NCBI GenBank assembly: GCA_965644265.1
Contig: OZ286465.1
Span: 78,678,001 to 78,742,000 of the forward strand
Reading direction: 5' to 3'
Length of the DNA stretch: 64,000 nucleotides
Source of the DNA: Glycera tridactyla
Taxonomy: Eukaryota
Shown here: piece after piece, positions 1 through 64,000 of the stretch
Position numbering within the stretch: the stretch's first letter is position 1
Layout: every line of letters starts with the position of its first letter
The notes under the pieces: model-generated
Told to the model about the DNA's origin: nothing
Seen by the model: only the letters and a program-made list of their open reading frames with translations
The model's database searches: none
Position numbers and translations under genes: made by a program

Positions 1-965
1 CAACCTACCCACCCACTTATCCGACGACCTACCCACCACCGACCAACTGACCTACACTGCCCACCCACCCATCGACCAACCTATCTACCTACCAACCATC
101 CATTCACCCACTGACTCACCCACCAACCTACCTACCTATCCACCCACCTACCGAATGACCTACCTACCCACCTACCTATCCATCCACACACCTACCAAAT
201 GAACACACCCACACCTCACCACTCACATCTACCACCACATCCTGGCTCACTACCACAGCCACCACCACCACCACCCACACCCACACCCACCACCATCCCA
301 TCCCAACCCATAAGCCGCACCCACCCACCTCAGGCCACACCCACCAACACCAACACCCCTAGCACCCACCCCAACCACCACTACCGACAACCCACCACCT
401 GCAACCAGCCACCATCACCACCACCCACACCCACACCCACCACCTCTACCCAACCCCAACCCCCACCCACCTGTCACCACCATCCACATCCACCACCACC
501 ATACCTACCACCCACACACACCTACTACCACCCAGGGCTCTATGTTAACTTTTTTCTTCAACCGTCATTTGGGCAGATGAAATAGGATTTTTACCTGCCC
601 TCCCTGTCATTTCCACCTGCCCTCCTGCATATAATCACACCCCAAATAAGGGTTGGGTACCTGCCCATCAGGCAGGCAGATTGATAAAATCACCTGCCCT
701 AACAGCAAATCTGCCTGCCTGTGCCAGTAGGGCAACCACTAGCATAGAGCCATGCCACCACCCATACCCACCTGCGTCATCACCACACCCGCAACTACCA
801 ACACCACTAACACCACCACTACATTTACATTGCCACCCACACCTACCACCACCACCCACCACACCTACCATCACCCACCACACCACCCCAACACCAGCAC
901 CTACACCAACACCACGATCACCCCCCCCCCCCCCCCCCCCACCCCCGAACCAGTAACCTCAACCA
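1..965. repeat. Low-complexity (ACCT)n/(CCA)n/(CA)-rich tract with a C20 run (921-940), interrupted by a MITE
   Basis: Direct reading; the Pro/Thr/His ORFs here are by-products. Confidence 0.9.
533..754. mobile_element. CAGGG-ended MITE (about 220 bp), family A
   Basis: TIR cagggctctatg/catagagccatg; close homologues at 8244-8459 (inverted) and 25807-26011. Confidence 0.85.
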
Positions 966-1019
966 CCATCTTCGATTTTTTTTTGGACCGGGGGAGGGGA
1001 TCCCTCCCTCAGGAATCTG

Positions 1020-1422
1020 GTGCTGCAGGTCCTCCCGATGCGTGTCATGAGGGAACCGCCGGTGGTTTTGTATTATGGCCATCTCCCAGCGAAAACCGAC
1101 CCGTCCGGAAAAAGTTCGTCGAATCGCCGAGTTGTCCGCTGTGATCTAGTCCTTTTTTTTCAGAACAAGATGTATTCTTGTATCATAATAATGGTAGTCC
1201 AGGCAATGGTTCGAGAAATCACGTTTAATAACGATGCGAGGCGCAATTATCGTTGCGGCTCCAGGCGGACCATATTCCATACAACCCCGGTCTGGCTTGC
1301 GATTTTTTCCTCTATATCATGTTTGAACGTCTCGATCTCTCAGGGAATAAGGTCCGTAGTCGGAGGAGACAAGATGGCCGCCGCCGGAAGAAATAAACAT
1401 TTGTGATGTGGTATTCGTGAGT
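1020..1422 (+). promoter_or_regulatory. CpG-rich candidate promoter / non-coding first exon ending at donor 1416|1417
   Basis: CpG-dense; YY1-like AAGATGGCCGCC (1371-1382) abutting ETS-like CCGGAAG (1384-1390); TTC|GTGAGT donor, after which CpG density drops. Confidence 0.5.
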
Positions 1423-2648
1423 TTATTGACAAGATTGGTCACATTAGATATGATTTCCAAGTGTTATCAAGTCATTGGATCTCCAGCATTGCAGCTACCG
1501 TGAAAAATATCACTAGCAAATAATTGCTAGTGCTCACAAAACACGCTAGCAGATATGTCAATTGCACTATTGAATTGCTAGTTGGCTAGCGCTAATTTCG
1601 AACACTGAACCCAGTGAATCTCAGGGAGGTGATTGTTCTGCGGATCCATGGATTTCCCGGTTTTTGCTCACATTTTTTACTGATTATTCCGGATTTTAGA
1701 TCATGAAAATCGGACCAGAATTAGTGGAGATAGAGCAGAGTTGCATTTAATTAGCCTTCAGCGAGTTGTGAGTGTTTCTTGGTCAACAAAATCTTGGTGA
1801 GAAGGGCCTATGGTCGTATTTTCAGGGTTTTTTTAGTTGTGAGCCAGTCACATCCCTGCAGTGATACATTTTCACCAGAATGATGATGAAACTGACCAAT
1901 TGACCGACGACCGACTGACCGACCAATTAACTGGCAGATCAACCAATCGACCAACAGACTGACCAATCAACCAAGTACTAGTTGCAAATATGCTGTTTTT
2001 GGTTCCAAGATGATCCTTGATGAAAGTAATTTAACTTACTTTGGAGCGATTGATTATCGATTAAATAATCGTAGTTCAGAATCCCCTGGCTGGCCTAAAA
2101 ATACCCAAAATTAACAGCAAAATCATAACTTTGTACCAGTATTCAGGAGCAATACTTCAATCGATTGTCAACTCGCATGATCGATTATTCGAATCGGACC
2201 TCTTAACGATGCAATAATCGATATAATCGGGTAATCGTCGCAGCACTAGTCTAAACCCCAGCATTGCCTCTTTGCAGTGGCAGTATCATCAACCCATGAA
2301 GTATCTGAACTACTTGCTGACTTGGTTGTTGAACAATACATTGATTTGATCATATTGGTGTGTTGTTCCTGTGAACAGGTGCATAAAAATGAGGTTACAT
2401 GTACCAGACTGCACGCAGCTGTTACTATTTTTACACTCAAATTATGGCAGTGTAACATGTGTGTGATGATCAACAGCTTATTTTATTCAGGGTTCGGAAC
2501 CGTCTGTGCTCAGACCATAATCAAATAGCACTGAAATCATCAAAATAGTGGACCAAATTTGGGGAATGCATATCCAAATTGCAAAGATGAAAATAGAAGA
2601 AGTTTGGAATGTTTGTTGGTTTCCACATGTATTGCTTGTGAATTTCTG

Positions 2649-2812
2649 TACAGTTAAACCTGTTCTAAGCAGTAACCCTTCAGGAAGGCAAAAAGTGGCT
2701 GCCTGGGGCAGTGGCTGCTTAGAGCAGGTGAATTATAGTGTAAAAACCTCCGGCGGGAATTTCAAAAGTGGCTGCTTAGGGCAGGTGGCTGCTTAGGACA
2801 GGTCAGACTGTA
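2649..2812. mobile_element. TA-flanked CAGT-TIR MITE (Tc1/mariner-pogo type)
   Basis: tacagttaaacctgt ... acaggtcagactgta. Confidence 0.8.
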
Positions 2813-3296
2813 TTACCATCTGGTGATGAGTTAACATAGAAAATTGCTCCAATCGAACATGCAAATTGGCTCCCTTTAGCAAATAACTGTATTTTGATGG
2901 CATGGCTCAGGCAAAGAATGGATGTGCTAAGCATTTTTAATGAGACCTACTTTGTTCAGAAAGTTAACTCATTTATACACAGTTTGTCAAATTAACACCT
3001 GCCCGCCTGCCTGGAGCCAGTAAAATCAAGGTCAAGACCAGTGAAATACATGTACATCATTTCACTTTCACACTGTTCCTCTGAAAATTCATCGAATTCC
3101 CAGCTTGGAAACAATGCAAGCTGTCAAATGTGGTAGAAATAAATATAGACTTGTAGCTTCGATATTTGAACATAGTGGAAAGCTATGGCTCTGACATGTG
3201 TACGGGTTTGCATAACCGATTGTGTATGGGTTTGCATGCCCGATTGTGCACAATAAGTGCAGGCCTGTGCAAAAAAGATGACGATTTTCACATTGA

Positions 3297-4180
3297 ATCC
3301 TCCAAAGTGGGCCATGAAATATTTGAAGATATGTCTCCTTCCCATCATTTTGATCGTGTTTTGGAAATGATAGTTCCAAAATTGAGAGAAGGCTGCCTCT
3401 CTTTGAAGGCCACTTGGAATATTTTAAGGATCGACCGCGGCCTCGCGCCATTGTCGCATCAAACGAACGAAACCTGCGCGTTTTTTGCAGCGTGCGCCCA
3501 CCGGGGCGCATGAAAATCACACAATCTGGCATAGAAATGTCTAAAACTCACTGAAACCGGCAAATTCATCTTCAAAAATTTCAAGATGGCGCCCAAATCC
3601 CGCGCGAACTCTCGCGATCGCAAGAGTATGATGAGATTTCATCCGGTCTAGTTCAGAGACCATCCGTTAGATGTCGAATTTGTCGGTGCGCCACACTCCG
3701 CCATCTGACGGCTCGGACAGGAACCAGACTAACGAGGCACGTGATCAACCCAAAATGGCGGGATGCTCACGAATGCTTACACCTGACGAATGTTTTCATC
3801 ACGTTTATGGCGAAAATATCGTGATTTCCTCAAAAACGACCATGGATTACGCAATTAAGATAACTTATCACCCATTTTGTACGGTGTATTGACACCCGGC
3901 TGTATTTTTAGCATTTCGAGAGCGATCAAAAATCGTGAAAAACACCGTTCAAACGTAACTGATTTGGGCACATAAAATCGCTGACAGGCGCATCAAAGTC
4001 AAAATCAAAGTCAAAAATTATCTCTGCATACACCATGTTTTCCTTGATCCTCCAAAGTGGGCCATGAAATATTTGAAGATATGTCTCCTTCTCATCATTT
4101 TGATCGTGTTTTGGAAATGATAGCTCCAAAATTGAGAGAAGGCTGCCTCTCTTTGAAGGCCACTTGGAATATTTTAAGGA
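3297..4180. repeat. 134-bp direct repeats (3297-3430, 4047-4180) flanking CpG-rich DNA
   Basis: Two substitutions seen between the copies. Confidence 0.9.
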
Positions 4181-5560
4181 ATGTCACATTTTGTGTCATA
4201 TTCGATTGTGTTTGGGAATGAGATATTAGAATCATGGGAATGTTGTTGTTCTTGGAGGCATGTCTATAGGATCGGTTCCCACTTTCATGAAATATAGATG
4301 TCTGACTTGATAGGATAGCCTACTTGAATCGTGAACTCTAAAAGGAGTGCCACAATACTGAAAATTTCTCATAATTCATTTGAAGATTTTGACTGGCTCA
4401 GGACAAGTATAGACTAGCAACATCAGTCCCTTGAACATTTCTCCTTGGGAGTCATGGATGACTTATATATAATGTTTGCACTGTCATTTTTCATTGAGTG
4501 AAAGAGCCGTGAAAAGTTTATATATTGTTCCCTTTGACTAGGAAGATGACATATATGTTATCATTAGCTCTAGTGCCTCATAATTATCGGGATCTGCAAT
4601 TAATGTTAATGTATGCCAAACTACTTCAATTGTAAGTCAATTAATGCATCGTTTATACACATCTAGGATTCCTGGAAATGCTTTGAATTAATGGTGTTCC
4701 AGTAACTCATCATGGTAGAAGTGGGGCAAATACATGTCCCACTATAAGTAAAACTAGGGGGGGGGGGGGGGGGCTAGACTGTTCCATGGAAGGTCAATTC
4801 GAGCCATTTCACGTCTTCTCCCATTCCAGATAGACCCTCTGAATAAGCCATTCTCGCAGTCATGCAAGTTGTACTTCATTGATTTGGTCACCGGGTTCCC
4901 TCTATAGACTAGCGCCTTAGCTATAGCTAATCAGTTAAGTCAAAGGCTGAAGAAAAATTTGGTTTGCTGAAATAATTTGCCAAAGTAGTTTCCGATCCTG
5001 ATAGCAGAGAAGTGGTGTTGGGGGCTTGTTGCGGACAAATTTTCCCTAATTTCTTGTTTTGGTGAAATAGAATGCAAAAGAAATTGATTTCGCATAAGAG
5101 TGCCACCAATTTTCCATTCGGCTGAACTTATCTGATGAAATATTTCTTGATCTCATCAAAGTGCTTTCTGAATTGCTATTTTCTTATACATTTTGCTAAA
5201 GTCATTCGCTAAAAGGTTTTTCTTTCTAGGGGCAACCCAGTGCTCTTGATTTGTTGGAAGAAATCTTCATTTGGGATCAACTAAGAGTTACCAATAGATC
5301 CTTTGTTGAAATTGAGCACCTGTCATTGATGACTTGCATGTGACAAATTCCTTTGAAAGGATATATGTTATGTATCTATTAACTGATATATTAATCCAGG
5401 CTATTGGTTCATGTTAGCAGCTGTTGACTCAGAAACAGGGATTTCGTGGAAGTTAGGATGATGAATTAATGTGAATGGAGCAGTGGTATTGGGCTGTAGT
5501 CAGTAGTTCACACCTCAGCACATATCTGATTGACTGACCATTCACAATAGGTCACAGTCT

Positions 5561-5728
5561 CAGTGATGCAGGAAATTTGTCACAAAATTCGAAATCCAAA
5601 AGTTCCTGGAATCGGGCTGAAGTTTCAAATTTGGTGCTTTTGGGAGTGGGGGGGGGGGGGGGGGGGTGTAGTTTCAGGAAATTTGGTCAGGTTTCAGGAA
5701 ATTCTGTTTTAGTGCACATGCTCCACTG
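5561..5728. mobile_element. caggaaattt-rich MITE, family C, with a central G19 run
   Basis: Homologous to 54463-54665 and about 62985-63130; TIR cagtgatgca/tgcatcactg. Confidence 0.75.
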
Positions 5729-6610
5729 CAGTCTAAACAGCCAAATGGGCAGATGTATGTACCACCAAATTATGAGCTATGCACATGAAAATTACAACAG
5801 ATTACCAGTCGGTTGGTCATTTTACATCCTGTGAGAACCATCTGGGTGATATTGAGACACCCATGCATTGGGCATGGGTTGGATCATTCAAAACTGGGAC
5901 CCCGATTCACAGGCACAGTCATGGGATCATTCCTCGTTAACAGCCTGAAATGTAATATAAAATGTAGTGATTGACTGAAGATCCAGAATGGTCTGCGATT
6001 AGTTCATATGACCTAAGACTACCAGTCTCCAATTTCTCACCCACTTCTTGGCAGACTGCCTATCTCTACCTGGTGATTTAGCTCTTTGAATTCGACACAG
6101 CTTTTGCTTAGGCCCTTGAAATATGGAAAAGCCCTTGTTTTGGGAACTACATTTTGGCTCAGGAAAAGCCTATAGATTTTACTCACATCCCAGGAAAAAG
6201 CCTGAAATTGTTTGTTTGACCAACAGAATCAGTGCATCTTGGAAGGGAGGTCTTTCCTTAATAGCATTGGGTATTGAACTTGGAAATTCAATAAACTTGC
6301 TATTGAGACAAGGCCATTGATACATGTATTCAACTCAACGGAAACAAAAACTTGTTGCCTTATCATGTATTGAGTTGCTGTTTGAATCTTGTGTTTCCTG
6401 TATCCAGTCAATTGAGAAAATGGGATGTTGGCTCGTGAAGACAATGTAGACAAGCAGGAGTTGATATGATGTCAATACATTGCTGTTTGGATATCGGACC
6501 TACAGTTTGTGGCTATTGGTGACTTTTACTGATGAAAATGACTTGAATTACTGAAGAAGATGACTTGAATTGCTAAGATATCTTGTTGAAGAAAGCAATT
6601 ATTTTATGGA

Positions 6611-6685
6611 ATGCCCATTATCATGAGGATGGGGGTGTTCCGTATGTGCTGTGGATTACGAGATCAGGGCCAGTATAACACAAAG
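6611..6685 (+). CDS. Candidate alternative first coding exon of raf (MPIIMR-MGVFRMCCGLRDQGQYNTK), phase 0
   Basis: In-frame upstream stop at 6587; four in-frame ATGs (best Kozak aggATGg at 6629); consensus donor AAG|GTAAGC in frame with exon 7695. Confidence 0.45.
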
Positions 6686-7694
6686 GTAAGCATATGGTGG
6701 TGAAAAAAAGCCGTATATCAAGTGGTGGTGGTGGTGAGCTCTGCAATCAGAAGGTCTCAATGCATGGACTGTGTTGGTGCTAGGACATTATTTCGTATGG
6801 CAAATTTGGCAAAATCAGCCATTCCATCATTATCAGGTTGCTTATATTTTAGCCAAATGCATAATGAAGTGACTTCAATTTTGCCGTAACTGTCATGTTG
6901 AGGCAGCCGTCGTAAAGTTGGAGGTCTACAAAAAGGTCAGAATCAGCATCTGCACTACAACCCAAATAGATCAAGAGCTGTCAACTTGGATGTTGGTGTA
7001 TACACTCAACTCAGCTCAGGCAAGATGTCTGTTGACTTTGGGGTGGCCATCTTGAATTTCAAGGTCACTGGATGCCAGAAGGTCAAATCACTTTCTAGAC
7101 AATTATTCAGAAGGTTTGAGACTGATCACCTCGAAATTCAGTTTATGCATTCCCCAGAAGCAAGACGCCCATCAATCAGCTTTCTTGTCTGTTTGGACGG
7201 CCATTTCATACTTGAAGGTTACCAAACAATAACTGGCAAAGTTTACATGCAGTCAACTCAACACTGAAGTGATTTGCACATCTTATTGATGTGATGGATG
7301 TCCAAGGTAAAGCAGTATTGTAAATCAATGTTAAATAAACTGCCGTGTCAACATGTCTGTGATAATTGGGTTATTGAAATTATTGCTGTGACATACTTTT
7401 CTTATGGTTGAAAAACTTATCATATTGGTGCAGTCAACTTGACACTGAGATAATTTGCACATCTTACTGATGCAATGAGCATTATTATAATTCATCAAGA
7501 CACTGGAACTATTGTTGTGAAGGTAGAAACCCTGTCTTGTTACATTCTATTTTCATTCCAGTTTCATCCAGTTTTAGAGGGAATCAGTGCGGTAAATCGG
7601 TAAGACATCACCCTATGCAGGATTGCAAATTTATGGCTCATCCTTTCACATTTTAGGCTGAGAGTACTCATTGTAATTATTCTGTTTGTTCCAG

Positions 7695-8033
7695 GAATAT
7701 GACTGTCTAACAAATAAGATCCATGAGCTGCAACTGAAAGAACAGGAGCTCCAGGAACAATTGAGTAATGAACGAGGATCACCACCACCTCCTCCGGAAC
7801 CGCCGACTGGCCCGCCGGTACCCGCCCCTGATGCCGACCAAATGGCGCCACAAGGGGCGGGTACGCCATCAACGCCAAATATGACGCCAAATAGCAGTTC
7901 TGGTAACCTGCCGGCGTATGCCAGTCACCCGCAGGCTGCCCAGATGATGGCGCAAGGGAGTCCGTTACTGCCACCCAAGTCACCCATGAGAACGATGGTC
8001 AAGTGTGACCTACCAAATCAACAAAAGACAGCG
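7695..8033 (+). CDS. raf: Raf exon: BRS coiled-coil C-half, Pro-rich linker, start of RBD ([19 protein letters not shown]...[20 protein letters not shown]), phase 0-0
   Basis: tttgttccag acceptor, GCG|GTAAGT donor; resembles B-Raf YEEYTSKLDALQQREQQL and [20 protein letters not shown]. Confidence 0.93.
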
Positions 8034-11000
8034 GTAAGTGCATATTTTCATCCAATTTGAGTAAATTACGTGTCCAAAATCACTTTTGGCACTATTTTCT
8101 GTAAAGTAGATTCTGGCATCTCTCTTCAATGTCAGTCAGAATTTGACTTGTGTGCCTTGAGAGAAATGCGACATCTTCAGTTTTTCGCACATCAGCCAGA
8201 TCATAATAATATGTGCAGGAGAGTTTTTCATATGTTATGACTGCAGGGCTCTACGCCAAGGGTTGCCCTACTGGCACAGGCAGGCAGGTGTTAGGGCAAG
8301 TGATTTTTCAGCCTGCCTGCCCTTCGGGCAGGTTCTCCACCATTATTTAGGCCATGAATATATGCAGGAGGGCAGGTGAGAATGACAGGGAAGGCAGGTA
8401 AAAATTACGCATCACCTGCCCAAAGGAGGGATGAAGAAAAAAGTGAGTGTAGAGCCCTGCTGACTGCACAAATGACAGAACTATCTCAGACACAGTCGTA
8501 GAAGATCATTGCAATAGCTCTTCATTCTTCTCAAAAAGATTTTTTTGAACAGGCTACATAATCTGATCTCTTGCACCAAGAACGTCATCTTCCCAAGTCT
8601 TTTTTTGCAGACAATTCGCTGCCATTTTTTGTATCCGATTTGTAGTTGAATAGTCAGATATGGAATCGAGGGCTCAATCAGTGAATGAAATGGAATGATA
8701 TCGTATCTCATCAATCGGCACAACACTATCAATCAGTACTCTGCCATACTCAGTCTCTGTATTTAGTCACTCTCTCAAATCCTGGAAAGTATGGATCTAA
8801 TTTTGGGAGAGCGAAAAACGAGTGATGCTCCCAATACACTCTCCCAAAAGGAGTGGGGCTGTCAAACTATTCAATGAAGACTGAATACTGTAAAATATAG
8901 GATGATCGGAAGCTGTTTTAAGAGACCACTTTTTGGTGACATTCTGGGCAGTCTTGTTGCAGTTTTCACTGTACCTGCTTTAGCAGAATTTAGCAGGAAA
9001 TTTTGCTCTAGGTTCAGTGCAGTCATTGGGGATTCCGACTGTGGTTTCTGCATGTGGACTTCCACCTGTTGTGCAGCAACAGCTGTAGGAGTGACCAGCT
9101 GCTTGTTGATACTCGATCAAATGCTCTTGACATCGGCCTGCGAGGTCCCAGATTACTGGTACCCTGGCCTCCACCACTGCAGACCCAGTTGGCAATATAC
9201 AGTAAAACCTGTCTTGATTGAAAAGTCACGGGACCAAATTTTTCTTCCACTTAAGACAGGATTTTGCTTAGCGCAGGACAATTATAGTGAGAAAAAACAT
9301 CCAGGCAGACCCTGGGGTATGTGCTTAAGACAGGATTTCGCCTAGCACAGGTTTACACTCAAGCAGGTTCTACTGTAGTTGGGCTGTCACTACCAATGCA
9401 GCTACATTCTGGATGATTCAGGCAATGGAAGCCAGGTCATCAATTGTTATTGGAAATTGAGCCAGATGAACTTTTGACTTTCACAGTGTTTCACATAAAC
9501 GTAATTTTTATACCCCGCTCTTGAAAAAGCGGAGTATCATAGTTTAACCTCCGGCGTCCATCCGTCCGGTCACGTTTCATGCAATAACTTTGGATTGGCC
9601 AGTCCAATTTTCTTAAAACTTCATGACTGTGTTCAATGTAAAAATCGCATTCCAGAATTTGATTTTCGTACCCATCAAAGGTCAAGGTCACTGGAGCTAT
9701 TTATAAATTTTTGTCTTTTACACCAACTCAAGCTAGCCTTGATGGATATGCACCAAACTCACACAACGTGATAACCCGAGGGTGGACCACCTCCCTTTCG
9801 ATGCATCTGACCCTAGGTCGAAGGTCAAAGTCACAGGATCTATTCATAGACTTTCCAGGAAAATGACTTTCAGAGGCACGAAGTGAGCATTAACGTGTGA
9901 GAGTATACAATACGGCGGCTTTTGATTATGCAACGCTGTTATGACGTCAGAGTGTTTCCCCACAAATGGCACTGTCTTTGACCACCGTGTGTCGCTTCTC
10001 ATAAAATATTTTTTTCTTTCTCAATGTTCTCTCAGTCAGGCATCTACAATATCCACATTCAGCAGTGTTTCAAGCAATAATGAATGTTTTTCACACAATT
10101 CGCTTATTTTTCATGCTGTTTTGGTTTAGCTCATCTTCACCCATGAAGTCGTGCTCTCTGGATCCTATCCCCACCAGTCTCTTCAAAATGTCCTACCCAC
10201 ACCTCTGTCACACACTCAAACAACTGATCAGTGCATCACTTGATGAAGGTGTCATCCCTAACCAATTAACTGAGGCCATGCTCAGTCCCATTCTGAAGAA
10301 AGCCCACCTAGATCCTGATGACCTCAATAACTACCATCTTACCTCTAATCTCCCCTATGTGTCTAAACTGATAGAGAGAGAGTTGTTGCCTCTTAATTGA
10401 ACTCACATTTGTCCAAAAACTCTCTCTGTGAGACCTACCAATCAACATAGCGTGAATATCATTCCACTGAGACTGCTATCATATATGTCCTCAATGATAT
10501 TCTCATGGCCTTAGATGCCCGAAAGTCAATCTGCCTTTTTTTGCCTTGTTCTGCTAGATCCGTCTGCAGCATTTGATACTGTTGACCACACCATCCTCCG
10601 AGACAGACTAGCCAAGTGGATAGGATGAACTGCGCAGCCCGGCTATCAATGTCCTGTCATCACCATCAACCCATCACTCCCATCCTGGAAAAACTTCACT
10701 GGCTTCCTATTGAACACCGGATCACTTTCAAAATCTTGTCCCTGACCTATAAGGCTCTTAACGGCATGGCCCCCAATTACCTGTCATAACTGCTCCATCC
10801 ATACATCCCCTCCCGCTCTCTTCGCTCCTCTGACAAAAACCTTCTAAGTATCCCCAAAACATGCTCTCTGAAACTAAGAAACTTCGCTTTCGCTCACGCT
10901 GCCCCATCTTTTACAACTCACTCCCCATGGACATCAAGCTTGCTCCTACTTTCAACACATTCAAATCTTGGCTGAAAACACATTTGTTCAACATTGCCTT

Positions 11001-14000
11001 CTCTCCATCTTAATTGTCATGTTTCTCTGATTGTCTATTTCAGGTGCATACTGATGTGAAGCGCCTTTGAGCTCAATGAGGAAAAGGCGCTATATTAATG
11101 TCCATTATTATTATTAGTAGTAGTAGTATACCAGCCATTTACAAATGGTTACCCTATAAGTGTGTGAGGTGAACGTACAGTAAAACCTGTGACGAGCGAC
11201 CCCCCAACGAGCGACCACCTCTCTTGAACGACCATTTTTCCCACCACAATACCAAATACTTCTAAAATGACCTCTGATGAGCGACCACCTGTCTAACGCG
11301 ACCAGTGACGGGCCTAAATAGTCCCAATTACCTGCGACAAACGACCACTTGAGGCGAATCGCCATCTTGAACATGGCTGACATGGGCGATAATCAAGTAA
11401 CCGTGTATGAAAGAACTACTCACGATTTTACAAGTTCACGCTTCGCTGCATCAATCCATCATCAGTCTCGTGACGAATTACATGGGCCCCATCAACAACG
11501 AGGATGTGAAATGGCGGGATTTGAATCTGTATCAATGTAAAATCCATCTCCTTTATGAAGGGCTTCAGAAACATATTTCTTATCTATGAAGACGTTTTTC
11601 AGCAGTGTTTATAATAATCTTTCGTTCTATGATGATATTTCTTTGTGGATTCAACATTTCGATCGCAGATTCGTTATTTTCAATGTTGCTAGCGACCGGG
11701 GATACTCGCATAAATTATGCCTAATGAGAGGTTTCCACACCTCGAGATGCCTGTGATGGTTATACGCAGTTCGTTAGACATGGCCGGAAGCGCACGGATT
11801 TCACAGTTTATGGCGAATAACAGTGATTTTGTTACAAATTGGAGAATATGGGTCCCGGGACCCAAGCTTCAGCAAATCAATGGGTCCCACCCCCAACTCA
11901 ATGGGTCCCAAGCCCAACTCAATGGGTCCTACCCAATATATTTATTGCCATTTTACATTCAACACCCGAAAAAAAATGTTCATCATTCAAACGATACAGG
12001 GCAATTTATTTGATAAGCTGGCATTAAACATCTTTCGGAATTTTTTCGAAATTGTCATAGAGGATGAACAAGCCACATTTTTCGAGACATGAGATTCAAA
12101 GAGCATCTTACACTGAATAATAGCGATACTTCCTCATGAATATATTGGTTTTGTCAAGAATGGAGTCTATATATGACCTCTCCATGTGATTTGCGTGTAT
12201 TTCGCGAAACATTCGTTGATTATCAATGTTTTTATTCAGCGAAAGGTTAGTGGGCGATATTGGGAGTATTTGCTATGTAAACATGTGTTCGCGCCCAGGC
12301 CCAGTTGATCGAACCTGCGACCAGCGACCACCTGTCTTGAACGGCCACTTTTTCGTGCTTTTTAGCAGTGATGAAAGTTTTCAGATAATTATCTGAATTC
12401 AGATATTTTGGCATAGATAGCCCACCTTTTCAGATATTTCGATCACAATGAAAATTTCCGGACCAAGACTGATTTCAGATATTTTTCATGATAGCAACTT
12501 TCATCCCTGTTTTAGGGTGGTCGCTGTTCACAGGTTTTACTGTAGTCAAATTGCTCCACAAAATGGACGATAGTTATGTCTAGATTGAGTGGCAATCCCA
12601 TAGTGAAAACATTACCATCTCCAACGGAAAAACATAGGAAATAAATTTTGCAAACATTGACATTTGGTAACTAGTGTGACCTTTCAGCATCTTCCACTCA
12701 AATTCAAAATGGCCATCATACAAAATAACGAACGTCGATGATGTCTTTTGTTGGAATATAAGCAATCGATCGTTTAGTCAGGTAGAAAAAATGGTGAATT
12801 TGACATTTGATATGTGCCCTGTCCTGAAAAGCAAATATAGTCAAACCTCTCTATAAAGACCACCTTCAGTTGGATAAAAAAGGGAGGTGGTCCACTGTTG
12901 AAAATAATGCCACAGTCGCAGCTCAGGGTGGCCTTTAGAGAGGTGGTCTTTATAAAGAGGTGGTCTTCAGAGGAGGTTCTGTAATACAGTAAAACCAACG
13001 ACGAGTGACCCCCAAGGAGAGACCACCTCCGACCGGAGACCCCTTTCCAGGGCAGCTTTTTGATTCGACGTAGACACTGCAAATATACCTCTGACGAGAG
13101 CCCACCTCTTTTGAGAGGTCTCTTGATTGGGGTCTCTCATCATAGGTTTCATTGTATGTCCCAAATTTTGAAGGGAATTGAATTTAATTAGAAAGCTACC
13201 TCGTTCGTATACAATGTCTGAAAATGATGTCAAAAAATTATCGCAATAATGGATGGTAGGCCGACAAGAGATGTGCAGAGAGATTAGATGACCAGGGACC
13301 AGTTATATATGAGGGTATTTGCATAAGCTGTCTGTATTGGTCATGTTAGATACCCTGGTTATTCCCAGAACTGTGGCGGTTGCATGATCGTATGCAATCA
13401 TGTATTTATCTATGTGTATATTCCAGTGTGAGGTCAAGACTGCTATCACAGTTGAACCTGTCTATAAAGGCCACCTTCGATCACATCAAAAAGGGGTCTT
13501 TATAGAGAGATCATTTGATGTTGTAAATACTATCAAAGCTGCAGCTTAGTATGGCCTTAATAGGCAAGTAGTCTTTATAGAGACATCGTCGCTTGGGCAA
13601 GTTTGACTGTATAGTATTATCTAGGCAAGTTGTTTGTAACTTTCATTGGCCAGGAACACACAGCATCCATAATCCTTTGGGTTGATACATGCTGCTAAAC
13701 CTCAAACGAACAAACAAGTGGCCTTCATTGAGGCATGGTAGCTTGAGCAGGTTTGACTGTATTGTATTATGATTTCGAAAAGAAAAAAAAGAGAGAGAGA
13801 GAGAGAGGGAGGGTGGGTGGGAGGGAGGGAGGAAGGGAGGGAGGGAGGGAGGGAGGGAGAGAGTCAATGTGTGCAAATACTGAAATTTTATTCAACTCCT
13901 TTGTATGTGATGGCCACCATCCTTTATTCACCTGTGACTAAGCATATCAGATAATAAATGCCACTATAGTATAGTTGTAGTCATGCTGGTATGTCATCCC

Positions 14001-17000
14001 AGGGGAGGTGTGTGTGGGGGGGTGTTCGGGTATCTGATCTCTGCTGTGCAGGTATTTAGCACCCTCATACTGGTACTGAACTGATGATTGCCTCCTGTCA
14101 CAATAGCTCCACATGACAGCTGGCTACACTTGACAACACCTTGTCCCATCTGCTCTGGTCCCAGCCATTACTAACCATTGTTCTGGCCTGTTATGAAGAA
14201 TAAGATCCAGAATTTGACCTTTATTTCCATATTCTGTGTTGCATCCAGTAGGGAGATGTGCATCAGTCAACACGCAATTGTTATCTTTGGCCACTTTGGA
14301 AAATGATGCTAAGCCAAATCCCCCATATCTTACAGTGAAACCTGCGACGAGAGACCACCTGTGAAGAGGAAGTTTGGAATCCTATCATTCGATTATTGCA
14401 GATATTGGCGTCATTAATCTCAAACATAGCCTCCACTGAAGGCGCCCCTCGCCTGAACGAAGCTAAGTCAAATGCCTCAAATAATGCAACACACAGAGAC
14501 GGAACTCAATTTTCATATATGGCTTGGATCCGTTGTGGCTGATGCTTATTGAAAGTCCGCATATGGCTTGCATTCATTTAGAGGTGTCTAAGGACAGCCA
14601 CCTCCTTTAGAAAAAAATCATCTCTGACAAAGATTTTTTGTCCCCCAAATTGATAGGACTTGTTGAAAGTCCCCATCCATGGCTGGAGTCTGTTATGGAA
14701 TGTGATTGATTGCATCAGTGTCAAGTTTGGTGTGGCTTGGGTGTCATTGGGGATGGTTGGGTTTTAGTGTATTTGTATTGCATATCAAGCAAGCAGTAGA
14801 AATCTTGATTGGTTGCTGATGGTACCACCATGACCACTGTTTAGAACCCTACACACCTGTAGGGCTGTGTGCTTATTGGAAAGAAGAAGACACCTCTGGC
14901 CCTCACCTGCATAGGTGGCCCCTGCCTCTGAGCTGCACCCTTATGACAAGGTGCTGAACAATATAAAAATAGCTCCAACAGGTGACATTGAACCCTGCGA
15001 CAATGAGTAGGGTGGGATCCCCCCCCCCCCACACACACACACATCAGCACCCTCCCTCATAGATGAGGGTCAGTGACAGGCTGGGTGATAATTGGGGGTG
15101 TAGCTACCTGCAGAGACTTCTATGGGAGCATGTGGTCCACCTGACCACCTATTGAGTGAGGGACACCATTTCATGAGTACTTGCTAAAGACATCCTTATG
15201 ATGACAACTGGATGTCTCCATAGTGGATACTTGTGCTTGTAGGAGTAAGACATCAAGTTATCAAGGAAGATCACCTTGCTTGATCCTTATGGAACTTCAA
15301 TTTTGGACATTCTTGTCATTTGGATAGCTACTGTGACTTGCACATTGGATACATTTCGGAACCCCACCATTCAGTTGGATATATTTAAATCTATGTAATG
15401 TCAAATTCCAAGATTCATCAAAGTTTGGATTGAATAGATGCAAATATTGGATTATTCAAGATTGTGGATCTACAAGAGAATATGGAAATATTGTTAAGTG
15501 TGTGAGAATTTCAATGCCAGTCTGAATTGGGTGATATGTCCATGAATTATTGTGGAATATCAACTTCTTTAGGAAAGAAAGTGTGCCTTTGAGTAGTTAG
15601 TCTCCCATTTCTGTTGGTTTCTGTGTTGTATCTTGTCTGTCGGTCTCGGTCTCTGTGTCTGCCTCTCTGTCTGCCTCTCTCTGTCTGTCTTTCTTGGTTT
15701 CACTGCNNNNNNNNNNNNNNNNNNNNNNNNNNNNNNNNNNNNNNNNNNNNNNNNNNNNNNNNNNNNNNNNNNNNNNNNNNNNNNNNNNNNNNNNNNNNNN
15801 NNNNNNNNNNNNNNNNNNNNNNNNNNNNNNNNNNNNNNNTTTTCCACTTCCAATGTCTTGTCCAGCCTTGAGTAATGATGGAATGAACCAGGAAGGAGTG
15901 CAGCCCCTGGAGTAGAAGCATGACTAAATGTTGGGCCTGACTAATAGCCTGGCAGAGTGAGATGCGTAGTACTGGGGGATGTTGAAGATAATGATTCATT
16001 CCAGCTCCCTCTCTCCAACAGCAATTTCCATCCTGTTCGTCATCCATAATCCTTGGATTCTACCATTGGTATATCCTGTCATAGTCATTAGCTATCCAGA
16101 AATTGATGGATTGTACTCATGATAGGCCATAATGGAGTCCATCTTTGTGCATCGGGATTCTTCATGGACTATGTTAAGTCATTACCATGTATCGCTTATA
16201 GCCATACACAGTTCAACCTGCCCTAAGCATGTACTGTACTGAGCAAAAACTTATCTTGCACAACCATGCTGTATAATAATAGCCCAATGGTGGTGGTGGT
16301 GGGGGGGGGGGGGGGGGTAATCTTCTTTTTTATGCTAGTGATCCCAGGACAAAGGTCAAGGTCACTGGATCTATTTATATGTTCTCATATTTCACAGAAT
16401 AACTCAAGTTATCATTGTTGGATATGGACCAATCCAATATGGTATATGATAACCCAATTATGGGACATGTCCTTCAGTATACAGGGCTCATGGTGTGACA
16501 TCTTAACTTCAGTGCTTGTGACCCTCGGTTGAAGGTCAAGGTCACTGCAGCTTCGAATGATCAAAAAAGATGGCATCTATGTACAATTTCAGGGTTTCAA
16601 GTTATGAAGCACTTACTATCTCTGATCTCTATCTCATATTACACATCAGGTGCCACAGCTGAAGGTTTCTTCCAGGATATCTTGATGGAGTTCAAATTTA
16701 TCACCATCATCAGCATCATCTCCAGTATTCATTGATGACACAAACATTTTTATGAAGACTTAGACAGGATTGGACATGCTACTTGGATGACGGATATATA
16801 TGGTTTTGTTTCTGTATGAGATTGAGGTTTACACGATGGTGTTTGAAGGCAGTTGTTGGCGCCATTCATCGGTGGACTGTGACGAAGTTGATGACGAAGA
16901 TGATGAGGTGTTTCATGCAACACCAATCTCGAACAATTCATCTCCGTTGATCTCGCCTCTCTTTGGTGATGTTGCATCTTTTGTGACACCGCCAAGGAAG

Positions 17001-20000
17001 TATTACCAGAAATCATCCCCCTTTCACAATATATTTACTCGGCGGAGATCATTTAAATTGAAGAACAGGAGTTTAAGCTTTGAATCGTCTTCCCAAAAAC
17101 ACATGCCACAATTGATAGGTTCTGGCTCTTTGCCCAGTTCTCCTACAAAACAGCCCTATGGATGCCAATGCAGCCCAAAACAGCAGGTAAGATAAACAGT
17201 CAAACTTGCCCCAAGGGAGACATTTAAAAAGCAATGATCATGACTTGCTCCAATTCACAGGACATTGTTGATCCCATCGGGGTATTTTTCATGAGTAGTG
17301 CCCGGACTTGGTTACAGAAGGGATGATTGATCAATCGAACTCAACAGGGAGTGATCATTGATTGAATATTTGCATCTACCAAAGCACCAAAAATGCAGTT
17401 TAGGTTAGATGGGACCAAATGCTGTGAATCAACTCCACTTACACATTTGATGATCATATTTGTGAAAATGTTCGCCATCGATGTGATGAACTCACTTGGC
17501 AAACAACCTTCTAAGCAGCGTGCTCCGCCATCTTGTACACCCCTGTCAGACTATGGGGGCGAGGTGGCCCATTCCGCATTCTCCATAACTTGTACGATTT
17601 TGGCGGCTGAATTCCGCAATTCCGCATATATGCGCTAAAGTTCCGAATTTCGTCCTGGTCGCGACTTGTCAAAAATAATCAGCAGAAAAAACGAATAACG
17701 AGAAATTGGCGGAAAACGTCTAGTCATTTCGTCATTACGAATGATATTTGGCCATCTTAATTGAGAGCTGCGCAGACGCTTGCCGTGAGACCCGTAAATA
17801 CGTCTTCTGCACATGTTGTTTTCGCGTTAGTTTCCGATAAGTCCGTGATGTGGCGCTGTTCGCGAGCCGATCGCGGCGCCACACGGTGCGTAGTGAGATC
17901 AATGCGAACTATCAGCAGCTTCGTTTTGGTGCGAAAATTTGAATGCCAGTTTCGTGAACATGTCAGATTGACAACCAGTACCCAGTCAAACCTGCTCAAA
18001 CCACTTTCCTACTAATTTTTCATGTTTTTTTAAATCAAATTTTATTTCATATCTAATGTTTTTCAACTAACTCTATATGAATTGGCTATAGTGTCGTACA
18101 GTTTAATGCCATAATACCACTTCTAGACATTGAGAAAGGTTCCTGAAAATTGGTTACAGAAAATGGGCCTGGGTTACTGAAAATGGGGTCTCCAGGTACT
18201 GAAACAGATGTTTGGAGGTTGGCAGCCCTGGGGGGGGGGGGGGCATCTCGTCTAGATTAACCTTGGGTGGCCGGGGTTAACCCTGGCCGATGACCAATAC
18301 AGTTCTCAATTTGTTCACAGATGGTCAAAAAGTGTGTGAGTGTGTGTGCATGGGTGCATATATGCAGTCTCTGGGTCGTCTTTGTCATGGCTGTTGACAC
18401 AGACCGGTCACAACAGGAACAAGACTGAAGCATTGACAGGATGAAGTTGGCACTCATTTTGTTGTCACTCAATGGATACTGCCTGAGAGAGGTTGGCCAG
18501 GTGCCAAAATGCTACCTGAAGATGTGGTCCTGGTTGTTTAATGAAATCCATGGTCTTATCTCATGGTTTCATCTCGGATGACTGGGATATATTGCAGTGA
18601 CTGAAGTTTGCCATGAAATTTTAACATTTAGTGATGATGAACATAAGGAATATTATGAAAAATGCATGGTGTCATTTCATGGATCTTGTTAGATCAGAGT
18701 CCTATGTTCACTTCTATTGTACATTGAGTGGATTTGCAGTGACATCGTATTGACTCCGTGATATCAGTTTCAGGGTCTAGTTCAATGAGCCTAGAGTATC
18801 GAAAAATTGCTGAGAACCGATCTCCCATGGCACTCATTTGGCCTGTACAAAGTTGCCCTTCGGCGTGCACTTAGCCAAAGACCATATCTATATTGTCTGG
18901 AAATCTTGGGACTCTTAACTCAATTCTAGATATTGACATGTGAACATACCCTAATCACAGGGCCCTGCATTGTCCAAAATACTTAGAGGCTAACTGGCTC
19001 CACAGGTGAAATTTTTGGTAGCCAGTGTGAATTTTTTTAACCAGTCAGTATATTGCTAATTACAACTTCTCAAAATATCAGGGGTGGCTGGCTCCTAACT
19101 TCTAAAATATGGTAGCCAGTGGGTAAATTTGGTAGCAATTGCCTAAAATGCTTGATTACCACTATAAAGCCTGATTAATTTTTTGGCATGACTGCAGTCA
19201 AGAATCAGCATCAGAATATCAAATTCTGTTCTGTGTCATAATCTATGTCCAGCATGGATCAAGAACAGTTGGTATTGGTGTTGCATTTAAGAAAATTCCT
19301 TTCTTCAAGTGGAGCTCAAATTTTGAAATTACTTAAGAGACAGCTATCGATAACTCCTGTGATAGAAAACTTAGTTTGAATGAAGCTTATTCACTAATTG
19401 ATGTGAGGTACCCAGGGCAGCTTCCAAGTTTGCATTGTAACATTATTTCAGTGCATGCTGAAACTACCCGTCCATGTTATTTTTCTCATCCTAAGAAGTA
19501 TTTTTCTTGCTTTGGGAAAAATTTGGACACCCTGTTTTGGCTGGCCGGCTGACACTGACACCCTGAGCTCAGTTGAACATGTTTGAAGAACACCTCAGTA
19601 CAGAGTTTACCAAGACAGCAATCGTATGGAATATACGGCAACAAGGAATATTGTTTGCTCATCTTGTGTTATTGTTCGTTATTGGCTGGCTTTTAGCATG
19701 TTTCGATGCACATTGAATCCTATGACAGCACACTGCTTCAAATGCCTCTACAAGAACTGCCTGCTCTGAGAATAATCTTAGTAAACATGATGTGTCTATA
19801 GGAGACAAAGAGAACTTATTAAAGTGGTGCCATCAGTGTTACTTCAGTCATGGAATATGTCTTATTTCTTGAAAGCCACTAGGCCATGCCCTTACAGTGA
19901 CATAAACTTCTGCGGTATCATTAATATTTACATGTATTACAGAGCCTGCTGGACAAGTGTAATCCACCACTTTCACAGAAACAGTTGCATGGAGTCATCA

Positions 20001-23000
20001 CCAAGTGCATGTTCAGGTTCTAATTGTGTTTCAGACATGGTACCAGACAGCGTAATCATCACCACAAAAATGCTGTCTATAAAACTAATGATGCGACGCT
20101 GTCTTCTATGTTTACAGGTGCCGGTTCGACCAGGTGTAACATTAAAAGAAGCTCTTAACAAGGCTATGAAATTACGGGAGCTGAAAGCAGAAAATTGTAT
20201 AGTATATAGATGTTCTCCAAGGTGAGTTACATTAGCATCTGTCGCTCAGAAATGATGAGAAAATTTCATATTCATCATCATTTTTCAACTTTTCATAACC
20301 TCTCCAGTAGAAAAGAACTAGTCTGGTTGGAAGTGTACTCATAAATGAGAGATATATTTTTATCCATGTCTGTATTTGGGAATGCTTAGGTATGAACTTT
20401 TCAATATAATGTGCTGTGAAGTAATGACAAAATCATCTTTCTCATACTGGCAGCACAGGGCAAAGGCATGATGAAAGTTCAACTTCTTCAACAAATACTA
20501 CCATTTGAGCTGTCAACCAATCAGAAAGATTCATTCAATGATAAAAACAGTGCCCTAATGATCTGAAATAGATATTTTACTATCACTGGAGTGGATATCC
20601 CACACACAGTTTTTGCAATGAAAGGGATTGACAAGAGCCACCATTGAAGCTACTTAATATTGCCCACATCTCAGCCATCAACTGTGTGAGTCAGGGAATG
20701 AGGGGTATCAGCCAAACTCATGTGTCCATTCTACGTATTTATCAATGCACATCTCAGCAGAATACTGTATGCATACTATATTTGGACATGAACCTAGATT
20801 TTGGTTCAAATCATAATGTTTGAATTGAGGAAGTGCAATAGATAAACTTTGTCTTAAGAAGTATGTAATTGCATGTACCGTACTATCAATTCCACTTTCT
20901 TGTGACGCTCATTTTTCATGATTTCCTCTGCAAAAATGTGGAAAGAAGTCATTTTTCAGTGTGTGAAATGTGAAATCCAGTCTGTGCTCATTAAACCTGG
21001 TGGCATAAATATCAAAGATGTGTGGTGCCATTAGACGTGTGACCTGCGATTGTGACATAGAATATTGGGATTGTATGTCATCTATACATAAACAAAGTAA
21101 CTAATGTCGGGAACTCAGCAAACGTGAGTAAATACAATGTCGTCACCCGTAAAACAAGGTTGTATTCATTGCGACAATGAGTCCTCTTGTTGCCCATGCA
21201 GTTATAACATTTGTCAATATATTTTCACTTGAGAAATGTGGCAAAAAACCGTGGTCACAAACAAAGTGGAATTGACTGTAGTGTGCAAATTGAGACATCC
21301 GACCCTGAAACAAATCCATGCCAGTGGATTCAGGAGTTCCTATCTTTCACTATTGATTTTATCAATTTGATGAATGAACCCAACCCATATTTCAACTTTT
21401 GTTTCTTATGCATTTCAGAACGATAGTGTCATGGGAGACGGATATTGCTTTACTGGCTGGGCAGGAACTGTCAGTTGAAATGAAAGAACATGGTATTACG
21501 TTCCCACGCACCAGTATATCACATAACTTCGTAAGTTTCCATCAGTCCATCTGATGCCTTTCTCCTCTACTGTGATTTCAACCTTTCAGCCAATGTGTGT
21601 TTGTGATGGATGCAGATTTGCGTAATGAAAATTCTGGAACCTCTTCTGAAGAAATTGCAAGATGATGATGTTGACATATGCATCTGATGACTTTTTTTAA
21701 GGGAAATATGGTACGCCCTGTTATCAATCTATGAATTCATTGCCGCTGTCCACAGATCACTTCTTTTACTTTGACAGTGATCTTAGCCACTCTGCCTTAG
21801 ATTGAATCTCTCTCGAACTTCTGCTGTTGAATGAGTGGAACTGTTAGATCCAACTTCATTTTCTCAGAAGAAAGTTGATTTGTGCATGATTCAGGGTGCA
21901 GTGTCTGCCATCTTGGCAAAGGAAAGCAAGCGGAGGTGGATCTGTGTAGGCTGGAAGCTGAAGTCTTTGTTTGATGCAAAACAAAATTTCAAATTCATTA
22001 ATGATGCATGAAGTAGGAAGTCAGTACAGTGGAACCAGTCATGAGCAACCACCTCTTCTGAACAACTGATTTTTTGCCAATATACCTCATACACTGAAAA
22101 CCTGCAAAGAAAGACTGCTGTAAATCTCCCCCAAAAGTGGCGAAAATTGATGTTTATACAGCAAGAGATTAGTGAGTGTTGTGTACCTGTCTCTCAGGTG
22201 GAGAAGTTCACGGTACACACTCTAGGCTTTGTTGGTGGGAAGCTTTCAAGATCCATCCGAATCCTTTCATCAGCCCTTGGCAAATGCGATTCTTAGCTCG
22301 AATCATGTGACCGCCTGGTGGTGGTGGGGTTCACGTGATGATCTCCTGATACTCAGGAGGGTGTGTCGACCCTGGTCCTGATTGTACCTGTCTTGTGGCT
22401 GGGCACATTTGATCACACCTCTGACCAGTGACCACTTATTTTGAGCACTATATTTTCCATGACAAATAGGGCGGCAGCTCGTGACAGATCTCCCTGGAAT
22501 ACTTGAAGTGGGAAAATCGTCTCTGAAAAGTGTTCCTCCTCAGTAGCATTTTGTTTGATTTTATCATCTCCCTACATTTCTCATTGTACTTACGCCATGT
22601 TTCAAGAAATGCATCTGCTCTGTTTCAGGCTCGCAAGACATTTTTCACGTTAGCATTCTGTGATAGTTGCCGAAGACTATTATTCCAAGGTTTTCGGTGT
22701 ACAACCTGTGGATATCGTTTCCATCAGCGATGTGCAGAGAAAGTACCAACGCATTGTCAGCAAGGTGGTGATGACTTTGATGGAGAGATTGAGATGAGAG
22801 AGCAAGCAAAACAGTATGTCCTTATTTATATTACCTGGTCATCTGCTCATTTCTCTCCAATGTATGCTCTCTCCTTTCTTTCACTTACAGCCGATAATAA
22901 ACCCCCAAAATACAGAAAAATAAATTTTCAAAATATAAAAGCCAAAAAGATTGATAGACTTGCAGTTTACCATTAGGTTTTTTACAGTCCAAGTATTGTC

Positions 23001-24094
23001 TGAACATTGTTTGAGAATCAAGCTACAGTAAAACCTGTCTTGGGAGACCGCCCCAAACGCCAACAAAAAGTGGTCTGTCAAGACAGGTGGTCTCATTGGA
23101 GGTATATTTGACTATGTCAAATAGAGAATAGCCGACAAAGAGCGGTCTCCCATTAGAGGGTAGTCTCCCATGACAGGTTTCACTGTATTACTTCAGTCTC
23201 ATATGATGCTGCTGGCATTAAAAAGATGTTAAACATCACTCATTCGATCAATCAGTTAGGCTCAAAACAGTATGATTTTCGTGATAGGCCACCTTGGCCT
23301 GCTGAATGATGTGCTGAAAATGTCAAAATAAAACTTTCGCTCAAAACTGAGTGCATTTTGCAATGAAAGTTAATCAATTTTGTTGTGGGAATGTCTGTGT
23401 GAGGGGTGGTATGTGCTGGGTCATTCAGCTGCTGTTTGTCTGACTGCAGTCTTCACCCAAAAAATTCAGCCACTCTCCCATTGGGAGACCGCTACAAAGA
23501 ATCACTCTCCCAAAAATAAATCCACTTTCCCGTACTTGTGTATGATGAAAAAAATAAAACAAGAGCAAGATAATTGTGTGAATGAACACCTAAACAAGAT
23601 GTGAATGCCAACTTATCTGTGCCATGTGTGTGACTAATGAATCCCACCAACCCATGTTTTGCTGAGGTTTGTTCTTCAGAATCTTACATGTACAGGTATA
23701 TGCTATGCCATCTCATGGAGAATAGGGTTTGTTGTTCGTGGGGTCAAAATTGTGGTTTTCTGTCTTCACAGTTAATCCATCCCTTTCCCATTAGATGAAA
23801 AATTGGGAGAGTGATTTTGGTCTTTTGACTCTCCTGAAATCAAATTCACTCTCCCCAGGATTCGAGAGTGGCTGAATTTGAAGGCTGCTGATCGGGTTGA
23901 TCAGCACATAAGGGTGCTTGCTCCTACGTAGGTGAGGTGAAATTGAATTGTGGACCTACAGTAGAATCTGTAGAACAACCATCTGTTTTCAGCAATCACC
24001 TGTCCATCACCTGTCAATCACCCACTTTCTGATTTCACTGCGATTCATCTTTACCTCGCCTCAACGAAGTTGAAGAGAGGTATTGTCCTCGCAG

Positions 24095-24125
<31 letters not shown>

Positions 24126-27100
24126 TGCGTCGGCGTCGGCGTCCGCACTCTTACAATGTTTTACGTCAAAGTTTTACGTCAAAGTGTTTTTTTCTGCAAG
24201 ATTTCATGTCAAAGTTTTTCTTTAACCCTTCTACCATCATCAGATCTTGTGCACATGGGCTATAAGGCATCAGGAATGATATTAAGAGAGCACTACGTCA
24301 AAGTTTTGCGTCAAAGTTTTACGTCAAAGTTTTTCATTGGAGTCTGTGGCTTAGTAAATATGGCCCCTACCACCACCAGATTTCATACACACATACTCCT
24401 GAGTATTGGGAAAGATGTCCATCCATCCATTCAGCATTATCTCAGTTTTATATCATATTTTTGGTTGAAAAATGCATATTTTTGAGGATATGGACTTCAC
24501 GTGAAAGTTTTTGTTGGAGTCAGGTGACTGCACAACCATGGCCCCTACCATCACCAGTTTTCATGCACACATGCTCCAAGGGATGTTTACCCTTCACAGC
24601 AGCAGTATCTCAGTTCAGGGTAGTGATTTTGGGGTGAAATTGCTCATTTGTGGGAAATTGGACTTTACATCTTAGTTTTTGTTCAGGTCAGGTCACTCTT
24701 CAACCATGGCCCCTACCTCCACCAGATTTGATGTACACATCCTCCAGTGTATTCTGGGGGGGGGGGGGGGGGGGGGCATCCAACCATCACCACAGCCGTA
24801 TGCATGCCAGTTGTGTGATGTGTTGTAGATTTGGGATAAAACCTCACTTATTTTGAATGACTGGACTCTGACAATTTTAGTGATTTTTGAGTACCGGTAC
24901 ACACCAAACTCAACAAGGATGCATTTTATTGCATCTCCTGATGAATGCCAGCCATCGATGGGGTCTCCCAAAGAGCCTGTTTGGTTTTGGGGTGAAAATT
25001 GGTTTTTCAGAAATGGATTTTTCTAAAGATGGTTGCTATTCGTAGCCACTCCAAACTTGGCATGGATTTGATTCATAGCATTCCCAAATGAATGCCAGCC
25101 ATAAATGGGGTCTCCCAAAAGGCCTGGTTGGTTTTGGGGTGAAAATTGGTTTTTCAGAAATGGATTTTTCTAAAGATGGTGGCTGTTCGTAGCCATTCCA
25201 AACAAGGCATGGATTTAATTCATAGCATTCCCTAATGAATGCCAGCCATAGATGGGGTCTCCCAAAAGACCTGGTTGGTTTTTGGGGTGAAAATTGGTTT
25301 TTCAGAAATGGATTTTTCTAAAGATGGTGGCTGTTCGTAGCCATTCCAAACTTGGCATGGATTTAATTCATAGCATTCCCTAATGGATGCCAGCCATAGA
25401 TGGGGTCTCCCAAAGGGCCTGGTTGGTTTTGGCGTGAAAATTGGTTTTTCAGAAATGGATTTTTCTAAAGATGGTAGCTGTTCGTAGCCATTCCAAACTT
25501 GGCATGGATTTGATTCATAGCATTCCCTAATGAATGCCAGCCATAGATGGGGTTTCCCAACAGGCCTGGTTGGTTTTGGGGTGAAAATTGGTTTTTCAGA
25601 AATGGATTTTTCCAAAGATGGCGGCTGTTCATAGCCACACCAAACTTGGGGTGGATGCAATTCCCGAATAAATGCCAGCCATGGATGGGGTCTCCCAACA
25701 TGCCTGATAGATTTCGGCGGGAAATTGGTTTTTCAGAAATGGATTCTAGCCAAAGCATCCCTCGTTGATTTTCAGCCATGTATGGGATTGCCCATTAGCC
25801 CTACTGCAGGGCTGTCCGTTAACTTTTTTCTTCAGCTGTCATTCAGGCAGATGAAGTAGGATTTTTACCTGCCCTCCCTGTCATTTTCACCTTCCCTCCT
25901 GCATACAATCATAGCCCAAGTAGGGGTTAGGTACCTGTCCATCAGGCAGGCTGATTGATAAAATCACCTTCCTGCCTGTGCCAGTAGGGCAACCACTAGC
26001 GTGGAGCCCTGTACTGTTATTTTAGGGAAATTTACTTTTTCAGAAAGACGTTTTGAGGAAAGTTACCTTTCCAAGCATGATTATGTATTGGGTATTCCTA
26101 TGCGATCAGGAACTGTATGCATCCATCAAAGAAGCAGCACTGTTTTGTTTGTGTAAACTTTAGAAAAAATGTCTTTCTTGAAGCGGCGTGTTGTGTGGCT
26201 TCGCCAAGGCGAGGTCCGCCTTCAGTGAAGGCTATGTTTATTAAGCCACCTGTATTCACAGGGATTTTCTTCCATGGGAATATGTATGGGTCTTTCGGGC
26301 ACATAGATGCAGATTTCATGTGCCATTCCGGATTTGTGTGTGCCTCAAACCATATAATCATATAAAAGTATGGAAAATTCCATGTGCCTTCTGGGCACAA
26401 GATATAGGGTTTAATGTGCCCTTTTACAACTCTATGTGCCATTTGCCACAGGGCACAGTGTAAAATTATCCCTGATTCAGCAACCACTTTTCGGATTCCC
26501 AAGGGTGGTTGCTGAATACTGGTTTACTGTATTTGAAACATACTTATATTCCCATGTAATTTCATATGAAGTGGTTGCGATGTCGTCAGTATTCTCAGTA
26601 ACTCATGGTTTGCTTCAATTACTTTCTTCATAATTTGAAGATATCATTTGATGAGAAATGCTCTGATCCACAAATCATTATGTTTGATTTTCATTTGTTA
26701 TCAATTCATTCATACTGCTGCCAAGAAGTTAGAAAGAATTTGAAGAATTTGACTTACATTGATCAAGATGTGCAATATAAAGAGGTCTGTTTTTCAACTG
26801 GAAATTTGATGTATACGGTATATTGATTGATTTCAGCTTGCTGGCGGGTGATACCAATTCTAATTTGACTGCCAGTTTACATACCGCCCATCGCCTGCCA
26901 CACCCCATTTCTGCACCTCAACCTGTCCCTCAGACCCGGCCGACACAACGTGAACGATCCACATCTGCACCAAACGTCAACTTAGTCAATGCAAGCGAGG
27001 TATGTGCACGGTCCATTCCGTGTGGCTTCTTTATCTACTGCATGTTGCATGTGACTAACGGTGAACTCTCTGCTTTTGTTTCAGTGAATTGTCCATGCCA

Positions 27101-30100
27101 ACTCTATTTCGGGGTCGCACTCGGCACCCAGCCACTCCCTGGCAACTACCGTTGTCATGGCAGCATGCTGGCGTGCACGATCGCGCATTTGCTTCGACAT
27201 TTGATGTGGGGCGTGCAGTGCTTGGTGCGCCCGCGCCAGCATTGAGTCTTTATCATTTTCAGAGAACTCACGCAATGGATTTGCTCGGTCCGCCTCAGGT
27301 CGGACTCTTTCATCAGGCATTTAATTTTTTCTCTCTCTTTCCTGCCATGATGCAGGTTGTGTGATACCCACAGTTTTGGGGAACCCACGGTTGTCTCTTG
27401 ATTTTCTCCGGATCGTGGGTTACAATCTGCCAAATCACTTTCCAATTTGTTGCCCAAGGCCAGACTTTGGAAACTACCGTGCATTGATAGCAACATATCA
27501 AAAATAATGGCTAAATGAATAATTTAGTTACTGATTGTATCAGTGATTGAAATCAGTCATGTCTGTATTCATGATTCACTTGATATGCACTCACCAGCTT
27601 TAAGAAATTGCCAGAGATTCACTTTCCAAAACTGCCAAAATTTTGCCATATCTGAACCTTCTTAAGTGTTGAACAAAGGAAATTATAATTTCCAATTGAT
27701 ACTTTTACCTATTCAGTTCTCAGCAGGAAACATGTTGAAAGAAGTGCATGTGTCCATAGAGCCCCATATGATGTGCCTAGAAGGTATGCACAAACCGACA
27801 TACTTGGCTAAGATAGCATGGTGTGGGGTACATCAAAGTATAAAATGGCACATCCTAATGGACAGCTAAAAAATATAATATAGAGCCCTCCCTAGAAACT
27901 TATTTTGGCAGATTGTAACTGATGCGATCCACTCATCTCGTTTGGTTCTTTTCTATGAAGCCTGGTTAAGCTGATTTGCTCATCCATCTTTATTTTCCTG
28001 GACAATCTCAAGAATGTAGTTATGTGTCCTGTGATCAGTAGGGCAGAGATTGCGCAATTGATCCAACATATTTTTCAAGCGTTTTCCAAGCTCAGTTCGC
28101 TTTTTGGCTCTGTGTAATTTCCAGAAAATTTAATGGTTTCTTAATTTGTCAGTCACATCTCTGGGTTTGCTTTGATGATCTAGATTATGGCTGCCTCGTA
28201 TCTTCCGATCATATTTGGGTCACATACTGTAATTACTATTTGAGGTTGTGGCTCAGAAGTTTGATTGGAAGTATTGTGGCCATTGCTGAGTCTGTTAGTT
28301 AATGTGTGTGCTGGTTGCGTTACCTGTGATGTGTGCTTCAGAGGCATACAGCTTTTGCCACAGGATAGATGCACAATAGAAGATTAAGGGTAGACAAGGT
28401 AGAGCGGTCTTCAGTGCCTATGATGGGTATAACGAAAGCATATTTCCTTCAATTTGTCTCATTTCCATTGAATCTGGTACAAGTCAGGTGATGGTCCAAG
28501 ACAATGCTTCATGGTCGAGTTTTTGTCAGAGTTGACAATTTATCCGCAATCCTGGGTTTCGGTATTTGCCATTCTCCTACTTTTGAGTTTACCTGCCGAA
28601 TATCACCAGAGGTTTCAGTTTTCTCCTTCCCAAATTCAAATTGCCAAAACCAACATGCTTGGTTTCATCTACCAACATCGCTTTCCAGTCTCAGTGGTTT
28701 GCCATCAATATCTATTGTGAAAGGGTTTGTTGCTATGAAACGCAAAGATTCTTATCTGTTTTCTTCTCTGTTAGGTCAAATCACTCTTCTGCCTTTATCA
28801 TTGGATAATCAGATTGGATTAGGTGGGAAGTTCTATTATTTGTCCATGCAGAAAGTATAACTGAACGGATTTATTAATCGCTGTTCTGAATTCACCTTCT
28901 TCTTCTTGATGATTCTTGCCAACATCACTTCGGTGATAATCAAATGTTCAAATCTGAGATGATCATTTGTAGACTTCAGCTGCAGTCATGGAATTAGGAA
29001 TACAAGTGCATTCGAAACCCACTCATGTTTGCTCGGAATAGGTTCACCAGGCATACTCTCCACCTATACTATACTCTCATGAGATCCGACAGAAATTGGA
29101 AACTTTTGATGTACATTGCTGTTTGACTTCACTGGGTGTTGGATTGATATTTAGAATGCAGGTGGTGGATAGATGGTTCATTGATCTTCATCAGATGCTA
29201 TATCACTTTGGTGTACTGCATATGTTGTCTGAGTAACTGCTTGTTTGGAAGCTTGGTCACATTTAAGCGGTATTTTTCAACCACCATCAGGTGGCAATGG
29301 GGTTACCAAGGTGCCTCATATCATTTAAATTACCGATGCTAAAGCCAAATTACAATGGATTGGCTGGAGATTTTATCATTTGGCTATAGAATTCATTGAA
29401 TTCTAGTCAAATTGGTGAACAAAAAGAGAGAGTGATAGTTTTAGCCATGTGTTGGTTATGATAGCCATGAGTCTATACTTGTTGATCCGAGTGAGAAGGG
29501 CAAGATCATTCAATCCTCATCATATTCTCATTTCATAAGAATTATCTAACATCTCATCTTCTGCAATCGATTGATGATCATGATTTTTGTTCTTTGTGTA
29601 ACTGCCATCAAGTCCAGCATATTTGAGATAAGGAGCATATATTAAAGAGATCTCTATCCTGCATCTTGAGAACTTAGCATGGTTCTCTATCCTGCCTATT
29701 GATAACTTTGTCAGAGTTGCAGATCAGTGAAGTGATAGCACTCTCCCATGTCGGAGAGATGTGGCCTGTTACTTTCGTTATTCTTCAAAGATATTGACCC
29801 TCCATGTTTTGGAGTAATGATTACACCTCCTGCAAATACTGCCATCATTACTCTCTAGACTTCAAATATTTCATGTATTTTATCGAAGTTTGGAAGACCC
29901 AATGTAGAGATTTTCACATCATCAGTAGAACTATCTATATAGACTGTTAGCGACAATGGCAACCATTGGCGCCCGCCCTGCCTCGTGTCTAAACCTGATT
30001 CCATACAATATGCTGGGTTTGTTGTACAGTTTTTCGGTGGATGGTGGAAAGTTGATGTATGATGCATGGTTTTATAATGATGTATATATACCTTGCTTGG

Positions 30101-32040
30101 TTGTATAATGATGTATTTATATATGAAGCTTGTACTCCAGTAGGCTCACTCTCAAGCTTATAGTGGTGTCCACGGCATGATGTGTCTTCCTGGTGTCCTG
30201 TCCCCTCCGAACCTTTAACTATTGATGTTGAAACCTACAAGTTGCTTCTGGATATGCATGCATCAGGTTACAAGTTCAATACATGTGCCTGTAGTATCAT
30301 AATTCCATTGGACATAAGATAAATGTGAAGATAGATCAACTTCATTTAAACTCGTAACATATGTAGAATAATGCAATTAGGTCAAAATGAGCTTTCTCCC
30401 GCATCAACAAGTGGAGATTGGTCCATCGGGAAAAAAGTCTTTCTCTTGGAACTCATCCAGAATGTTCACCAGATTCCGTATCATTCTTGTTATAACAAGG
30501 CATGATTCACTCAAAATTTTTCTTAACAATTCATCCCAAATAATTTGTTCAGATAACTTACTTGATTCTGAATCATTCTTGCATTATTTGGGCATCATTT
30601 TTCAACTCCTTTGATTCTCCAGACTTGTCTTCCTGATCACTTTGCATGTGTTTGCTCAACAAATCCTTTCTCATCCTTGATTCAAGTGAAAAACCGTCTA
30701 CTCAAAAATCAGTTGTTCAAGTGATAGACCAGGTGCATGCTTCTTGCTTCACCGCATGTTGATGTCTTTCAGGATATTTGATAATGAAATTGATTGTGAC
30801 TGGATCATTCGTACTTGGTGAAGAAAATCCGTATTTCCTTGCTGATTGTGATGCCACGGCATTCACTCAGGCTAATGTTGCATATCAATGCAAGCATGTG
30901 CTAACACATGCACACAAATCCACACGTGCATGTGCACACCCACATACGCACACAAAAACACTCACACACACACATTCGCAGGCTCACACACGCACTCACA
31001 AAAAACACACACACACACATTGAAGCTCTTTCTGGTCGCAGTAATCCAACAAAGTTGGAATCTTCTAATCAATTCATTGTAAATATGCTATTTTTTACTC
31101 TCGATGGGGAATTTCCACTGAGACACCAGAAAACAAATAAATTAAGGGATGCTCATTTTGTGAGCTCTCCATACATGCATGTTTTCTCATAGTCACTGTC
31201 ATGAAGCTGAAACAAGGATTGACATTGCACACTCTTCCCTTCGCAACCAACTCTCTCTTGTCTCTTGAACACTCTCTGGGGTGCTCTCGGCTGAATTTGG
31301 CTCCTGATACAAGCACGATATTCCCTGTTTCCAGCGTTCCAAGTATTTCTCTGCTTGAACGAACAAGGATGAGAGATTGTTTAACCTCAGACCGCGACTA
31401 GCCCTCTGAAGTGGCGTCTTTGCACCACCTGAAATATTAGTGAGCCTACTGGAAGTACAAATATACACGTTTAGGGAACCCTCTCACAAAGATTTCTGTG
31501 TTCTTGGAAATTTGGACAGGTACTTTCAACTGCCATGGTTTTCGAAAAATATCTTCATAGTTAAGAGTACCATCACAAATTCTTGGGCACCCACACTTTG
31601 TGAGATGAGTCAGAGATTGGTGTGATAGTTTAAGGTCAAGGGCATCTGACTGAAAGAATGGGATCATTGCGAAAGAGATGACTAGATTGGAAGAACCCAA
31701 GACAAATTGTCAGAGATGCCATCCATGATGATTTTCAAAAGATGATCGCCCTTTCTGAAGCAAAATTTTGCCATTTCATGTGTAACTTCACTACAAGTAT
31801 TTCCCAATTGTTGTATCTAATAATCACAAATACTTCAATCATTCCTCTTAAAGATTGGCATCCTGAGTAATTTTGATCATCAAACTTGGCATCCCTCCAT
31901 ACCCATTCTTTTCATTGGAAGTCCTAATACAACCAGTGCTACCACTCTGAATTTTTTTAGCCATGGATGGATCAAAATCTTGTTGCCTACACACTATGAC
32001 CACTGAATTGCCCAGACTTCTGCAATAGCAGTCAATCTCC

Positions 32041-32101
<61 letters not shown>

Positions 32102-35100
32102 AGAAATTCCTACATTTCACTTTCTGCAAAGGAAAAAGTGGGCACAAGCCATCAACAAACGCTTATCTGAATCTGGGATTTCCTGTTTCAACTATTCAGG
32201 TCATGCTAAAGACATTCAGATAATGACTAAGGACTGAAAAAATATCAGTCAGCTATTGAATGTAGAGTGCACAAATCCGAAATTCAGTAAGATCTGAATA
32301 TGCTGGAAACCTTGTGCCAGAGAAGAGATAATTTCAAGTTGAGTGACAAGTCTGAGAGAAAGTTTGACCTGGAATGAACTTTGCTGAACAGGTATGATCC
32401 CGTCATTGTTAAAAATGGGTTTTGGCTAAATCAGAGTAAGATCAGATATCATCAAGAGTGGCAAATATTTGTGGGTCATCGTCGTGGCAACAAGATAAAT
32501 GTCCCATCATGGAAGAAAGCGAAATGCACCGCTGAAGAGCATATTTCACAGAAAGTGAGGCTGGTGATTACATGGGTTTCCCTTGATTCTGTTTCTCATT
32601 TCTAGGACCCTTATTTCTTGCAGGAATTTGCTCGCGCCCTACAAGTCCACCATTCTCAGAGTCATGCAGGTAGGCGTTGTCATGGAAACCGCTGAGTCAC
32701 ATGCCTCAATCAACACCAGGTGTCAGTGCATCATGCAGCTTGTCAGCATCAGTAGCCATTATGTTTCAATCTTATTTTTTGCCATTTTTTTAGCCTAAAA
32801 TCGCCATTATGTCAGCCATTAATTTATGCTAATTGTGTAGCATCTCATTTGTATTTTCAATGCTATGTTAATAGCGCATTTTTTTCCGTGAGATTTAGAC
32901 ATGAGTGCATGGTTTTTTATGGGTACGAGATGTACCGGTGGAGCACACAATCATTCATGGTTGGTTCTCTGCTTGCTATTTGACGGTTTATGAATGCTGC
33001 ATCTTGGTTTAGAGAATTTTTAGTTGCGTTTCACCAGGGCTTTCACCTGTATTGATACTAATCTCAGAAACAAAATCCAATTTGGGGTAAAATTGGAACC
33101 AGATGAAATAGAATGTCAGTGGTATTGAATACATAGACAATTTTTGCCACATAAACATGTGATATGACCCAACTCAGATGAAGCTTTAAATCAAGAGGCA
33201 ACTTCACAATTCCCGTCAAATCCTCCTCAAATCATAACATCCTGTAATCATGATATATTGTCGAAAAAATTCAGCCAGACATTTTCACCAAACCCTGAAT
33301 ACCACAGGTACATTAAATTATGACCGTTCCTTCAACAGCCCGATACATTCATATTGCAATTAAACAATTTTTCTAGCAGCAGTCATTGTCCACCAATGTA
33401 ATTTTGATTGTAATTGTTATTGATTGAAAATTGCGAATCACTCATAGTAGGTTTTCCTTTTCATGCATATGGTGATAAGATGAATTATATCTGCATCCAT
33501 TTGCCAAACATCTTCATTTGCTAGAGATATATATTCATCTGGCATCAAAACATGCCATGGGCATTGTCCCTTGGGCAGGTGGAGTAGCCTCCTATTGAAC
33601 TATAGAACACATATAAATAATCTGTTTGTAAGGTAGGCCTTAGTGTGGAGCCCTGTCTGCTCAAGTCCAGATTCTATAAGAATGGATCGTGGTCAGAATT
33701 CAAATGCCACACGTCTCATCCTATCATTTATAATGTGCAAAGGGTGATTTGATAAATGCTTAAACCTCAAACTTGAACTTTATGATGCCTGTATAATTCC
33801 TGATTAGCCAACATTGGTGTAAGCCCTCATCATATACATGGCTCAACATTAGCCGAAATATCTTGGAGGTAGCTGGCCCCTAATTGGATATTATTGAAAG
33901 CCATTGCCTAATATTTGTAGCCAACAAACACAATGTCTATTACAAAATCTCAACATTTTTTTTGGGGGGGGGGGGGGGGGGCATTTGCTACTAACTTAGA
34001 TATGATTGCGAGAGGGTAAGTTTAGTAGCTTGGCTACCCACAGGTAGCAATGTAGAGGCCTGATGTTTGGTATACCAACCTAGTTTGGACAGCGGTCTTG
34101 AGATTCGAGTGCTCTGTTTATTCCCAGAACCAGAAGTAAGGGTGCATGTATTAATAACTGATCTTATTCAGAATTTGAGTTTATTATGGAAGGATATCTA
34201 TATAGTCAAACTTGTCTATAGAGGCCACCTTCGATTGTATGAAAATGTGGCCTTTGCAGGTGGCCTTTGTCGTGACTTCATTCACTATAGATAATACTAT
34301 CATGGTCTCTGCTGGAGGTGGCCTTCGTAGGCAGGTGCTCACTCGAGTGTACAATGATGTCATTTAGAAGAAACAATTATCCAAGGATATGATAAAACAT
34401 GCTGAAAATGTCCCCTCACATCCTTGAAATTATCTATTCTGATACACCCAGCCAGATTGCAGGAACTTTTCATTAAATTTTGTCATCCACTTTCGTAGAA
34501 GCGTCCCCACACTCATCTCTAATAGAAAGAGCACTATCTCATATTACAGAAGTGGATGATTTCACTGGTCTCATATTCTTGATATAGTACGTCCAGTATC
34601 AATTAAATGCAGGCAAGGTGATGCTAAATAATTCAGAGGAGTTTTGTGTGTATAAAAACAAGTGTTTGTGATGTCCACAAGCTCAATGCTTTTATGGTCA
34701 GCTTCAAACTTGGGTGTTCCTCAACCTCCTGTGAAATATGAACCATAGAATGCAGATTTAGCTGTACAAGCCAAGCACTTAACAAGAATCTATTCTCACC
34801 TAGGTTGGGTGGAGAAGTTGGGATAAAAACAATCTGTTCACTCTGTACAAGAGTGCTCCCCCAATCTGACGATTGCTGATCATATGACTGAATTTTGAAC
34901 TTATTATTGAAATAGACTGATCACATCACCAAGGTAGCGAAGGAATTACTTCAGACGTATATATTTCAATCATGAATTAATTTTATATCGCTATACATTT
35001 CTCATGGTATATTTCTTCCAAAAATGTATCACAACCTAGATTATGTGATCAAAGATGAAGTCTCGGCATCATTCGTTTTTATCTATCTAGCGGAGTGATT

Positions 35101-38100
35101 TCACCTTGAATCATAATTCCACGATGATTCATGTCAGAATATGAATGGCACTGATTTTCGACCCGTGTTGCAACTCTGGTGTTGATTGAGCATATGACAT
35201 CAACTTCCGAAGTATATTGCCAGTTGCTTTCTTGTCGATGATTATGTGAAATAACCTGGACCTTTAACCTTACCTCTCTTGCTTCAGAAGTCTTCATCTT
35301 GTGGCCACCACTCTGCCATCTCAAGCTGATTCGTATATATTGCGCTGCCTGTACCTTGTCTCGTCCATGTCTGCGTCCTTGTTTATGGTAGCGGTCAGAA
35401 TTAGTTCTAGGCTCCCTCCCAAGAGTTGCATCCAGAGAAGGCTACGGAGTATCACACATTTTTTATTGAGCATGGGCCCTTTTTCAAGGCAATTAGAAAA
35501 GGGAGTAGTCTTGGAGGATCCCACCAAGTCCATTGCATTGCATATCGCACACATGGGGATGACGTGACATTGAAAGAAAACCAACCCAAGCTGTCACAGA
35601 TCATGATGCCCCCAAAATCAACAACACAGTTCAACGTTCAATAGTGAGTCAGCTCATTTTCGAGAAATTTGTGAAATGAGTGTTTCTTTTCCGCCTATAG
35701 AAGGGGGCATAAGGCCCCGATTTTGGAAATCCTGGATGCAACACTGCCTCTCTTATGATATATCCTGTCCATCCACATTACTGTGGGTCTTGAAACATTT
35801 TATCTGCTGTGGAATATTATGCAAAGGTGAATTCCAAAATCCACCAGACCTCTGGATGAGTCTGATATCTTGCATCATGAGGTCGCCCTGAAAAGATTTC
35901 TATGATTTCCATGAACAATTTGGGAGGGGAGCATATTCAATGCCCTTCCTACATTCAGCCTTCAAAGAATCCACACAAGTCTAGCTCCTGGCTACAGCAA
36001 AAAATTGGAATAGAAACAGATGAGCGAGATTGATTATTATACATTTATTCGTTAGAGAAATGGGCAGTGCTTTGCTAGGTACAGCCGTCCCAGTGATTGT
36101 ATAGCTAGTCACCCAATTCCAGCCTTATCCCGATAAAGCTATGATATGTCAGATCAGCGTTAAAATGAGTTATAGATACCTTTAGAAAAATGCGAGTCAC
36201 CACTTCCTTCCCCCTCAATTCCATGCTTTGAGTGTATATTTGATAGCTCGAAACCAGGTAGTTGTTTTGCGGACTAAGCAGTAATTCATGGAAACATTAA
36301 TTGGCATGCAGAGTGGGTGGATACAGCAATTTTTTGCAGGTCGTGTTGTTATCTCAAGTGCTCTATGAGCAATAGATATGGAATAAACTCAGGTTATTAC
36401 AGCTCCTATATATGTCATGAATGAAGAGAAAGGGTCCACAGTGTATCAGCTTCTTATCATTTTGAATATGTCATGAAGAAATCAGGTTTTTGATGTTTTG
36501 ATTAATTTATTTTATGCTATGACCTATTGTTGGCTGATATTAAGGGAGCCAGAACTAGAAATGTATGTCCATATGTGACTGTAAAATGTACCCATGATTA
36601 TTTGATAAAATTTTCATATTCCACATGGTGATATTGCTTTGAGGAAGTCACAATGACTGGCTCCACATAAATAAAACTGACAAATAAATCCTCAACAGTT
36701 CCACCTGGAGGGATTTGATAGAATTATCATACAATATAATCATGGGGTCATGTACTCATACCACCGACAATTTTCATTAAATTCATGCCATCTTTTAGAA
36801 TATGCAATTTGGATGTCATTATACAGTGAAACCTGTGAAGAGAGACCGCCCTAAATGTCACCAAAAAGCGGTCTCTCAAAGAGGTGGTCTCTCAGAGGTA
36901 TATTTGACCGTGTCAAATAGAAAAGCTTCCCTGGAATAGCGGTCTCCTGTCAGAGGTGGTCTCTAGTCAGGGGGTCTCTCGTCGCAGGTTTCACAGTATT
37001 GCAATTTGAAAGTCATTAGGGTGACATATTTCAAATAGACATCCATAAGTCTTATCTTCCAAAGTCGGCATTGTCTGTGGTATAACGCTTCTTGTGTCTG
37101 CTTGAAGATTGCTATTCCAGATTGCTACTGGTGTATTTGCCTAATCTGTGCCTGATTTGATGAAGATAGTAGATTTTCTATTGCTTCCCATGGATATGAT
37201 ATTGCCGTATTTATTGAGTCACTTGTGCGAGGTACATATCAAGCTGTACTGTGGTGTACCTTGAGTGTGTCAGTGGAAATTAAAGAACAAAAGTATGTAA
37301 TGTCATTACGTCAAAATCATAATGCTTGGAATCTCTGTAACATTCCAAATGATTGGCACTAATTGTCCAAGTAAATCTGGCCATCATTTAAACTCCAGGA
37401 TCTTCCAGGTGCTCCTCATAGTTATACAAAGTTTGGACAGGCAAGGAAAGGCTACACTAGAAAGTGAATGCAACCCGATATGATTACTCTTTCTGACATG
37501 AACTTTGGAATTTCATGCATAACATTACAACTAGAAATTCAGGATCCTCTCTTTTGATCATTGCAAATTCTGCAATCATTACGCTGTAAAATTGGTGCCA
37601 TTTTGGTCATCGAATGTGGGCATACCTGATATTGGAACAAAATCAAAGGTATGACCCATTTGCAATTGAGGACTTCGGAAATGCCATCTGTTTTTCCATG
37701 AATATCTGTGGTGTTCCGGGAAATAAGACTAGTTTGGACTAATTTCAATGCTTGTAAACGTACTTGTGATGTCAGACCTGCCTCAGATGTATGGTAATTA
37801 TCACCTCTGGTCCAGTGATAAGGTGGCCATTGAAGGGTAACTTCGGTGCTAGTAGTTGGGCAGTTCTTCATTCCTCCAACCAAACATACAGTATGAATGA
37901 ACAATTAACAACGGAATGTCAGCAAAAAAGCTGTCACTTAAAAGAGGTACATTCTCTTGGTAGAGGTATACTTGACTATGTCAGATAGAAGAGCTGACTC
38001 AAAGAAGGGGTCACATCAGTGATTGTCTTTTGTCAAGAGGTATATTTTGTCATAGGTTTCACTGTTTTGGTCACCATCAGTTGGTCCTGCAACACATAGC

Positions 38101-41100
38101 TGTATAATCTATCTTTGGGCCTGCTACACTTGTGGTAATTGACAAAGGTCTGATCGCAATAGAGAGTAGCTGACTTAATTGAGTTAAGTATATATTGCTG
38201 GAAAAAAGTGTGAACCAGAGCAGGTAAGAGATTGAGTGCACAAAACCGACTATAAGAGTTCATGTACATGGTAAGTATCTCCTTATAGACGTATGTGAAT
38301 ATGATAAAGTGGCATGGCACAGAGAGCTTGAATGATATCGGTCATTGTGAGCATCTCAGCATCTCAGCGCCCATTACTACCAACTGGTCTGACCTACGAA
38401 AAATCACAAATGAAGGATTATTTACAAAGATGGTGATTTGATATTGGACAACATTGGTGATGAACATTTTCTTTCAGCTTATGGTCACCATCACATGGAT
38501 AATGACCCATTCTCAACTTTCCTCTATTTTTCTTTATATGTATTTTTTAGCTTCTAGGAATTGCATGTCTGCACTTGATGGTTTTAAGTCTGTTCAAGAA
38601 GACATAACCTAGGGTTCGCTTTGACTGCTATCGAGGGGGGACATTTGTCTGATTTATTTTCAAAACTAGAGACAACACCAGGGCTGCCAAGTATTCCGCA
38701 TTTTCCGTAACTAGTACGAATTTAAGGCAAACTCCGCAAGTTCCGATTCGCCATCGCTGGTTACGATTGTGGCATCCGCCGGCTGAAATCCCGATAAAAT
38801 CGTTGAAATCTGGTGAAAATCCGGCTTTATTGCGCGAAAAGACGTGATCTCAGGGTGCCGCCATCTTGCGATGTTGTGGAGGTAGAATCGCGCGAGACTC
38901 GAGGTGATCCAATCGCAGTTCAGCGAATTAGCGAGAGATGGCGGGGTTTCATGAAAAATGCGAGTTTCACAGCGCCACCCGTGTTGGTAGCGGAAATAAT
39001 CGGAACTATCGTAATTCGTCAAATTTGCGACAGATGGCGGGGTTTCATGCAAATTGCGAGTTTTACAGCGCCACACGTGGTGGCGGCAGTATTTATCGGA
39101 GCTATTACTCAGCTAGGGGCATTACAAAAGCTTACTGAAAATTGGTTACTGAAAATGGACCCAGGTTACTGAAAATGGGGTCTCGGGGTACTGAAACGCG
39201 TTTCCGGAGGTTGGCAGCCCTGCGACACCCTCGGATCAGGGGACACTGGCATTGGATGCCTGGACATAATATCTTATATTTCAACAACATTTTCATAGAG
39301 AATGAATAAAATTGAGATAAATTTTGTGCTGAAAACAGTGCAGAGAAGGACAGATCTGTTGTTTTGTTGTTTGACAATTCTTTATACTCGATCCAAATGA
39401 GGAATTCAAATTCAAAGATCTGGTAATGAAGATTCATGAAATGACAATAGAGTAGATGCTTGTACTTTATGATGGTCAGAGCTCGGTTACTGAGGTCAGA
39501 GATCAACATCCCACTGGCCTGACTGGTTGTCAGATAGCATCACTCTTGCTGCAGCAGTCGATATGAAACGGGTCAAGCACCCTAATAATGCATCAAATGA
39601 TGCAGGGGCACAGCTGAGAGCCAACATTGATGACTGTCATGAATTTTTGTCTCCTATCTGCACCATTACCATTCTGAGATTTTTGTTGATGGAGTTGAAC
39701 TGTTTTTGCATGTTTGGTTGTGAATGGTTTTGTTGTATTTGAGTGAAGGGCATTCAACAGTTCAAGAAGTGATTACATCTATATATCAGGAGTTGATGCA
39801 GATGAAAAAGTCAGATATAAGATTTTATCATGTAAATAGAAGTAAACTTGTCTACAAAGACCACCTTTGAAGAACAAACAGTGTTTTTGTAGACATGTGG
39901 CATTTGTGTAGAAAATACTGTATCATAGGCACTGCTCAATGGGCCTCATAGGTAGGGAGCCTTTGTACAGGCCTATTCATCATGCTACAATTCAGAAAAA
40001 AAGATAAAATGTCTCATAATTTGGACTACATGAGTGTGTACAGGCCTACTCATCATGAATCAATTCAGAAAAAAAGATAAAATGTATTATAATTTGGACT
40101 ACATGAGTGTGTACAGGCCTACTCATCATGAATCAATTCAGAAAAAAAGATAAAATGTTTTATAATTTGGACTACATGAGTGTGTACAGGCCTACTCATC
40201 ATGAATCAATTCAGAAAATAAGATAAAATGTATTATAATTTGGACTACATGAGTGTGTACAGGCCTACTCATCATGAATTAATTCAGAAAAAAAGATAAA
40301 ATGTATTATAATTTGGACTACATGAGTGTGTACAGGCCTACTCATCATGAATTAATTCAGAAAAAAAGATGAAATGTTTTATAATTTGGACTACATGAGT
40401 GTGTACAGGCCTACTCATCATGAATCAATTCAGAAAAAAAGATAAAATGTATTATAATTTGGACTACATGAGTGTGTACAGGCCTACTCATCATGAATCA
40501 ATTCAGAAAAAAAAAATTGTCTACAAAGACCACCTTTGAAGAACAAAGAGTGTTTTTGTAGACATGTGGCATTTGTGTAGAAAATACTGTATCATAGGCA
40601 CTGCTCAATGGGCCTCATAGGTAGGGAGCCTTTGTACAGGCCTACTCATCATGCTACAATTCAGAAAAAAAGATAGAATGTATCATAATTTGGACTACAT
40701 GAGTGTGTACAGGCCTACTCATCATGAATTAATTCAGAAAAAAAGATAAAATATTTTATAATTTGGACCACATGAGTGTTGCTGTGTATATCCAGACACA
40801 TATTGCAACCTCTTCATTCAAAATCGATCAAAAATTCTCTGGAGGGATTTCTGATACATGGAGATAGCAAGAGCAATCATTTTGTTATCAATTTGCCCAT
40901 CTGATGTTTTTGCATGAATCATAGTTGTGTGCTTGGCTTTATTATTGCTGTTGTATTTGCTCTATTTTTGGCCTTGCCTATTTATTTATGTTGTTGTATA
41001 GGTATGTGTACTTTTCAACTTTCAGGTACTCGGGTGGTTATGGCACACATGGAATTTCCTCCAGTCAGATTTCGAAACCCAGTTGACCATTGTATAGTCC

Positions 41101-44100
41101 TCATTCAAATCAAATTGTCCCCACTAAAACATCCAAGTCATGAGAAGAATATGACACAAATTTGAACCCATGGACAGACTTGTGTCAGTAGTATTCTGAC
41201 AGGTTCTTGGGCTATGACACATAATGGGTTTCATCCCTTGAAAATCGTAGCACATGTGCAAAGATTAGTAATGTGTGGAAAGTTCATGTGATGCCATAGT
41301 CTATTTTGCACCAGGAGTACCAGAAAGCTTTGCATGCATGTGCTCTTTGTTGACTGGCTTTAGCTTGCATTCTCGCCTTTGCAGATCTTACACTGACTCG
41401 CGTTTGTAGCGCCAAAGAGTTTAAACGCCACCTAAGTGAGACAGCGGCTATGTCATCGGTGCCCGCACACTGCCGGCAGCTCTCGCAGCCCTGCTCCTCA
41501 CACTACAATGATACTCATATGCCATTACCAAACATCCACTCACAACATAAAGGTATCGGATTCACACCTGCTCATGCTTACACGTATTCACACCACGGGT
41601 GTTGATCCCGCCCTCCTACTCACAAGGTTGTGGTGGTTGGTTAACAATCAGATTACTCCCTCTCCTACTTTCCTGGCCGATGTATATTCAATTACCTAAA
41701 TGTTTTCCTGTCAATTTTTCTTTCTAATTTGTCATCTGCAATACACGATTTATCATTACTAAAAGCTTTTTTCGGACTGTGATCAATCCAGGAAAACATG
41801 GGTGTTGGATTATACACAATAGCTATTGTTCAAGTTCTCCATTAATTAATCACTAATCACTTTCACTATATTTCGACTTTCAGGTAGCTATCTATTTTTC
41901 TAATGGGATAACACCCTAACATGGTTTCACACTTATTCAAGCTCCTTTAACCCTGTAGACCACTCGTGATGTTTAACAGGTGGATGGGTATTTTGTAACA
42001 GGATCAACTGCTGATACCATCCTTGTCTAGAAATAGTATGTCCTTCAACTAAATTTTAGCCGTTGGCTTGGTGGAGTCCCCATCTGAAGGGAAATTTAGC
42101 AGCTACCCAACTTGAGCCGTCTTGATTCTGTTATGCATGGATAAGTTACTATTCAAACTCATTCGAGAAGCATGGAAGGTAGGGATGCACTCAGAGGCAG
42201 CTCATTAACAAACTCTTATGAATCTGGAATTTAACGTAGTTGCAAGGAGTATGACCAGTTCTGCCATCAAACCACAAATTCCGGGATTATTCGTCTTTGA
42301 GATGTGCATATACAGTGAAACCTGCGACGAGAGACCGCCCTAAATGTCACCAAAAAGCGGTCTCTCAAAAGAGGTGGTCTCTCGTCGGAGGTATTTTTGA
42401 CTATGTCAAATAGAAAAGCAGTCCTGGAAAAGCGGTCTCCTGTTGGAGGTGGTCTCTCGTTGGGGGTCTCTCGTCGCAGGTTTCACTGTATTGGTGAATA
42501 TCACCCCATCATGCATTGAATGCCATCAATCATTGACATATCAAGGTGCAAACAGCTCATCCATAGCCTGTGAGAGGCGATGAAAGCTCTCCCTTAATTG
42601 CTCAACCGTGTGTGCCAAATCTGATGACAGGATTTCCTCAGATTCGGTTCTGAATAGACGCGCGTGCCATCTGCTCATGTTTTCATGCCCTGCACATATA
42701 TACAGCAATATACAATATACCAGGACTGGAAACTTGTGTTTGCAGCATGCGCTTGATGAGATCTCCAACTATCAAAGGCATTCAAGTGCCACAACGGATG
42801 ATAGCATGTGTGGATGAAAGCTGGCTTAACAACGTCAAAGATGAAAAATTTAGTTTGGAGATTCAATAAAAGGATTCTGTGAGGCAGTTTCTCAGGAATA
42901 TTGGATTCCTGTATCCCACATCTGAAGGAATTACAGGTAGATTTGAATTCATCTCAGAAACAGGACATAGTATTACAGCACATCCAGAATGCCCGCTTCT
43001 TAAGGACCATCAACTCTAGTATGCTACTTGTGAATCCACATCAGTTCCCTGTCAAGGGTGAGGAATGCATCAGTAGCCAGGAAATCCTGGGATTTAATGC
43101 TACGAGGTTTTGAAACATGCATCAACAACATGTGATCATCCAGAGCTGCAAAAATACTGCAAGCATCAAAGCTTATTCAAAGGGGATAGTGAGATCAGAT
43201 TTCAGCAGCGCTTTAATGGTAGGTTTCTCAACAAGATTTCTAGGACAAGATGAACTTGGCCAAGCAGCTTGTGAAGTCAGTAGCTTCAAACTGAAAGCGC
43301 AAGGAAACAGACTTCCCTCTGAAATCTTCTCTGCAACATTGGCCAACTGTGAATTGAGGATGCAATCAAATATTTCAGCATAACCACCTGAGAATGAATG
43401 AATGCGGATGATTGCTGAAATATTCATTCTCCTGAATAGACTGCAAGTATCATGGTGCTACACCACTAAGAGTTCACCAACAACACCATTGTAATACAAT
43501 TACAAAAGTCGGATACAGGCTTTCGTCAAAGTTCATGATAATTCATCCGAGCAGGAGGAAAGATGGAGGACAGAAGAGGATTCCCATTATATGGATGATT
43601 TCCTATTACTTGCATGCTGGTAACCCACTAATACTGGTGATATACCACCAACAGCATGCGCATCATATCGAGTGGTGAGAAGTACTCGATGCTATATAGA
43701 GTCAGTACTCAGTATATAGCTATTGACCGATCTGCATTACATTTCAGCATGGACTCATGTGATCCTTTGGCAGCTGCTTAAGAATTAGTCAAGATTTAGT
43801 ATCTTGCTTAACAAGAATGTCAACTGGAGTGCAATATCATTCATTAGCACGGGACCTAACATGGTGACAAGTCACAGGTCGATTGAATGCTTGCTTTTTA
43901 TATTAACCCCGCTTGTAGTAACATCCGCATTGACCGCCAATAGCAACCAAAATAGCACCATTGACCGGAGAGGATCGGTTCATTCTTTTCAAATCACATC
44001 ATGGTTGTTTGGAGAATCATGGCGTTCAAGGTCATTGAGGAAGTCAAGCTGAAGGTCACACTCTTGTTGTAGCTGGCAGGTCTCAGTGGGGTCAGCAGGA

Positions 44101-47100
44101 GAGTGACTACGGGTATGAAAGCGACGGTGAGGACAGCATATGCTCTCCCCGGCCCGAATCCCGAGGCCGGTCAGAACGGCACAAACGAATGCAGCTGGAA
44201 CGTCAGGTGTCTACTCTACCGCCCGGTTTAGAAGGGGTTGGATACCAGTCATTCAGTGGCAAACCCTTCACCAACAAAACAGTGCAGGGCTTAAAGAAGG
44301 CAGCTGCTGTGGCCGGTGATGCTGGTAAGAATCTACATTCGTTAGTGACTGGGGCTCCCATATATTATCCGCATCTAGTGCATCCGTATATTGCCCTTTT
44401 GAACGTTCCAATTCAATATAACTTGTGCATACTTAGAAAGGGAAATGCATTCATTTCACTGTCATCTACCTTGGTATTAGGCTCATGCTTGCTCGACATG
44501 GGTACTTCCAATTTTCTTCCTTCTATCTAGCATGACAAATCGCGGCCTGGTCAAGAGTAAAGAACACTCATCACTATGACCTGATTCCTTTGCTATGCAT
44601 GCACTGGTGTGACTTCAACATAGCAGTCGGGGACTGGCATGTTTCTGTCTCAGTTTGAAGGCTCCTGCCTTTGGACTTCACATATAAGGAGCAGTTCCTG
44701 GTAGTTTTCCCTCTTGATCTCTGTATTTTTTCACACTATTTGTAAGGGGAGACTCTGTCCTGAACTTCTTTCTCTCTCTTTCCAAATCAGATAGAATCCA
44801 ATGATAAGAGTCAAGGTGTCTGATTCTGGTTTAGAACAAACCATCATCAGTCCCCCTCTCTGCACCTCTACTTACTTGCCATGGTATACTGTGGAAAAGA
44901 TCTACCTCAGTGACAGAAATCGGTTGCAAGGATGTAATCAATCATCGGATTGGCATATCCAGCCGATCATTGATTGAAATTGGTTGTGTAAAAGTTTTTC
45001 TATCTTGGCACATGCTAGTTCCATTTATCGCCACCAGGCATGATTGGCGCTACGAAAATCATTTGCGAGATTGACTTACATGAACCCTTGACTTACATTT
45101 CTCTGGACTGTGCAGATCTGCTACTTGGTTCAAATTTTTTTTTTCGATAACCAATTTTGGCAACCAAATGACTTTCAACTCCATTTGATTATCGTACCAC
45201 CACGAGTGTATCTTATATACCTTAAACCTTCACTCCTGAAGATTTTAAATCTGTCGGTCAAGAACATCCCATCATGTTAGACAAGTTTACCTCCAGTCAA
45301 TTACCGTATCCTTCATAAGCTTGTGATACTTCACCACTACCACCATTCCCTCCTATCATCAAAACACTTTTACATTGCAACCGTTACACTGAAATTGTAA
45401 CTCCCTCTGTGTTATGTTCGTCTCAATCACAACTGCCATTGCTGCTCCATCCCTATCCACAATAGCATCTCTGGAAACCCGAAGCATTCTTTGCTCACCA
45501 CAATCACCTATCTCCGATGACTATTATCAGTTTGACCGATGAACCAAATGTCAGTCTTGTGAATCCTGACTTACCACTGTTGTTGACGCTGAAGATAGTA
45601 TACACTGCAGGTACACTGTGCTTTCACTATTGAAAATCCCTGTTCCTGTTAATAATCTCATCCTCAGTGTAAATACAGTACTACCACTGAAGCAATAAGG
45701 GCAATGCTTTCTGAGAAATGAAACCTTACAAAATTTTTCTCTTCTCCGAGCCTGCACAATGTTGAAATGTGCATGGATATTTTCTTCTTTATTTGTATTC
45801 TTATGGATTATCTTATCTTTCTGGATTCTTTGGTAACTGCTTGATAATCCATAGTATACCAGTAGCTTTGTGTCATTCAATTCTCTTTTCTTTGGAAATT
45901 ACTCCACGGATTTTCATCTTTTGATTGATTTATTTTGGAGAAGGATGCCTAGCTGCTCTTAACATCTCTGGTTAAAACGATGATTGTTCGCATTATCCTA
46001 TGAGTCCTAAACTTTCCTTGATGATAATGCGAAGAATCAGAATGTGTGTTTGAATATTTTTATATTGAAAAATATATGATTTGCTGTTGTCAAAACGAAT
46101 CTATTCTTTCATGTCTTACATGGGTAGATGGGAAGGGGGTGATATTCAATACTTGGTATGCTGCTGAGCTGAAGTTTGCATTTTGCTTCATGTGCAGCAT
46201 GATTTCTGAATGAAAATCTTTCCATTATTGTCGTGGTTTTTGTTCGTGTGGGCTTTTTTTGCATGCAATGCACATATTAGCATGTGTTGAGCACTTTTGG
46301 TAATAGCAGTGAATAAAAGAATTGCACTTTGACTAGTATCGATATGTATGATGAGAGGAAACTTTCAAACATCTCCCGAGAGCTGATAATTTTCACAGTT
46401 TTGTGCAGGATTAGTGTGGTATCATCTTTTTTACTTATGATTAATTTTCCCAGTTGTTAGTTTTCGAATACTGTTATAGCTTGATTTCCGTTCATAACGC
46501 TGGCCTCTGCAGGTGATGGCAGATAGCTATGTAATGGTTCCAGAGTGGAACAAGCAAGTATGACACTTCTGACACTATGCTATGCATCATCAAAATCGCC
46601 CATCTGACCAAACCATATCTCTGTCTTTCTCTCCCAGCATCATTAAGAGTGAATATTTCGACACACTTCTTGAAGATTCTATCTAAAACAATATTTGTAT
46701 AGACAATATAGACGCAACTTTACTTATACAGACGAGGAGCAGTACATGCATGCGGCGTACAGAAGGAGAAATTCTGTCTTAACAATGTATGTGTTCTTAT
46801 ACTAGTTTGTATAAAAAAGACATGAATTAGTTTGTTAACCTGTGTGAGGATTGGGCCCTGGTCTTCCAAACTCACAATCAGTGTTCTCCCCTCAATTGGG
46901 TGAGCTCACTTCTTTTTCATAAATTTTCACAATTTCCAGTTGTGCCGCTTGATACAATATCATATAGAAACGCCCAAAAATATTGTTTTGATACTGACCT
47001 GGAAGTATTTAGCTAATTGATTCATTCAGTTGTGAAAAAAATGAGACAAGATTCAGCAGAATGCACTGATACTAGTGTCGGGAGATTTGTGTTCATCCAT

Positions 47101-50100
47101 TGTTCCACTCTAGTACCAGTATGTAGTGATTCACCCAGACAGGTGGGAGCATTTAGGGGAAATCATGCTATTGGTACATCATCTGAAAAGTACAGTCGAA
47201 CCCCCTCTAAAGACCACCTCTCTATAAAGACCACCTTCCTGTAAAGACCGCCCTGAACTGCAACTGTGGTAGTATTTTCTACAGTAAATGACCTCTCTAC
47301 AAAGACCACCTCCCTATAAAGGCCACTTTTTGGTTCGGCCGATGGCGGTCTTCATAGGGAGGTTCGACTGTACATTCGTTTCAAACCACTGAAGTACTTG
47401 AAATTATACTTGAAACATGGCTTGGATTGTTGCAAATTTTCAAGGTGAATTTTGAATTCTTGGATATTTAATAACAGTCTCTCATCATACATGCATATAG
47501 AGTTATTTTTGATTTTCATAGGCTTTGCACATATGAAGCTTAGTTTTTCTATTTCTTTGAGATATTACCGATATTCTCAAGTTTGATATTTGCCACAATT
47601 TAGCTGTATAAGATAGGGCAAACGCAAATGGAATGAGTGAGTATGGCAGCTTACCCTCTGATTAGGTAGATATATCTCGCTGGTTTCCATGCTGGAGGTA
47701 CGCAGATCTGACAGTCGGGAAGTATGCTGATATGTTTGCTGATTGCTTATGTTCACAAGGTTCGATAGGTCCCGGGTCATTAGCATTACCGAGTACGCAG
47801 AACAGCCAGAGTCCTGGCGGAAGTCCAACCAAGGGCCATAGCCACAGCGCCCATACGTCACCCACGAATACTGCCAAACTAAGGCCTAGGGCTCGCTCTG
47901 CTGAATCAGACAACAAAAAACTGGTAAGTGCCAGATCACTTTCAGGCAAAGTTTCAGGTATAGTTTTCAGGTGATCAATGGAACCTAGATACCGCTGCTT
48001 CAGATCCTCTGATGTTTAAATCTTGTTTATGATAAAACTTTAAAAAAATTGATTTCAGGTTATTTCCTTTGTAGTGACTTCCATTCCTGTTTGATTAAAG
48101 TACCACATGATGATATATCACTGCCACGTATGATACCTTGTGATGGATGTATTTCTCTCAGGAATGTGATAGTTTGAACTTGAAAGTGTATTTGATGATG
48201 ATAATATTATATTTTAGTTCATGAAAATCGGGCCAGACTCTGTGCAGATAGAGCACAGAGTCGGTATAGAGTTAAAGTAGCAAGTAGTCACAATTCCTTT
48301 ATCCACAAAATATTGGTGAAAACTGCCCCTAGTCAGGTTTGCAGGATTTTTGTTTGTCAGCTTTTCACATCCCTGTTCTCTCCATTAGCCAGTGTATGCA
48401 CCCATAATCTGTCAGGTATTCAAAATAGAAAATCTACACTATACCGATATGGATGTGGTGATTTTACATTCATAACTGTCTTTGGCTGCTAATATGAGTT
48501 GTTTAAGACTATTCTGAGGTATGGCTTCAATTCTGTGGTATGCCAGCCATTATGATTCCTCGGAGATGATCTCAATTTCTGGTCCAAAAGTGGTTAGGTC
48601 ATGCTGGACAGAAATTAGAAAAACTCATCTTTCATCATTGTGAACACTACTCATTATACTTTGAAACTGATGAAGATGACGGAGGACTGGTGAAATTATT
48701 GGACTTGCACAATAGCTTGGTAGAATTGAATTTTTGCCAAACATTGGTAACCTTAGATGTGTATTTGCCACAGATAACAACACTAAACCATTATCATTAC
48801 TATAATGTTAATTGTAGCTAGTTATCGCTGCAGGTGTGTATAATAGTCATATTATTTCTTGTAGCAACAGCGATCACGGCGAGATTCCAATGAAGATTGG
48901 GAGATTCCGAATCCAGACATTCTGATTGGTCCACGAATAGGCTCAGGTTCATTCGGAACTGTATATCGAGGGCAGTGGCATGGGCCGGTAGCAGTTAAAC
49001 GATTAAATGTGAAAGATCCCACTCCTGCACAGATGCAGGCTTTTAAAAATGAAGTAGCTGTGCTTAGGTAAGTGTATCTAATTTTATGTTGAAAATAGCC
49101 TATGTAGCTCAATACATATGAGTATTTAGTGAACTGTAGATTTTTATTTTCATCTCAAATCTGATCATTGTATTTGAAAAGTGTCCTATATATGTAGGAA
49201 ACGTGTACTACATGCATATTCATTTTTTTTTTTGTGAATGCATGTGCATATTTCTGAGTGCATGCACGTGTAGTGTGTGAACACCAATCATCAACTGCCC
49301 ATGGCATATTTTATTGAGAGTGATTAAGATGGGGGGGGGGGGGGGGGTACCTTTGCAAACTGTTTTGTATCAAGTCATAATATTCCAGGATCCAACTTCA
49401 GAAATGACGATCAATGGACAGTCCGTATGAATTGCTGGAAATTGCACTTTCTGAGGAATTTGGTACAAATACTGAATACGAGAAACTTGAATCGTTCAGA
49501 GATTTACTGCACATTTTATGCCAACTTGTGACGATTGTTTGTTTGTTTGTTCATTTGACTGTGTTGACTGATCTCAGCCCAGTACCATTGTCAGAGCCTG
49601 AAAGTCCCAGTCCTTTCAGTGCTGTTGTTAGCTATTTGTGGGTGACAGGTCTAATCTTGGCAGGGCGCAACCCTCGATCAGCCATTCTTGATGTTTGCAT
49701 GTGTGTGTATGCTGAGGAGAGGTCTCAGTGTATCTGGTTTGTAGTCACTCATTATAGCAGCCCCGCTAACCTAGGACCATTGTTTTTAGTTCTTAGCGAT
49801 AGACATTCACTCAAGATTGTTTAGCAAGAGAGTTGAGTTCACCACCAGTTCCATGAGTTCACACCCTTATTCAGTTGATTGACACTCTTGAACCATTTCT
49901 GTTTCAGAAAAACACGACATGTGAATATCTTATTATTCATGGGTTGTACTTCAAAACCGCAGTTAGCAATTGTAACGCAATGGTGTGAAGGATCAAGCCT
50001 TTACAAACATTTACACGTCAATGAAACCAAGTTCGAGATGAACACGCTAATCGATGTTGCACGACAGACAGCACAAGGCATGGAGTGAGTAGTGTCTAAT

Positions 50101-53100
50101 TTCTTCTCATCACCTCAGTGAATACAAGTGCATTTTTCATTTCCTTCTTCCATTGAAGAACTCTTGTTACTTTGTTTTCCAGAATAATACTGGGAAGACC
50201 AGATGTAATATTTTCTTTCAGTAAAAAAAAGATTTCAAAATGTTCAGCATGAGGTGAATTTTCATAAAAGAAAAAATGAATGCTCGACTGAATATGTTAG
50301 TTCGTGCAATGACCGATACATATTCTGAAACTAAAACAAATCTTTTAGTGTTTATTTGGGTTGTCTTTAAAATTTCTTCCATGTGAAAGATCATGATTGT
50401 GGATTTTCCAGGAGTTGGCTTCGAATAAGTGATATCTAAAATTGAGATTGCCCCAGAAATAAAATGGAAAAATGAGTGTGTTTTCAATTTGAGCTCTGAT
50501 TTCAGAATTGACTGTTTTTTGTCTTTTGTTGTAGTTACCTCCACGCCAAGATGATCATCCATCGAGACCTCAAGTCAAATAGTATCCTTTCGACTAGTGG
50601 TGTCACGATTATCGATTAATTCCCGATTATTGATTGATCTTGGTGGCCAAATAGACAATTGATTGCAGAGATGTGGAATCGATTGAATTGGAACACAGTC
50701 AGCACATATATTTCAATGGAAAATCCAGCCTTTTTTTATGAAAAAAAGCTATGGATTTCCTGTGAAGTCAAAATAATGTCATCTTGCTCCATCCAAAACA
50801 AATCCTATACCCTAGGAGACAACTTTGCATACATCTTTGTATATGTGTGATTGTGGAGACAAAACACCGATTATAATTGATGATCGATCGGTTGGGCTAA
50901 CCGATAATCGATTCTCAAAATGCAACCGATTCCCAACACTACTTTCGACAAACACTCACAAGTAATGATGTCGATATGTTCAGTGGTAGTGAAAGCATAT
51001 TCGATTGGTGGGATTTCTGGATGTTCAAACATTGCAGATCTGGAATATCTTACTCAAGAATTGGACAGCTTTTCTGCTTCATTGATTGTAAGATAGATGT
51101 TGGACATCTCTTTTTGGCACGCATGCGGAGCAAAATGCGTGTCTATGTAATGGCGCAGATTCCGTCTGTCCGGCCGTTTGGCCGTGTGGCGTAAACTTCC
51201 TGGTTAAAGTTTTTGGTTAAAGTTTTTCTTTGAGCTACTACTCTGTAACTAATCAAGCAATATTTCTGAAATTTTGCAATCATAAAGATCATGAGCGGCA
51301 GAATACTGGGTATCAATATTGTTCCAATGACTTTCATGGAAGATGAGTTATTCAGGCTGGAATCCTGAATTTTAAAGCAACTTTCTACCAGCAGAATAGG
51401 AAAGAGTGGACTATATGATGTCTATTACCGAGGCTGTTATGTAATGACACTGCCGGTCCTCTGAATGGAGCCTTGTCACATTTCGTCCTCGGTTATATAA
51501 CTGTCTTTGCACCAAGTGGAGTCTTCACATATCAGCAGAGCTGTCTGATCTCTTGATTGAACTGTGGTGGGCAGGGCAGGAGGTGGGGGCAGCAGCGAGT
51601 GGCCATGGGATGGGGTGGGGGGGGGGGCAGTTGTAGCAGGATTGATTGCACCTGGGTTGGGGGGGGGGGGGGGGGGCTAGGACAGTGAGAACGCTTGGAG
51701 CTACATTCACCAGATTTACACCATATATGCACAATTGAAAGCAAAAGAAGCCCATAAAATGGTGAGTGACCTTGATCTCCATCTCCCAGGTCATGACCTT
51801 GTTACTGCAATTACTTGAGAATGCTTGGAGCAAAAGATTATGCTTGCTAGATTCAGCTGCTTGGATGAATTAGCGGCGCACATGCGTGCCATTTGTGCAT
51901 TTATGCCTTGTTTGACAGGCGTACAGTGACACCTGCAACGAGTGACCGCCCTAAATGTCACCAAAAAGTGGTCTCTCAAAGGAGGTGGTCTCTCGTCAGA
52001 GGTATATTTGACTATGTCAAATAAAAAAGCTGCCCTGGAAAAGGGGTCTCCCGTTGGAGGCAGTCTCTTGTCGGGGGTCTCTCGTCAGGTTTCACTGAAT
52101 CACTGCATTAGTCACAAAAAGATGCATAAATCATATACTTGAGCAGTAAGACAAAGCTTGTTTGCTGCTACAACATGTTCACCTCAATTGTTTATTTGGC
52201 TAGGATGCAAGCACAATGCAGAAAATTGGCGTGTTAACATTATGGGATAAATGAGCAGAGAAGGCTCATGAATCTAATTGTTCCAATCGCAGGTTTCAAG
52301 CTCATTCATGAGTGTGACTATATGAAAGAGACCAAACAATCTTGTCTCAGGGCTCTACACTTAGAGCTGCCCTACTGACACAGACCGTCAGATCTGTTAT
52401 TGAAGCAGGTGATTTTACTGATCAGTCTGCCCAAAAGCGAAAATGGTGGGTGACAATCCCTCTACACCTCTTCAGGCAACAGCTGACCAAAAAGTTAATG
52501 TAGAGCCCCTGGTTGTCATTCTTTGTGATTCTCATTTTTGTAACACTGTCTTTGTCATATGCTCAGTTTCCCTTAACCTGCACCTCAGATATATTCTTGC
52601 ATGATGATATGACAGTAAAAATAGGTGATTTTGGTCTGGCAACAGTGAAGACAAGATGGAGTGGTTCACATCAGTTTTGCCAACCTACAGGATCCATTTT
52701 ATGGATGGTATGTTTTGTTCTCATCTGCCTAGGAACTGAACACATGTGTTTGGACTGCGTTATGTACTTCCACTTAATACCCTCTCTGACCTGCCATCAT
52801 CTTGTGTTTAGGGATTGTGAGAGTGATGCCTGTAGGTGAAAGAGCATCCAGCTTTCATAGATCAGGAACATGTGAAGTACATGGTCCTCTGGGTTAATAC
52901 ATGCTGTTAAATGCCAGCCAATTAATTGATGGTCTTCAAAGATCTATTCATCCTCATAATTTGCATTTATGTATATTCAGTTCACTATGAATTTACAATA
53001 AAACTATATAAAACATCAGATTCAAGCCTTAGTTTCAGTTTGCTCAAATATCAAGAAATAAAACATTATGATTTACAAGGTTTTGTTTCAATTTAATCAT

Positions 53101-53355
53101 ATATTCTTGAGACCTGTGGAGTAGTTGCAGGACTATACTTACGGGGTCTTTTTTCTGTCTTGTTACAGGCTCCTGAGGTGATCCGGATGAAGGAAGAGAA
53201 CCCTTACACGTTCCAGTCTGATGTCTATGCGTTCGGTATAGTTTTATATGAACTCATGACGGGCCAGCTGCCTTACAGACACATCAATAATAAAGATCAG
53301 GTGAGGAATTCATTCACCAACTCTGCTAACTCCAACACCATGCTTCATCTCCATA

Positions 53356-53430
<75 letters not shown>

Positions 53431-55666
53431 GTCTTTCCCCCTACCTCTCTTCCTCCCTTGATCGATCAATCAAATTCCAAACAGATCGACCGACTGAACA
53501 TCTGACCGATAGATCAGGAAGTAATGAAGCAGTGTGAGCAAGATGGCAATTACCTGTGATTTTTACTGCACGCCCAGCAATGCCCTCTAACTGACAAATC
53601 ATCCTCTATAGATAGATATTTCATCGTTAGGTCAGTCAGGTTTATGTGATGTGTGTAGAGGTGTGTCTGACTTGTCAGCTACTTGACTCGAGGGAATGAA
53701 GCATGCACTAGGAACATACTTTGTTATTGATATTACTTCATACATGATTGTTTAAAACAACCCGTGAAGATCACAGGCAAAATACATGTAGAGTTGAACC
53801 TCTCTATAAAGACCACCTACGGTCGCATCAAAAAGTGGCCTTCATAGGGAGTCTATCTTTATAGAGAGGCCATTTACTGTTTGAAATACTACCACGGTCG
53901 CAGCTCTGGGCAGTCTTTATAGGGAGGTGGTCTTTATAGAGAGGTGGTCTTTAGAGGAGGTTCGACTGTACATCATACATATTCCTCTAGTTTGTACTTG
54001 AAGCTATCTTCAAAGAGTCTTTCAATCCAATGAACAATTGATGAGATGAATTGATTTATCATCAATGACAGAAATATCAATCATAATAATAATCTAACCT
54101 TCTTCTGTTTCATTTGTAAGGCACTTGTGAACATTGTAGAAATGAAAATCACTATTATTACACATTCTTGTATAACTTATGCTCCATCTTGCAGATATTA
54201 TTTATGGTAGGAAAAGGTTACTTAAGGCCTGATCTTCATCTGGTGAAAAATTCTACACCAAAGGCTTTCAAGCGTATGATGCAGGAGAGTATTAAATACA
54301 ATCGTGATGAGCGACCTTTGTTCCATCAGGTGAGTGACCAGCGGATAAGTCGACATTCCAGGCAACAAATTCTAGTATTATCAATGTGTACCTATTTTGG
54401 GAATCAATTAGTTGGGTTTCATTTTGTAACCAGTGTTCATTTCGATCAATCAATCCATTATACAGTGAAGCAAGTTTTCAGGAATTTCTGAATTCAGGAA
54501 ATTTGTCATGGAATTCAAAATCCAACAGTTTCTGGAATTGAGCTGGAAGTTTCAAATCTGGTGCATTTAGAAGTGTGTGTGTGTGTGGGCGGGGGGGGGG
54601 GGGGGGGGGGTCAGGAAATTTTGTCAGGTTTCAGGCAATTCTGTTTTAGTGCATTTGCATCACTGATTATGATCAAGGTTCAGTCAATACTTGAATGAGA
54701 AAGATTTGGTGTATGGAGAATGATGACTGAAATGAGAAGGCACAGGTACTGGAGGGTGAATGATGGACAAGTATATTTGAAAAAAAAACCTGATGACTAG
54801 GCCTTGTTTGTTTCAGAAAAATTAATTTGATGACAGATGTAAAAAATCTAAAGCAATAATAGAATTAATTCTGATAAGGTAGCATGAATTTATAATCGAA
54901 AGCCATTCCAATCGATTAAATTGACTTTGGAGCAAAATACTTCCTTGGTCTTGGACATGATCTTGCATCCATGATATTTGTCACATATATTGACTCATAC
55001 ATTTCAAGGAATCTGAAAGCCTATTAATGTGCAATGAGTGAGTCATGAAGTATATTGATATCACTCGAGATGTGTTCCCACCACCAGATAGTCATGTATT
55101 CTTGTAAGTTCTGTGAATTCTCACCAATACAGAAGACCGAAGAAGTTTTTCCATAGGAAATAGATTGTTCTTGGTTCCAAGATGATTCATGTTGAAATCA
55201 TTTTCACTTACTTTGGAATGATGTTTTGAAATGGTCACAACGTTTTCGACCACTCTACATGCAGTCTTTGTCATGTTAGGGATTAGTGGCCGTAGCTCGC
55301 TGCTCAGGTAGGAGACATTTGTAGACCGGGGGGAGCTACTAATCCATCATGTGACCAACACCACTTGTAGAGTGGTTGAAACGTTGCAGACTCTCTGAAA
55401 GATCTTTCCTGAGTATGTGGAAATGATTTGAACAAGCTTTGCAATGATGTTGTTTCTTTCTCTTACAGCTGTTGGCCTCATTAGAGAACTTACTGCGGTC
55501 TCTACCCAAGATCCACCGGAGTGCATCAGAGCCCACGTTCAATCGGACGTATCTACAATCAGAAGATTCTGACTATATGTATACTTGCGCATCCCCGAAG
55601 ACTCCAATCAACAGCCAGTTTGGTGCATTCCCTTTCTTCACAACCGCCAGCAACAACTTACTCTAG
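7695..55666 (+). CDS. raf: Raf serine/threonine kinase (B-Raf-like), spliced CDS, 5' partial: join(7695-8033,20118-20221,21419-21530,22629-22813,26837-26999,32606-32669,47760-47923,48865-49067,49908-50084,50535-50581,52589-52707,53169-53300,54195-54329,55469-55666)
   Basis: The exons join in frame with GT-AG ends (2142 nt). Motifs: LPNQQKT..VRPG (RBD), [15 protein letters not shown] (C1), [51 protein letters not shown]. Confidence 0.97.
8244..8459. mobile_element. CAGGG-ended MITE, family A (inverted relative to 533-754)
   Basis: TIR cagggctctac/gtagagccctg; internal ggcaggt/acctgcc motifs. Confidence 0.85.
9000..9190 (-). mobile_element. Very degraded reverse-transcriptase fragment
   Basis: Antisense MSRAFDRV (9110-9133) resembles the RT motif DLSKAFDRV; downstream GIP. 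Confidence 0.3.
9198..9377. mobile_element. TA-flanked CAGT-TIR MITE
   Basis: tacagtaaaacctg ... caggttctactgta. Confidence 0.8.
9505..9870 (+). mobile_element. Helentron-like fragment
   Basis: T-run + hairpin ccgct-cttgaaaa-agcgg, cgtccatccgtcc microsatellite, aaggtcaaggtcac motifs (also at 16320-16560). Confidence 0.55.
10130..11128 (+). mobile_element. L2/CR1-group LINE remnant, internally deleted, with 3' tail
   Basis: [40 protein letters not shown], then LHWLP...FKIL..TYKAL...LRS and FKS.LKTHLF; 3' aagcgcctttgag..aaggcgctata hairpin and (ATT)n(AGT)n tail. Confidence 0.88.
11176..12544. mobile_element. Long (1.37 kb) TA-flanked CAGT-TIR non-autonomous element with a nested 144-bp insertion (12366-12509)
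   Basis: tacagtaaaacctgtga ... tcacaggttttactgta; nested piece has TIR cagtgatgaaagtt/aactttcatccctg and a ttttag duplication. Confidence 0.85.
12836..13156. mobile_element. Two adjacent CAGT-TIR MITEs (12836-12983 aaagacc-type; 12985-13156 gagacc-type)
   Basis: Repeated gaccacct/aggtggtc motifs and TA-flanked ends. Confidence 0.8.
13447..13611. mobile_element. CAGT-TIR MITE (aaagacc-type, diverged)
   Basis: cagttgaacctg ... caagtttgactgta. Confidence 0.75.
13791..13863. repeat. (GA)n/(GGGA)n microsatellite
   Basis: Direct reading. Confidence 0.95.
15707..15839. other. Assembly gap (133 N)
   Basis: N run next to a (CT/GT) microsatellite. Confidence 0.99.
16836..17186 (+). CDS. Candidate alternative first (or cassette) exon of raf, 117 aa, Ser/Pro-rich with an acidic patch, phase 0
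   Basis: Open frame 16791-17195 in an AT-rich intron; acgATGg Kozak; CAG|GTAAGA donor in frame with exon 20118. Confidence 0.65.
17560..18230. mobile_element. CpG-rich non-autonomous DNA element, family B (left end degraded)
   Basis: Right end ttactgaaaatgg repeats + ggaggttggcagccctg, and left attccgcatt..gtacga, shared with 38679-39222. Confidence 0.7.
20118..20221 (+). CDS. raf: Raf exon: RBD core ([34 protein letters not shown]), phase 0-2
   Basis: tttacag acceptor, AAG|GTGAGT donor; 104 nt, the same as the recalled size of human BRAF exon 4. Confidence 0.96.
21419..21530 (+). CDS. raf: Raf exon: RBD end to C1 start ([20 protein letters not shown]...SHNF), phase 2-0
   Basis: catttcag acceptor, TTC|GTAAGT donor; matches W.TDI..L.G.EL.VE...HNF. 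Confidence 0.95.
22629..22813 (+). CDS. raf: Raf exon: C1/cysteine-rich domain ([43 protein letters not shown]...), phase 0-2
   Basis: tgtttcag acceptor, ACA|GTATGT donor; all C1 zinc ligands present; phase fits the next exon. Confidence 0.96.
23024..23187. mobile_element. TA-flanked CAGT-TIR MITE (gagacc-type)
   Basis: tacagtaaaacctgtc ... gacaggtttcactgta. Confidence 0.85.
24050..25790 (+). mobile_element. Helentron-associated (HINE/DINE-like) non-autonomous element carrying tandem arrays
   Basis: 5' hairpin tcaac-gaa-gttga, (CGGCGT)n microsatellite 24095-24143, then three units of about 170 bp and a 147-bp array. Confidence 0.65.
24945..25760. repeat. 147-bp tandem repeat, about 5.5 copies
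   Basis: The ttcag anchor ends at 25010, 25157, 25305, 25452, 25599 and 25736. Confidence 0.95.
25807..26011. mobile_element. CAGGG-ended MITE, family A
   Basis: Colinear with 533-754; flanked by a tactg duplication. Confidence 0.85.
26837..26999 (+). CDS. raf: Raf exon: CR2 with 14-3-3 site ([10 protein letters not shown]), phase 2-0
   Basis: gatttcag acceptor, GAG|GTATGT donor; RSTSAP corresponds to C-Raf S259 / B-Raf S365. Confidence 0.95.
27263..27298 (+). CDS. Candidate 36-nt cassette exon ([12 protein letters not shown]), phase 0-0
   Basis: tctttatcattttcag acceptor, CAG|GTCGGA donor (weak); lies in a CpG-enriched patch. Confidence 0.4.
28400..31900 (-). mobile_element. Probable ancient antisense LINE debris
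   Basis: Scattered ORF2 C-terminal-like motifs across many stops and frameshifts; by eye only. Confidence 0.2.
30900..31020. repeat. Imperfect (CA)n microsatellite
   Basis: Direct reading. Confidence 0.9.
32045..32099. repeat. (TA)n microsatellite
   Basis: Direct reading. Confidence 0.97.
32606..32669 (+). CDS. raf: Raf small hinge exon ((DPYFLQ)[16 protein letters not shown]), phase 0-1; second in-frame acceptor gives a start at 32624
   Basis: A phase 0-to-1 bridge is required between 26999 and 47760. Strong acceptors (tttctcatttctag; ttatttcttgcag) and a CAG|GTAGGC donor. No sequence homology used. Confidence 0.75.
34400..35000 (-). mobile_element. Very degraded antisense LINE ORF2 remnant
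   Basis: RYLGDVI (34919-34939) followed by AFYGS and LHLIDTG-like motifs across stops. Confidence 0.3.
36822..36998. mobile_element. TA-flanked CAGT-TIR MITE (gagacc-type)
   Basis: Near-identical to 42311-42490 and 51922-52098. Confidence 0.88.
38679..39222. mobile_element. CpG-rich non-autonomous DNA element, family B
   Basis: Perfect 12-bp TIR cagggctgccaa/ttggcagccctg; internal duplication of about 96 bp. Confidence 0.85.
39848..40778. repeat. 73-bp minisatellite with higher-order duplication (118-bp MITE-derived head + 8 units; head again at 40517 + about 2.7 units)
   Basis: tacaggcc anchors at 39966, 40039, 40112, 40185, 40258, 40331, 40404 and 40477. Confidence 0.95.
41385..41552 (+). 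CDS. Candidate 168-nt cassette exon, phase 1-1
   Basis: tctcgcctttgcag acceptor; 56 open codons in the required phase; AAG|GTATCG donor (weak); CpG-enriched. Confidence 0.55.
42311..42490. mobile_element. TA-flanked CAGT-TIR MITE (gagacc-type, best-preserved copy)
   Basis: Long TIR tacagtgaaacctgcgacgagagacc / ggtctctcgtcgcaggtttcactgta. Confidence 0.92.
44073..44324 (+). CDS. Candidate 252-nt cassette exon, phase 1-1
   Basis: ctcttgttgtag acceptor; 84 open codons in the required phase; CTG|GTAAGA donor; GC/CpG-rich relative to flanks. Confidence 0.7.
47191..47372. mobile_element. TA-flanked CAGT-TIR MITE (aaagacc-type)
   Basis: tacagtcgaacc ... ggttcgactgta; inverse-oriented relative of 53789-53970. 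Confidence 0.88.
47760..47923 (+). CDS. raf: Raf pre-kinase hinge exon ([10 protein letters not shown]...[26 protein letters not shown]), phase 1-0
   Basis: RPRARSA motif typical of invertebrate Rafs, CTG|GTAAGT donor; acceptor choice (cacaag) less certain. Confidence 0.85.
48865..49067 (+). CDS. raf: Raf exon: N-region, Gly-loop, VAVK, alphaC ([14 protein letters not shown]...GSGSFGTVY...FKNEVAVL), phase 0-2
   Basis: cttgtag acceptor, TAG|GTAAGT donor; near-identical to B-Raf subdomains I-III. Confidence 0.97.
49908..50084 (+). CDS. raf: Raf kinase exon ([12 protein letters not shown]...QWCEGSSLY...TAQGM), phase 2-2
   Basis: gtttcag acceptor, GGA|GTGAGT donor; 177 nt. Confidence 0.98.
50535..50581 (+). 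CDS. raf: Raf catalytic-loop exon ([15 protein letters not shown]), 47 nt, phase 2-1
   Basis: ttgttgtag acceptor; missed by the ORF track; followed by the U12-type donor GTATCCTTT. Confidence 0.97.
50595..50941. mobile_element. hAT-type MITE with perfect 8-bp TSD (ctttcgac)
   Basis: TSD at 50587-50594 and 50942-50949; imperfect TIR tagtggtg/caacacta; internal cgattatcgatt motifs. 8-bp TSDs are typical of hAT. Confidence 0.88.
51111..51870 (+). mobile_element. Helentron-like fragments inside the U12 intron
   Basis: T-run + gcacgcat..atgcgtg hairpin, ccgtctgtccggccg, ggttaaagtttt repeats; second hairpin ccgagg..cctcgg near 51425-51500. Confidence 0.45.
51922..52098. mobile_element. CAGT-TIR MITE (gagacc-type) in the U12 intron
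   Basis: Homologous to 42311-42490. Confidence 0.85.
52348..52511. mobile_element. Diverged CAGGG-ended MITE, family A, inside the U12 intron
   Basis: cagggctctacac ... atgtagagcccctg. Confidence 0.7.
52589..52707 (+). CDS. raf: Raf activation-segment exon ([39 protein letters not shown]), 119 nt, phase 1-0
   Basis: cacctcag acceptor, ATG|GTATGT donor; V600-equivalent is Val. Confidence 0.98.
53169..53300 (+). CDS. raf: Raf kinase exon (APEVIRM...[20 protein letters not shown]...KDQ), 132 nt
   Basis: tgttacag acceptor, CAG|GTGAGG donor. Confidence 0.98.
53356..53430. repeat. (TGTC)n microsatellite
   Basis: Direct reading. Confidence 0.97.
53789..53970. mobile_element. CAGT-TIR MITE (aaagacc-type)
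   Basis: gttgaacctctctataaagaccacc ... gaggttcgactgta. Confidence 0.85.
54195..54329 (+). CDS. raf: Raf kinase exon ([14 protein letters not shown]...RDERPLFHQ), 135 nt
   Basis: cttgcag acceptor, CAG|GTGAGT donor. Confidence 0.97.
54463..54665. mobile_element. caggaaattt-rich MITE, family C, with a central (GT)n-G20 run
   Basis: Colinear with 5561-5728. Confidence 0.8.
55469..55666 (+). CDS. raf: Raf last coding exon ([17 protein letters not shown]...CASPKTP...stop TAG)
   Basis: tctttctcttacag acceptor; RSASEP C-terminal 14-3-3 site and SPKTP ERK-feedback motif. Confidence 0.97.
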
Positions 55667-57800
55667 ATGCCACGGCAAGAACGCAGGACTGTGCCCGCAA
55701 GATGCAGCATCTGATTCACAGCGTATCAAGCTTGACAGCTCTCTTCTCTTCTTGATCGGGTTTAATTCACATTCTGGGCATCCCCCACTCCTTAAAATAG
55801 ACACCATTATTGCTAGAGATATCAGACGCAAGACATTAATATCAATCAATGTTTCTAGTGTTCAATTCAACAAAAATTGAAATGAATTGGTAAGATTTCA
55901 ATAGCGGAATTAAGACAAAGTGGAAGCTTTGAGTATGTTAGATGGAGGCACTTAGTATCAATTTTACACCACCAGTGCAACTCTTTCTCTTCAATAGTCT
56001 CTTTCATGAAGTCTCAAAACAAGGCACAGGTGTGATGTTACTGCTTTCACGCCTGGTTTTGCGGTATTTCCAAGGAATGATGAATTATTTGTTGCATCTT
56101 GTCTCAGTAATGTGTTCTTGCTGTTTCCCTGCATTATTTGTATGTAAATAGTAAGCGATTTCTTTGACAGCAATAGTGGCCCAGGGCATGGCCTGCAATA
56201 TTTAATACAGTGAAATCTGTGATGAGAGACTGCCCTAAAATGTCACCATGAAGCTGGCTCTCAAAAAAGATTGTTTCTTGTCAGAGGTACATGACTATAC
56301 CGCATAGAAAAAATATCATGGAAAAGCGGGATTAATCCCAGTTAGTTTCTCATCAGGGGTCTCCCATCCCAGGCTCCACTGTATCTCCACATTCTGATTT
56401 TGCTATTGCTCGAATTTAAATGTATTATGACTATTTTCGAAGGGAAACTACTCGCACCTTCCTCATTGAATTCCACCGAAAATAGGTGTTGAATCACTCT
56501 TTGCAAATATCACATCAAATTCAGTTTTTCCTAATAGTGATATCATATTTGGGGAAACATATTGGAAATGTAATTGGTCTATGTTGTCTATTCCCATCAC
56601 GGAAAATGATGTTACTTCAGATATTCAGAAGTATATTGGGGGATTACATGATGATTTCATCATAGTAAGTTCATGTAACAATATCTCCAGTTGTTGGAGA
56701 AGATTGAAAGAGAAAGTATCCATCATGTCACTTTCATTTGTCACCTTCTTGAGGTGTTTTTTCAAATCAACTTTGTGTGCCAATCATGTGCTAATTCTCA
56801 TGAGGTGTAACCCAGGATGAGATGCCATTGGGAAATGACCAGTCCAGAATGAATTCTCAGTGGGGAGATTCTCCAAATATGATGGTCAACTCATCTTCAT
56901 TGAACTATTTGGAAAAATTTTCATAGGATGGACACACCTTCATAGCTGTCTTTTGACGTCCAACATGTCTATTTACTTGAAAAAGTGGGTGGCTTACGGC
57001 CAATTCCACCCCATGGTGCCAATCAGCACCTTTTCACCATTACTGAAGTACCTCCTCTCTTCATACAATATCTAGTTTTGCATTCACATATGTACGGCAA
57101 GTTATTCACTGCCGTCATGGATTTTGATCTGCCTAAAAGAGACTATGTTGAAGGACAACCTTTTTCAATGATCTTGATTTTTGAGATGTTTTATCTCCAG
57201 ATAGCTTGACGGTGACAAAGACACATACAACCTTCAGCAAGGGCTACACAGGTATATCCATGAGGGCACATAACTGGACTTGAATCAGGCAATCCATGAT
57301 TGAGACAACATTTTGCATTGAGTTTCTTCTTCCTGAATTCACGAATCTTTGCCTCAGTCAAGGATCCATGAAGGCAGTGCTTACTAGCCATCTATTCGAA
57401 CCTCTGATCATGAAAGTTGAAGACAGATATCCTTTTCCATTCACCTATTACGTATCCAAGGTCTTTCAAAATCTGTCAATCATATTTCTCAATTTTAACA
57501 TGTTAGTTTCTCCCATCTCACAAATATCCCCGAATTACTGCAGACGCTGGTATCTCAGCAGGAGAGAGTTAAAAAAAATAAGTGCAAGAATTAGTTTGAG
57601 AATAGTAGAAATCATGACTGCACAGAACAAAGCGAAAGATTATGCCATGGTCAAGAATGAGTATCAATGTTCAGGGGCTTACTGTTGCTGCATTTCCTTT
57701 GTGTTTATTTCCGTGTAGGGGTTGTATTTTTTCCTCACTAAATTTTTTTTAGTAATGTCCAATGAAAACCTGTAAATATTGTGTATATGTACATAGTGAT
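55667..57800 (+). other. raf: Probable raf 3' UTR (end not defined)
   Basis: Follows the stop codon; U-rich tracts and TGTANATA motifs at 56143, 57771 and 57788; no clear AATAAA found by eye. Confidence 0.4.
56206..56383. mobile_element. Diverged CAGT-TIR MITE in the probable 3' UTR
   Basis: tacagtgaaatctgtgatgagagac ... aggctccactgta; further degraded copies at 34201-34351 and 62892-63240. Confidence 0.75.
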
Positions 57801-58983
57801 ATTGTGATGGACTACAAGAGGTCACTTTCTAGTGGGAATGTTACAGTGCCACCTTCTGGTCGTTGAGGACAACTTGAAACTGTGTCATTGAGTGTCCTTG
57901 TGATCATCCTCCGCATTCCAAATTTATGGGGGCGGCCATCTTGAAAAATCAGTTACCATTAAGGCGATGCTGTTTTGCAGCTCTGTGCTTGGGTTCCTCC
58001 TAAGATGAGCACCGGTGATTTATCTTGAGAATAGTCATATTGCGGGTGATATCATTTGTTAGGTTCCAAAGATGCCATTCATTGGCTAAGGGTACCTGGC
58101 GCAATTTGGTACTCATTCAATAGACTTGAATTGCAATTATCCTCTGTAGGTGTTCAGGGTTTGTGAGAGTGATGCCTGCAGGGGCAGAGCATTCAGCTTT
58201 CATGGGTCTGGGACACACAGCATACATAATCCTTCTGGTTTATCCGTACTAATCAACCCCACTCAATCAATTATTTGAAGTCCAACTCGATGGGACACAT
58301 TATCAGTCATGGCTATGTGGTGGCACTGTATACTGCGAGGTTTTATTCCAGGTTGTATGATATTTATGTTGAATGAATGTGATATCGTCAGAATGGGAGG
58401 TATGCCTGAAATCCCAGATGCTTGCTCAGTGACTCCAGTTCACATTCCCCTTTGTATCCTTCAATTCATCTGTGACGATACTCTGCATTGAAGATTTTAC
58501 AAACAAGGAAAACCCCATATCCAGTAATCGACTATCATCTTACCTCATCTGTTTTATGAATGACTACCCTGTGATTCCGTTTTTTCAGGATCCTTCAATA
58601 TCATCTCTGCATTATTTCAAGGCCTTAGTTGAAAATATGCATAGAATTGGCTATTTCGGCCAATTAATATTATGGTGAATATTCAATGGATTCTGACAGG
58701 ACTTATGTTCAGGGTTTGTGAGAGTGATGTCTACAGGGGCGAGAATATACATTTATAGATCATCTGCAATATCTCAAAGAGGATCATGATAGGGCTATTT
58801 CTCAGCAGTATGATTTGTTTAATAATTTAGGCACCATTGAAAACAGTATCTAACATAAGTGGGAAAAGTACACTTATACCAATATCTGCGGATTTGTTTA
58901 TTAATTTAGGCACCATTGAAAACAGTATCTACCATAAGTGAGAAAAGTACACTTATACCAATATCTGCGGATTTGTGTTTGTG

Positions 58984-59114
58984 NNNNNNNNNNNNNNNNN
59001 NNNNNNNNNNNNNNNNNNNNNNNNNNNNNNNNNNNNNNNNNNNNNNNNNNNNNNNNNNNNNNNNNNNNNNNNNNNNNNNNNNNNNNNNNNNNNNNNNNNN
59101 NNNNNNNNNNNNNN
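58984..59114. other. Assembly gap (131 N)
   Basis: N run next to a 79-bp tandem duplication. Confidence 0.99.
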
Positions 59115-59299
59115 TCTTTTGTATATGTATATATGGTCGTATTCTTTGCTTTGTATATACACATATGTGTTTTTTACTTGGTTATGTACGTGATATTGCC
59201 AGTTCATTGCAGTCACCACCTCACCTTCAATTCAAAATGGACGTTTGATATCCAGCCTTCACTAGCTATTGAATTCATCCTCATCTAATTATCATGCGA

Positions 59300-60200
59300 A
59301 GCATCACAATTAAATGATCAACAAGTTTTAGTGGATATGGTAGTAATGCCTCAGTGGATAGACTGTCAGAGATCCCCTCCATCTCTTCAAGGACAACATC
59401 CATCAAGCGTATCTCATGCCACATTTGGATATAATTTTCTTGTGTGGTCTGTTTTTGTTGTAGCAAATTTTCGGCTCTGAATATCGGTTGATGATCGAAA
59501 CCTTCAGACTCAGTGAATGATTTCCAAGCCATGTCGAGTCCGCATGATCTGGCAGCCTCTCGGATAACATATTCTTTCACACTGAAATTCCGCACTCTAT
59601 TCCATTTGAGTTCAGTGGATCTTGATCAAAATGAAGGGATATCTCAATGATACTCTATTGGAAGGGCAAGATACATGCCAATAAATTATTTTGTTTCTTT
59701 TGTAAATTTGGACCCAAATCTTATATTAAGCATAGTAATGATACGAATCATCCAAATATCTGTTGAATCCCAAAATATTTAAAGAAAATTGAAATTGTAT
59801 GGAATATGGGGATCCAGCATGAGAGTGCAACTGAGAGTGCATGGGGCATTTTCAGAAAATATAGGTCGATCTAATTGGCATTGATTATTCGGTAGTTTTG
59901 TCAAGAAATCTCACTATGAAGTTCCACCATGGATTATCTCTTGATATTTGTGATCAGATGACCATCAAATGCGGGGATTGTGATTGCTACGGAGCTGTTT
60001 AGAAGTATGAGTGACCCAGGGCTGAGTCTGAATTTGGACGATCAATGCATGGGAGTAGAAGTACCGCGAGTCGGACAGATTTTCCAAGATGGTGGCACCC
60101 ACAACTTTCGAATACACAAGGTGAATCTCCATGTGGCAATAAAGAGATACATCTGCTCATTCAGTCCATTCATATCCAATCCATTCAGTGTGAATTTGGC
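59300..60200 (-). mobile_element. Probable ancient antisense LINE ORF2 remnant
   Basis: KFTLNG...QMYL resembles the F.LNG...YLG RT motif; many stops. Confidence 0.25.
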
Positions 60201-62384
60201 TTAAAATAATGCATTATTTCTTCGTTTTTTTCCCCTACATGATCTTAGATCATAATCAATAATACTTTTTGCCAATATGGTCTCTTTCTCCCATGAAAGG
60301 CATGCAGTTAATCATAAGAAAGGCTTGCTTGTAACTACCCCTTGACGTTTTCGCTCACACATACAATACTGGAAGCTGGTGATCATGCAGTGATTTTTCC
60401 TTTTGTATAGTCTTGTACATATTCTAGGAGTAAATATATGTGATTTTTTTTCTCTTCTCTTGAGCATGTATGTCGCCAATGCTCGAGGATATATGTGGCC
60501 ATGGACCGATGGCTGTTGTGCAGACCATTGAATTATGAGAGACTCAGCGTAATGTAAATCAGAATCGGGATTACCTGTCTGAAAAGGATGTCACAAAAAT
60601 CACCTGCTCTTTAAGATGTAAGTTTTAGAATAATTGATCATTTGTCATTGTGATCATCAACCTCAATACAAGCCTATTATCATATGTATGTAAAGGTGTG
60701 TCTGAACTGACAGCTTTTTCCACTTGATATTCTTTCTGGTTCTCATCATCTTGTGTTCAGGGTTTGTGTGAGTTATGCTTGCAGTGGACAGACACACAGC
60801 ATACATAGTCCATTAAACTCCAACCGATCAATCAATACAACTGTTCTTATCTGATCAATTTCAGTTTATTTAAGCCTAATGATAATTTTCCTGCCTGCAT
60901 TTTGCTGTATAAGCTAGAGAATAGAAAAAGGTAGGCAAGTATAATGATATTTTCATGTGGATAAAAGTAAAAAGGATTCCACACAGTTTGTTGTATGTGC
61001 CCCTTTACAGCTTGAGGGACACAATGATCAGCGACTTTAGTGGGCAGATGCCCCCAATTCTGAAAATCCTGGATGCATCCATGGTGAATATACTTTGGAG
61101 CAGCACTCAGAGCAGGATTTGTTTTTTCCTCTCTGTTCAGTCATCTGAAAGAATTTACCACTAAAAAGAACATAATCAGCTATATCGAGCCGTCATTTGG
61201 GAATTTGAATGCCGAAACATTGATTTTTTAGATTTAATTTCCTCCTCCCTGGTAAATCTAGAACTAGGCCTGTAGTCCTAGCAAGACAGTTCTAGAAACT
61301 CGGTTGTATTACGAGTGTCACTGTTCCAGGGCTAGACCAGATTACACAAACATTATCATCACGCTTATTCGTTATCCATCAAATTCTTTTGTGGGAATTG
61401 GATTTCTGTGTAGGGATTTGAACAAAACTCAATTGGATCTGTGTTGATATGATGTTCACAATGACAAGGTAAATTTCTGTCTATGATCTGAGAAAATAAG
61501 ACAGGTCGATATTTGGACAGCATGACATTCTTGATTGACAGGGCGCATCAGTAATAATCATGAAGTACTTTCACTATCAGTTGAAGTTATTTCGACTCTC
61601 ATAATTTTTTTCTTTCATTGCTCTGAACTTCTCAACAAGCATGTCATCCACACCATTTCACGTAATTTTTTGAGTATTGTAGTCTCCCTAATTGGTGCGC
61701 CTGGGTGGGTGCAACAGAAATATGTATATGTATATCACAGTTGTGTATATGAGGCATGATTATGGGGCTCAAAGTGCCAGAATCAAGCCTTGCCTGCGGG
61801 GTTGTCTTGTCTAAGATGCAAGAGGGTGCTTTATTGGGTATGGGGCATTAATTAGGGAGTTACTCTGTGGATGTGATGGTCCTATGAGCTATGAAATGAC
61901 ATTGCCAGATGCCTGTTTTACTGAACTTACACTGTTAAAACTGTTTAGCAATCTTATATGTCTCAATACTACAAGACGTGATGATGACATCGGTGATCCG
62001 ACGACCTAAACCACACCAGTTACATAGTATTCATCTTTCACCTCGCTGTCATGTCAATTGCACATTTCCTTTTCCAATTTGGTTAACGTGAACCACACCT
62101 ACGTCAAACCCCTGCAAATCATTCCATTGATTTTCTTCATGGTACGTTGTAATTACTCACAAGAAGAGTTGCCGTACAGCATGTGTCACCTCAGTATCAC
62201 TCCATTCAAGACACCTAAGTAATTGTCCTTGTCAATGGACTTCTTTTTTCTTCACATTGGAATGAGGCACTAAGCAGTTTGAATGTTCATCCTTACCAAG
62301 TCTTGAATGCAGAATCCAATTTCTCTTGTGCCTAAAATTTGTCATCGAATTACCAGTTTGTTCTCTATTCCAAGTTAGACACCG

Positions 62385-62870
62385 TTTCTGTCCCGCTTGC
62401 TTTAGCAGTGGTGGGACATAGGTGTTACTGTTCCGTCAGCGTCGTCGTCGTTAATATTGGTTAAGATTTTGGTTAAGTTTATTCTGTGAAGCCTCACTCG
62501 ATTAATATTGTTCCCACATTCTTGAAATTCGGACAACTTTATAGGCATATTTTTTTCATAATCCTTCAAGTATAATTGGGTTATTTTGAGGGTAAATAAG
62601 ACTTTTATTTGTGAGTTTGCAATTTTTTGAGAAAGCCAGGCCCAATAGCTGTCTACATTGTGTGAGACCCCAGGGAAATGTACATGTGTTGTGCAACTAC
62701 TTTGGTTGATTTCGTCATGAAGCAATAGCTCCACTTCTGCTTCAATAACCAGTATTGAAAGGGCTGAATCAAACAGTTGTCTGTGTTGGTGTATATATGT
62801 CTGTGTTATGTAACAGTTGTTGATTTCTCGGAGCCCTTGCTCGCTCAACCAGCCCTTGCTCACTCAACCA
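62385..62870 (+). mobile_element. Helentron-like element
   Basis: gtccc..gggac hairpin, cgtcgtcgtcg, ggttaagatttt repeats; related hairpin cccgcctgc/gcaggcggg at about 63345-63375. Confidence 0.55.
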
Positions 62871-64000
62871 TTTCATGAATAGGAGCACATGCAGTGAAAT
62901 CTGCAATGAGAGACCCCCTAAATGTCACTAAAAATGGTCTCTCAATAGAGGTGCTATCTCATCGGAAGTATATTTGACTATCCATCGATGCCAGTTTTCA
63001 GGAAATTTCCTGAATTTAGGAAATTAGTCACAAAATTTGAAATCCAAAAGATTCTGGAAGCAAGCTGACAGTTTTAAATCTGGTGCTTTTGGATGTAGGG
63101 AGGGGGGAGTAGTTTCGGGAAATTTGGTCCTGCGATGTGAGACTCCCGAGGAGAGACCACCTCCGACAGGAGACTGTTTTTCGCAGTGCAGCTTTTCTAT
63201 TTGGCATAGTCAATCATACCTCCAAAAGACCACCTCTTTTGCCTTTATCAGAGGCAAGACATAGGCATGCCATATCCGGTTATTGCCATCTTTCTCATCA
63301 TCAACATTGATTAAGATCCAAATTAAGATTCCAGTTAGTTTTTGACCCGCCTGCTTTAGCTCCCGCAGGCGGGACATATCGCTCCATGCAGGAGCTTGTT
63401 TGAATATGAAAGTTCCTGCAAAAGATTTGTCCAACAACTTTCTTTTTGCTGAAATTTCACTTGATCCTTGTTCACTCACAGATCAAATATATAGTACCGT
63501 GAACAGCTGGAATGAATTCGTCTAAAAGCTACAAAATGCAAGGTTTTACTATCATATAAAATTGAAAATATCTGCAATGTTTAATATCATTTTCATCCCC
63601 GAAACTCAAGGTCCAAAAAAGAATCTCGAAATAGAGGACTTCATTAAGCATAGATATACCACAAATGTAGATCAATTTCTCGTAATATCTTGAATTATTC
63701 ACCAAACATTTTGTGACCAATCGCTAATCTATTAATTGTAGTATCTTTGAGTTCAGTGAAACAGGTTATTGAAGTGCATCTACTAAGAACTGCCGGTTGC
63801 CTTGGTTACCATGTAAATATAATCTGTATTGAATTCAGATGCTGCTTGTCAGTTTGCTCTCCAGTGTGCAAACAATGTGTATTGTATAGAAACATTTCTC
63901 TCAATAAAATTTGAGCGTAAAAATTTATTCCATCTATGTTATGATTTCCCATTCTCTCAATTTCATGTTTCCTGGTGGATATGAACAGTATCAGGGATAT

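Follow-up and report, generated by a model that had tools for sequence, protein, structure and literature searches.

Candidate alternative exons in the regulatory half of a B-Raf-type gene of Glycera tridactyla

Raf is restrained by 14-3-3 binding at CR2 and freed at the membrane by Ras, and work on these two controls has to date relied for the most part on engineered or disease mutants. The locus described here raises the question of whether a single Raf gene may vary these controls through the choice of exons. The window, a stretch of 64,000 nucleotides from Glycera tridactyla, was initially annotated as one Raf gene with a possible modular isoform kit of swappable N-termini and stacked hinge cassettes, encoded by five intronic open frames (candidates C1 to C5). 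It is fair to read the locus as a single gene whose isoform diversity is limited to the regulatory half, while only part of the kit holds up: C1 and, once reinterpreted, the exon position marked by C3 gained support from relatives, and C2, C4, and C5 did not. The reading preferred here, with a probability of roughly 0.55, is that within the regulatory half of this B-Raf-type gene two of the five extra frames lie on real features and three are probably products of chance.

The exon chain of the Raf gene

Rebuilding the chain gave one B-Raf-type gene on the plus strand, with core exons that span 7695-55666 and the same count of 14 core exons in the window as in the initial annotation; the window begins downstream of the canonical first exon. 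Once spliced, the chain reads through 693 codons with no interruption of the frame. E2 (7695-8033) codes for helix 2 of the N-terminal region specific to B-Raf, for a low-complexity linker, and for the beginning of the Ras-binding domain; the exon encoding helix 1 lies outside the window, and its equivalent was located in a relative at L005:5590-5700. The Ras-binding domain continues in E3 (20118-20221; Pfam RBD, E 5.6e-10) and is completed in E4 (21419-21530; Pfam RBD), which are fused into one exon in relative L004, and it is followed by the C1-type cysteine-rich domain in E5 (22629-22813; Pfam C1_1, E 2.5e-13), confirming the domain order of Raf. E6a (26837-26999) is the CR2 exon, 163 nt long and running from phase 2 to 0, with the donor GAG/GTATGT (slashes mark exon boundaries throughout). 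The block E8-E14 encodes the kinase domain and the C-terminal tail: E8 (48865-49067), E9 (49908-50084), and E12 (53169-53300) have Pfam kinase matches, E10 (50535-50581), E11 (52589-52707), and E13 (54195-54329) belong to the same block, and E14 (55469-55666) carries the C-terminal RSASEP tail with the stop codon at its end. The best solved-structure matches for the kinase part were all B-Raf, followed by RAF1. RSxSxP motifs, which are predicted 14-3-3 sites, occur in E6a (CR2) and again after the kinase domain, as the RSASEP of E14.

E6a ends in phase 0 and the hinge exon E7 (47760-47923) begins in phase 1, so a further exon is needed between them; this is a microexon of 46 nt (32624-32669; 15 residues plus 1 nt, phase 0 to 1, donor CAG/GTAGGC), which is included in the 14. 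It has counterparts in two relatives, at L003:9850-9889 (EFARNFADGHISS, with an identical donor heptamer) and at L001:4951-4999 (DLAREFPQAATASGHP). E7 is 84% identical in L002 and 77% in L001, and the position and phase of its acceptor are kept in both. The layout resembles exons 8, 9, and 10 of human BRAF, where exon 9 is 37 nt long with phases 0 to 1: a CR2 exon ending in phase 0 is followed by a microexon of 37-49 nt that starts with (D/E)(L/F)(A/I)R, and then by a phase-1 hinge exon. The microexon differs in being 46 nt long here, and the resemblance is limited to its first four residues. A microexon-like match in L007 came without splice sites or an EFAR start and was set aside as chance.

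The intron between E2 and E3 (intron 2) holds an assembly gap of 133 N (15707-15839), 7.7 kb past E2 and 997 nt ahead of C2, with a CT-rich simple repeat on its left flank, and it touches no exon or candidate. The frame of C2 is shut by a stop at 16788-16790, and thus no frame of the Raf chain spans the gap, which may nevertheless conceal an exon.

All five extra frames are present on the plus strand at the positions and with the boundary dinucleotides that had been annotated. Their phases suit the Raf chain without a stop among the junction codons, as claimed: the phase-0 ends of C1 and C2 match the phase-0 acceptors of E2 and E3, respectively, C3, at 36 nt and with phases 0 to 0, could be inserted between the donor of E6a and the microexon, and C4 and C5, both of phase 1 to 1, are compatible with insertion after the microexon and ahead of E7. 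The microexon-E7 intron, however, contains 155 phase-1 symmetric open frames of at least 120 nt between AG and GT, and four separate places in it equal C4 in splice-signal quality. With this many phase-compatible frames in the hinge intron, phase fit alone is no evidence, and in scans of this kind phase-compatible intronic frames in long introns should be read as mostly chance. C3 and C4 have weak donors, GTCGGA and GTATCG, respectively. None of the five frames overlaps repeats detected within the window, and Pfam gave no match for any candidate frame. Evidence was also sought in relatives, among them Lamellibrachia satsuma and the species of ENA ERZ26222911, ERZ21788760, and ERZ22147071; the relatives are distant enough that at the DNA level exons alone align (69-81% identity), so that a young lineage-specific exon would escape these comparisons.

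A candidate alternative first exon in intron 1

C1 (6611-6685) was annotated as a swappable N-terminus, and a counterpart in one relative supports it. The frame has ATG codons at 6611 and 6623 and reads MPIIMRMGVFRMCCGLRDQGQYNTK/gtaagc, with the donor AAG/GTAAGC. The relative, contig ENA ERZ26222911 ctg1017855, has MRMCSFCCGLRITKGPKK/gtaagg at L004:3256 (= L005:12614), which reads MRMCSFCCGLR...K/GTAAG and occupies the same place in intron 1, 7 kb past the canonical exon 1 (L005:5590-5700) and 3.4 kb ahead of E2 (L004:6653). The motif CCG[LIVM]R occurs once in each of the two genome stretches, both times on the Raf strand, with MRM..F before it and an in-phase GTAAG 12-13 codons after it. Its codons are TGC TGT GGA TTA CGA in one and TGT TGT GGG CTC AGG in the other, and all 6 of the 6 differences are synonymous. 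A rough joint probability for such a match to arise by chance is ~1e-3, combining a tblastn E of 0.43 in 20 kb with the restriction to strand and intron and with the in-phase donor; the conservation in question is a 13-residue gapped match in one relative, the E2 contigs of the other relatives being too short or beginning at E2.

Two further searches did not add to this. An unbiased, ungapped tblastx of the two first introns with low complexity filtered did not recover C1, since the match needs a two-codon gap, and a degenerate DNA pattern of C1 run against JGI metagenome contigs gave 7 chance matches, none of them with E2 nearby. Without the filter, the tblastx of the two introns was dominated by low complexity of the CA type. 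Taken as a reading of the sequence, C1 is probably a genuine alternative first coding exon.

What such an exon might do can be outlined from its position and peptide. C1 would be transcribed from a promoter inside intron 1 and would swap out the canonical first exon and with it helix 1 of the N-terminal region specific to B-Raf; in vertebrate B-Raf this region serves in pairing with KSR, and the resulting isoform would be missing half of it. The peptide has the conserved core MRM-x-x-F-(x-x)-C-C-G-L-R. The membrane anchor had been annotated as a Met-Gly myristoylation start, and this was not upheld: Gly2 is not conserved, as MG in the window requires the third ATG and the relative has MC there. 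The feature that is conserved in the relative is the Cys-Cys pair, and both peptides place a Cys near the N-terminus beside hydrophobic and basic residues (MRMGVFRMCCGLR in the window, MRMCSFCCGLRITKGPKK in the relative), which is a likeness of pattern. The Cys pair adjoining basic residues may be S-acylated, and the C1 isoform might then reside on membranes before Ras is activated.

GAP-43, with MLCCMRR, has a short N-terminal Cys-Cys acylation motif of this sort. The N-terminal variants of KChIP are a further case (PMC3973911). C1 is like these in that a small alternative first exon encodes two Cys, among the first 7-14 residues, beside hydrophobic and basic residues, and differs in that acylation of C1 is predicted from a sequence pattern. 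A literature search for a natural lipid-anchored Raf found none.

A second exon position at CR2

A second CR2 exon, E6b, is present in three relatives, at L003:5168-5375, L006:10151-10508, and L018:4028-4205. In all three it runs from phase 2 to 0 like E6a, has a strong donor at its end, and is homologous to E6a, with the core TSAPN common to both. E6b lies directly past the first CR2 exon in two relatives and 3.1 kb downstream in the third. Between L003 and L006, 9 of the 21 bases in the HSTSAPN codons differ, and every difference is synonymous. The two CR2 copies share their phases, so joining both would break the frame and one or the other has to be used; from these phases, E6b in the relatives is predicted to be a copy of the CR2 exon of the mutually exclusive type.

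The window has an open frame of 214 nt in the corresponding place (27085-27298, plus strand), which spans 71 open codons at a GC content of 0.56; it runs from phase 2 to 0, as does E6a (163 nt), so either keeps the frame and the two together would break it. Its acceptor, ...TGCTTTTGTTTCAG/T, sits 84 nt past E6a, compared with 59 and 74 nt in two relatives, and in position, acceptor type, and phases it matches the E6b of L003 and L006. The frame has no RSxSxP motif, the CR2 motif having been lost, and its similarity to the E6b of the relatives was not significant (Smith-Waterman z of 1.2, 0.6, and -0.2). A profile built from the relatives' E6b finds E6a and misses this frame. The homology of the frame to E6b is thus positional only, and this open, splice-flanked frame may be either a strongly diverged exon or a relic.

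C3 (27263-27298) is the last 36 nt of this frame. It therefore does not stand as the independent 36-nt cassette that had been proposed, being the tail of a longer frame, and what is kept of it is that it marks the E6b position. Two other ways of using C3 were discarded. Read as a 34-nt microexon (27265-27298) bridging phase 0 to 1, it is not conserved in L003, and the link from phase 0 to 1 is made instead by the microexon at 32624-32669, for which two relatives have counterparts; joining an E6a donor at 27003 to C3 at 27263 makes TAG the junction codon.

Tandemly duplicated, mutually exclusive exons are familiar from tropomyosin and from FGFR2 (IIIb/IIIc). The relatives' E6a and E6b resemble these systems in forming a homologous exon pair within one intron, 59-74 nt or 3.1 kb apart, with common phases and a common core motif, and in shifting the frame if both are included. 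They differ in that exclusive use in the relatives is predicted from sequence, and in that the second copy in the window has no significant similarity. A literature search gave no report of mutually exclusive exons at CR2 in any Raf gene. Functionally, the RxRSTSAP site of CR2 is the site for a basophilic kinase and for 14-3-3 that holds Raf shut. E6b of the relatives replaces it with (H/R)(S/A)TSAPN(V/F)H in an acidic context, and would thereby be expected to change or weaken the 14-3-3 lock.

A rather different account, which I consider unlikely, is that this species uses none of the five frames and makes one main protein from the canonical first exon, the match of C1 being chance or a non-coding conserved element and the frame past E6a a dead relic of duplication. 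C1 is indeed short and matched in one relative only, and the frame at 27085-27298 combines the lack of a CR2 motif and of detectable similarity with the weak donor GTCGGA. Against this, the two C1 sequences have in common their start codons, a Cys-Cys-Gly-Leu-Arg core in which all changes are synonymous, and, at equal distance, a GTAAG donor that is in phase, and 71 open codons between a good acceptor and a phase-0 GT have a probability of roughly 0.03-0.1 by chance.

If the preferred reading, with C1 and the E6b position as real features, is carried further, it is possible, as a tentative proposal, that worms of this group tune Raf at both of its locks by exon choice, using a Cys-Cys N-terminus and a second CR2 exon. 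An internal promoter would then yield a Cys-Cys, probably acylated N-terminus that places the kinase on membranes ahead of Ras and also removes half of the KSR-pairing region, and the second, mutually exclusive CR2 exon would exchange RxRSTSAP for a differently controlled or non-binding version. Membrane-targeted Raf made by engineering and CR2 gain-of-function mutants would then have natural counterparts in these isoforms. Animals would in that case set both Raf locks by splicing and promoter choice, providing natural isoforms for models of autoinhibition.

Frames in the E2-E3 and hinge introns

The three remaining frames fared differently in the comparison with relatives: frame-preserving conservation was seen for C1, through the synonymous-only changes in CCGLR, and for none of C2, C4, and C5. 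C2 (16836-17186, plus strand) is a 117-codon ATG frame with a good donor, and had been proposed as a Ras-independent start. Two relatives lack it in their E2-E3 intron, a word search gave no homologue, and its codon score of -0.11 resembles that of null open reading frames. C2 is probably a chance intronic open reading frame and the proposed start was dropped.

The supposed stacked hinge cassettes, C4 (41385-41552, plus strand, 168 nt) and C5 (44073-44324, plus strand, 252 nt, within an open reading frame of 163 codons), likewise gained no support from relatives. Both were absent from the complete E6-E7 introns of two relatives and the partial introns of two more, a comparison with 150 Raf representatives gave no match to either of them or to C2, and a word search with C5 came back blank. 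C4 is probably a chance frame, and its frame-specific codon signal, like that of C2, falls in the range seen for chance intronic open reading frames. An N-terminal resemblance by eye between C4 and the Lamellibrachia model P0008 had no statistical significance, with a score of 30 where the null is 24.6 ± 4.9.

C5 is the least clear of the three. Its raw codon score of 0.325 exceeds all 129 intronic open reading frames of the null set and is highest in the claimed frame, on a score that was trained on only ~700 codons, has low power, and falls below 0 for two true exons. On balance, it is quite unlikely that C5, alone or together with C4, represents a hinge cassette that is young and specific to this lineage and would be invisible in distant relatives. 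The good donor GTAAGA, the length of 252 nt, and the exon-like GC content of 0.57 would suit such a cassette, and there is a vertebrate precedent in exon 8b of B-Raf, which is restricted to eutherians (PMC3008692). The frame contrast of 0.25, however, lies inside the null range (95th percentile 0.38), which places the frame-specific codon signal within the range of chance frames, the pyrimidine tract is poor (0.55), the open reading frame continues 68 codons beyond the donor, and no homologue was found. Chance is therefore the more likely explanation for C5, and the high raw codon score means that this call may be wrong.

That the full kit exists, with all five frames used as alternative exons so that one gene would yield Ras-dependent, Ras-independent, pre-anchored, and differently 14-3-3-regulated kinases, is very unlikely: the AG/GT or ATG/GT boundaries, phase fit, and stop-free junctions in 5/5 frames, the lack of repeat overlap, the raw score of C5, and the predicted 42-residue phase 1 to 1 exon between microexon and E7 in P0008, an annotated case, at least, of a hinge cassette in this group, are set against phase fits that are common by chance, three frames (C2, C4, C5) with no counterpart in orthologous introns or in two protein libraries, weak donors at C3 and C4, and a P0008 cassette that is dissimilar to C4 and C5.

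In vertebrate B-Raf, the region from CR2 to the kinase domain includes two alternative hinge exons, 8b and 9b, which alter the inhibition of the kinase by the N-terminal half (PMC3008692). No sequence similarity to these exons was found for the locus studied here. The two cases are alike in that variation is confined to the regulatory part of a B-Raf-type gene (PMC3008692). They differ in kind: exons 8b and 9b are cassettes (PMC3008692), whereas the cassette candidates C4 and C5 were not supported, and the conserved variation consists of a duplicated CR2 exon, in the relatives, and an alternative first exon.

The Raf gene and its hinge

Motif scans and open-frame lists over the whole window placed a single Raf gene on the + strand, with RSTSAP (CR2) at 26955, GSGSFGTV at 48940, HRDLK at 50560, DFG at 52627 and RSASEP at 55517. 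Exon borders were fixed from splice dinucleotides, frame continuity and comparison with relatives, and the 13 core exons E2 to E14, a count that excludes the hinge microexon, gave a 693-codon open frame ending at 55666. Single exons matched Pfam models of the Raf-like Ras-binding domain, the C1 domain and the kinase, and the top matches of a solved-structure search were all B-Raf. A search of 1-7694 found no exon that would encode the first helix of the N-terminal region specific to B-Raf, so the canonical first exon lies upstream of the window. The first 2 kb have a GC content of 0.505 and a GC skew of -0.38, and a long CA/CT-rich low-complexity tract, read as Thr/His/Pro runs, lies 5' of E2 both here (1-1100) and in the closest relative (L005:7600-8900, within intron 1).

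Relatives were drawn from 150 Raf proteins and fragments, returned by one search of a 50%-representative library with exon E8 (48865-49067), and the contigs behind them supplied genomic DNA of five other species: Lamellibrachia satsuma (L001; GCA_022478865.1), an annelid (PMC12890243), the closest relative (L002-L005, one 93.6-kb ENA contig, 94% identical in E8 and 84% in E7), two separate species (L006 and L007), and a 1.28-Mb contig (L008, L017 and L018). DNA-level alignment was confined to exons, at 69-81% identity, so these relatives are distant and their introns not comparable base by base. Raf intron positions differ among these species: E3 and E4 (20118-21530, with a 1.2-kb intron between them) are fused into a single exon in the closest relative (L004:11638-11844), and in L006 E2 is split in two, as is E5.

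The CR2 exon E6a (26837-26999) has a strong phase-0 donor (GAG/GTATGT at 26999), while the acceptor of hinge exon E7 (47760-47923) is phase 1, identical in position and phase in two relatives, so joining the two takes an intervening exon of 3n+1 nt. Enumerating such exons across the intron and matching them to the relative's orthologous intron left one clear pair, 32624-32669 (+) and L003:9850-9889. The window microexon (cag/GAATTTGCTCGC...) encodes 15 residues before the donor CAG/GTAGGC; its counterpart reads EFARNFADGHISS with an identical donor heptamer, and the Lamellibrachia contig holds a third, DLAREFPQAATASGHP. The human BRAF hinge has the same layout, with a 37-nt exon 9 beginning DLIR. 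Once the microexon is counted, the 14 core exons of the initial annotation are correct, as are all its phases, with zero stop codons at the junctions. The closest relative's CR2-to-hinge intron also carries a ~50-copy tandem array of a 59-nt unit (L002:4000-7100), over which minus-strand ORFs had been called.

Candidate intronic frames and their chance level

Five further frames, C1 to C5, had been read as a possible modular kit of alternative N-termini and hinge cassettes. The frames are real, but mostly no more than chance would give: the stretch from the microexon to E7 holds 155 phase-compatible AG..GT open frames of at least 120 nt, and a pyrimidine tract and donor of C4 quality occur at four separate places. 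None of the five overlaps a repeat within the window or has a Pfam match, and nothing resembling them was found among the 150 Raf proteins and fragments. A codon-usage score trained on the core exons was compared with 129 intronic ORFs (mean -0.14, maximum 0.24), a weak test in which two true exons fell below zero. C2 (-0.11) was null-like, C4 (0.05) lay near the 90th percentile and the short C1 scored 0.08. C5 (0.33) exceeded all null ORFs; it is GC-rich (0.57), and its frame-specific contrast (0.25) is inside the null range.

The E2-E3 introns of two relatives contain nothing that corresponds to C2 (16836-17186), and a word search gave it no homologue. The intron around C2 contains an assembly gap (15707-15839, 133 N, adjoined by a CT-rich simple repeat) 7.7 kb past E2 and 997 nt ahead of C2; this gap is crossed by no reading frame of the Raf chain, and the C2 frame is shut on that side by a stop at 16788-16790. 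The CR2-to-hinge introns of two relatives, both complete, hold no counterpart of C4 (41385-41552) or C5 (44073-44324), and neither do 8.5 kb and 3.2 kb 5' of E7 in two more; a word search returned no C5 homologue; the neighbouring disordered exon E7 is 53-84% identical in loci lacking such counterparts. The L. satsuma gene model P0008 (388 aa, L001:4942-8707) begins within the hinge microexon and lacks the whole Raf N-terminal half. Between microexon and E7 this model predicts an exon of 42 residues, phase 1 to 1 (L001:7492-7617), which shows no similarity to C4 or C5. Short of RNA data to the contrary, C2, C4 and C5 are best set aside.

A second gap (58984-59114, 131 N) lies ~3.3 kb 3' of the Raf stop codon, and a short interspersed repeat, whose translations share a recurring 17-residue string, occurs in ~8-11 copies in Raf introns and flanks (e.g. 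36808-37003, 42296-42493, 51908-52103 and 39844-40779).

What stands of the modular kit is C1, conserved in one relative, and a second CR2 exon, seen in three; these are two specific, testable features. The modular-kit interpretation is partly supported. Variation of the regulatory half of Raf by alternative exons is of a known kind. In mouse B-raf, alternative hinge exon 8b lowers and 9b raises kinase activity, 9b being conserved in vertebrates and 8b confined to eutherians (PMC3008692).

A second CR2 exon in three relatives

Three relatives carry a duplicate of the CR2 exon, E6b, with conserved motif and phases. In the closest it lies directly 3' of the CR2 exon (L003:5168-5375, pair span L003:4905-5375) and ends ...GDEHSTSAPNVHSVVSVDTPFE/gtatgt; in L006 it follows 74 nt past the first copy (L006:10151-10508, pair span L006:9872-10508; ...SEAHSTSAPNFHTLLAGQDSLE/gtatgt), and in L018 3.1 kb downstream (L018:4028-4205, pair span L018:821-4205; ...EENRATSAPNVHHVANLDTQ/gtaggt). 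E6a carries a 10-residue CR2 motif in these genomes, the E6b core reads (H/R)(S/A)TSAPN(V/F)H, and 9 of the 21 bases encoding HSTSAPN differ between L003 and L006, all synonymously, which points to selection on the peptide. In all three, E6b shares the phases of E6a; because both run from phase 2 to 0, splicing one to the other would break the frame. The arrangement has the look of a mutually exclusive exon pair, conserved at the Raf 14-3-3 lock; no report of such a pair was found in the open-access literature.

In the window, an acceptor (...TGCTTTTGTTTCAG/T) 84 nt past E6a opens a 214-nt frame (27085-27298, phase 2 to 0, 71 open codons), of which C3 (27263-27298) is the last 36 nt. Its codon score (0.09) lies near the 95th percentile of the null. 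It contains no RSxSxP or TSAPN motif, was not found with a profile of the three relatives' E6b exons, and gave shuffle-level Smith-Waterman scores against them; MAFFT sets its APAPAL against TSAPNV, a placement that is not significant. Its homology to E6b is positional only. This species may use the whole 214-nt exon, the 36-nt piece alone (in frame after E6a), or neither.

14-3-3 bound at the CR2 site keeps Raf autoinhibited, and membrane recruitment leads to activation. E6b offers an acidic context (DEHSTS, EAHSTS, ENRATS) in place of RxRxxS, which, judging from Raf biology, should alter both the choice of kinase able to phosphorylate the site and the strength of 14-3-3 binding.

A candidate alternative first exon

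In the closest relative, tblastn aligned MRMCSF--CCGLR to MRMGVFRMCCGLR. The relative's DNA reads ATG AGG ATG TGT AGT TTC TGT TGT GGG CTC AGG ... AAG/GTAAGG, and C1 (6611-6685) reads ATG AGG ATG GGG GTG TTC CGT ATG TGC TGT GGA TTA CGA ... AAG/GTAAGC; six base differences fall in the five core codons, none of which changes the residue. Both elements lie on the Raf strand 5' of E2, with a phase-0 end matching the E2 acceptor. Over six frames, the window and ~46 kb of the relative's DNA each have a single CCG[LIVM]R, in identical context, and the joint chance is estimated at ~1e-3. The match is short and comes from one relative, and an ungapped, unbiased comparison of the first introns did not recover C1.

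The relative's canonical first exon (..HQHPPSMYLQ/gt) lies 7 kb further upstream, so its C1-like element is inside intron 1. Since the upstream AGs are out of phase for an internal cassette, C1 is most naturally read as an alternative first exon, and this putative Cys-Cys first exon is conserved in one relative. The Met-Gly myristoylation start proposed for it is not conserved there, whereas the Cys pair is. No report of a naturally lipid-anchored Raf isoform was found in the open-access literature. From what is established of Raf biology, an isoform beginning at C1 would do without the N-terminal region's first helix, and it may be S-acylated and bound to membranes.

What the first reader, a model, noticed from the sequence alone, without database searches (positions are those of the whole stretch)
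16836..17186. Intronic 117-aa exon that would splice into the middle of the Ras-binding domain
Seen: open frame 16791-17195, strong Kozak at 16836, and CAG|GTAAGA in phase with VPVRPG (20118). The peptide has an acidic patch ([11 protein letters not shown]), seven S/T-P sites (including PSSP, TPPR, SPTK), RRRSF and RSLSFE. An in-frame stop at 16788 and the lack of a good acceptor favour a first exon. Known: the preceding exon supplies RBD strands beta1-beta2 (LPNQQKT, equivalent to C-Raf Q66/R67/T68) that pair with Ras switch I. Inference: a Raf isoform that cannot bind Ras through the RBD but keeps the CRD, CR2 and kinase, regulated instead by proline-directed and basophilic kinases. I know no described equivalent.
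Basis: partly seen in the sequence, partly recalled or inferred. Interest (0 to 1): 0.75.

Follow-up and report, generated by a model that had tools for sequence, protein, structure and literature searches.

The report
Possible extra Raf exon, expression unproven
Inside a long intron that splits the Ras-binding domain of this worm's Raf kinase gene lies a 117-codon open frame that looks statistically like a real coding exon, which would give a Raf protein with a broken Ras-binding domain, but I found no RNA, no relatives and no conservation, so it is still a candidate.

Summary
The + strand is open from 16791 to 17195. There is an ATG at 16836 (A at -3, G at +4) and a CAG|GTAAGA donor after 17186. 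The exon would be 351 nt in phase 0, matching Raf exons that end at 8033 and start at 20118. The intron falls inside RBD strand beta2, between the C-Raf 69 and 70 equivalents.

Chance looks unlikely. The donor is among the four strongest of 3667 GT sites on the + strand. Simulated sequence gives about 0.013 such ORF-plus-donor cases per 64-kb strand. In this frame only, the peptide has 17.9% Ser and seven S/T-P sites. None of 72 real null ORFs reach that Ser level, and 0.24% of 3328 simulated ORFs do.

Independent support is missing. The peptide has no Pfam family and no true homologue among 1.84 billion representative proteins. Two relatives have only 156 and 161 nt at the same intron. No RNA run was listed, so junction reads could not be checked. 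The upstream DNA is CpG-poor and lacks a good acceptor.

My estimates: about 0.45 that it is a lineage-specific alternative 5' exon of Raf, and about 0.3 that it is a chance ORF. The proposed regulation and Ras-independence are untested inference.

The parts
7695..8033 (+). Canonical Raf exon (113 codons, phase 0 to 0). It encodes the coiled-coil/linker region and RBD beta1 plus the first half of beta2, and ends LPNQQKTA|gtaagt.
   Evidence: acceptor ttccag|GAATAT at 7694/7695. Seven relatives found.
8034..20117 (+). The 12,084-nt phase-0 intron that splits the RBD. It contains an N gap at 15707-15839, which I left untouched.
   Evidence: The same intron position is 156 nt in L001 and 161 nt in L002.
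16788..16790 (+). In-frame TGA that closes the frame upstream.
16795..16801 (+). TATATAT, a TATA-like run 35-41 nt upstream of the ATG at 16836. Reading it as a core promoter element is inference only.
   Evidence: Read from the sequence. No TSS data.
16819..16826 (+). Two weak GAG acceptor candidates (AG at 16819-16820 and 16825-16826). Either would give an in-frame 366- or 360-nt cassette.
16836..17186 (+). Candidate coding exon: 117 codons, ATG with A at -3 and G at +4, a Ser/Pro-rich disordered-type peptide.
   Evidence: Composition tests. AlphaFold2 gave pLDDT 53.9 and no secondary structure.
17187..17195 (+). Donor GTAAGA followed by an in-frame TAA (17193-17195).
   Evidence: Score 7.2 bits on a rough consensus matrix, among the top 4 of 3667 GT sites on the + strand.
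20118..20221 (+). Shared downstream Raf exon (VPVRPG...). It covers the rest of RBD beta2, alpha1 and the following strands.
17587..17986 (.). CpG island (o/e 1.71, 37 CpG) 400 nt downstream of the candidate donor. It is context, and I cannot show that it belongs to the exon.

Best explanation
The open frame at 16836-17186 is a real, lineage-specific protein-coding exon that arose within an expanded RBD intron of the single B-Raf-like gene. Most likely it is an alternative 5' exon. In this model transcription starts a few to a few tens of bases upstream of the ATG at 16836, the exon is translated from that ATG, and its strong phase-0 donor splices to the shared exon at 20118. The product would replace the normal N-terminus (coiled-coil/linker plus RBD beta1 and half of beta2) with a 117-residue disordered Ser/Pro-rich segment. 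It would keep the C1/CRD, the hinge and the kinase domain. With an incomplete ubiquitin fold, the RBD remnant should not bind Ras-GTP. What is shown: the frame, the signals, the phase, the position inside the RBD, and the non-random composition. What is inferred: transcription, splicing, translation and any regulatory role.
For: - Donor and ORF: the donor scores 7.2 bits. It is among the four strongest of 3667 + strand GT sites, and no - strand site reaches it. Nearly all + strand donors scoring 5 bits or more that have a long open frame upstream are Raf exons or candidate cassettes. An open frame of at least 117 codons with such a donor in its last 12 codons is expected 0.013 times per 64-kb strand in simulation. 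None of the simulated cases also had a strong-context ATG.
- Composition: Ser 17.9%, seven S/T-P sites, polar fraction 0.658. The 72 non-exonic ORFs of this window give Ser 9.6 +/- 2.8% (none reach 17.9%), S/T-P 1.06 +/- 1.59 (one reaches seven) and polar 0.524 +/- 0.058 (two reach 0.658). Those outliers are simple-repeat DNA at 115-1141. Among 3328 simulated ORFs, P(Ser) = 0.0024, S/T-P of seven or more occurred 0 times in 3328, and P(polar) = 0.0003.
- The composition is frame-specific. Base composition is ordinary (pyrimidine fraction 0.516, 58th percentile). The other two frames have 6-7 Ser, 0-1 S/T-P and 6 and 9 stops. The values resemble the canonical Raf linker exons.
- CpG o/e is 0.64. 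Most canonical exons lie between 0.59 and 1.13 (one short kinase exon has none), and the 800 nt upstream lie at 0.18-0.26.
- There is no repeat copy in the window and no tandem repeat.
Against: - No RNA evidence.
- No Pfam or NCBIfam match. No homologue of 64-205 aa. No true homologue among 1.84 billion representatives: the four hits are tandem-repeat proteins whose weak stretches add up. Nothing in JGI metagenomes. The neighbouring canonical exon found seven relatives.
- In two relatives the homologous phase-0 intron is 156 nt (L001) and 161 nt (L002) and holds no such exon.
- A position-specific nucleotide and codon score does not separate the candidate from null ORFs (24 of 72 score higher). 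The same score also fails to separate known exons.
- The 800 nt upstream are CpG-poor, unlike the probable main promoter at 3.2-4.0 kb. Several short upstream ATGs would precede the start unless transcription begins within about 45 nt of it.
- A protein carrying half an RBD is an awkward design.
Confidence: 0.45

Rival explanations
1. It is a chance open frame in a young, expanded intron. It is not transcribed as an exon, and the donor match and the composition are coincidences picked out by a reader who scanned many windows.
For: - Open frames of at least 117 codons are common here (23 on the + strand, 15 on the - strand).
- No relatives, no family and no RNA run.
- The intron is only 156-161 nt in two relatives, so the DNA here is lineage-specific.
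- The codon score is no better than for null ORFs.
- The upstream DNA is CpG-poor.
- The scan looked at hundreds of windows of this genome, so per-window events at the 1% level will turn up.
Against: The joint rarity is hard to reach by chance. ORF plus donor is expected about 0.013 times per strand, and the frame-specific composition has P of about 0.002 or less. The DNA is not low-complexity.
Confidence: 0.3
2. It is coding sequence that does not belong to a Raf isoform. It could be the first exon of a separate gene nested in the intron. It could also be a relic copy of an exon from another, fast-evolving gene that keeps its donor but is no longer used.
For: - The coding-like composition and the donor fit this reading equally well.
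- A CpG island lies at 17587-17986, close by, with promoter-type AAGATGGC motifs and a - strand donor at 17496. This shows that something other than Raf exons may be active in this intron.
Against: - No follow-on exon was recognisable between 17187 and 20117. The ORFs there have no family.
- No parent protein was found in any database.
- The phase-0 match to the next Raf exon would then be a 1-in-3 coincidence.
Confidence: 0.15
3. It is an internal exon of transcripts from the main Raf promoter. One version is an in-frame cassette using the GAG acceptors at 16820 or 16826, inserting 120-122 residues into RBD beta2. This cassette could also be mutually exclusive with exon 7695-8033. The other version is a frame-breaking 'poison' exon using the better acceptors at 16713 or 16725.
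For: - Both GAG acceptors are in frame, and the frame is open from them to the donor.
- Exon 7695-8033 is also a phase 0-0 exon of similar size.
- Pyrimidine-rich CAG acceptors lie at 16713 and 16725.
Against: - G at -3 is the least used acceptor base (general knowledge of splice-site consensus).
- The good acceptors are out of frame and run into stops at once, which would not explain the coding-like composition.
- The strong-context ATG would then be a coincidence.
Confidence: 0.1

Closest known systems
B-Raf(V600E) splice variants lacking the RBD exons (exon 4-8 skipping) in vemurafenib-resistant melanoma (PMC3775402, PMC5426037)
   Same: A Raf protein that keeps the kinase domain but has lost Ras binding through a change in exon usage.
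   Different: Those variants are somatic, tumour-selected exon-skipping products. [quoted passage not shown] The product proposed here would be germline-encoded and made from an alternative 5' exon. It would remove only RBD beta1 and half of beta2, keep the C1/CRD, and add a new 117-residue N-terminus.
DA-Raf1 and A-Raf short isoforms (PMC2064279, PMC3775402)
   Same: Natural alternative isoforms of a Raf gene that change how the Ras-binding and kinase modules are coupled.
   Different: They are the mirror image. They keep the RBD, lose the kinase, and act as dominant-negative Ras binders.
N-terminally truncated or fused oncogenic Raf (v-Raf, KIAA1549-BRAF type fusions).
   Same: The regulatory N-terminus is replaced by foreign sequence while the kinase is kept.
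   Different: Those forms remove the whole of CR1 (RBD plus CRD) and usually CR2, and they are constitutively active. Here the CRD and hinge would be retained, so autoinhibition may persist.
Alternative first exon of the TIA-1/TIAR gene in this same genome
   Same: An alternative 5' coding exon that splices in phase 0 to a shared exon and removes the first domain.
   Different: That exon is reported as conserved and spliced in related species. I could not obtain such evidence here. It is an AI note that I did not check.

Membership tests
Raf family kinase gene (host gene) | Raf-like Ras-binding domain | tested here: met
   PF02196 at E=5.3e-10 on exon 20118-20222. The exon aligns to B-Raf 169-200 and C-Raf 72-101.
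Raf family kinase gene (host gene) | C1/cysteine-rich domain followed by a Ser/Thr kinase domain | tested here: met
   PF00130 at E=1.7e-12 in 22527-22973. PF00069 at E=4.4e-11 in 53097-53534. The DFG and APE motifs are visible in the translations.
Alternative 5' (first) coding exon | Start codon in good context, with an open frame up to a donor in phase with the shared exon | tested here: met
   ATG 16836 with A at -3 and G at +4. 117 codons. Donor of 7.2 bits in phase 0, matching the phase-0 acceptor at 20117/20118.
Alternative 5' (first) coding exon | Own transcription start or promoter | tested here: inconclusive
   A TATA-like run lies at 16795-16801. However, the 800 nt upstream have CpG o/e of 0.18-0.26, and the nearest CpG island lies downstream at 17587-17986. 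No CAGE or 5' end data were available.
Alternative 5' (first) coding exon | Spliced reads joining its donor to the shared exon | not testable with these tools
   The single run search listed no run, so read laying had no run ids to work with.
Alternative 5' (first) coding exon | Conserved open frame at the same place in relatives | tested here: not met
   The homologous intron is 156 nt in L001 and 161 nt in L002. The best tblastn hit of the peptide in L001-L004 has E=0.3. Both relatives are distant (45-53% identity in the neighbouring exon). No close relative was available.
In-frame cassette exon | Pyrimidine tract plus YAG acceptor in frame | tested here: not met
   The only in-frame acceptors are GAG, at 16820 and 16826. 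The CAG acceptors at 16713 and 16725 are out of frame.
Repeat- or transposon-derived ORF | Multiple copies, or a match to transposon protein families | tested here: inconclusive
   No second copy in the 64-kb window. No Pfam match. No true hit among 1.84 billion proteins. The rest of this genome could not be searched.
Chance ORF | Composition and flanking signals typical of non-coding open frames | tested here: not met
   Ser, S/T-P and polar content lie outside 72 real and 3328 simulated null ORFs, in this frame only. The donor is among the top 4 of 3667.

The most novel reading that the evidence does not exclude
This animal makes a germline-encoded Raf isoform from an internal promoter. Its N-terminus is a new disordered phospho-acceptor segment and its RBD is disabled, while the CRD, hinge and kinase are kept. 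This would be a natural Ras-uncoupled or differently recruited Raf, the physiological counterpart of the RBD-less forms known only from tumours and viruses.
Probability: 0.2. Interest if true: 0.7.

Novelty: new variant of a known kind. Interest (0 to 1): 0.42.

Why it matters
Raf kinases are thought to depend on Ras binding through an intact RBD. Forms that lack it are known as oncogenic accidents (PMC3775402). A naturally encoded isoform that swaps the N-terminus and breaks the RBD while keeping the CRD and kinase would be a ready-made natural experiment. It could show how much of Raf autoinhibition and activation needs the RBD. It would also be an example of a new coding exon arising in an intron that grew from about 160 nt to 12 kb. 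If the frame turns out to be silent, the case is still useful as a calibration: strong donor and composition statistics alone would then have produced a false exon.

Tried and rejected
- RNA evidence. The look-up of sequencing runs with 16780-17190 (kind rna) listed nothing. The cap is one search, so I could not run the same search on a canonical exon as a control, and read laying could not be used.
- Exact-product look-ups for the ORF from either ATG found nothing. The canonical exon read as an ORF was also not on record. This genome therefore has no ORF-type calls in that collection, and the blank means nothing.
- Word search with the peptide found no hit.
- The big search gave four hits that I rejected. 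They are long tandem-repeat proteins whose many stretches of about 24 bits add up.
- The JGI metagenome scan matched 204 patterns, and none was confirmed.
- A word search with the RBD2 exon as an anchor, meant to fetch more relatives' introns, found no candidate.
- Relatives P0001-P0004 and P0007 sit on metagenome contigs of 505-2625 nt that end before the next exon, so they were no use for the intron.
- The position-specific nucleotide and codon score was rejected as a test. It does not separate known exons from null ORFs in this weakly biased genome.
- An Rfam search on the intron found nothing. Pfam on six other intronic ORFs found nothing.
- An intragenic duplication origin was rejected. 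The peptide has no similarity to other parts of the window.
- A pyrimidine-rich DNA explanation for the Ser/Pro content was rejected.
The N stretches were left as they are.
Full report
**What is there**

The + strand is open from 16791 to 17195, which is 134 codons from stop to stop, with an in-frame TGA at 16788-16790. An ATG at 16836 has A at -3 and G at +4. A second in-frame ATG lies at 16800. The frame ends at cagcag|GTAAGA, with 17186 as the last exon base, and an in-frame TAA follows two codons later. The stretch 16836-17186 is 351 nt, or 117 codons, so the donor is in phase 0. The listed motifs are all present: the acidic run, seven S/T-P sites, RRRSF and RSLSFE.

**The host gene**

The window carries one B-Raf-like gene on the + strand.
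- Exon 7695-8033 ends ...LPNQQKTA|gtaagt in phase 0.
- Exon 20118-20221 begins tttacag|VPVRPG and matches Pfam RBD at E=5e-10.
- A C1 domain lies at about 22.6 kb, and kinase exons lie at 52.5-54.3 kb.

Against solved structures, residue 1 of the downstream exon aligns to B-Raf 169 and residue 3 to C-Raf 72. The 12,084-nt intron therefore falls between the equivalents of C-Raf 69 and 70, inside strand beta2. Any transcript that enters the gene through this intron would encode an incomplete RBD.

**Is it more than chance?**

Length alone means little. There are 23 open frames of at least 117 codons on the + strand and 15 on the - strand.

The donor is unusual. On a rough consensus matrix that I wrote from memory, it scores 7.2 bits. 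That places it among the four best of 3667 GT sites on the + strand, and none of 3229 sites on the - strand reaches it. Nearly all + strand donors of 5 bits or more that have a long open frame upstream are Raf exons or candidate cassettes. In 150 simulated 64-kb sequences, an open frame of at least 117 codons with such a donor in its last 12 codons occurred 0.013 times per strand. It never occurred together with a strong-context ATG.

The peptide composition is the strongest point.

| Measure | Candidate | 72 non-exonic ORFs of the window | 3328 simulated ORFs |
|---|---|---|---|
| Ser fraction | 17.9% | 9.6 +/- 2.8%; none reach it | P = 0.0024 |
| S/T-P sites per 117 aa | 7 | 1.06 +/- 1.59; one reaches it | 0 of 3328 |
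| Polar fraction | 0.658 | 0.524 +/- 0.058; two reach it | P = 0.0003 |

The real-sequence outliers are simple C/A-rich repeats at 115-1141. This is not a base-composition effect. The pyrimidine fraction is 0.516 (58th percentile). The other two frames carry 6-7 Ser, 0-1 S/T-P and 6 and 9 stops. The candidate's values resemble the canonical Raf linker exons.

CpG o/e within the frame is 0.64. Most canonical exons lie between 0.59 and 1.13 (one short kinase exon has none), and the 800 nt upstream lie at 0.18-0.26. That is mild support at most, because a CpG island lies nearby. A position-specific nucleotide and codon score was uninformative, since it does not separate known exons from null ORFs either. 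AlphaFold2 without an alignment gives pLDDT 53.9 and no secondary structure. This fits a disordered segment, but it would also be expected for a non-protein.

**Relatives**

The peptide has no Pfam or NCBIfam family and no word-search homologue of 64-205 aa. A full HMMER pass over 1.84 billion representatives gave four hits. All four are long tandem-repeat proteins whose many weak stretches add up, so I count them as spurious. A scan of JGI metagenomes confirmed nothing.

As a control, the neighbouring canonical exon found seven ORF-type relatives. Two of these sit on contigs that reach the next exon.
- In L001 (an ENA assembly contig of 27 kb), the homologous phase-0 intron between ...LPNQQKTT|gtgagg and ccag|VQVRP is 156 nt.
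- In L002 (NCBI GCA_013332715.1), the intron is 161 nt.

Neither has room for the exon, and tblastn of the peptide against all fetched loci gives nothing better than E=0.3. The exon is therefore not an old feature of this Raf. Both relatives are distant, at 45-53% identity in the neighbouring exon, and both have an extra intron there. No close relative with a long contig was available. A young, lineage-specific exon is not excluded. A disordered segment would in any case be hard to recognise at this distance.

**Expression**

None was listed, which is not the same as none exists. No reads could be laid, and I could not run a canonical exon as a control. Earlier notes on this genome mention RNA support for other genes. 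I therefore treat the blank as a weak negative for a gene that is probably expressed at a low level. Exact-product look-ups were blank for the candidate and for the control exon alike.

**Anatomy of the 5' side**

The only in-frame acceptors are two GAG sites, at 16820 and 16826. The better CAG acceptors at 16713 and 16725 are out of frame. This favours a first exon over a cassette.

A TATATAT run at 16795-16801 would place a start at about 16825. That would leave the ATG at 16836 as the first AUG, on a very short leader. A start further upstream would put several short upstream ATGs (16752, 16776, 16787) ahead of it. This is inference only.

The upstream DNA is CpG-poor. The probable main promoter at 3.2-4.0 kb is CpG-rich. 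The nearest CpG island, at 17587-17986, lies downstream of the donor and carries AAGATGGC motifs on the - strand. It does not help the first-exon model and may mark an unrelated antisense or nested unit.

**Reading and odds**

I put about 0.45 on a real, lineage-specific alternative 5' exon of Raf that splices to 20118. I put about 0.3 on a chance frame. The selection of this frame from a scan of many windows, together with the lack of any independent support, keeps the chance reading alive. I put about 0.15 on coding sequence that is not a Raf isoform (a nested gene or a relic exon), and about 0.1 on an internal cassette or poison exon.

If the isoform exists, it would lack the normal N-terminus and RBD beta1 plus half of beta2, so it should not bind Ras-GTP through the RBD. 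It would keep the CRD, hinge and kinase, so autoinhibition could persist. The new segment would offer proline-directed and basophilic phospho-acceptor sites. All of this is inference from the sequence and from general knowledge of Raf. None of it was tested.

**Comparison with what is known**

RBD-less B-Raf forms arise by exon skipping in drug-resistant melanoma and dimerise without Ras (PMC3775402, PMC5426037). DA-Raf1 and A-Raf short are the opposite design, with the RBD kept and the kinase lost (PMC2064279, PMC3775402). A paper search for an alternative first exon that disables the Raf RBD returned only one paper, on an unrelated gene family. If real, this would be a new variant of a known kind, not a new kind.

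**Limits and rules**

- The spliced model (candidate exon joined to the downstream Raf exons) was neither built nor searched. Exons were searched one by one by reference.
- The N stretches at 15707-15839 and 58984-59114 were left untouched.
- The rest of this genome could not be searched for further copies of the ORF.

Noticed in passing
window 17587-17986: A CpG island (o/e 1.71, 37 CpG, in a genome averaging 0.46) lies in the RBD intron, 400 nt downstream of the candidate donor. AAGATGGC (YY1-like) motifs sit on the - strand at 17534 and 17758, and a - strand donor-like site is at 17496. It may be an antisense or nested promoter, or a young insertion.
   Followed up: partly
window 8034-20117 versus L001 1214-1369 and L002 1115-1275: The same phase-0 intron inside RBD beta2 is 12,084 nt here but 156 and 161 nt in two relatives. 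The intron position is old and its size here is a lineage-specific expansion. SINE-like repeat families (D5, D6, D9-D12, D14) are scattered through the introns of this gene.
   Followed up: partly
L001 about 797-1053 and L002 about 274-928: In both relatives the exon equivalent to 7695-8033 is split by an extra intron that is absent from this window.
   Followed up: no
window 3201-4000: A CpG-rich block (o/e 1.0-1.55) with AAGATGGC on the + strand at 3583. It is probably the main Raf promoter or 5' exon region.
   Followed up: no
window 11201-12400: A second CpG-rich block (o/e about 1.0-1.1) in the same intron overlaps repeat family D6 and an ORF with no family match (11717-12013). It may be a young mobile element.
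   Followed up: no
It could therefore join in frame to exon 7695-8033, to an in-frame acceptor of the candidate exon, or to 20118.
   Followed up: partly
window 16298-16317 and seven other places (family D8): Runs of 14-20 G recur through the window. One lies 500 nt upstream of the candidate exon.
   Followed up: no
P0008-P0011: The only 'significant' hits of the big protein search were long tandem-repeat proteins whose many weak stretches sum to a good whole-sequence score. This artefact is worth remembering when querying with short disordered peptides.
   Followed up: yes
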